Shown here: positions 1 through 33,721 of the stretch, in pieces
Position numbering within the stretch: the stretch's first letter is position 1
How the letters are laid out: each line of letters starts with the position of its first letter
Translations under genes and position numbers: made by a program
From: a virus
Taxonomy: Duplodnaviria > Caudoviricetes
Strand: one strand, 5' to 3'
Virus record (IMG/VR): IMGVR_UViG_3300049194_000050
Coordinates: 1 to 33,721 of that record
DNA: 33,721 bases
Notes under the pieces: generated by a model
What the model was told of the DNA's origin: nothing
The model's database searches: none
Seen by the model: the letters and a program-made list of their open reading frames with translations, nothing else

Positions 1-126
1 TTAAATCTAGAGAATGTTTAAAATTGCCAAATATAGCTTTTAAATCTGATAAAGAAATTATTGCTAAAGAAAAATTAATTATTTATCTAATGGACGTTAA
101 TTTAATTAATATAGAGAGAATTAATA

Positions 127-363
127 ATGAATAATATTTATATATCATTGTCAGTAATTTGTTGTTCACTATCAGTAATAATTTTTTGTATATCACAATT
201 TTTTATTAATAGACTCCTTAAATTAATAAATATGAGATTATCAAAATTAGAAGTTAGGACTATATTACTTGAAAATAAAAATAAAATTCCAGAATATCTA
301 ATTACCGGAAATATTTGTAGTAAAAAATCTGTTAAACCAAATTACATTAATGAAGAAAATTAA
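127..363 (+). CDS. small protein with N-terminal hydrophobic helix
   Basis: 78-aa ORF, hydrophobic N-terminus; no family recognised. Confidence 0.5.
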   Translation: MNNIYISLSVICCSLSVIIFCISQFFINRLLKLINMRLSKLEVRTILLENKNKIPEYLITGNICSKKSVKPNYINEEN

Positions 364-379
364 AGTGGATAGTATAGAA

Positions 380-658
380 TCAATTATTTCCCTGACGAAA
401 GTAAAATACTAATATCATAGTAGCTAAAGATGGAAAAATTGTGGTACATATATCTATTAATTTCACTCCTTCTTGTGGCTTAAAAAGATATGCAATTATT
501 GTTAATATATAAAGTATTGCTAATCCAAGCAAAATTTGTTTAGCAGTATTCAATCTATCTTTTTCTGTAATAGATCCATTTAAAGATTTTTGTATATTAT
601 TTATATCAAATTTTTCTAAATTATATACTTCATCCAAGTTATCTTCCTTAATATCCAT
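380..658 (-). CDS. small membrane protein (2 predicted TM helices)
   Basis: ILLGLAILYILTIIAYLF and ICTTIFPSLATMILVFYF hydrophobic segments. Confidence 0.6.
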   Translation of the reverse strand: MDIKEDNLDEVYNLEKFDINNIQKSLNGSITEKDRLNTAKQILLGLAILYILTIIAYLFKPQEGVKLIDICTTIFPSLATMILVFYFRQGNN

Positions 659-685
659 ATTAAGTCGTCTTATGTAATCTTATAT

Positions 686-883
686 CTAAGTTATAATAAC
701 AGTTTCCTTATGGCCTTTCTTAGCAATTAATTTACCATCTGTTTTTTCTATATAAGCAGCTAACTTTAATAGAGCTATTCCTTTAGATATAACTTCAGCT
801 TTACTTTTTGAATTATAAAATTTCATTAACTCGTTAAGTGATTTTATTGCATTATTATCGAAGTTGAGTGTAATTTCTTGCAT
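686..883 (-). CDS. ribbon-helix-helix (CopG-like) DNA-binding protein
   Basis: ITLNFD beta-strand, helix, then SKAEVISKGIALL helix pattern. Confidence 0.55.
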   Translation of the reverse strand: MQEITLNFDNNAIKSLNELMKFYNSKSKAEVISKGIALLKLAAYIEKTDGKLIAKKGHKETVIIT

Positions 884-917
884 GATAATGACCTTTTGAT
901 ATAATAAACTATAATTG

Positions 918-944
918 TTTATGATATGAAAAAAATATCATAAA
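918..944. promoter_or_regulatory. inverted repeat, candidate operator
   Basis: TTTATGATAT-N7-ATATCATAAA between divergent genes 686..883 and 977..1126. Confidence 0.45.
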
Positions 945-976
945 ATATACAATTTCTTACAAGGATGATAGAAATT

Positions 977-1126
977 ATGACATTAATTAAAGGGAAAAAA
1001 GCTAGTACACCTAAAGGATTTAAACAAAACATAAAGACTGAAAGAAAAAAAGGTAAGAAACTAGATCAGTCTGTTGCTATAGCATATTCAGAAGCCCGTA
1101 GAGGAAAAAAATCTAAGAAGAAATAA
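977..1126 (+). CDS. small Lys-rich phage protein (not in ORF track)
   Basis: Manual translation MTLIKGKKASTPKGFKQNIKTERKKGKKLDQSVAIAYSEARRGKKSKKK; AAGGA upstream. Confidence 0.7.
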   Translation: MTLIKGKKASTPKGFKQNIKTERKKGKKLDQSVAIAYSEARRGKKSKKK

Positions 1127-1133
1127 ATTCTTC

Positions 1134-1826
1134 TTAGACAAAGTAAAATCCTGATACGTATATTTCACTGCTATTAGATAATGCACCTAATTGTATAGCT
1201 GCACGTGCGCCGTTATCTACAGATTCATATAAAACTAACTTTGTATCATTAATTACTATCTGTCCTGAAACTTGAACAGCACTAGCACCTAAATTTAAAT
1301 TAGCATAGCTTGTTACGAAATTAGGAACCTGATTGCTTACATTAGCAGATGTAAAAGGTAATCCAGATATTTGTATATTTCCAGAACCACCACCTATCGT
1401 AATAGCAGATAATGTGATTGTTACATGAAAATTAACTAAATTTTCAATCTTTACATACCTACCAACTTGTGCCGCATAAGTAATAGAATCAGGATCAGCA
1501 ACAGACCCTGTAATAATAGGAGTAAATGTATTTGTTGTTACAACGGAATCTACATATTGCTTTGTAGCTGCACCTAATGCTGCGACAGGATCTGCATTTA
1601 ATATCAAATATCCTGTCATTGTATCGCCAGCTAGATTTACTTTTGAATTTAGATCAGCTACTAAATCAGTAACTTGGTTTTGTGGTATTTCAATATTTGT
1701 TTCAAATAAATCTAATACTTGCTGTAGATTTTCTTTGCTTGTAACTCCTGTTTGTACAACCGCAAAAAAATCGGTTAATGCGGCAGCAGAAACAGCAGGT
1801 AAAGCGCTTATTTTAACTTTAGCCAT
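1134..1826 (-). CDS. tail fibre / receptor-binding protein
   Basis: GDTMTGYL...AATKQYVD fibre motif; C-terminal GRYVKIENLV...ISGLPF beta domain; SD TAAGGTGAGG. Confidence 0.75.
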   Translation of the reverse strand: MAKVKISALPAVSAAALTDFFAVVQTGVTSKENLQQVLDLFETNIEIPQNQVTDLVADLNSKVNLAGDTMTGYLILNADPVAALGAATKQYVDSVVTTNTFTPIITGSVADPDSITYAAQVGRYVKIENLVNFHVTITLSAITIGGGSGNIQISGLPFTSANVSNQVPNFVTSYANLNLGASAVQVSGQIVINDTKLVLYESVDNGARAAIQLGALSNSSEIYVSGFYFV

Positions 1827-1842
1827 ATAACCTCACCTTACT

Positions 1843-1866
1843 AAAAAAAGGGGCCACGTAGGCCCC
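1843..1866 (-). terminator. intrinsic terminator
   Basis: GGGGCC-TACGT-GGCCCC followed by T7 on minus strand. Confidence 0.85.
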
Positions 1867-1875
1867 ATAGGGTAG

Positions 1876-2868
1876 TTAAACTGGATTAATAGCGATCCAA
1901 TAAAGACTAGTATTAGCGCCTGGATCAGCAGAAAAAGTAATAGTTAATGTATCACCACTTGGAACTGCTTTAGTTACTGCCACGGAATTTGTAGAAGTCA
2001 CAATATTAGCCACTACAAAATCAGCTGGATCTAAACCAGTTGCAGTAAAAGCATGAGAAGTTCCCCCGCCTGCCCATGTAGCAGTTAATGCACTTTTTAA
2101 TTTAATTGCTGCACGCGCTGCTGTAGCATCAGCTGAACTTGTTAAACCAGCTCCATAGGCTGATACCGTAACGCTGCCCGCTGAAATATCTAATGTACGA
2201 TCAGCATCACCAGTTGTGACAGTTAAAGTACGATCTGCTGTTAAATTGCTTCCTGGGGCGATAATAAGATCATGGGTAGCATTTGTATCCAGAATATGTA
2301 ATCCAGTATTTCCTACTGTTACAGATCCAAATACAGCATTACTAGCAGCACCTAAACCTAAGTTTGTTGCAGATGTTGCCGCATTTGCTACATCACTTAG
2401 ATTATTAGCAGCTTCAAGAAATAAACCAGATCCGCCAGAGGAAACATTAATGATAGTAATATCATCAACACCAACCGCAGCTGGAAGTGGTTCTATAACA
2501 ACGTGCATTGAACCACCAAGGACAGTACCAGCATTTGCAGAAAAGAATTGTCCACCTTTCATCTGTTCAATTGACTGAAAATCATATGAACGTTTTAACT
2601 GCCAAGGTGTGCCCGTATCGCCTGGTTCAACAACAATATAAATACCATTTTGATATCCAGATGTTTGACTTATTAATGCGACACGATCACCTTCTTCTGC
2701 TGCTACGCTATCAATAGTTAAAGCACCAGCAGTTGCTTTTGTTAAGGTAGCACCAACACCATTATTGCTAGGGCCATTATAATAGCTACCAGCAAGATTA
2801 GATCCTTGAACTAAACGAACTGAAGTAAGTTGTTGTTGAAGATAAGTTTGAGTACGAGATACGGTCAT
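1876..2868 (-). CDS. virion appendage / fibre protein
   Basis: GDRVALISQTSGYQNGIY...LKRSYDF motif and NNLSDVANAATSATNLGLG repeat typical of phage fibres. Confidence 0.7.
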   Translation of the reverse strand: MTVSRTQTYLQQQLTSVRLVQGSNLAGSYYNGPSNNGVGATLTKATAGALTIDSVAAEEGDRVALISQTSGYQNGIYIVVEPGDTGTPWQLKRSYDFQSIEQMKGGQFFSANAGTVLGGSMHVVIEPLPAAVGVDDITIINVSSGGSGLFLEAANNLSDVANAATSATNLGLGAASNAVFGSVTVGNTGLHILDTNATHDLIIAPGSNLTADRTLTVTTGDADRTLDISAGSVTVSAYGAGLTSSADATAARAAIKLKSALTATWAGGGTSHAFTATGLDPADFVVANIVTSTNSVAVTKAVPSGDTLTITFSADPGANTSLYWIAINPV

Positions 2869-2870
2869 AT

Positions 2871-2908
2871 TTAACGCTCCATGTTAATAAAATTAAATCC
2901 ATTTAATT
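2871..2908 (-). promoter_or_regulatory. two tandem ANGGA-loop hairpins (CsrA/RsmA-type sites)
   Basis: AATTAAA-TGGA-TTTAATT and TTAAC-ATGGAGC-GTTAA just upstream of ATG 2868. Confidence 0.7.
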
Positions 2909-2956
2909 AATTCGATAGTGATTCAAAATTTTAATGGCATAGTCTTTCTCCTTAAA

Positions 2957-3841
2957 TTAGCAAACTAAATTACCACTAAAAAATGTAGTTACTGTAGAAT
3001 CACCATATACATCAACAATTTTACCGCCTGTATCATTAGCTGAAATATCCATTTGTGCTGTATCATTTGCATCCATGTCAGCTATGACAGAAAAACTACT
3101 ATATAAAGAACCGGCAAATGGAATACACATATAGCTAGCATATAGACGATTTGAAGTATTTAATCTTAAAGTACTAAAATTTGTTAATGTACTACCGCCA
3201 ACGGTTAAACATGCAAGATTAAATTCGTAACGTCCAGTCACGGGAGCAGTAAAAATTCCTGTACTATTGTTATAATCAGAATTTTGATCAAATATTTCAG
3301 TATCACAAATAATAGTATAAACAGTTCCATCACCTGTTACATTAGTACTTGTTGAGCTTTTATAAGCCAAAAATGCTGGTTGCAATGGATAATTAATTTC
3401 ACCACTAGTTGCAACACTCATTACATTATTTGTACCTAATGTAGTGCCTTGCGATAATACAAAAGGATCGGCAGTAGGAGATGTCACACTATTATCTGAA
3501 CCCCATGTCCATGTAGTTGCAGTAGTTGTTGCTTGGAATGTTGGATCACCAGCAGTTGAACCAGCGGTCGATGCTTTTATTTGTGCAGCAGAATTAGCAG
3601 TGTTATTAGTATTTTCACAAGTGACTAATCTAGTAGCCCCAGAAGCAGCATTTGTAGCTGTTATATCTGTTCCAGTAATTGCACCAGGAACACTTCCGCC
3701 AATCGTTATTCCATTAATAGTACCACCAGTTATTGTTACAGAACTTGATGCTTGAGTTGCAATTGTTCCCAATCCAAGATTTGTTCTGCTTGTTGAAGCG
3801 TCATCTATTACAAGACTTCCATTATTAAATCCGGTTGCCAT
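2957..3841 (-). CDS. fibre protein with C-terminal C1q/TNF-like domain
   Basis: PAFLAY...FDQNSDYNNSTGIFTAPVTGRYEFN...FFSGNLV matches the gC1q pattern. Confidence 0.75.
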   Translation of the reverse strand: MATGFNNGSLVIDDASTSRTNLGLGTIATQASSSVTITGGTINGITIGGSVPGAITGTDITATNAASGATRLVTCENTNNTANSAAQIKASTAGSTAGDPTFQATTTATTWTWGSDNSVTSPTADPFVLSQGTTLGTNNVMSVATSGEINYPLQPAFLAYKSSTSTNVTGDGTVYTIICDTEIFDQNSDYNNSTGIFTAPVTGRYEFNLACLTVGGSTLTNFSTLRLNTSNRLYASYMCIPFAGSLYSSFSVIADMDANDTAQMDISANDTGGKIVDVYGDSTVTTFFSGNLVC

Positions 3842-3852
3842 ATAATTAATTC

Positions 3853-5277
3853 CTATATATTAGTTAATACTAATTGATAATTATAATTCGCAGCCCAATT
3901 ATAAGTAGTAGCTGCAACCCCAGTTACCAAAACTCTTACTGTTTGTGTACCTGTATCTACTGCACATGTAAAAGTAGCAGCAGAACTAGATTGAACATTT
4001 GTTACAACACTTCCAATTAAAGTGACATTTCCTGCTGTTGCACGTCTTGCAGTAATACAAAAAGTACCGCCTACCGCATTGCTATGATTAGATTGTGCTG
4101 CTGTGATAGAACCATTCAATGTGATAGTTTCAGCTTCATTTAAAAGAATAGAGACTAGTACTGTTGGCGTTGCATTAGTAGTTTGTACGCCTGAAACCTG
4201 TTGAACAGAATTTGATGCTGAAAATCCAACAGGTTGTTTAACAGAAAGTGATGAAAATTTTCCAGTTGTTGACACATTTTCACCTATTGTCGTTCCATCA
4301 ATAGCGCCTCCCGTAATAACAACTTCAGTAGGTGCTTGTGCCGCCATTCCACTTACAATAAGAAGTGTCCATGTATTGGTATCAGAATGAGTTAAAAATG
4401 CTTTATCGCCAGGATTAGTAGTGAATAATGCAGATGGAGATGCATTTGAAAGAATTGTAACTCCTGCACCTGCTGCAAATATAATTTTTCCAGTTGAAGT
4501 TTGAGTATATTCTATGGTTGCTCCAATTTGTATTGGAACTGATAAAAATGGCTGAATGGTAATAGTTCCATTAGATACACTATCATAAAATTGTTTATTA
4601 AATTGATCTGAATATCCTAAATTTTGTGATGCAGTTATTACTTGAGCACTCCAAAATGATAAATCAGATGGATTAACTATTTCCCAAATATCAGCGCTAG
4701 TTTGTTGTATAAAACAATATGTATTAGCTCCAATAAATGAAAATTCACCACCAACTAAAGTTACATCGGTTCCTGGGGTAATAATGGCAGAAAGAGAATT
4801 ATTTATTATTCCGATTTTTGTCCCTACAGGAAAAGGAACCAATCCATTTTTAGGAATAGTTACAGTAGTAGTAGTTCCATTATTTAATGCTAAATATCCA
4901 TTTTGATCACCTAAAACTAATGTGTATGAAATATCTGATATATCATGAAAGTTTGGATTTGGGATTACTGAAGAAATAGCTGTTACTTGTCCTGTATCAA
5001 ATGTAAGAATAGGAATAGAATTTGCACCACCAACCATTCCAGATTCACCAACAGGTTGTGTTGGCAATGCTATTCGTATCCAACGTCCTGGACCAACATT
5101 AGGTTGAATAATATAAACATCATCAGGAGTAGCAGAAGAAATTGAATTTAATCTATATAATCCTAATGTTTTAACAAATACTAAAACATTATCATTAACT
5201 GTTGTTGTATCTAGTGCTTTTAATGAGGCCAAATCTGCAAATGGCTGATTAATCGTAATATCATCTAAAATAGGCAT
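3853..5277 (-). CDS. multi-domain tail fibre / appendage protein
   Basis: N-terminal PDDVYIIQPNVGPGRW, two internal repeated beta domains, T/S/G-rich. Confidence 0.7.
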   Translation of the reverse strand: MPILDDITINQPFADLASLKALDTTTVNDNVLVFVKTLGLYRLNSISSATPDDVYIIQPNVGPGRWIRIALPTQPVGESGMVGGANSIPILTFDTGQVTAISSVIPNPNFHDISDISYTLVLGDQNGYLALNNGTTTTVTIPKNGLVPFPVGTKIGIINNSLSAIITPGTDVTLVGGEFSFIGANTYCFIQQTSADIWEIVNPSDLSFWSAQVITASQNLGYSDQFNKQFYDSVSNGTITIQPFLSVPIQIGATIEYTQTSTGKIIFAAGAGVTILSNASPSALFTTNPGDKAFLTHSDTNTWTLLIVSGMAAQAPTEVVITGGAIDGTTIGENVSTTGKFSSLSVKQPVGFSASNSVQQVSGVQTTNATPTVLVSILLNEAETITLNGSITAAQSNHSNAVGGTFCITARRATAGNVTLIGSVVTNVQSSSAATFTCAVDTGTQTVRVLVTGVAATTYNWAANYNYQLVLTNI

Positions 5278-5278
5278 T

Positions 5279-5296
5279 ATAGTTATCCTTAACTAT
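5279..5296 (-). promoter_or_regulatory. ANGGA-loop hairpin over RBS (CsrA-type)
   Basis: ATAGTTA-AGGA-TAACTAT-A-ATG. Confidence 0.7.
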
Positions 5297-5430
5297 GGTC
5301 TATCCATATAAGCTTCTGCATCTCTATCGGTATATGTAATTAAATCTCTATCGGTATAACTATGATCTGGAGGGACTGGAGTCGATCCTTGGAAAAAGTT
5401 ATATACCGTTATGGGAATTGATCCAAACAT
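5293..5430 (-). CDS. small protein with YxDR repeats (not in ORF track)
   Basis: MFGSIPITVYNFFQGSTPVPPDHSYTDRDLITYTDRDAEAYMDRP; starts immediately after upstream stop. Confidence 0.6.
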   Translation of the reverse strand: MFGSIPITVYNFFQGSTPVPPDHSYTDRDLITYTDRDAEAYMDRP

Positions 5431-5730
5431 TTAGCTTCCCCATCTTAATTGGGCGGCTGCAATAGTCGTCCCTGAACTATTAATCATGATTGAATGGATT
5501 GGATGCCAAAACCCTGCCACTATATTTGGCAATGTTTCTGTTGTCCCATCCCATTTTACAAAAGATAAATTTCCAGCAGTTCCAACATAAATCCATCTTG
5601 CAAATTCTGGATATCCATATGCAACATCAAAAGTAACTGCTCCCGTTCTTACAATTCCAGCTAATTCTCTAACAGGACCTGTAAAGTTATAAGGATCTAA
5701 TCTAGGGATATCAATTGTATGTAAAGCCAT
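5431..5730 (-). CDS. small virion (spike-base-like) protein
   Basis: ARWIYVGTAGNLSFVKWDG...NIVAGFWHPI...INSSGTT pattern seen in podovirus tail regions. Confidence 0.6.
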   Translation of the reverse strand: MALHTIDIPRLDPYNFTGPVRELAGIVRTGAVTFDVAYGYPEFARWIYVGTAGNLSFVKWDGTTETLPNIVAGFWHPIHSIMINSSGTTIAAAQLRWGS

Positions 5731-5739
5731 TCCTTGGCT
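5725..5739 (-). promoter_or_regulatory. ANGGA-loop hairpin overlapping start codon
   Basis: AGCCA-AGGAA-TGGCT, ATG 5730 at loop/stem junction. Confidence 0.6.
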
Positions 5740-5747
5740 CTCCTATA

Positions 5748-7559
5748 TTAAAGTTTTAAAAATACATTTACTAAAGTTGTAGGTTGAACTGTATTGTGAG
5801 GTAATCCTCCACCTGTAGCACCAGTATTTTGTGTTTGAGAAACCCAACCAGCGCCTCCTAATATTTGAGGTCCACCAGTATTAACTAAATTAGAAAAAGT
5901 ATGAGTATGATTAGGCATCTCTGTGGTTGTTAATGTATGTACCCCTTCACCCAGATAAGTTCCTAATGCTGTTACAAAATTTCCGCTTCCATCTGATGTT
6001 AAGTTAATGGCAGTTCCTGCTTGTGCAAGATCTACAGAAATAGCAAGTTTTAAAGTATTAGCACTTAAATAAATAACATAATAAACAGTATTAACGACAA
6101 GAGGCGTAGGTAATGATCCTCCGCTAACTAAAATTGGTGTTCCTGTAGGTAAACTAAGTGGAGAAGATAAAGTAATAATGTCTGTTGCGCCTACCGCAGT
6201 AAATGAAACAGATTCAGAAAAACTATTATTCTGACCCGCTAATACCCTACCAAGAATCTTAGTAAGTTGAAGTTGTTTATTTGCTACAAAATCATCTATT
6301 CCTGTCGAACCACGTGTAGTTAAAATTCCAGTATTATCATAAATAGGTGCATAAGTAGAACTTACTGAATTCCATATAAGATCATACAATGGGAAAGTAT
6401 CAATATTATTTCTTGCACTACTAATACCAGTTGGCAATGTATAAGTTACCATAGAATCGCCATTAGAGAGCACACCATCGTTACAAGGCACCCAACCAAA
6501 TGGGACAACATTATTAAGACTTAATCTGAAATCTCCTGTACGTGGTTTAGAAATAATAGAATCTATTTCATCATAATTTTGGAAACTTTCATCAGGTGCT
6601 ATATTACCTAAGTAAAACCCTGGTTTTGCAATATCTATATTACAAGCCAAATCCAATGGATATTGAATTTGTAAGTATAATGCGTCATTTCCACATGCTC
6701 CTAATGTCTTCCCGGTTACACTCGGAACAGTTGCTGACAAAACATATGGCTCCCATGTATTTGTTAAAGTAATAGTATCTATAGTAGTTACTACAGTAGA
6801 ACTACCACCGCCATCTCCAAAAAATTGAAGTAATTGAACTACAACATCAGTGGCACCAGAATTAACTCTACCAAAAAATTTAATAGTAATTTCTGTATTA
6901 GAAAAATTCTGTACATGCAAGCAAATAGGGAATTGAACTTTCTTTTCAGTTTCTCCAGATGGTGTATTTAAACATTGATATTTTAAATAATATTCAACAG
7001 GAGCATCTCCTGTTAATGGATTGCTACCTAATGGAGTAAATAATGGGAAAGTAATTTGATCATTAGCCGTTGTATTGCTTTTAGAGAATATTATATCTGG
7101 TATAGCACTACCACCAAATCCAGAATTATTACTAGGACAAATTGTTAGAAAATCTGGTAAAGGAGTAACAGAATCCCCGCTATTTCTCCAAAATTGACTA
7201 TTTGACACATAATTAATAAGATCTATTCCAGTAGTAACAACTGCACCACCACCGCTTCCAGCACTAAAGTGATCTATTGTCCAAACAAGATTATTATCGG
7301 CATCAAAAACTTCTAGGAAATAAAGATCATCTGGATTATCACTATCAAATTTAAAATAAAATGGTCCCTGCTGCCCATTTATTGGAAACAATATTGGATT
7401 TGTCCATGCTAATGTACCTGCTGGATTAGAATATATAGCTTTATGTTGGGTAGGATTAAGGCTTCGAAAAGAATACATCTTTCCTCCACCTAATGGCCTA
7501 CCAGTTAAATCCGATATATACCAAAACGGATTAGGAGCTAGACTGTAAGAAATCGTCAT
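5748..7559 (-). CDS. tail fibre/tailspike with N-terminal virion-attachment domain and C-terminal collar/tip
   Basis: GRPLGGGKMYSF...WTNPI N-terminus; PFGWVPCNDG and HTLTTTEMPNHTH...PHNTVQPT motifs; ATG 7559 preferred by SD spacing. Confidence 0.8.
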   Translation of the reverse strand: MTISYSLAPNPFWYISDLTGRPLGGGKMYSFRSLNPTQHKAIYSNPAGTLAWTNPILFPINGQQGPFYFKFDSDNPDDLYFLEVFDADNNLVWTIDHFSAGSGGGAVVTTGIDLINYVSNSQFWRNSGDSVTPLPDFLTICPSNNSGFGGSAIPDIIFSKSNTTANDQITFPLFTPLGSNPLTGDAPVEYYLKYQCLNTPSGETEKKVQFPICLHVQNFSNTEITIKFFGRVNSGATDVVVQLLQFFGDGGGSSTVVTTIDTITLTNTWEPYVLSATVPSVTGKTLGACGNDALYLQIQYPLDLACNIDIAKPGFYLGNIAPDESFQNYDEIDSIISKPRTGDFRLSLNNVVPFGWVPCNDGVLSNGDSMVTYTLPTGISSARNNIDTFPLYDLIWNSVSSTYAPIYDNTGILTTRGSTGIDDFVANKQLQLTKILGRVLAGQNNSFSESVSFTAVGATDIITLSSPLSLPTGTPILVSGGSLPTPLVVNTVYYVIYLSANTLKLAISVDLAQAGTAINLTSDGSGNFVTALGTYLGEGVHTLTTTEMPNHTHTFSNLVNTGGPQILGGAGWVSQTQNTGATGGGLPHNTVQPTTLVNVFLKL

Positions 7560-7564
7560 TATTA

Positions 7565-7578
7565 TCACTTCCTTGTGA
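7565..7578 (-). promoter_or_regulatory. ANGGA-loop hairpin over RBS
   Basis: TCAC-AAGGAA-GTGA. Confidence 0.65.
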
Positions 7579-7600
7579 AAACAGGATAATATAACTTCAA

Positions 7601-8800
7601 TTAATGATCGTTATTATCATCCATCATATTATTGTATAACATGTTTAAAGCTCCTCCTGCACCTATTGTTGCAGCAGTAGGTAAAATTTTATTTCTTAGT
7701 CCCAATTCTGGATGATAACTACCACGTTTAGCCATAAATTCTCCTTGAGAAAGTTTATTAACTAATTCTTTAGGAGACATTTCATTACGTTTAAATTTAT
7801 TTATTGCTTTATTTCGATAAGGTATTACCTCATCGGCAAACCCTTTTTGAATAGTGTTATATCTATTTAACATTTCAGGATCAATTTTTCCTAATTTATC
7901 CTTAAACATATTACTTTGTATATCATTTATACTATCTGTTACTGCTTTATATTGTTTTCTTTCAGCCTCTCTCATAGTAGTTTGTTTTTCTAAATCTCTT
8001 TGTAAAGCTAATAAATCGCTTTTAGCTTTATGAGCATTTTGTAAACTTGGATCATTTAAAAAGTTTTCAATACCTGCTATTTTTTTCTTAGCTGTATATT
8101 TTCTAATAGTATTTATATCTATCCCTTTAGTAATATCTGATAAATCTTTATAACCTTTACTTTCTGCTTCTTTCCAAAGATCATTATACAAATTTCCATA
8201 TCTCTTTTTATTTAATTCACCAGTTTTAACTACATCTTTAGCTATACTTTTTGCTGTTAAATTCATAGGATTTAATGCAGAAGATAATTTGCCAGCTCCA
8301 TATATATTTAATGCGTTTCTTGGTATACCTCTTATTAACTCTTCACCTTCATATTTAGGTTGGCCAAATAACTGATTAATAGATTGCGTAGTATCTTCAG
8401 GTGATATTTTATTAATGAAATTTACTGCACTTTGTGGCAATAAATTTAATCTTTTATTTCCATATTCAACTAAATTTTTAGGAGTTTGGGCTAATGAGTT
8501 TATTAACTCATTAACTCCTGCAAATGCTTGGATTCCTGCATGCCCTGGATGAGTACCTAATGTTCTAACTGCTCCTGATATTTCACCTGGGGCAGCCTGT
8601 ATATATCCTGGAATATTTTTTAAAAAATTAAATCCCCCACGGATGACATCTTCGCCTATTCTAGGTACAGCTTTAATTGCTGCTTGTCCTAATGTTTCCT
8701 GCTTATCTGGGTGCATAAAATTTTGTGGTTCAGAAACTTTTTCCCAATCAGAAGAATTTTCTTGTGGTTTACTATTATTAACTATTTCCCAATCAGACAT
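7601..8800 (-). CDS. putative DNA ejection (internal virion) protein
   Basis: Position equivalent to P22 gp16; helical, SDWE N-terminal repeats. Confidence 0.6.
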   Translation of the reverse strand: MSDWEIVNNSKPQENSSDWEKVSEPQNFMHPDKQETLGQAAIKAVPRIGEDVIRGGFNFLKNIPGYIQAAPGEISGAVRTLGTHPGHAGIQAFAGVNELINSLAQTPKNLVEYGNKRLNLLPQSAVNFINKISPEDTTQSINQLFGQPKYEGEELIRGIPRNALNIYGAGKLSSALNPMNLTAKSIAKDVVKTGELNKKRYGNLYNDLWKEAESKGYKDLSDITKGIDINTIRKYTAKKKIAGIENFLNDPSLQNAHKAKSDLLALQRDLEKQTTMREAERKQYKAVTDSINDIQSNMFKDKLGKIDPEMLNRYNTIQKGFADEVIPYRNKAINKFKRNEMSPKELVNKLSQGEFMAKRGSYHPELGLRNKILPTAATIGAGGALNMLYNNMMDDNNDH

Positions 8801-9938
8801 TAGAAACTCCTAGTTTTCTAGCTTCTTCTATAGAAATAGTCTTTGTTTCTCCTGTTTTTTTATTACGAATAGTAACCGTAGGATTTAATTTTGTATGAAT
8901 ACCTTTTCTAATTTCATCACCGTTAATTAATTTATCAGCTTGTTTTTCTGCTTCTGTTTTACTTACATGTTGCTGATTCATAATATCAGCAGTTGTTTGA
9001 GCACGTTGAGTTATTAATTTATTCAAATATGATAATTGTTCTAACTTACCTTTAGCGGCATCTACAGTATCTCCAGGATTTATTTTCATATTTTGCAATA
9101 AATCTTGTTCACCTTTTCTAAATGCACCTTTAAAATCTTGTGATGCATCTCTAATAATATTTCCACTTAAAGTAACTAATTGTCCCGCCATATTTTGTTG
9201 TTCTGGGCTGCCATATCTTTGATAATATGATAATTCATGACGTCCTAAAATTGGCATTTGACGCATTTTTTCAAATTCAGGTGATTTTATAATATCGGAT
9301 ATTTGATCTAAAGTGGTTTGTTTACCTTGGCCACTAAATATTAAATCTCCTAGATCTTTAATATCTTGTGCTCTTAATTTTCCTGCTTCTTTACCTTCAG
9401 ATTTAATACCTTCATAACTACCTACATTTTCAGCAAAAGAAGGATTCATATTGTTCATCTGATTATTTGAATAATTTTCATTTTGTGAATATTGCGGTGA
9501 ATTTAAAGGATTTTTACCTTGTACAGTATAAGACTGTCCAGGTTGCATATTTGCAATAGAGTTTATATCTTGTGGAGATAAATTATCTTGATTAGAAAAA
9601 ATATTCCTATTTTGTACTTGTTGTCTCATAAGAGTATTTTCATTAACTCTTCCTCCACCAGCAGTATATAACATATTTAATGCTTGACGTTTTTGTGGAT
9701 CAGATAAGTTAGCTAATATATCTGGATTACTCATTAATTTTGCTAAAAACTGTGGCCCCATAAGATTTGAATAAGCCATTTTAGATGAAGCATCGGCTTG
9801 TAACTTTAAGGGAGCATATTGATTTTCAATCTCTCCTGCCTTCATAGCATTCATAGCTTGTTGTATATGATTAAAAGCATTAAATGCACTACCGCCTGGT
9901 TGTGCATCTGGAATAACTATTGGTAATGGTAATGCCAT
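8793..9938 (-). CDS. putative DNA ejection protein
   Basis: Position equivalent to P22 gp20; Q/N-rich helical. Confidence 0.6.
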   Translation of the reverse strand: MALPLPIVIPDAQPGGSAFNAFNHIQQAMNAMKAGEIENQYAPLKLQADASSKMAYSNLMGPQFLAKLMSNPDILANLSDPQKRQALNMLYTAGGGRVNENTLMRQQVQNRNIFSNQDNLSPQDINSIANMQPGQSYTVQGKNPLNSPQYSQNENYSNNQMNNMNPSFAENVGSYEGIKSEGKEAGKLRAQDIKDLGDLIFSGQGKQTTLDQISDIIKSPEFEKMRQMPILGRHELSYYQRYGSPEQQNMAGQLVTLSGNIIRDASQDFKGAFRKGEQDLLQNMKINPGDTVDAAKGKLEQLSYLNKLITQRAQTTADIMNQQHVSKTEAEKQADKLINGDEIRKGIHTKLNPTVTIRNKKTGETKTISIEEARKLGVSNV

Positions 9939-9945
9939 ATCTCAC

Positions 9946-10551
9946 CTATAAAAATGCGCTAATAATAGAGCCAAGACCACCTGCAATATTTCCCCAATCA
10001 TTTTGTCTTCCAGCTTGTCTTCCATAAGCTGCTTCCGCCATGTTATTTCCGTAATTACCATACATACCAGCTAAATTATTTGCTGCATTTTGTCCCATTC
10101 CCATCATATTTCCTATTCCTTGTCCATATTGAGAATTAATACCAAGAACTTGACCAAGCCAATTATTCATATCTTGAGATGAAATATCTCGTGCAAATTG
10201 TTCGCCAGATTGTTGATAAGGAGTGCTGCCAATTAATCCACTGGCAGATGCCGCATTTGTATTAGCACGCTCTGCTTGTTGTTGCTGAAAACGAGCCAAA
10301 GGAGACTCTTGATATTGACCCATAATATTATTAATAAACCCAGAAGGATCTTTCATGCCTTCTAGCCATTGTTGATATTGTGGGATAGCACCTGTACCAG
10401 CATTATAAAAAGGATTTTGTACTTGACGCGCTTGATTCATCGCATCTTGATATTGTTTCATAGCTTTTTTATATGGATCACTGGAACCGCCAAAAATTCC
10501 AGATCCTAAAGCTAATCCACCGCCTAACATTTGTCCCCAGTCTATTGCCAT
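9946..10551 (-). CDS. putative DNA ejection protein (gp7-like)
   Basis: G/Q/A-rich, hydrophobic Gly-rich ends, NPFYNAG and AASASGLIGS motifs. Confidence 0.7.
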   Translation of the reverse strand: MAIDWGQMLGGGLALGSGIFGGSSDPYKKAMKQYQDAMNQARQVQNPFYNAGTGAIPQYQQWLEGMKDPSGFINNIMGQYQESPLARFQQQQAERANTNAASASGLIGSTPYQQSGEQFARDISSQDMNNWLGQVLGINSQYGQGIGNMMGMGQNAANNLAGMYGNYGNNMAEAAYGRQAGRQNDWGNIAGGLGSIISAFL

Positions 10552-10553
10552 TG

Positions 10554-10571
10554 CATTTCATCCTTGAAATG
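10554..10571 (-). promoter_or_regulatory. ANGGA-loop hairpin over RBS
   Basis: CATTTCA-AGGA-TGAAATG-CA-ATG. Confidence 0.7.
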
Positions 10572-10587
10572 ATTTCAGTAGTTTACT

Positions 10588-10956
10588 TCAAACTAATACA
10601 AATGTCTTGAAAATTGCACTCGCAACATTGTTCCCAGAAAACGTAATAATAAATATTTTTGGTAATCTATTTGTGCTATCAAATAAAGTTAATCCACTAA
10701 TGTCTGGTAAATCTCCTAAAGGTTGTCCAATAATAGCTGTATATGGCGCTGTTATTGATGAAAGAGAAATTTGTCCTTCTAGAGCAGTTTCTGGAACTTG
10801 CGGTAAATATATTCCTGCTTGCGTCAAAAATCCTTGTAAAGATTGAATGAAGAAAGAAAAATAATTAAACCACATATCACTTAAAACAAGACCACCATCT
10901 TGTCGTGATTTAATAACTGGATCATATAGAGGTGCAGATTCTATATCTTGTGCCAT
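10588..10956 (-). CDS. hypothetical virion protein
   Basis: 122 aa, directly after the gp10-like gene. Confidence 0.6.
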   Translation of the reverse strand: MAQDIESAPLYDPVIKSRQDGGLVLSDMWFNYFSFFIQSLQGFLTQAGIYLPQVPETALEGQISLSSITAPYTAIIGQPLGDLPDISGLTLFDSTNRLPKIFIITFSGNNVASAIFKTFVLV

Positions 10957-10958
10957 AT

Positions 10959-12833
10959 CTACTCCGGTAAAATTTCATATGACCAGGCAGCTCCCAATAC
11001 TATAAATGGTAGCTCATTAAAAAATTCTATCTTAGGAATAAATGCCTGTCCTCTAGGAACTGTTCCTAACTTTCTCCAAACAGTTCTATAAGATCTTTGT
11101 CCTAATTTACCCATAGTTGCAGTTAATCTATTTCCAAATGAATTTCCGCCATCTCTCGAATAGGATAAAAATACAATAGGTTGCTCATCATTTATGACGG
11201 TAGTTACACCACTTTGCGTAGTAATATTATCATTACTTTCAGTTACAAGTTCATTTCCATCTTCTGTTATAAGGTCTTCACCTTCACTAATAACAATATC
11301 CGAAACAAATCCTTGTCTAAGATCTAATTGAAATCTATCTATACGTCTCCGATTATATCCTTCTGTTACAATAGGTCTTCCAATTCTCACCCTTTTTATA
11401 GCTTCTGTACCATTAGTAGTAATACTGTTGTCAACTATATAAAGAATAGGGCTGATATAACTTCCATAATAGTTAATTCCATTAAAGTACACATGCGTTT
11501 GAGCAGGATGTCTATCTCCATTCAACAATTCTTCTTCATGCCATTTAGGGTCTTCCCTTGTACTCATAGAAACATTAAGAACCCAAGTTTTATTTGCCTT
11601 AGTAAAATTAAGTCTATAAAAAATTATTCCATTTTCTTTAATTAAAATTCCTGTTGCATCTGATACACCAACATGCGGATCACCAGCATATTGCGCAAAT
11701 TCAAAATCTATGGCTCTTGTACTTACTGGCATAGATTCAGAACCTAATACTTCCATAACAGCACCAAGACCATCTTTATCTTGAGATAGAAAAAACATTC
11801 TATCAAACCCAGTTCTTATACTGGGTAAGGATGCACATCCATATTCCATTAACATGGAATTATTACGTCTAAATGGAAGATTTGTCCCTTGACCTTGATT
11901 TTCCCAAACTTCTGTAAAATTCTGGCTAAACAAAAATAATCTTCTATGTAAAGTACGACATCCTACAATTGTCCCAGGATGAGAATTAATTGCTCCTAAT
12001 TGTAATTGACCAGTGCTAACAATATTTACTATTGAAGTTACATCGGAAGTAATATTTATAGCATTTCCATTAATTGCATCAGTATATGAAGTAGCTAATT
12101 TAATATGAGTAGCATCTATATAAATACAATAATATGTAGTGCTAACAGCTAATCCAGTCCCTGCTAAACTACCACCTGCTCCTAATGTTAAAGTTACGGA
12201 AACACCCGTTTGATAATTAGGAGTACCAGAAACTCCATTAGTAAAATTACTAATTCCAACTATCAGTTGATCAGGTAAAGTACCAATATTAGTTGTAAAT
12301 TGATTGCTAGATGGGCCCCATATAAGCCCTTGGTTGAATGAAGAAAGTTGGAAAGTATTAGTATCTCCATTAGCTACAACAAAAAAACCATCAAGATATG
12401 TCACATCTATTGGCTTAGCAGGAAAACTAGTATCTGTAATCTGAATAAGATTATTTAAAGCAATCGTATCCCAAATATAACCATTTTTACCATCAACAAA
12501 TATTACTTGAAATGTATTTGCCTCTATTCCTACATAACCTACTTCAGTATTAATATTTCCTAAAAATGCTGGCGCATTAGAAGCATTGACAGAATAAACA
12601 CTATTTCCAATTACATGATAAGAAACATCATTAAATATAAAAGATGCTCTAAATCCTAATGTTGCTCTACTAAATGAAATACCACTATCTATAATTCCAG
12701 AAGTGCTTATTAAAGTTTTAGGCTTTTTACCTTTAGGATCTATGTATTCAAAAAGGTTGATAGAACGTTCAGAATCAATATTTTCGAAACGTTGTTTGTT
12801 AAAGCTCCCAACGATGTCGTAGTCTTCTAACAT
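10959..12833 (-). CDS. packaged DNA stabilization / tail hub protein (P22 gp10-like)
   Basis: DVTYLDGFFVV, TEVWENQG, LSYSRDGGNSFGN, WRKLG motifs; gene order. Confidence 0.85.
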   Translation of the reverse strand: MLEDYDIVGSFNKQRFENIDSERSINLFEYIDPKGKKPKTLISTSGIIDSGISFSRATLGFRASFIFNDVSYHVIGNSVYSVNASNAPAFLGNINTEVGYVGIEANTFQVIFVDGKNGYIWDTIALNNLIQITDTSFPAKPIDVTYLDGFFVVANGDTNTFQLSSFNQGLIWGPSSNQFTTNIGTLPDQLIVGISNFTNGVSGTPNYQTGVSVTLTLGAGGSLAGTGLAVSTTYYCIYIDATHIKLATSYTDAINGNAINITSDVTSIVNIVSTGQLQLGAINSHPGTIVGCRTLHRRLFLFSQNFTEVWENQGQGTNLPFRRNNSMLMEYGCASLPSIRTGFDRMFFLSQDKDGLGAVMEVLGSESMPVSTRAIDFEFAQYAGDPHVGVSDATGILIKENGIIFYRLNFTKANKTWVLNVSMSTREDPKWHEEELLNGDRHPAQTHVYFNGINYYGSYISPILYIVDNSITTNGTEAIKRVRIGRPIVTEGYNRRRIDRFQLDLRQGFVSDIVISEGEDLITEDGNELVTESNDNITTQSGVTTVINDEQPIVFLSYSRDGGNSFGNRLTATMGKLGQRSYRTVWRKLGTVPRGQAFIPKIEFFNELPFIVLGAAWSYEILPE

Positions 12834-12834
12834 A

Positions 12835-13563
12835 TTAAAGAGCCAAAATATTAGTCCACCAATAAGACGGTCTTTGCATTTCCAGTAATAAAGAAGGTCT
12901 TATGGTGAGGTCAGTTTCATTAACGTTCTTCAATGTTTGATAGTAATCTTGATATTCATCTTCATTTTCTTTAGGCCAATTACCTGAAGGATAATAAGCA
13001 AGAAATTTCCTTGCTAAAGCATATTTAAGAAAACCGTAGTAGAAAGGAGGAACTTCGTTAAGACTATCTTGAGCTTCTAATTTATTAATCATTACCTTTG
13101 CTTTTATCGAGCAAGGATATGGTCTATCAGGAACAGGATAAAAAGTAATAATGCTTTCTGTAGGCTGTTTATTTAAGAAAACAAATCCAGGACGAGTTTG
13201 TAGGGTATTTAATCTAACAATATCATAATAAGTCGCCTTATTAATTATACGCAAAGGATAAGTTACTTGTTCTTCAACTGTATAATTTGCAAATGTTAAA
13301 TCAACAATCCTGTCAGCAGTAATATTAGCAGGAACCATGTCAGAAATAGTATATTCTGCCTGACCTGGAACCATAACGAAATCAATAGTTGTTTCATAAG
13401 GGATATAAATACTATCCGCAGAAAATTTATCAAGAATTTCGTTAATTAATTCAAGGCCCGTACTCAACATGAACGAATCTGCAACTTCTCCTACACCAAG
13501 TTCCCCAAGGAGATAAAGAGAATTGACAATAAGATCATTGGTCGTTCGTTGGACTTGGGCCAT
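12835..13563 (-). CDS. head-to-tail adaptor (P22 gp4-like)
   Basis: DLIVNSLYLLGELGVGE...GLELINEILD; LKYALA; position after coat. Confidence 0.75.
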   Translation of the reverse strand: MAQVQRTTNDLIVNSLYLLGELGVGEVADSFMLSTGLELINEILDKFSADSIYIPYETTIDFVMVPGQAEYTISDMVPANITADRIVDLTFANYTVEEQVTYPLRIINKATYYDIVRLNTLQTRPGFVFLNKQPTESIITFYPVPDRPYPCSIKAKVMINKLEAQDSLNEVPPFYYGFLKYALARKFLAYYPSGNWPKENEDEYQDYYQTLKNVNETDLTIRPSLLLEMQRPSYWWTNILAL

Positions 13564-13576
13564 GAATTAAGCTCAC

Positions 13577-13825
13577 TTACTTAACCGGATAACACTTGTC
13601 CATTTTACTTGTCAACTTTTTTCCGAAAGATTGTGTTCTTTCTCCATTGTTTGACATTTCAGCATTGTAATCTTTGGGTAATCCTCCCATGTTTGGGTTT
13701 TTACCAGCATATTTTGCTTGTTCTGCTTGAGTACGACGCACGAATTCATTATTCGCACTGTGTTCTGCTTCATTCATCGAGTTTCTGGATTCCATTCTTA
13801 CGTTTTCTCGGCTTTTCATTTTCAA
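13577..13825 (-). CDS. hypothetical protein
   Basis: ORF filling the coat-to-adaptor gap; start uncertain. Confidence 0.55.
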   Translation of the reverse strand: MKMKSRENVRMESRNSMNEAEHSANNEFVRRTQAEQAKYAGKNPNMGGLPKDYNAEMSNNGERTQSFGKKLTSKMDKCYPVK

Positions 13826-13967
13826 TTATCCTTTTTTCAAATTTATCCCGCATTTCTTTTGCCATTTTTGGACAAGAGAACCAATATCCTGTTGCTAACA
13901 AACGATTGCGTTCATCATCTTCAACAACTTTCATGTCATCTACTGCATGATAAACGCAATGCAACAT
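13770..13967 (-). CDS. hypothetical protein
   Basis: SD TAGGAG; GYWFSCP; follows coat gene. Confidence 0.65.
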   Translation of the reverse strand: MLHCVYHAVDDMKVVEDDERNRLLATGYWFSCPKMAKEMRDKFEKRIIENEKPRKRKNGIQKLDE

Positions 13968-13977
13968 AATATTTCTC

Positions 13978-15189
13978 CTAAGACAAAACTTTTACTGCAT
14001 ATTGGTTATGCCATTTAAATCCGCATAATAAGTCAATACGCATGTAGTTTTGATAGGCTTGTATATCACCAATTTGTGTAACAGCTAATGACAATCCAGT
14101 TTCTGGATCTACTGCTACATCTGCATATGGAACTTGTAGCTTATAGAGAGGAGGACAAACAATATCGATAGCACGTGAAGGATAAGCTACGTTTACGTTA
14201 TAGCTTTGGATCATCGTTACTACAGCATCATTTGGAATTGGATTGCTGACATTACGATTTGGATTTGCAGTATCACTGATAATTTCAGGTTCTACAACAA
14301 TAGTTACATTCCCTGAACCATCAGATGATGCAGCTTGTTGAATAACAAATTGCATGTTTTGACCGGTAGCTTTACGTCCAACAGGATTAACAGATTGAAC
14401 ACCAGCAATTGAAATTAAGTCACCTGGTAAAAAGTAATCTGTAATATTAATCGTTGCACCATTTAATGCAATCGTATTACCAGAAGATACAGCACCATTT
14501 ACTAACAAGGCATCTGATTGGTGTGAAGTTGGTCCCGCACCAGCAACATGACGAACTATATTTTGAGATTGGAAAATATCAAAATATGATAAGTGACCAA
14601 TTGCAGATTGACGAGCGATTTCTTCATTAAATACTGGTGTAAAGTTATTTAATAAAGAACTTTTTAATGAGCTACCATCTCGCACCGTGGTTGACATATA
14701 AGCATCCGATGCGATATTCACGCCTTGTTCTAATAATTTAGCGCCGGCTAAATCCACGGTTTGGAAACTATTAATTGGGGTTCCAGCGGTCCCGGTAAAG
14801 AAATTAAGATCAAGTTCTGCAGCAGAATAGATATCTTTTTCCATCTGCGTAATGATTTCTTGAATTGCTGGTTGAATAAACAGACGACTAAAATCTTCAA
14901 TACGTAAAGATAAGTCTTGTACTGTGTATGCAATCAATGCGTGATATTGATGTGCAACAGTAATATTTTCTACTGTTTCAATGATACTTTGTGGTGTAGC
15001 AACAGAACCATCGCCAACAATATAATGATTCTGACGACGGACTTGTAAAGTATCGCCAATTTTATAACCTGAAGAAGTAAAATCATCCTGATAAATACGT
15101 GAAGCAGTCATAATTGCAGGACAGTTATTTGCAAACATTGCTAAAGCAGTATTACTTACTAGCGATGTAGTAATAAATTGATTAGACAT
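13978..15189 (-). CDS. major capsid protein (P22 coat family)
   Basis: MSNQFITT, KIGDTLQVRR, FIQPAIQ, RIDLLCG motifs; 403 aa after scaffold. Confidence 0.92.
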   Translation of the reverse strand: MSNQFITTSLVSNTALAMFANNCPAIMTASRIYQDDFTSSGYKIGDTLQVRRQNHYIVGDGSVATPQSIIETVENITVAHQYHALIAYTVQDLSLRIEDFSRLFIQPAIQEIITQMEKDIYSAAELDLNFFTGTAGTPINSFQTVDLAGAKLLEQGVNIASDAYMSTTVRDGSSLKSSLLNNFTPVFNEEIARQSAIGHLSYFDIFQSQNIVRHVAGAGPTSHQSDALLVNGAVSSGNTIALNGATINITDYFLPGDLISIAGVQSVNPVGRKATGQNMQFVIQQAASSDGSGNVTIVVEPEIISDTANPNRNVSNPIPNDAVVTMIQSYNVNVAYPSRAIDIVCPPLYKLQVPYADVAVDPETGLSLAVTQIGDIQAYQNYMRIDLLCGFKWHNQYAVKVLS

Positions 15190-15201
15190 ATTTCCGAGTC
15201 T

Positions 15202-15219
15202 CCGTTAATCCTTTAACGG
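15202..15219 (-). promoter_or_regulatory. ANGGA-loop hairpin partly pairing the coat SD
   Basis: CCGTTAA-AGGA-TTAACGG(AG), second ACGGA in 3' arm. Confidence 0.7.
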
Positions 15220-15242
15220 CGCCTGGGATAAAGATACTTCCT

Positions 15243-16019
15243 TTATTTCCAGGTACCAGCCTTCATCCGCGAACGAATATCGCTTGCGGTTGCCCTTTGA
15301 GAGACCGCGCTATGAGAAGTCTGTGGATTTCCTTTGACTGAATTCATTATCTTAGAATTACTGGGGTTAGAAGATGCCTTAGTGTCCCCATTAGCCAAAG
15401 CAAACCCAAGTTTCATTACTTCTTGAGCTTGGTCGAATGGGTGAAGTTGTGAAATACGTCTAAGTTCTTCCTTGTTCTTACCTAATTTATACAGAACATC
15501 CGCACGCATATGCCGAGGTATAAGTAACGACGCATCCCGCATCGCATTTGTAAAAGGCACATCCTGGCCTTTTACTACTTCGTCAAAGTCTTCGTATTTA
15601 TCAATTCCATTATCAAGGTCATTTTGCAGATCCTGGTAATGTTGTTGGACACGAACCATTTGTTCAGCACTTTTCGCCTTTTGTTCCTGCTCTTCCCGAT
15701 GCCGTAACGCAAGGCTAACCGCACGTTGTATTCGCTCATCTTCAGTAGATGGCATAGATGAATTTTCATTCATCGGAGGTGAGTAGCTTTCTTGTTGATT
15801 CCCAAGTTTTGCATACAAGTCTTGCATTTGATCTTGTAATGCACGAATTTCTTTACGGTGCCGCTTTTCTTGTCGCCCTAAACGCTCCTTGGCAACTAAC
15901 GGCAAATCATCCTTGGGCGCTTCTTCACCTGAATTATCAGGATCAGAACCTTGAGAATCTACGCCTAAACTTCCCATTACCTCTTCTGTACTAGGTGAAC
16001 TTTGAACTTCGTCTTCCAT
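15243..16019 (-). CDS. scaffolding protein
   Basis: Acidic N-terminus, coiled coil, KYEDFDEVV and DVLYKLGKN motifs; ATG 16019 has GGAG SD. Confidence 0.8.
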   Translation of the reverse strand: MEDEVQSSPSTEEVMGSLGVDSQGSDPDNSGEEAPKDDLPLVAKERLGRQEKRHRKEIRALQDQMQDLYAKLGNQQESYSPPMNENSSMPSTEDERIQRAVSLALRHREEQEQKAKSAEQMVRVQQHYQDLQNDLDNGIDKYEDFDEVVKGQDVPFTNAMRDASLLIPRHMRADVLYKLGKNKEELRRISQLHPFDQAQEVMKLGFALANGDTKASSNPSNSKIMNSVKGNPQTSHSAVSQRATASDIRSRMKAGTWK

Positions 16020-16252
16020 AACAACTCCACATGGCATCTTATGCCCCAGAATTAAGGGTTTTCTGTGACCCCCGCAAATGATCCTTTTGCGTCTAATAAA
16101 TTATCTTCTTTTTTTAAATATTTTCATCACTACTAATAGTGATTCTTATTTTATTTTGATATATTATGTGGATTCACGGATGAAAGAAGATCGTTTGTGA
16201 CTCGTTTGTAATTGGCCTATATTAATCCTTTTATATAGGCCGCTCTTTTTAA

Positions 16253-18382
16253 TTATATTTGTTGATTAAAATGCTTATGAAGATCAGCTAAAGTCCTGGT
16301 TATTTCACTTGTATAATCCATATTTGTTTTTCTTATATCCATTACTTTATCTATTTTATCCATTTGCATTCTATCTTGGAGTTCTTTTGCTTTTAAAAGC
16401 AATTGCGCTTTTTCCAATTCATGTTGTTGTTCACGAATATTTAATTCACGATGTCGTTCTTGTAATTGTTGCATCTTATCTTGCATCTCCATTTGCATCA
16501 TTTGTTCTTGAGGAGAAGGAGGTTGTGGAGGAAGTTCTTTGCCTTCTTCCTTAGCGATAATTTGAGGAGGCACCATTGTTTTAAGACGTTCAACAATTTG
16601 AGGACCATTCTCAATATCAAGATTTTCAGCCCACAAATCAGCCACAAGCGAAAATACTTGAGGGTTTCCAGAAGCCGCAATAGTCTGTTGGAAAAACTCA
16701 AGAGCAATTTCTTTCTGCACTGCAAAAGATGGTCCAGTATCAATTTCAATATCGTAATCACCATAATCCATTGCATTTTCAATATTTCCATTTTCATCTT
16801 TATCATTTAAAGATATCGTTTGTGTTTTACCACTTTGTTTAGTAATAACCATATCCCTTTGTTCATTATAAACAAATGGTAATAAATCTAATACTACTCT
16901 TCCCCCTTGTTCAATTGCCTGATTTGCATTATCAAAAAATACATAGGCACTCATTGAACCTTCGGTTTTTCTTTCACGGCGTGCTTTACCAGATATATCT
17001 ATCCCTTGCATATTTTCCGATTGTGAAAATCCTAATATTACACGTAAATCCTGCGTTAAACGTTGATGATTAACTAGTAAAGTTTGTGGTACTTCTGAAG
17101 GCGGTTGTTTAACTGGCATCATCCCTGTTTTAGGATCAGGTTGTGCAACTAAAACACCATTCTGCACTTCAGGGTTACGCCACATTTGTTCATAACCTTT
17201 TATATTATCTGGCGTAGCAAGCCATTGCTCACGTCGTCTATTTTTTATTTCAGTCATTATTTCAGCAAAATTATAATTAATAGCTTTCTGAACATCTTTA
17301 GAATCAGAAATAAAACTTTTAGTATACTGCCTTCCTTCTATTAATGATGAATCACCATCTACAAATATTAATGGTAAATATTTTGATGGCCATTCTGAAA
17401 AGTCTAATACCTGATTCTTAAGTAAGCGATAGTGCATTATCTTAAAATCTTGGCTTTGACGTTCACCAATAATTTCTGGTATCTCATTACGAATAATCCG
17501 TTTAACTTCTTCTGAAGACTGAGTAGCTATTTCTTCTTGAAATTTTATTTTATCTTTAATTTTTTCCCATTCTTCTTCGGTAACGCTTTCTCCATTACTT
17601 AGAAGATAAACTATTATTGGTTTCCATTCTTTTTTGTAATAATCACAAATTACTATTGCATCATTTCTGTGCCATTGAAGATCTAATAAACTTCTTACAT
17701 CAACATAAGATTCAGGATTAATTGCATAGGGATAAGTTGCATAGAACTCTTGTTTACTCATAGGGATCTTACGGCTACAAAAGTTTCCATCCCCTTTATG
17801 TGGTTTAACCGCAGAGGGATCAAATGTAGTTTGAGTGACATCTGGTATTAATCGGTAAGATATTATTTTTTTAAAACTTCGTGGGTTCTCATATTCAATA
17901 CCAATTTCAAATGCTCCATATCCCATTGTTAATGCAGATTTGAAAGCATGCTGATAAATTAAATCATTTTGTGATTGATAAGAAATCGTTCTTACCATAT
18001 CAGCTCGAAGTGTTATTTGATCTTGAGAGGCTTTTCCATTAAGAGATCTAACCATTAAGTCAGGTTTATTTTGTCTTTGTTCAGCCAATATTTTCTTAAC
18101 TTCTGGATAAATCATATTGGCAGTCATTGCAGGTTTGAAAAGACGATTAAACTCTGATCTTTCTACAGAAGTCCATTGATCTTTCACAAGGAACTGAACA
18201 TCATCTTTACCACGGGTTATATTTTCACTGAAAAATCCTTGCCATCTTCCATCATCATCTAAAGCATTATCTAATACTGTTAATTCATCTATCCCGGCTT
18301 CTTCAAGCATAGAAATACGTTTTTCTTCCATTTCATTGATTTTATCCAAAGAAATGCTTGCTTCTTCCTGTAAACGTTCCAT
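16253..18382 (-). CDS. portal protein (P22-like)
   Basis: 709 aa; DQW, GYGAF, YLPLIFVDG, YDIEIDTGPSF motifs; Q-rich C-terminal barrel. Confidence 0.92.
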   Translation of the reverse strand: MERLQEEASISLDKINEMEEKRISMLEEAGIDELTVLDNALDDDGRWQGFFSENITRGKDDVQFLVKDQWTSVERSEFNRLFKPAMTANMIYPEVKKILAEQRQNKPDLMVRSLNGKASQDQITLRADMVRTISYQSQNDLIYQHAFKSALTMGYGAFEIGIEYENPRSFKKIISYRLIPDVTQTTFDPSAVKPHKGDGNFCSRKIPMSKQEFYATYPYAINPESYVDVRSLLDLQWHRNDAIVICDYYKKEWKPIIVYLLSNGESVTEEEWEKIKDKIKFQEEIATQSSEEVKRIIRNEIPEIIGERQSQDFKIMHYRLLKNQVLDFSEWPSKYLPLIFVDGDSSLIEGRQYTKSFISDSKDVQKAINYNFAEIMTEIKNRRREQWLATPDNIKGYEQMWRNPEVQNGVLVAQPDPKTGMMPVKQPPSEVPQTLLVNHQRLTQDLRVILGFSQSENMQGIDISGKARRERKTEGSMSAYVFFDNANQAIEQGGRVVLDLLPFVYNEQRDMVITKQSGKTQTISLNDKDENGNIENAMDYGDYDIEIDTGPSFAVQKEIALEFFQQTIAASGNPQVFSLVADLWAENLDIENGPQIVERLKTMVPPQIIAKEEGKELPPQPPSPQEQMMQMEMQDKMQQLQERHRELNIREQQHELEKAQLLLKAKELQDRMQMDKIDKVMDIRKTNMDYTSEITRTLADLHKHFNQQI

Positions 18383-18384
18383 TT

Positions 18385-18405
18385 TAAATCCCTTCCTTGG
18401 GTTTA
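18385..18405 (-). promoter_or_regulatory. ANGGA-loop hairpin over portal RBS
   Basis: TAAACCC-AAGGAA-GGGATTTA. Confidence 0.65.
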
Positions 18406-18598
18406 TAAAATTATGCCGGATTCCTTCCCACTTCCGGCCGAGTGGATGGAAATGTCATATACAACATAGGCAATCGTAATGACATTGTGAAGACTTTATC
18501 CATTACTTTCTATAATGTTGCTTATCTATAATTAAATTAATGCTAAAAATTTACCTTTAATTAACTATAAATATCATTAAATAACATAATATGTTTAA

Positions 18599-18832
18599 TC
18601 ATTCGAAATTGCATGAATGTATATCTAAATCTATTGTTTTTTTAATGTTTTCAATATCTGACTTAATATCCATTAATTCGTTTTTTACTTCATTAACATA
18701 ATGAGTAGGCTCATATTTAACAAAATTCCATAATTGCATTACTGTATCTTCAACCTGTCTTATTCTTTCTTTAATTTCTGCGATAGACTTAAATGGATTT
18801 ATATCTTTTGGAATCATTCTAATACGCTCCAT
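18599..18832 (-). CDS. hypothetical coiled-coil protein
   Basis: ORF track; start may be 18817. Confidence 0.55.
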   Translation of the reverse strand: MERIRMIPKDINPFKSIAEIKERIRQVEDTVMQLWNFVKYEPTHYVNEVKNELMDIKSDIENIKKTIDLDIHSCNFE

Positions 18833-18984
18833 GTTTTAGAATTAACTTCATCAGCTGTTGGATAAGTATCACTAAATTTTCCGTCACAAATTATTACGTT
18901 CCTCATATTATAGACATGGCCTGTTATATCATTAGTAACTTTTTTTCCTTTAAGTAATTCTTCTATTGCTTCATAGAAGTTCAT
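18814..18984 (-). CDS. small DUF2829-like protein (not in ORF track)
   Basis: MNFYEAIEELLKGKKVT...DEVNSKTWSVLE. Confidence 0.55.
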   Translation of the reverse strand: MNFYEAIEELLKGKKVTNDITGHVYNMRNVIICDGKFSDTYPTADEVNSKTWSVLE

Positions 18985-19121
18985 TTACGAATACCCATAC
19001 CATTTTCCATAAGTCTTATAAGATTTTCTTTTATAGAATTAATAATAAAATTTGGATCATCCACATTAGGATAACTATCTAAATATCCCATTAGCCAAAA
19101 TACAAATTGTTCATATGTCAT
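18981..19121 (-). CDS. small phage protein (not in ORF track)
   Basis: MTYEQFVFWLMGYLD...; ATGA overlap with next gene. Confidence 0.6.
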   Translation of the reverse strand: MTYEQFVFWLMGYLDSYPNVDDPNFIINSIKENLIRLMENGMGIRK

Positions 19122-19350
19122 AAATAATCCCTCTAGTAAGAAGATCTCCTTTATACAGATCCGTACATGGATAAGAATTATATTGTATATAAAGATATTC
19201 TATTAATTCTTCTGATTGTCTTTGAAAGAGAGGCGCTTTATCATTAGAGAATTCTTCAATTAAAGAAATTAAATTTCTAAAACTAGTCGAATAACCAATC
19301 TTGTAAAACTTATATACCTCTTCTTTATATTTTTCGTATGGTATTTCCAT
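19111..19350 (-). CDS. hypothetical protein
   Basis: SD AAGGAG; 79 aa. Confidence 0.6.
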   Translation of the reverse strand: MEIPYEKYKEEVYKFYKIGYSTSFRNLISLIEEFSNDKAPLFQRQSEELIEYLYIQYNSYPCTDLYKGDLLTRGIIYDI

Positions 19351-19408
19351 TAAATAATCTCCTTGCCATCAACTTATTAAAGTCAATAGTTATTTATTAG
19401 CAATCATA

Positions 19409-19660
19409 TTACGGAAGAACGGTCAATTGGCATGAACCATCAGTGAATACGGGTTTATACCATTGCGTTCCATTTGAGCCTACCGCCCCTACTATATCTG
19501 TAGATAACAAACTAAATCCTTGGCTTTGTATATAGCTATCTAAAAATCCAGCAGCTGCAATTTCAGATAAAGTATTATTTGGCGCATATAAACGACCAAT
19601 ACGAGGAACTACGTTATTGTTTTCACCTGCAAATGAAATATTAAATGAATATACTGACAT
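19409..19660 (-). CDS. hypothetical, possibly virion protein
   Basis: 83 aa with structural-gene-like composition; RBS hairpin ACTT-AAGGAA-AAGT at 19664-19677. Confidence 0.65.
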   Translation of the reverse strand: MSVYSFNISFAGENNNVVPRIGRLYAPNNTLSEIAAAGFLDSYIQSQGFSLLSTDIVGAVGSNGTQWYKPVFTDGSCQLTVLP

Positions 19661-19680
19661 GATACTTTTCCTTAAGTTAG

Positions 19681-19923
19681 TTAAATAAATCCCTTACCCT
19701 TACATATATAGCAGTTGTCTACGGGAGGTTCGCACATAGTACCATAAAAATATTTACCGGTACGGCCGCATCTTCCGCATGGTTTTATTTGGTGTTCTTT
19801 TTTAATACCAATTATTTTTTCTATTTTAAATAATCTATCATCTAGTAAATTAATTTCTTTTTGTATTTCATTTTTCATATTGACCATCATTATATTAATT
19901 TCATTTTTTAATTCTTGATCCAT
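19681..19923 (-). CDS. coiled-coil plus DnaJ-type zinc finger protein
   Basis: CGRCGRTG and CYICKGKG. Confidence 0.6.
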   Translation of the reverse strand: MDQELKNEINIMMVNMKNEIQKEINLLDDRLFKIEKIIGIKKEHQIKPCGRCGRTGKYFYGTMCEPPVDNCYICKGKGFI

Positions 19924-19926
19924 AAA

Positions 19927-21480
19927 TTACCTCATAACCGGATTATATAAACTAGAAATATTTAATGCTGGTTTGTCATTAATTATCTTTTCCGTAGCAA
20001 ATTTCATAGCACCATATTGCAATGCGTCATGAGGATGAGAAAACTTATTTTTATTAGGTTTATCTTGATATCGTGCATCACCCGATACACTAAGCCTTTT
20101 AAAGTGATATCCACTCATAAATCCTTTTCTAAGTGTAGGACAATATCTTCTTGATAATTGAAAAGCTGGCATTCCATCTATCATGGTATTTAAGAAAAAT
20201 CTAACTGATGAAATCCTTACGTCAGAATCATTCGTACTTGCTGGATTAGTTTTAATACCCAAATTGTTAAGTTCACCAATACAGGAAAGTTCTTCCATAA
20301 TAGCATCTCCTGCCATTCCAGAAGGATCGGCTTCGGACTCTCCTATTTTGTATTTAGGAAAATCTATCTGAAGACAAGGCAAAACAATTGATTTAGCAAA
20401 TGTCCTTATACCCATATCTTCAGATAAATATTCTTTTAAAACCCTTAATTGTCCACGTGTTGTAAATTGAAAAACTATACAGGCTGGCGTTAATCCAAAA
20501 TCCCATCCAAGATGTATGGGTAATCCTGGAATAGCAGGCAAGTCTTCTAACGAATGGATATCATCATTATATTCAGGATAAACACGTTTACCTGATTCGA
20601 CCATACCATATTCGCCAAGACAATATACCTTGATAAATCCTTCCTTTTGTCCTGTTGCTAATTTTGTATAGTAATCTCGATGTTTAGATAAATTTTCATA
20701 GTTATCACATTTAGGATTTTCCTTCCAATCACCATTATCATTTTTAATTAATCCTGGTGGCTGATGGAATATCCTATACCCTGGTACTTTTTCTTCTTCA
20801 AAGGTTTTATAAATAAAATGATCCACATCTGGGGGATTGGTATCTGCAATAATCCCAGACCAATATGGCTCATTGCAAAAAGCGGCACTTGGATATCTAC
20901 CATTTATTCTACCTTTAAAATGACTTATTAGGTTTTCTGGAAGTTCTGATAACTCATTTAAATATACGCCTGTTAACTCTAATGACTTAATTTTTCTAAT
21001 GTCTTCTGGTCTATCTAAAGCTAAAAATAAAACTTCAAGTTCTACAATTCCATTACCATCATTAAATCTATGAAAATATGTCAATATTGGTTTTTGTCGT
21101 TTTTCTATATCCCCTAATTCTGCGAACCAACTTAACCATGTCGGCAATGTAGTTGAATACAACTCACCAGAAGTATTTCTTACCACTGCCCATTTAGCAC
21201 GTCGTCTATTATTATGCCAGTAGGGCATAGAACAGGTTCTTCGAACGATCTTCTGTACACACATAGTAGACTTACCAGAGCCGTAAGGCCCAGTAACAAC
21301 GCTAACAAATGAATTGTCTTCATTGAATAACCTTCCTGTATTAGATGGTATATAAATTAGATCTTTATCATGATTAAAGATAATTGTTTTATCATGATAA
21401 AATGCAATATGTTGTTTTGATTGCCTGCTGAAGCTTGATATTATTCTATCATTCGCTTTTGCGATAGAAGCTAAGTTCAT
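19927..21480 (-). CDS. terL: terminase large subunit
   Basis: Walker A GPYGSGKST, Walker B GVYLNELSE, DTNPP, nuclease GWDFGLTP and HPHDALQY. Confidence 0.95.
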   Translation of the reverse strand: MNLASIAKANDRIISSFSRQSKQHIAFYHDKTIIFNHDKDLIYIPSNTGRLFNEDNSFVSVVTGPYGSGKSTMCVQKIVRRTCSMPYWHNNRRRAKWAVVRNTSGELYSTTLPTWLSWFAELGDIEKRQKPILTYFHRFNDGNGIVELEVLFLALDRPEDIRKIKSLELTGVYLNELSELPENLISHFKGRINGRYPSAAFCNEPYWSGIIADTNPPDVDHFIYKTFEEEKVPGYRIFHQPPGLIKNDNGDWKENPKCDNYENLSKHRDYYTKLATGQKEGFIKVYCLGEYGMVESGKRVYPEYNDDIHSLEDLPAIPGLPIHLGWDFGLTPACIVFQFTTRGQLRVLKEYLSEDMGIRTFAKSIVLPCLQIDFPKYKIGESEADPSGMAGDAIMEELSCIGELNNLGIKTNPASTNDSDVRISSVRFFLNTMIDGMPAFQLSRRYCPTLRKGFMSGYHFKRLSVSGDARYQDKPNKNKFSHPHDALQYGAMKFATEKIINDKPALNISSLYNPVMR

Positions 21481-21653
21481 TTAATAGCTTCTTTTATATA
21501 AGGATATTTTTTATAATTTTGTTTTAAATTTTCTACTGTAGTATATCTAACTCTACATTTAATACATTCTCGTCTTCTAATAATGTCATCGTTTTTATCT
21601 TGCCTAGTTTGAACAACTTTACTATCAGGATAACCACAATTTTTGCAGATCAC
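21477..21653 (-). CDS. NrdR N-terminal-like zinc-ribbon protein (not in ORF track)
   Basis: GTG start; MICKNCGYPDSKVVQTR...IIRRRECIKCRVRYTTVE; stop overlaps terL ATG. Confidence 0.75.
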   Translation of the reverse strand: MICKNCGYPDSKVVQTRQDKNDDIIRRRECIKCRVRYTTVENLKQNYKKYPYIKEAIK

Positions 21654-21654
21654 A

Positions 21655-21897
21655 TTATTTCCTTATCCCTCTTAGGGTTTTATGAGCTACTACGTTTTTA
21701 CCAAGAATTTTATTAGCTTTTGCATCAATCTTTTCTTTAGAAGATTCTGACAAATTACCTTTATTAACTTGCTGTGTAGCACGTGCTTTTGCATTAGCAG
21801 CATGTGCTTTGTCAGGCATTGGATATTTCCTTTCCCCAGGCAGTCCAAAAGATGACTTTGGTAATCCTTTACGACGTTTAGTATTTAGGATACTCAT
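21655..21897 (-). CDS. small basic phage protein (DUF6582-like)
   Basis: RRKGLPKSSFGLPGERKYPMPDKAHAANAKARA. Confidence 0.7.
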   Translation of the reverse strand: MSILNTKRRKGLPKSSFGLPGERKYPMPDKAHAANAKARATQQVNKGNLSESSKEKIDAKANKILGKNVVAHKTLRGIRK

Positions 21898-22061
21898 TTA
21901 TTCTGTCCTTCAATTATTTCTTTAATTGAAACAGTTGATACATGAAAAAACATAGCTATTAAATTTATTATTGGATTACCTTTAACTACAGATAACAAGT
22001 TCAAAGCTTTATCTATCAAATCTAATCCTTCTTCAAGCGCGGCTATTTCTTTCTTATCCAT
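21894..22061 (-). CDS. small hypothetical protein (not in ORF track)
   Basis: MDKKEIAALEEGLDLIDKALNLLSVVKGNPIINLIAMFF...; ATGA overlap. Confidence 0.55.
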   Translation of the reverse strand: MDKKEIAALEEGLDLIDKALNLLSVVKGNPIINLIAMFFHVSTVSIKEIIEGQNK

Positions 22062-22092
22062 TAGATAATCCCTATCCGTTATTAATAAAATA

Positions 22093-22206
22093 TTATTTCT
22101 TAACCTTTTTTTCGTATTTCTTCATCATTTTCTTATCTTTTTTGTTGTCCATTTTTTCTGATTTTTTAATCATTTTCTTCACTTCCTTTTTGGGTACGTA
22201 TTTCAT
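22093..22206 (-). CDS. Lys/Met-rich peptide (not in ORF track)
   Basis: MKYVPKKEVKKMIKKSEKMDNKKDKKMMKKYEKKVKK; AGGAAAG upstream. Confidence 0.45.
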   Translation of the reverse strand: MKYVPKKEVKKMIKKSEKMDNKKDKKMMKKYEKKVKK

Positions 22207-22606
22207 CTTTTCTTTCCTTAGCTATGAGTTTAAGAATTTCTGAGTGTTGTTCTTTAATATCTGCAACAATTCCAGAATCTGGTCCAAAATCTTCTTTAAC
22301 ACCCTTCTCTAAAATCCATGAAATAGCCTGAAAACTTCCGTTATTACGTAAAGTTTGAATACATTCTTGTACTGTTTCTGATCTTTTTTCATGATAATCA
22401 ACAAAAAGTTGTGCATAGATGGTATTTTCGCCAGCTTCGAAGTCCTTCTCTCCTCTTCGTAACCAGTTAGATAAATTCTGTTGTGATATACGTGCTTTAG
22501 CGGCAACTTGAGTTTGTATTAATAGTTGAGGAACTGCTTCAATTATTCTGTCATAAACTTCAGCAGTTAATGAGGTGTGAAATCCTACGGGATTCTTTCT
22601 AAACAT
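22166..22606 (-). CDS. terS: terminase small subunit (HTH)
   Basis: HTH QTQVAAKARISQQNLSNWLRRG, AISWILEK; upstream of terL; RBS hairpin GCTA-TGGA-TAGC at 22612-22623. Confidence 0.7.
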   Translation of the reverse strand: MFRKNPVGFHTSLTAEVYDRIIEAVPQLLIQTQVAAKARISQQNLSNWLRRGEKDFEAGENTIYAQLFVDYHEKRSETVQECIQTLRNNGSFQAISWILEKGVKEDFGPDSGIVADIKEQHSEILKLIAKERKDEIRTQKGSEEND

Positions 22607-22700
22607 AATATGCTATCCATAGCGGTTTTGTTCATTTAAGAATCATAAATCATTATTAGTAATAATCAAATACTTTTTAATATTTTTATTTCAAATACTA

Positions 22701-22730
22701 TTGCGCTATACCACTATAGTGGTATAAACT
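22701..22730 (+). promoter_or_regulatory. sigma70-like promoter with perfect 20-bp palindromic operator
   Basis: TTGCGC...TGGTATAAA with TATACCACTATAGTGGTATA (22707-22726). Confidence 0.6.
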
Positions 22731-22763
22731 ATATTTGTAGTTAACAATCATTAGGAGATAATT

Positions 22764-22943
22764 ATGAAAACAGCAATGACAGCAGATCAATTCAAAAGAT
22801 TAGTAATAGCACAAAATCATCCAGCTAACATCAATGAAGATATTATAAGTTATGTAAATTTCTTCAAAGATAATAAAAAAGTCGAAAATCACATAAAAAA
22901 ATATGAGCATAAAGCTACTGTTTATTCAATGACTAATAAGTAA
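22764..22943 (+). CDS. hypothetical protein (not in ORF track)
   Basis: SD TAGGAG; MKTAMTADQFKRLV..., 59 aa. Confidence 0.65.
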   Translation: MKTAMTADQFKRLVIAQNHPANINEDIISYVNFFKDNKKVENHIKKYEHKATVYSMTNK

Positions 22944-22968
22944 TTAATTAAACTAAAAGGATATTAAC

Positions 22969-23172
22969 ATGACCAGTTCATACATAATAATTAGCGACAT
23001 AATAAATAACTGTAATAATGATTCTTTGGATGAAATATTATCTGAAATTACTTATGAAAAGCTAAATAGACTATTATTCCACATCCAATCAAAAATGATG
23101 GACATAGAAAATACCAGAAAAAACTTTTATCAAAATTGTCCTAAATTTGGAGAAATATATGGAAATTATTAG
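22969..23172 (+). CDS. hypothetical protein
   Basis: SD AAGGA; 67 aa. Confidence 0.6.
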   Translation: MTSSYIIISDIINNCNNDSLDEILSEITYEKLNRLLFHIQSKMMDIENTRKNFYQNCPKFGEIYGNY

Positions 23173-23321
23173 CTTTCAAACTCGGTTAATGAAACACATA
23201 AAATCATTAATGGTTAATCTAAAAAAAGAAGATCTATTAAGTATAAGACATTATGTTAATGAAAAAATAAAAAATGCCGATTGTGAGCATACAAACCAGG
23301 AAAATAAAAAATAATATTATG

Positions 23322-23360
23322 GAAATCAGTGTTCAACCTACCCAGAACGCTGATTTCTTT
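23322..23360 (+). terminator. long hairpin, possible terminator or processing site
   Basis: GAAATCAGTGTTC-N10-GAACGCTGATTTC-TTT. Confidence 0.45.
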
Positions 23361-23380
23361 ATTAAAAAGGATATATTAAA

Positions 23381-23563
23381 ATGAAAAAATCTAGTCATAA
23401 AACCTCTATATATATGCCTCCACTTTCAAAAGAAGAATTAAAATTTCTTAGTAAGTTATATCAAGAAAACCCTAGCATGGTTATAAGAAGGCTTATATCT
23501 GAAAAATTTATACAAGAAAAAAGAAATATAAATGCAAAATTACTAATGGGTCCAAAAGATTAA
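23381..23563 (+). CDS. ribbon-helix-helix-like regulator
   Basis: KTSIYM strand, SKEELKFLSK helix, NPSMVIRRLI helix. Confidence 0.6.
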   Translation: MKKSSHKTSIYMPPLSKEELKFLSKLYQENPSMVIRRLISEKFIQEKRNINAKLLMGPKD

Positions 23564-23988
23564 AAATCTCCTTTTAGCATCATGTAAGATAGATTAGTGG
23601 ATCTCTCCCCAACTTGGGATGCCCACTTACTATCTAACATTTCTTCGGCTGCTCCTGCATAATCAAAGTTAGCCAGAAAAATTAACATTTTCTTAAATGA
23701 CTGGAATTTTTTGTATCCCATAAAACACATGTCCACCAAAACGATCTGTCTTACTTCATTAAGAGATCTAAACCAAGAATAATCTTCTGTTAACTTGTTG
23801 TAAAAATATTGGATATCATCTTCAAGTTGTTTGCTTATCCAACTATCTGGCAATCCTCTAGATATAAGGTTATACCCGACTCCAATAGTTAAATTCCCTT
23901 CCGTATCTAAGTAAGGGAAATTCCTATATCCTTCATGTTCAATTAAAAGATTCTTCAAAGCATTAAGATTCGTTAAAGAAAGCGACAT
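23560..23988 (-). CDS. endolysin, phage lysozyme (GH24 / T4-like)
   Basis: HEGYRNFPYLDTEGNLTIGVG catalytic E-D-T; AAEEMLDSKWASQVGERS. Confidence 0.92.
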   Translation of the reverse strand: MSLSLTNLNALKNLLIEHEGYRNFPYLDTEGNLTIGVGYNLISRGLPDSWISKQLEDDIQYFYNKLTEDYSWFRSLNEVRQIVLVDMCFMGYKKFQSFKKMLIFLANFDYAGAAEEMLDSKWASQVGERSTNLSYMMLKGDF

Positions 23989-24109
23989 CCTTAATATCCT
24001 GGATAATTGTGTTAATAGCTATTGTATCACACCATACATTGCACTCTTCACAAACGTAATAATCATGCATTATATATACTTTACTTTTACAACATCTTGA
24101 CACAACCAT
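23963..24109 (-). CDS. small Cys-rich protein (not in ORF track)
   Basis: MVVSRCCKSKVYIMHDYYVCEECNVWCD... Confidence 0.55.
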   Translation of the reverse strand: MVVSRCCKSKVYIMHDYYVCEECNVWCDTIAINTIIQDIKDVAFFNES

Positions 24110-24118
24110 TTGAAAATT

Positions 24119-24676
24119 TTATCCTGAAAGGTTAACTTTTGTTGGCTTTAAATTATAATAAGATTCCAGTATTTTTATTCCTTCTTCATAACCAAAGGCA
24201 AAAGATGCATAATATCCTTTATTTTTAAGTTTATTTATCCATTCTTCCTGAGATAACCAATGAGAAGTATTTCTTTCATATTCAGAATATTTTCTATCCT
24301 GCTTCATTTCTATATAACATCCAAAATACCCTCCCCTAGCTTCCGGTATATGAAGATCGGGAAATCCGGGAGATAATCCCATCATCTTAAGAATTGCACC
24401 GTTTCTTATTGATCTTTCTCCTTCATTTGGATGGCTAACAATATCAAATCCCATTTTTTTTGCCCATGTAACAACTCTAATTTGATGTTGTCTTTCAGTT
24501 AAAAAATTTAACTTTCTTTTAGGAATTATCTTAGTTTTAGATACCTTTTTTGGAGGAATTTTTCCATTTAGCTTTGCAGGGATATCATTATATTTCATCA
24601 AATTCGTCCTTGAATGTTGATTATTGTCACCATAAAGATTTTTCATTTCTCGTAGAATTTTATCAAAGTGATTCAT
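24119..24676 (-). CDS. VRR-NUC (PD-(D/E)xK) nuclease
   Basis: HPNEG, GLSPGFPDL, YIEMK, SQEEWI; RBS hairpin ATAGAT-AAGGAC-ATCTAT at 24675-24692. Confidence 0.85.
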   Translation of the reverse strand: MNHFDKILREMKNLYGDNNQHSRTNLMKYNDIPAKLNGKIPPKKVSKTKIIPKRKLNFLTERQHQIRVVTWAKKMGFDIVSHPNEGERSIRNGAILKMMGLSPGFPDLHIPEARGGYFGCYIEMKQDRKYSEYERNTSHWLSQEEWINKLKNKGYYASFAFGYEEGIKILESYYNLKPTKVNLSG

Positions 24677-24694
24677 AGATGTCCTTATCTATTA

Positions 24695-24980
24695 CTTAAT
24701 GTTCTATATAGAACATATGGGTAAAAATTTAAAAAAACAATTCACTTTAAATCTTTTTTTATCTTTATGTGTTTTTGAAGTTAGAGATATTTGGATTTAT
24801 TTATATGGTATTTTATGTTTTTAATAAGATATTAAAATTTTCTGTGGATAAGTATTTTTAATATAAAAAACTTATCAATGATTAGCATAAGATTAGTATA
24901 AAGTTGATTTTTTTTTGATCATTAATTGGAAATAAAAATAGTACTCCAACCGGGTGATTATTACGGTAAGAAAACTATAA
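24695..24980. other. candidate replication origin
   Basis: Very AT-rich non-coding gap downstream of rep; perfect DnaA box TTATCCACA (24843-24851, minus); 18-bp palindrome 24699-24716. Confidence 0.6.
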
Positions 24981-24983
24981 TTA

Positions 24984-25925
24984 TTACGATGGAGGTCTTG
25001 TCTTACGTTTAACTCGTAATTTAGCGAAACATTCATCTAACCATTTATTATGGTCAACGCTTTTGTAAATGTTATTTTCTTCTTTCTTGTCATTAAGAAA
25101 TTCTTTACCACGGTCATATCCTGGCATTTCTTTTTTAAGAAGATCTTTTTCTTCCTTTGAAAGATATGAAGGATTAGCTTTCATCAAATCCCTCATAGAC
25201 TTCATACATTTCTTAACAGTCTTTTTGGTAGCACGTTCAAAGGCTAATCGTTGTCTATTCTTTGCCTCTAGTTGATCTCGACATTCATCTCGTTGAACTA
25301 GATTTTGTTTAAGATTAAGATCTTCTTTAGTAAATCCTATATCAAGAAATAGTTTTTCATTAACCATGATTACTGAAGGACGGCTTCTATATGTTCCATT
25401 TGGTTGAAGTATTTTTCTTTCTTCAATTCTAATATAACCATATTTCTCAAATAATCTTATTGCCTCACGTACTTGCCATAAAGAAATAGGATTATTAGGA
25501 TCATTATTGGTTTTTTCATGAATAAAATTAATACCAAAATTTTTAAATGTTTGAGTTTTTGGATCTGATATACCAACTTCCATTCTAACTAGATTGGTAT
25601 AATGGAGAATTACTTGTCCTACTCTAAGAGTAACAGATGAACGTATTTCGGAACGACGTTTTCTAAATCCTGATTTTGGATTTTTCTTTTTCTGATTGTA
25701 ATACATTTGTCCAATTTCATATTGTAGAGGATATAAGAAACTGTTAATTAAACGTCTTTTAGATTCTTCTAAAGTGAAAGGACGACGCTTGCCAGAAAGT
25801 TTTTGTTGATAGAAAGATACAATCTTGCTATTCTGTTCTAGTATTGTGTTATATGGTCCACTTGTGTGAATGCATTCCCCGTCTAAAGGTATGTTCATAC
25901 AAGTGGGTATCCTACCCAAATTCAT
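24984..25925 (-). CDS. plasmid-type replication initiator (RepA-like, wHTH)
   Basis: RKRRSEIR...ILHYTNLVRMEVG, HTH-like QVREAIRLFEKYGYI, EKLFLDIG; leader hairpin TGGTTA-CGGAT-TAACCA at 25942-25958. Confidence 0.6.
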   Translation of the reverse strand: MNLGRIPTCMNIPLDGECIHTSGPYNTILEQNSKIVSFYQQKLSGKRRPFTLEESKRRLINSFLYPLQYEIGQMYYNQKKKNPKSGFRKRRSEIRSSVTLRVGQVILHYTNLVRMEVGISDPKTQTFKNFGINFIHEKTNNDPNNPISLWQVREAIRLFEKYGYIRIEERKILQPNGTYRSRPSVIMVNEKLFLDIGFTKEDLNLKQNLVQRDECRDQLEAKNRQRLAFERATKKTVKKCMKSMRDLMKANPSYLSKEEKDLLKKEMPGYDRGKEFLNDKKEENNIYKSVDHNKWLDECFAKLRVKRKTRPPS

Positions 25926-25970
25926 GTCTTTCTTCCTCTAATGGTTAATCCGTAACCAAATTAATAAAAA

Positions 25971-26282
25971 CTACTTCGAATTAATATACTTATAAGATGA
26001 CCTATTGTCACTATAAAATGGACTTCTTAAATCAAAATATTTTACGCTTTCTATATCAAAATAATTCTTTTCTAAATAATCTGTAACATCTTTGAACGAA
26101 TCACATTTTTTTATTTTTTTCCAATGATTTAATCTATTACTGAATAACTTTAAAAAATTAAATTTACTTTTACAAAATACCAAATAAAAAGTATTTCCTT
26201 CCTCTTCTATTACATGAACTTTAATAATCATAATGTTCCCCAAAATAATGCCGTATGTATGCCATGTCCTACGGCGAGACAT
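25971..26282 (-). CDS. hypothetical protein
   Basis: ORF track; true start may be the internal MIIKV. Confidence 0.55.
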   Translation of the reverse strand: MSRRRTWHTYGIILGNIMIIKVHVIEEEGNTFYLVFCKSKFNFLKLFSNRLNHWKKIKKCDSFKDVTDYLEKNYFDIESVKYFDLRSPFYSDNRSSYKYINSK

Positions 26283-26310
26283 GATTTTACCTAAGATGAG
26301 GTCTTCGGCA

Positions 26311-26390
26311 TGGGCGGCAATAGGACGGATTTAACCGCCATTGGGGTGAACCCAACTTATCAACCTATCAATGGGGAGGTTGCTATTGCC
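26311..26390 (-). ncRNA. tRNA-like RNA E0 (8-bp acceptor, 5-bp T-stem)
   Basis: GGCAATAG/CTATTGCC-GCCCA; arms CAACCT/AGGTTG, GTTGGG-TTCAC-CCCAAT, GGCGG-TTAAAT-CCGTC. Confidence 0.65.
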
Positions 26391-26402
26391 ATAAATAAGT
26401 TA

Positions 26403-26717
26403 TCAATTCATTTTTACGTTCTTTTCTGGCTTAAATTCAGTCAATATATCACATTGTATAAATTTACATATCTTAATTACAATACCATGCTTATTAGATA
26501 TCATTTTAGCTATTTCCATAATATTATTTTTCTCATTTTTATTTATTGCTATTAATGGTTTTTCGATTGGCGGAAAAGATTCTAAATTAATACTAGAAAT
26601 TAATCCTTCATTACCATTTTCATCCAAAGTAATGGCAGCCAAAATTTCTGTAATTTTTGATATAATCCTTTCTTCATTTTTGAAAAAATTTTTCTTAACT
26701 TTTTTATAATTTTTCAT
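26403..26717 (-). CDS. hypothetical protein
   Basis: AITLDENGNEGLI motif; 104 aa. Confidence 0.6.
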   Translation of the reverse strand: MKNYKKVKKNFFKNEERIISKITEILAAITLDENGNEGLISSINLESFPPIEKPLIAINKNEKNNIMEIAKMISNKHGIVIKICKFIQCDILTEFKPEKNVKMN

Positions 26718-26730
26718 TGAATATTTATAC

Positions 26731-27291
26731 CTATGTTGTTAAATTAATTAACTGTTCAATTAAATTTTTACATTGTTCTTCAACATATTCTTTTGTTCTA
26801 ATTTCATAACGAAGTTTGTTGTCATCCGAATTTATATATTCTTTATATCCAGGGTTTACAAGTTCCATTTTTTCTTCAAATTCTTTCAAAATTTTAATTG
26901 TAAATTCTATTCCCTTTAATACTTTTTCATTATCTGAAAAATATTTTTTTGCTGTTTCATTATCAAGAAAATCACCTGCATGTCCACAATCAAATCCTAA
27001 CCATTTATCATTACAAACTTTCTCTCCAAAAATAACTTCAGAAATATGATTTTCTCCAAAAAAAGTAATTCCCCAATGAACATCAAAATCTGGATATTTC
27101 CCATCATAATTATTTATAGGATGCCCATTTGGAATGGCGACATATCCACATCTAAATCCATAATTGTTAAATGTTATGAGATAATCATAACCTTTATATT
27201 GCCCTCCTCCCTCTACAACAACACCATTAAGTCCTATCGGTAATATTTCTTTATCCCCCTTTAAATCTAATATTTTTGGTATGCAACTCAT
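26731..27291 (-). CDS. conserved phage hypothetical protein
   Basis: GFRCGYV, DVHWGITF, WLGFDCGHAGD; start ATG 27291 with AAGGAG SD (longer call overlaps tRNA-like gene). Confidence 0.7.
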   Translation of the reverse strand: MSCIPKILDLKGDKEILPIGLNGVVVEGGGQYKGYDYLITFNNYGFRCGYVAIPNGHPINNYDGKYPDFDVHWGITFFGENHISEVIFGEKVCNDKWLGFDCGHAGDFLDNETAKKYFSDNEKVLKGIEFTIKILKEFEEKMELVNPGYKEYINSDDNKLRYEIRTKEYVEEQCKNLIEQLINLTT

Positions 27292-27320
27292 ACTACTTAA
27301 ATCTCCTTTATGTTTGTAAA

Positions 27321-27448
27321 TGGCGGCAATCTTCAGGATTCGAACCTGCGAGCTCCCATGCGTGTACACGCATGGCTCATAAACAGCTTAATCTAATATA
27401 AATTAGAGTACATATTCGCTGCATTTACACCACAATGCCGAGATTGCC
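27321..27448 (-). ncRNA. tRNA-like RNA E1 (128 nt)
   Basis: GGCAATCT/AGATTGCC-G-CCA; D-arm GCATT/AATGC; T-arm CAGG-TTCGAAT-CCTG; two long extra arms. Confidence 0.75.
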
Positions 27449-27455
27449 ATAAATT

Positions 27456-27525
27456 TGGGGCAGCTAGACCGGATTTGCACCAGTACTCGGTGATAAATCA
27501 CCTTAATCTATACTTTAGGACTGCC
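27456..27525 (-). ncRNA. tRNA-like RNA E2 (70 nt)
   Basis: GGCAG/CTGCC-CCA; GGTGA-TTTA-TCACC; T-arm ACTGG-TGCAAAT-CCGGT; no clear D-stem. Confidence 0.55.
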
Positions 27526-27534
27526 ATAACTAAT

Positions 27535-27605
27535 TTTAGAGGGATGGGCTCGAACCACCATTAGCAGAGTCAAAGTCTACTGTCCTACCATTAGACGACC
27601 TCTAA
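27535..27605 (-). tRNA. tRNA-Gln(UUG)
   Basis: TTAGAGG/CCTCTAA acceptor, GTCTAATGGTAGGAC D-arm, GTAGA-CT TTG AC-TCTGC, GGTGG-TTCGAGC-CCATC; CCA not encoded. Confidence 0.9.
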
Positions 27606-27609
27606 ATAT

Positions 27610-27696
27610 TGGGTGGCAATCGGCCAGATTGATTACTGGCATTTCTGCATTTGCTTTCAGCAGTGACACAGTGTCCTTGTTTAGACGACGATTGCC
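27610..27696 (-). ncRNA. tRNA-like RNA E4 (87 nt)
   Basis: GGCAATCG/CGATTGCC-ACCCA; D-arm GTCTAAACAAGGAC; extended anticodon arm; GCCAG-TAATCAAT-CTGGC. Confidence 0.7.
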
Positions 27697-27706
27697 ATAA
27701 ATTCTT

Positions 27707-27831
27707 AGACACACTCCCGGAATCGAACCGGGTATGCTGCAATTTGACCACCCTACTTGATAAGCTAGCGTTTTCTTTCATGGTATGCAGCTTAAAGTTT
27801 TCAGCGTTTCACCATGAACGCCCAGTGTGTC
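27707..27831 (-). ncRNA. tRNA-like RNA E5 (125 nt)
   Basis: GACACACT/AGTGTGTC; D-arm GCGTT-CATGGTGA-AACGC; long arm closed by GCTGCA/TGCAGC; CCCGG-TTCGATT-CCGGG. Confidence 0.75.
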
Positions 27832-27982
27832 ATTAATGAATGACAAAAATCTTACTTGTATTGAGAATTTATGAGCTATTCTCTGTTAATCCAATTAACT
27901 CCATTCATAAAAAGCATCAGTACTTTTATAAAATCCTATTTTTTGTACGCAAATCTTTTGCTACTGACACCATAAAAATTTA

Positions 27983-28019
27983 TTGATAAATTACCAATAA
28001 TTGGTACAATGGTACCATA
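27983..28019 (+). promoter_or_regulatory. sigma70-like promoter with operator
   Basis: TTGATA-N16-TACAAT (extended TG), overlapped by TGGTACAATGGTACCATA. Confidence 0.65.
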
Positions 28020-28042
28020 AATTTTACAAAGGGCAAGATGTA

Positions 28043-28228
28043 ATGACAAAAAAAAATAGGAATATAAAAAAAGAGGAAACAAAAAGTTTGCATGTGAGAT
28101 TGCCAGAAGATCTTTGGATATTTGTTAGGTCGGTAGCTTATGATAATAAAATAAGCATGAATGAAGTTATATTAACAATTATTAAAAAATCGAAAGAAAA
28201 AAAAGAAAATTATATTGACTATTTATAA
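28043..28228 (+). CDS. Arc-like ribbon-helix-helix regulator
   Basis: SLHVRLPEDLWIFVRSVAYDNKISMNEVI; ATG 28043 lies downstream of the promoter. Confidence 0.8.
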   Translation: MTKKNRNIKKEETKSLHVRLPEDLWIFVRSVAYDNKISMNEVILTIIKKSKEKKENYIDYL

Positions 28229-28251
28229 TATTATGGTACTATGGGACCATA
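28215..28251 (+). promoter_or_regulatory. sigma70-like promoter with the same operator
   Basis: TTGACT-N16-TACTAT, overlapped by TGGTACTATGGGACCATA. Confidence 0.65.
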
Positions 28252-28276
28252 TACTTAAAAAGGAGATAAATGAAAA

Positions 28277-28459
28277 ATGTCAGAAAAAGAATTTAAACTA
28301 ACCATAACATTGTCAAAGGAGAATTTAAAAAAACTTAAATATTTATCCTTGTTAAAGGACAAAAAACATCCAGATTTAGCAAGAGAAATAATTGAAAAAT
28401 TTGTACAAAGTAAAAAATCTTTTGAAGAGTTAGAAGGAATAGAAATTTTAGCAAAATAG
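28277..28459 (+). CDS. ribbon-helix-helix regulator
   Basis: KLTITLSKENLKKLKYLS...DLAREIIEKFV; SD AAGGAG. Confidence 0.7.
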   Translation: MSEKEFKLTITLSKENLKKLKYLSLLKDKKHPDLAREIIEKFVQSKKSFEELEGIEILAK

Positions 28460-28540
28460 GAATTTAAAATGTTTTCCTGGCTTATGCTTCAACATAAGCC
28501 ACGAATGTAGTAACAACCAATTATTAGAAGGATAATTGAT

Positions 28541-28966
28541 ATGAATAATATACATTTATTTAAAAATATTTCAACTACCAAGGATGGGGGTTGTATGTCA
28601 GTAAAATTAGAAAATGTTAGACAGTCTACCATAGATTTTTTAATAAAATTAATCAGAGAAAATGGTGAAAGATTTGATGAAAGAGAGACTTATAAATTAC
28701 TTTTAAAAGATCTTGATATATTAGATATAAAATTATTTTTAGGAAGAATATTAGATCCATTTGATTATGAATTTTATTCATCTAGCCAAACAAAATTAAA
28801 TGAAGCAATAAAAGATAATTATAAATACATGCAAGATTTAATTGATTTAAATTGTGAGGATGCATATCAAGAATACCATAATGATAAATTAGAAGATTAT
28901 AAAAATGGAATAGATTACTCTTATAAATATAATGGATGTTATGTATATTTAAGAGGAGAAGAATAA
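28541..28966 (+). CDS. hypothetical protein
   Basis: ORF track; alternative start 28595 behind hairpin CAACTACC-AAGGAT-GGGGGTTG. Confidence 0.65.
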   Translation: MNNIHLFKNISTTKDGGCMSVKLENVRQSTIDFLIKLIRENGERFDERETYKLLLKDLDILDIKLFLGRILDPFDYEFYSSSQTKLNEAIKDNYKYMQDLIDLNCEDAYQEYHNDKLEDYKNGIDYSYKYNGCYVYLRGEE

Positions 28967-29106
28967 TGAAAATAAAAGAAGATTATATTTCTCCTAAACA
29001 AAGGGTAACACATACAGAATTAATGGACAAATTTATAGTTTCCATATCATTTGTCGCATTTATAGTTCAATTAGTTATATTTCTTATTTCATAAGGAGAT
29101 GAAATC

Positions 29107-29988
29107 ATGGCATTAAGAGCAGTAAAACCAGAAGAAGTTAGAAAAAGATTAAAAGCTTTATTTTATGGATCTGCTGGCGTTGGTAAAACAACAGCAGCAA
29201 TACAATTTCCAAAGCCATATTTAATAGATACAGAAAAAGGTGCTGAAAATACTCAATATTCAAGAATATTAAAAAATAATGGTGGTGTAATATTTCAAAC
29301 ATCAGATTTTGATGAACTAATAAAAGAAGTAATTTCTTTACTAACTGAAAAACATGAATTTAAAACATTAATAATTGATCCTTTAACTACTCTTTATAAT
29401 GATTTATTAGATAAATCTGCTATCTTTCTTAAAAATCAAAGTAAAGATAAAGATGCTACCGGAACTGAATTTGGTAGACATTATGGTGAAGCAAATAAAA
29501 AGATGAAACATCTTTTGGGGCTTCTTTTAAGATTAGATATGAATGTTATTATAACTAGTCATGCTAAAAATGAATATGCAAGTAATATGGCAGTAATAGG
29601 ATCTACATTTGATTGCTACAAAAAATTAGATTATCTTTTTGATCTCGTTTTTGAAATACAAAAAAGAGGAAAAGAAAGAGTTGGAATAGTTAAAAAATCT
29701 AGAATAGAAGAATTTCCAGATGGAGAAACTTTTCCTTTTTGTTATGAAGAAATAGCAAAAAGATATGGTAAAGAAATATTGGAAAAATATTCTGTTTCAC
29801 AAGAATTAGCCAATACTGATCAAGTGAAGGAAATTATAAGGCTTATAGATCTTATAAAAGTTCCGGAAGAAGTATGGCAAAAATGGTTAGATAAATGCAA
29901 TTCTGAAAAATGGGAAGAGATGCCAAAGGATTCAATATTAAAATGTATTGAACATTTAAAATCTAAATTACAAGGAGAAGTATTATGA
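29107..29988 (+). CDS. AAA_24 / Sak4-like recombination ATPase
   Basis: YGSAGVGKTT, LIDTEKG, TLIIDPLT, VIITSHAK. Confidence 0.85.
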   Translation: MALRAVKPEEVRKRLKALFYGSAGVGKTTAAIQFPKPYLIDTEKGAENTQYSRILKNNGGVIFQTSDFDELIKEVISLLTEKHEFKTLIIDPLTTLYNDLLDKSAIFLKNQSKDKDATGTEFGRHYGEANKKMKHLLGLLLRLDMNVIITSHAKNEYASNMAVIGSTFDCYKKLDYLFDLVFEIQKRGKERVGIVKKSRIEEFPDGETFPFCYEEIAKRYGKEILEKYSVSQELANTDQVKEIIRLIDLIKVPEEVWQKWLDKCNSEKWEEMPKDSILKCIEHLKSKLQGEVL

Positions 29989-30425
29989 GATTCCATCCCT
30001 TGACTGAAGAAGAAATTAAAAGATTATCATTTTTACCAGACGGATTATATTCTTACCAAGTAACTGGAAGTCAGGAAAAAATAGATAGAAATGGAAAAGA
30101 TTATATGGCATTAACTCTTAGGGTTTTTGATACGAATGGATTTGAACATATTATTTTTGTAAATATGTTTATTAAATTATTAAAACACTTCTGTGATGCA
30201 AATAATATGCAAGAAGAGTATAATTCAGGAGATATTCCAGAACATAAATTTTTAAATAAGTCAGGTGGAAAAGTACAAATTGGATTTGAAGATGAGAAAC
30301 AAAATCCAAAAGGAGGAACATTTAAAGCAAAAAATATTGTTAAAGATTTTGTATTAATAGATGAAATAATTACTAACCAAGTAATAAACAATTCTGAATT
30401 TAAAGATAGTGATATTTCATTTTGA
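29985..30425 (+). CDS. putative single-stranded DNA-binding protein (DUF669-like)
   Basis: LPDGLYSYQV...GKDYMALTL; acidic-aromatic tail DSDISF; coupled to the ATPase. Confidence 0.65.
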   Translation: MRFHPLTEEEIKRLSFLPDGLYSYQVTGSQEKIDRNGKDYMALTLRVFDTNGFEHIIFVNMFIKLLKHFCDANNMQEEYNSGDIPEHKFLNKSGGKVQIGFEDEKQNPKGGTFKAKNIVKDFVLIDEIITNQVINNSEFKDSDISF

Positions 30426-30705
30426 CATAAGGAAATATATGAACAGATTAGAAGGTAAAAGGGTATTTTCCATTAATATGTTAATGGTTAGATGGAATAA
30501 GTTACGAGATGAGGTAATATTTTTGTTAGATAAATATAAAATACCTGGCCATGTTATTAACTATCTTTCAACTAATGCACAAGAAGTACAAATGATGATA
30601 GATAAAGCATGGTTTATGGAGAAAGATATTAATAATCTTGAAAAAAAATTAAATCTTCCACATAAGAAGATTAAAGGTAAATTAGTAAATAAGGACAAAA
30701 ATTAA
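30409..30705 (+). CDS. hypothetical (possible excisionase/HTH-like) protein
   Basis: FSINMLMVRW motif; start probably 30439. Confidence 0.45.
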   Translation: MIFHFDIRKYMNRLEGKRVFSINMLMVRWNKLRDEVIFLLDKYKIPGHVINYLSTNAQEVQMMIDKAWFMEKDINNLEKKLNLPHKKIKGKLVNKDKN

Positions 30706-30782
30706 TATGCAATCAGATATCATTGTTAATAATTATTTTAATTTTAATTAAATAAAAATTAAATATGAAGGATAAAACATAA

Positions 30783-31148
30783 ATGAATTTAACTTTTTGG
30801 CTTTACATAGCAGATTTAATTGTAAGGACTTATTCTATATTTGATTTTATTTTTGGTGGGTTCGTTCTTTTTATTTGTATTTTAATTCTTTTAACTACAT
30901 TTGGAACGGATGATAAAGATATACAAACTTTTACTGAAAGTATGTGGAAAAAAATTTACAAAAAACTATGGTTAATAATTTTATTTTTATTATTATTTAT
31001 TGCAATTCCATCAAAAAAAACAATTTATTTAATGTTAGGTTCTTCATACTTATCAAGTAATAATCTTCCAATAAAAATTCAACAAGCATTAGAGCTTAAA
31101 TTAGATGATGTGATTAAAGATTTAAAAGGTAAAAATGACAAAAAATGA
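30783..31148 (+). CDS. membrane protein
   Basis: Two hydrophobic segments, IPSKKTIYLM. Confidence 0.7.
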   Translation: MNLTFWLYIADLIVRTYSIFDFIFGGFVLFICILILLTTFGTDDKDIQTFTESMWKKIYKKLWLIILFLLLFIAIPSKKTIYLMLGSSYLSSNNLPIKIQQALELKLDDVIKDLKGKNDKK

Positions 31149-31285
31149 ACTTCTTGGAAAGTTATGGTTTATAAATCAAAATATGATTGATGTAAATCGG
31201 TTTCACCAAGAAGCATATGATTTGTTATTGAAATATATAAATGACGAAGATATTACTAAGGCATTCAATGAAATTTAAAGAGAGA

Positions 31286-31340
31286 ATATGATGAAAATGG
31301 TGTAAGAAAAAAAATTAATCACAAAGAAGTTATGGAAAGA
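31286..31340 (+). repeat. 55-bp direct repeat, copy 1
   Basis: Identical to 32056-32110 except one G/A. Confidence 0.9.
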
Positions 31341-31355
31341 TAAAAGGAGAAATAA

Positions 31356-31913
31356 ATGCCTTGTTACTCAGAACCACATTCTTATTGTCATCACGAAAAC
31401 AATGAATGCGTAGAGATAAAAAATGATAAATACATAAAATCTGCTATTGATAAATTAACTGATATGTTATGCAAGACATTACGTGAAATAGAATGTCAAA
31501 AACTTAGTATTGATTTAGATGATGATATTAAAATAATTAACAGCTCATTATATAACGTACAAGAAACTATACTTAGATTAGAAGATAAAATAATTAATGA
31601 ATTTAATGAAAAATTAAATACTTTACATTTAATATTAAAAGACTTGAAATTTAAATATGAAATTTTTGTCCAAACACAGTATCCAGAAGTGTTAAAGGAA
31701 AAAATAGATTCATTAGAGCGTTCTTTTGGATTATTAACATCAAAATTCATAACAAAAGACGACATGATTAATTCCCTTGAAAGCAATTCAAAAAAACCGC
31801 ATAGATGTCCTGTTTGTGATGGAAAAGGAATAGAATTTGATAAATTAGGTCGTGGCGAAGGGTGGAATTCATCATGTAGAGCATGTGAAGGTAAGAGGAT
31901 TGTATGGGGGTAA
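31356..31913 (+). CDS. coiled-coil protein with DnaJ-type zinc finger
   Basis: CPVCDGKG and CRACEGKR; SD AAGGAG. Confidence 0.7.
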   Translation: MPCYSEPHSYCHHENNECVEIKNDKYIKSAIDKLTDMLCKTLREIECQKLSIDLDDDIKIINSSLYNVQETILRLEDKIINEFNEKLNTLHLILKDLKFKYEIFVQTQYPEVLKEKIDSLERSFGLLTSKFITKDDMINSLESNSKKPHRCPVCDGKGIEFDKLGRGEGWNSSCRACEGKRIVWG

Positions 31914-32149
31914 AAAATATGTACCAATGTTTAACTTGCGGATCAAAAATAGATCTTATTATAAGATATTTTACGCTTCCTAGTAATTTTATAAATAGTA
32001 ATTCATATTTATTATGTAATGAACATAAGAATTTACACTATTATTGGGATGATATATATGATGAAAATGGTGTAAGAAAAAAAATTAATCACAAAGAAGT
32101 TATAGAAAGAGAAGACAATAGGAGGAGAAAAATAAATGAAAGATCTTAA
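31904..32149 (+). CDS. small Cys/His protein
   Basis: CLTCG...LCNEH; start probably 31919. Confidence 0.55.
   Translation: MGVKNMYQCLTCGSKIDLIIRYFTLPSNFINSNSYLLCNEHKNLHYYWDDIYDENGVRKKINHKEVIEREDNRRRKINERS
32056..32110 (+). repeat. 55-bp direct repeat, copy 2
   Basis: See copy 1. Confidence 0.9.
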
Positions 32150-32495
32150 ACCATGTCCGTTTTGTGGTAAAGAAGCTGAATTTGATATTATGAGTGGATG
32201 GGAAGAAGGATATATCATTATAGATTGCAAACGTGGTTATAGAGTCATGGACTTCCGCGTATCATCATGGATAAATGTTAAAGATGGATTGCCTGAATGG
32301 GGTCAAAGAGTAATAGCATATGAAAGAATGCAAGATGAGGTATTTTGTGCTAGTTATTTCCCGGATGAAAAAGAAAAATTTGATTGTTTTATTATAGATA
32401 TGACTAATGCTAATAAACACATTTTTGAAAATGAAGATTGCCATAAAGATTTTGAAATAACTCACTGGATGCCATTACCGGATAAACCTGAATGA
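32136..32495 (+). CDS. Lar-like N-terminus fused to DUF551 domain
   Basis: LKPCPFCG; WINVKDGLPE...ITHWMPLPDKP. Confidence 0.8.
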   Translation: MKDLKPCPFCGKEAEFDIMSGWEEGYIIIDCKRGYRVMDFRVSSWINVKDGLPEWGQRVIAYERMQDEVFCASYFPDEKEKFDCFIIDMTNANKHIFENEDCHKDFEITHWMPLPDKPE

Positions 32496-32725
32496 AACTT
32501 GAAGATAAAATTATTTTTTCTAGCGAATTGATACAAAGAATACCTGATAATATAGAGGAGGATATACTTTACAAAATGTTCATACAGGCTATATATGCTG
32601 AAATGAATCCAGGATTACTAAAACAAATAAAGTATCATAATAATGTAGAAAAAATTTATATTTATAAGACAAAAGTTTATTGTGTTGATGACCAAGAATT
32701 TATTAATTTTTTAAAAGGTTTATAA
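32492..32725 (+). CDS. hypothetical protein
   Basis: ATGA-coupled ORF. Confidence 0.55.
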   Translation: MKLEDKIIFSSELIQRIPDNIEEDILYKMFIQAIYAEMNPGLLKQIKYHNNVEKIYIYKTKVYCVDDQEFINFLKGL

Positions 32726-32726
32726 A

Positions 32727-32921
32727 ATGAAATTATTAGAATTAATACCAAAATTAAAGCATTTTACTAGAATAAAAAGAAAAGGATGGAAAAATTTTTT
32801 AGTTAGATCAATTTTTACTGATAGGAGTCTTATAGAATGTAATTTTGATTCATTGCAACTAAAAGAATATTTATTTACATATGAAGATCTAATAGCAGAA
32901 GATTGGGAGATTTATGAATGA
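32727..32921 (+). CDS. DUF2829-like protein
   Basis: RIKRKGW...EDLIAEDWEI. Confidence 0.6.
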   Translation: MKLLELIPKLKHFTRIKRKGWKNFLVRSIFTDRSLIECNFDSLQLKEYLFTYEDLIAEDWEIYE

Positions 32922-33397
32922 AATTAGAAAATCAAGTATGTTCATTGGAGTTATCTAAAAAACTTAAAGAATTAGGTGTTAAACAGGAAAGTTTGTTTTA
33001 TTGGGTAATAGGATGTGAACAATTTTGTACAGAAGATAAACCATCAATTATTAACTCAGAATTTCATGACATTATTACTGAAGAATGGGGGGATTGTCAT
33101 TCATATAAAAAAGAGGAAATTTATTCAGCATTCACATTTGCAGAACTTGGTAGAATTCTTCCAAAAGAAATAAAAAGCGATGATAAATTTCATCCATATC
33201 AATTAAATTGTAAATGGGAATTACATTATTCAGATATATATATGTGGCATATAACATATATAAAATATCCTAACGATAAAATATTAGATTATCTTATTTA
33301 TGATAAAAATGAAGCTAATGCACGAGCAAAAATGCTTATTTACCTCATAAAAAATGGATTGGTTAAAGTAGATGATATAAATTATGTTAAAAGATAA
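32918..33397 (+). CDS. conserved phage hypothetical protein
   Basis: VCSLELSKKLKELGV...SAFTFAELG...NEANARAKMLIYL. Confidence 0.7.
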   Translation: MKLENQVCSLELSKKLKELGVKQESLFYWVIGCEQFCTEDKPSIINSEFHDIITEEWGDCHSYKKEEIYSAFTFAELGRILPKEIKSDDKFHPYQLNCKWELHYSDIYMWHITYIKYPNDKILDYLIYDKNEANARAKMLIYLIKNGLVKVDDINYVKR

Positions 33398-33721
33398 ATT
33401 ATGCTCTTTAAAGTTATCAAAAAAATTAAAAGAATCTGGATATAATATACCAAGTTTATTCTATTGGGTTAAAAATAAAGAAAATGATGATTGGTATATA
33501 ACAACAAAAAAAAATGATAAAGGATTAAATGAAATATTTGAATTACGCGATTTAACTATATATGGATTTGGTTGCCAATGTTGCAATGAATTTTATGATA
33601 TAGATGAAAATAAAATATATCCAGCATTAATGAGTGATGATTTAGGAAATATAATTATGTATTTTCAGAAAAATAATTCTGATTATATAGTAGATAGTTA
33701 TTTTGAATATATATATTATGT
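33384..33721 (+). CDS. paralog of preceding gene (runs off window end)
   Basis: MLKDKLCSLKLSKKLKESG...SLFYWV. Confidence 0.65.
   Translation, partial: MLKDKLCSLKLSKKLKESGYNIPSLFYWVKNKENDDWYITTKKNDKGLNEIFELRDLTIYGFGCQCCNEFYDIDENKIYPALMSDDLGNIIMYFQKNNSDYIVDSYFEYIYY

Follow-up and report, generated by a model that had tools for sequence, protein, structure and literature searches.

In phages, the switch for late genes is usually transcriptional. T4 RegA/RegB act post-transcriptionally on phage genes where translation begins, RegB needing GGAG; the P22 scaffolding protein is also said to autoregulate post-transcriptionally. Both systems rely on phage-encoded factors whose operators differ from ANGGAN hairpins. 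For CsrA/RsmA/RsmE, binding sites are described by an ANGGAN hexaloop and a SELEX consensus, in which the C-G closing pair is an affinity optimum rather than a strict requirement, and repression takes several forms, including the RsmE-hcnA hexaloop, two-site bridging on E. coli glgC, and stem clamping on P. aeruginosa psl (PMC7652899). In Legionella pneumophila, sponge RNAs switch the CsrA-RsmX/Y/Z regulon when the bacterium passes from the replicative to the transmissive phase (PMC5338858, PMC13227487). Phage-encoded CsrA homologs have been reported in 30 of 2517 phages (PMC7366521), and knock-down of gp28 in PTXU04 resulted in smaller plaques (PMC11879866).

The sequence analysed here (the window; 33,721 nt, IMG/VR record IMGVR_UViG_3300049194_000050) derives from a P22-like podophage: Pfam and PHROGs identify coat, portal, scaffold, head closure, and ejection genes of the P22 type, arranged in the corresponding order. 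Its family comprises large numbers of uncultured, ~35-kb phages, with 196 matching stretches in IMG/VR and a coat identity of 26-29% to the nearest GenBank phages. A total of 85 related loci were fetched for comparison, and hexaloops were scanned in the window plus 20 relatives (21 genomes); family counts represent related genomes, not independent events. In this family, predicted and covarying ANGGA-loop hairpins lie on the mRNA strand where translation of certain virion, packaging, and replication genes begins (Table 1). They resemble the CsrA/RsmA/RsmE sites of PMC7652899 in their ANGGAN loop, short stem, and location on or beside the SD, and many coat leaders have paired sites that might suit a dimer, whereas their phage targets, mostly A-U/U-A closing pairs, and family-wide conservation, known here from sequence, are unlike those sites. 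The L. pneumophila regulon also has A(N)GGA loops, frequently as a pair within one leader, but its targets are host genes (PMC5338858, PMC13227487). Phage-csrA systems likewise tie CsrA to phage life cycles; there, however, a phage gene is proposed to act on the host and the accessible text describes no sites on phage mRNAs, while the present family carries predicted sites and no detected csrA (PMC7366521, PMC11879866). LME-1 is described as T7-like, and the accessible text on it mentions neither P22 nor CsrA. No published case of CsrA sites in phage late mRNAs was found in a literature search with limited coverage of subscription journals.

Table 1. Genes and predicted hairpins of the window discussed in the text (unpaired values are predicted probabilities for GGA; null values are shuffled expectations)
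Feature	Position	Strand	Remarks
ATG-start hairpin of 92-aa gene, CTTAATA-TGGA-TATTAAG	647..664	-	7 bp; ATG within ANGGA; 0.98 unpaired
Hairpin over SD/start of 53-aa basic gene	951..976	+	weak, interrupted; 1/9 related leaders
Two AU-rich ATGGA hairpins, leader of 330-aa head-decoration-like gene	2871..2908	-	weak; predicted not to form in context
Hairpin on SD of 474-aa gene, ATAGTT-AAGGAT-AACTAT	5279..5296	-	
Hairpin over start codon of 99-aa tail gene, AGCCA-AGGAA-TGGCT	5725..5739	-	SD AGGAG just upstream
Tail-protein leader hairpin, TCAC-AAGGAA-GTGA	7565..7578	-	weak in window
Ejection-protein leader hairpin, CATTTC-AAGGAT-GAAATG	10554..10571	-	loop = SD; C-G closing pair; phrog_598
P22-like coat protein gene	13978..15189	-	PF11651 E 1.8e-27; phrog_283
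Coat-leader hairpin, CCGTTA-AAGGAT-TAACGG	15202..15219	-	7 bp if loop A-U pairs
Head scaffolding protein gene	15243..16037	-	phrog_8865 E 8e-12; likely start ATG at 16019
Scaffold distal ANGGA hairpin	16073..16091	-	67 nt before likely start ATG; not SD
9-bp hairpin, AAGGA in 10-nt loop	16214..16241	-	directly after portal stop; region z -2.85
P22-like portal gene	16253..18382	-	PF16510 E 7.5e-101
Portal-leader hairpin, CCC-AAGGAA-GGG	18385..18405	-	3' arm GGG(G) = likely SD
Hairpin on SD of conserved 83-aa gene	19664..19677	-	weak; in only 6/39 related leaders
AGGGA-loop hairpin on SD of 55-aa gene	22063..22077	-	
terS-leader hairpin, GCT-ATGGAT-AGC	22612..22623	-	loop at SD position; 0.97 unpaired
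VRR-NUC leader hairpin, ATAGAT-AAGGAC-ATCTAT	24675..24692	-	family 9/21 vs 1.0 null
RepA-like gene	24984..25925	-	weak matches to hypothetical plasmid proteins
rep leader hairpin, TGGTTA-CGGAT-TAACCA	25942..25958	-	upstream of the gene's separate GAGG SD
Hairpin CC-AAGGAT-GG, extended stem	28572..28593	+	covers GGGGG SD of early-strand gene (likely ATG 28595)
ATGGAT-loop hairpin	28927..28944	+	about 34 nt before ATG 28966; 0.65 unpaired
Hairpin on SD of Sak4-like gene, ATTTCAT-AAGGAG-ATGAAAT	29086..29105	+	7 bp; competing fold predicted (0.02 unpaired)

The preliminary description had listed 17 ANGGA hairpins, and ANGGA does lie within an inverted repeat in all 17 stretches. Folding is predicted for most of them: 14 of 17 form a hairpin when isolated (2891-2908, 19664-19677, and 16173-16184 do not), and within an 86-nt context 13 present GGA unpaired (probability at least 0.75) in a closed loop, the exceptions being 2871-2887 (0.12), 2891-2908 (0.01), 7565-7578 (0.30), and 16173-16184 (0.00). 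The last of these, on the plus strand, was discarded as a site, since it lies within a terminator-like stem (16174-16200) and on the strand antisense to the late genes. Three rows of Table 1 (647..664, 22063..22077, and 28927..28944) had been overlooked previously.

Enrichment over shuffled leaders, the check that had been suggested, is evident for late and replication genes. Under an SD-preserving null, in which every ANGGA is kept in place and the remaining leader letters are shuffled, 10 of 30 such leaders carry an ANGGA hairpin of at least 4 bp against 2.1 expected, and 6 carry one of at least 6 bp against 0.23, counts that none of 2000 shuffles reached. The remaining 24 leaders contain 2 against 1.6 at the lower threshold (not significant) and 2 against 0.2 at the higher (p=0.02), with 4 of the 54 start coordinates in this test off by a few bases. 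A loose definition (4-9-nt loop, at least 5 bp) gave no excess of ANGGA (33/309) over control words (51/540); the excess appears for long stems of at least 7 bp (11/309 versus 4/540) and likewise in hexaloop register. Across the 21 genomes, ANGGAN tops 256 hairpin-loop patterns with stems of at least 5 bp (90 versus 9.1 expected) and reaches 52 versus 2.8 at 6 bp or longer. The window alone holds 10 hexaloops versus 2.05 expected, six control phages hold 1-3 versus 0.6-1.3, and the genome-wide excess is absent from one relative, G018 (1 versus 0.9). An excess of T.GCT. loops was dismissed as a second signal, since it mainly reflects one palindrome. Among the 158 family hexaloops, A-U/U-A pairs close 122 and C-G only 27, so the SELEX-type C-G closing pair (CAxGGAUG) is not a family rule. 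G-U pairs are present in the stems, and the hairpins therefore fit RNA.

The coat leader provides the most detailed picture. Its true SD is GGAG at 15203-15200, 10 nt before the ATG, with the first GG sitting in the 3' arm of the hairpin; the loop is thus distinct from the SD, and its N position is variable. In related leaders, 88.6% of stem cells are paired with 23 double changes, a level that 0 of 500 shuffles attained, and the compensatory changes are scattered across the tree. Each of the 70 coat motif hits in the collection lies ahead of a coat start and has both of its free positions paired, with N being A in 30, C in 22, and T in 18 (A and GGA were fixed by the search pattern); sites picked by position give A 11, C 8, and T 16. 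An ANGGA hairpin of at least 4 bp occurs in 53 of 64 distinct related coat leaders, the other 11 lacking one, and in 18 of 20 when judged against the SD-preserving null. A second site lies 41-53 nt upstream of the coat hairpin in 39 of 70 related leaders, while the window's own distal coat AAGGA is predicted to be paired. Genes other than coat mostly have one hairpin plus the SD or AUGGA. At 7 bp, the coat stem is longer than most SELEX stems (up to 4 bp, PMC7652899).

Hairpins recur in related leaders of several other genes. The scaffold hairpin is found in 52 of 66 leaders at a median of 73 nt upstream, and its arm-swap null was reached in 1 of 2000 trials; the hairpin at 16214..16241 may be either an additional site of this long leader or a terminator-like stem. 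Family counts far exceed the null for terS (phrog_4102; 13/19 versus 1.2), the ejection protein (10/21 versus 1.4), the 99-aa tail gene (10/21 versus 1.2), and the tail protein, whose hairpin is conserved in relatives as TCACA-AGGAA-TGTGA (13/20 versus 1.1; 33 of 57 related leaders). For portal, the start codon itself reads ATGGA and 23 of 47 relatives have a hairpin of at least 4 bp; pairs 2-3 are 89-94% paired, yet show no excess over the arm-swap null. The anticipated stem covariation was found for coat, scaffold, ejection, and adaptor, whereas portal, terL, and 13967 fall within that null. AU-only stems characterize 28 of 36 related leaders of the 330-aa gene. The rep hairpin recurs at the RepA-like gene of relative L104 and in 5 of 10 unrelated HTH-initiator leaders. 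Median distances from site to start in related leaders are 11-24 nt, and about 70 nt for distal sites. The leader of the gene at 29107, previously regarded as an unstructured AGGAG, contains the 7-bp hairpin listed above, which only 1 of 20 family leaders of this Sak4-like gene shares.

The pattern is gene-selective rather than phage-wide, as the preliminary description had put it: for each of five conserved late genes, 19-64 distinct leaders were compared and none has a hairpin. Together with this selectivity, the loop consensus, covariation, and mRNA-strand position at translation starts lend strong support to the CsrA/RsmA-type reading. Overall, the earlier account is largely confirmed: its observation stands, and its interpretation is supported in part. 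The suggestion of a phage csrA paralog outside the window found no backing, as PF02599 matched 0 of 35 related virus records, 29 of them at least 90% complete; over 38 records, its sole match was in a bacterial bin (G037). A custom csrA profile that recovers held-out divergent paralogs gave a best phage E value of 3.2 over 30,176 reading frames (controls were found at E <=4e-9), and Pfam and PHROGs revealed no csrA among the 54 window ORFs, nor PHROGs among 30 small proteins. Since csrA went undetected in these phage records and frames, the binder of the predicted sites is probably host CsrA.

Judging from these sequence patterns, it is likely that the covarying, predicted ANGGAN hairpins at selected gene starts bind a host CsrA/RsmA dimer, and that this dimer would repress translation for as long as CsrA is not titrated away; binding, the host origin of the binder, and repression as the sign of the effect are what may be inferred here. 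Three geometries are seen, and CsrA-type regulation offers a precedent for each. In the first, the loop is itself the SD, as in hcnA (terS, ejection, tail, 5277, and VRR-NUC). In the second, the loop is a separate tether while the 3' arm hides the SD, as in psl (coat, portal, and 28595); a marginal stem would then be kept closed by the bound protein. In the third, a distal hairpin lies 41-53 nt (coat) or about 70 nt (scaffold) upstream, and the dimer could, as in glgC, reach from there to another GGA located at the SD or to an AUGGA start. Release would occur when host sponge RNAs rise or late mRNA outnumbers CsrA.

Other explanations account less well for these features. It is unlikely that a phage-encoded RNA-binding protein other than CsrA, such as the scaffold or the universal 58-aa NrdR-like zinc ribbon, uses the hairpins as a translational operator setting subunit ratios. 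Although assembly genes are the targets, the P22 scaffold offers a reported precedent of post-transcriptional autoregulation, and small proteins without known role occur in 21 of 21 genomes, the loop obeys the CsrA rule (A-N-GGA-N with a free N) without being required to, hairpins also stand at early-strand and replication genes, and neither Atlas nor PHROGs gives an informative family for a 65-aa candidate located after coat. Quite improbable, too, is that no protein is involved and the hairpins tune ribosome access or mRNA stability, the SD-like loop simply being the SD in AU-rich leaders. Loop sequence is kept while stems vary at both coat sites and in the scaffold, portal, and rep leaders, although none of these loops is an SD, early genes sharing the same SD have no hairpins (one early family has ANGGA in 20/20 leaders and a hairpin in 0/20), and two-site spacing is tight (41-53 nt). 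In favor of this view are the terS, tail, ejection, and 2868 leaders, whose loop coincides with the SD and has A at position N in almost every case, the many AU-only stems, and leader folding energies that seldom stand out (8 of 9 have z -0.2 to -1.6). There is similarly little to favor the view that CsrA binds but activates or stabilizes late mRNA, or that abundant late mRNA mainly drains host CsrA as a sponge: Legionella CsrA can activate by RNA refolding (gap, thi; PMC5338858), the coat and scaffold leaders have distal sites at some distance from the SD, and transcripts hold several sites, but most sites either cover the SD or start codon or form base pairs with it, a repressive geometry. 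A CsrB-like tandem array is also absent, the Rfam scan of the window returning one tRNA and no other match. A CsrB/RsmZ-type sponge RNA was rejected because sites are dispersed at one or two per leader, a dsDNA operator because of the asymmetric centre, mRNA-strand leader sites, and G-U pairs, and a RegB-like cleavage site because loops seldom end in GGAG (18 of 158), which RegB needs. Promoter and terminator scans of 13500-28600 remained at chance level.

The RepA-like protein, which appears to have a replication role, matches 11 records (E 1e-5 to 3e-3, 25-33% identity), with hypothetical plasmid proteins of Legionella, Aquicella, and Spongiibacter, and also G228 (E 3e-8); a separate homolog search returned only itself. 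Such hints point faintly to Gammaproteobacteria with Dot/Icm, and csrA is present in 32 of 35 DotH-positive candidate genomes tested. The previously proposed Legionellales host and growth-phase gating of lysis find weak support. A search for close prophages found none in one DotH-positive order (203 genomes, best coat 27%), in 69 DotH-positive genomes (one unrelated terminase, 39%), or in the single genome from the order of G228. Five bacterial bins hold the phage with discordant labels, and the best 80 metagenome contigs are too short to reveal host flanks; a 55-kb contig carrying coat twice is the only one above 37 kb. Resolvase, ParA, IS66, DnaB, and a second RepA were uninformative on host; IS66-hit genomes were DotH-positive in 3 of 6 cases versus 71 of 300 overall.

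A broader and rather unlikely scenario is that these are a widespread family of non-integrating podophages of Dot/Icm-bearing, amoeba-dwelling Gammaproteobacteria that, without a regulator of their own for this step, wire their whole assembly program to host CsrA. They would remain quiet during host replication and form virions only once sponge RNAs sequester CsrA at the transmissive switch, with lysis timed to exit from the eukaryotic cell. The proposed, covariation-supported operator set spans coat, scaffold, portal, terminase, and tail mRNAs. Because of their small size, its leaders lend themselves to routine assays in E. coli or Pseudomonas laboratory strains and allow the part of CsrA in phage life cycles, called previously untested in the accessible text of PMC11879866, to be tested directly. 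If the proposed reading is true, it would represent a host-sensing translational checkpoint on virion assembly in phages without csrA, and the host range of this large uncultured family would be narrowed to csrA-bearing bacteria.

The predicted ANGGA-loop hairpins of this phage family form a selective set, centred on the entry points of the late operon and on replication genes. A preliminary description had listed 17 such hairpins in the window, and ANGGA indeed lies inside an inverted repeat in 17/17; folded in an 86-nt context, 13 of the 17 hold GGA unpaired in a closed loop, and those at 2871-2887, 2891-2908, 7565-7578 and 16173-16184 do not. The stretch at 16173-16184, antisense to the late genes and within a terminator-like stem, was dropped as a site. 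The leader of gene 29107, taken there to be unstructured, carries a perfect 7-bp ANGGAG hairpin, with a competing fold predicted. ANGGA is commoner in the window than expected (309 vs 243.7 ± 14.6), an excess to be expected from Shine-Dalgarno (SD) sequences, and a null was therefore adopted in which each ANGGA and the start region stayed fixed while the remaining leader letters were shuffled 2000 times. The anticipated enrichment over shuffled SD-containing leaders is found in the late and replication set (n = 30), where 10 leaders have a hairpin of at least 4 bp, 7 one of at least 5 bp and 6 one of at least 6 bp vs 2.1, 0.72 and 0.23, counts matched by 0/2000 shuffles; among the other 24 leaders the numbers are 2, 2 and 2 (null 1.6, 0.6 and 0.2), four of the 54 start coordinates being a few bases off. 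A loose hairpin definition (at least 5 bp) gives no excess (33/309 ANGGA vs 51/540 control words); the signal therefore depends on a particular loop register and on stem length.

The 33,721-nt window, with a G+C content of 22-42% in 1-kb windows, is the entire virus record. Its minus strand encodes a P22-type coat (PF11651), portal (PF16510), scaffold, head closure and ejection proteins, large and small terminase, lysozyme and VRR-NUC, and its plus strand Arc-like and Sak4-like proteins; none of 54 ORFs matches integrase or CsrA families in Pfam or PHROGs, and Rfam reports tRNA only. The coat matches 196 stretches in IMG/VR (the best 80 of 196 at 79-85% identity), 5 in bacterial bins and 208 in metagenomes, the nearest GenBank phages reaching 26-29% identity. 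Most of the complete relatives measure 34-37 kb, and direct terminal repeats are found in many of them.

Further features of the window and of loci from related phages (L numbers)
Feature	Location	Strand	Remark
tRNA-Gln	window 27534-27606	minus	more tRNA-like stretches around it (27320-27800), uncalled by ARAGORN or Rfam
Tad2-like small protein (Thoeris anti-defence, PF11195)	window 32727-32921	plus	similar ones in relatives
Tad2-like small protein	window 18814-18984	minus	
~55-nt stretch gatgaaaatggtgtaagaaaaaaaattaatcacaaagaagttat	window 31268-31340, 32050-32125	plus	present twice in early region
Perfect 16-nt palindrome GAAGTTAGCTAACTTC	L090:~3615, L097:~13481, L102:~1785, others		across stop codon of 5730-family tail gene, ~12 relatives; possible DNA operator or RNA hairpin
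Same palindrome, partly kept	window ~5420-5440	minus	
Scaffold leader	window 16040-16070	minus	long and structured, also in relatives
CAGGG-N-CAGGCC-ACCG-GGTCTAGGG tract	related scaffold leaders		conserved between distal ANGGA hairpin and start; possibly a second regulatory element
Stand-alone 58-aa NrdR-like zinc ribbon (PF22811)	window 21477-21653	minus	directly upstream of terL, 21/21 genomes; candidate late regulator
Accessory genes: two RNA-polymerase alpha-CTD-like proteins, sigma-70 region 4 protein, class-3 lipase	L113:5702-6328, L088:6200-6643, L117:2490-3110, L098:1247-2659		
ParA, small partner and RepA-like gene	L104:10879-12980 (genome G015)		in place of HTH initiator

Across the window and 20 whole genomes from the 35 virus records searched for csrA, every 6-nt loop closed by a Watson-Crick stem was tallied in 256 patterns. 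Whatever the threshold, A.GGA. comes out on top (158 vs 29.7; 90 vs 9.1 at ≥5 bp; 52 vs 2.8 at ≥6 bp), though each genome contributes its own copy of a homologous site and the z-scores consequently overstate independence. The runner-up x.CCT. patterns read as reverse-complement images of A.GGA. hairpins, and a T.GCT. excess comes mainly from one palindrome. The window holds 10 A.GGA. loops (expected 2.05) and 19/20 relatives 3-12 (expected 1.1-1.9), the exception being G018 with one. Six control phages (P22, PBR31, Vibrio 41E34.2, Shewanella X14, DSL-LC05 and Manatee Spring phage) hold 1-3 each (expected 0.6-1.3) and one each at ≥5 bp, a small excess overall (6 vs 1.5), with two of these six hairpins directly after the coat stop codon.

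The coat leader, which in most relatives reads CCATTTA-ANGGAY-TAAATGG-AG, bears out the expectation of stem covariation in homologs: among 65 aligned leaders 88.6% of cells are paired, with 23 double changes, a pairing reached by 0/500 shuffles, and slid registers bring it down to 22-56%. Stem variants are scattered across a coat-gene tree (63 rows, only leaders with full-length coat matches; 25/59 inner branches poorly supported), G-C replacing A-U in the deep-branching window and in L064, CCAATTA/TAATTGG occurring in L020/L047 and separately in L075, CCATTAA/TTAATGG in L011, L057 and L081, and CCATTTG/CAAATGG in L083. A scan of the collection that left four A/T positions free gave 70 stretches, many of them records already among the fetched relatives; 70/70 lie ahead of a coat start, both free pairs are complementary in 70/70 (55 + 8 + 7), and the N of ANGGA is A in 30, C in 22 and T in 18. 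The coat SD is the downstream GGAG, with its GG inside the 3' arm, and is thus distinct from the conserved loop. A second ANGGA hairpin stands 41-53 nt upstream in 39/70 distinct coat leaders, where the window has AAGGA, predicted paired; in a clade of 14 members the coat stem is mostly a short CCA-ATGGAN-TGG or missing.

With sites chosen by position alone, pairing exceeds an arm-swap null (2000 swaps) at the distal coat site, ejection, adaptor and 2868 (0/2000 each) and at scaffold (1/2000), with a weaker excess at 19660 (5/2000), tail (14/2000) and 5730 (21/2000) and none at portal, 13967 or terL; the portal stem is a near-invariant CCC/GGG, 89-94% paired, with at least a few swaps (e.g. 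ACTCA/TGAGT, TTCAC/GTGAA). Across 21 genomes, hairpins precede coat in 18/20 (null 1.2), terS in 13/19 (1.2), tail in 13/20 (1.1), ejection and 5730 in 10/21 each, VRR-NUC in 9/21, adaptor in 7/21, HTH initiator in 5/10 (0.3) and portal in 4/21 (1.3). The site is present on two unrelated initiator types, and one early-strand family in relatives has sites at two positions, ~45 nt and 5-14 nt ahead of the gene, 12 in all across 11 genomes. The set thus falls short of the phage-wide regulon that had been claimed: ANGGA is present in 20/20 leaders of the early 29985 family and in 12/23 of the Arc-like family, with 0 hairpins in either, and hairpins are also absent before head closure, 10956, 8800, zinc ribbon and 13825 (19-64 distinct leaders for each gene). 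In the window, the starts of head closure, 10956, 8800 and zinc ribbon lie ≤2 nt from, or overlap, the upstream stop, so translational coupling could extend control to them.

As to the binder, the loops match the ANGGAN hexaloop with variable N given for CsrA/RsmE sites in the accessible sections of PMC7652899, which also report the SELEX consensus RUACARGGAUGU, bridging from hairpin to SD in glgC and stem clamping in psl. The fit is imperfect, closing pairs being A-U/U-A in 122/158 and C-G in 27/158. That a phage protein other than CsrA reads the hairpins is unlikely in view of the hexaloop match. Structure alone, with no protein involved, is also unlikely, the coat loop motif lying apart from the SD and being kept as stems vary. 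A phage csrA paralog outside the window had been envisaged, but PF02599 matches 0/35 virus records, and a custom profile from 16 bacterial paralogs, which recovers four held-out paralogs and a Bacillota CsrA (E 2e-19 to 4e-9), has its best match at E 3.2 among 30,176 frames from 125 loci plus the window; any binder of the CsrA family would thus have to be the host's. On the observed basis of hairpin-forming sequence, enrichment, covariation, position, selectivity and no detectable phage csrA, host CsrA probably acts on the predicted loops, and the set, judged from sequence, would work like a CsrA regulon, of which it is a candidate member. In the parts available, PMC7366521 counts csrA genes in 30/2517 phages and PMC11879866 reports smaller plaques on knock-down of one phage csrA. 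No published case of CsrA sites in phage late mRNAs was found in mostly open-access literature, supplements excluded, and the available parts of PMC9697503 and PMC8545117 describe none.

Regarding the host, the RepA-like protein has weak matches (E 1e-5 to 3e-3) in 11 plasmid records (9 Legionella, 1 Aquicella, 1 Spongiibacter) and matches 1/300 sampled Gammaproteobacteria, genome G228, which has DotH and CsrA; csrA is present in 32/35 DotH-positive genomes tested. The alpha-CTD-like protein of one relative bears a motif that looks beta/gamma-proteobacterial. No close prophage was found in 203 genomes of one order, 69 DotH-positive genomes, the one genome of G228's order or the best 80 metagenome contigs, which at ≤37 kb, but for one of 55 kb with two coat copies, are too short to show host flanks. 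Phage-only contigs of the family (L081-L085) sit in bins labelled Sulfuricurvum, Gammaproteobacteria, Planctomycetota, Bacillota and Buchnera, probably through binning errors. The pairing of ParA with the RepA-like gene in L104 suggests a phage-plasmid with a plasmid-like state; the window has the RepA-like gene and no ParA match.

Host CsrA would bind the loops, block 30S loading wherever the SD is covered by the loop or the stem, and be tethered as a dimer by distal sites; that it activates, or that late mRNA is its sponge target, is unlikely with most sites on, or paired to, the SD or start codon. According to PMC5338858, CsrA of L. pneumophila is sequestered by RsmX/Y/Z at the transmissive switch; with a host of this type, gating by growth phase would be plausible. 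Repression by host CsrA would be released once sponge RNAs of the host become more abundant or free CsrA is outnumbered by late mRNA, and virion assembly may thereby be gated by a threshold or by growth phase.
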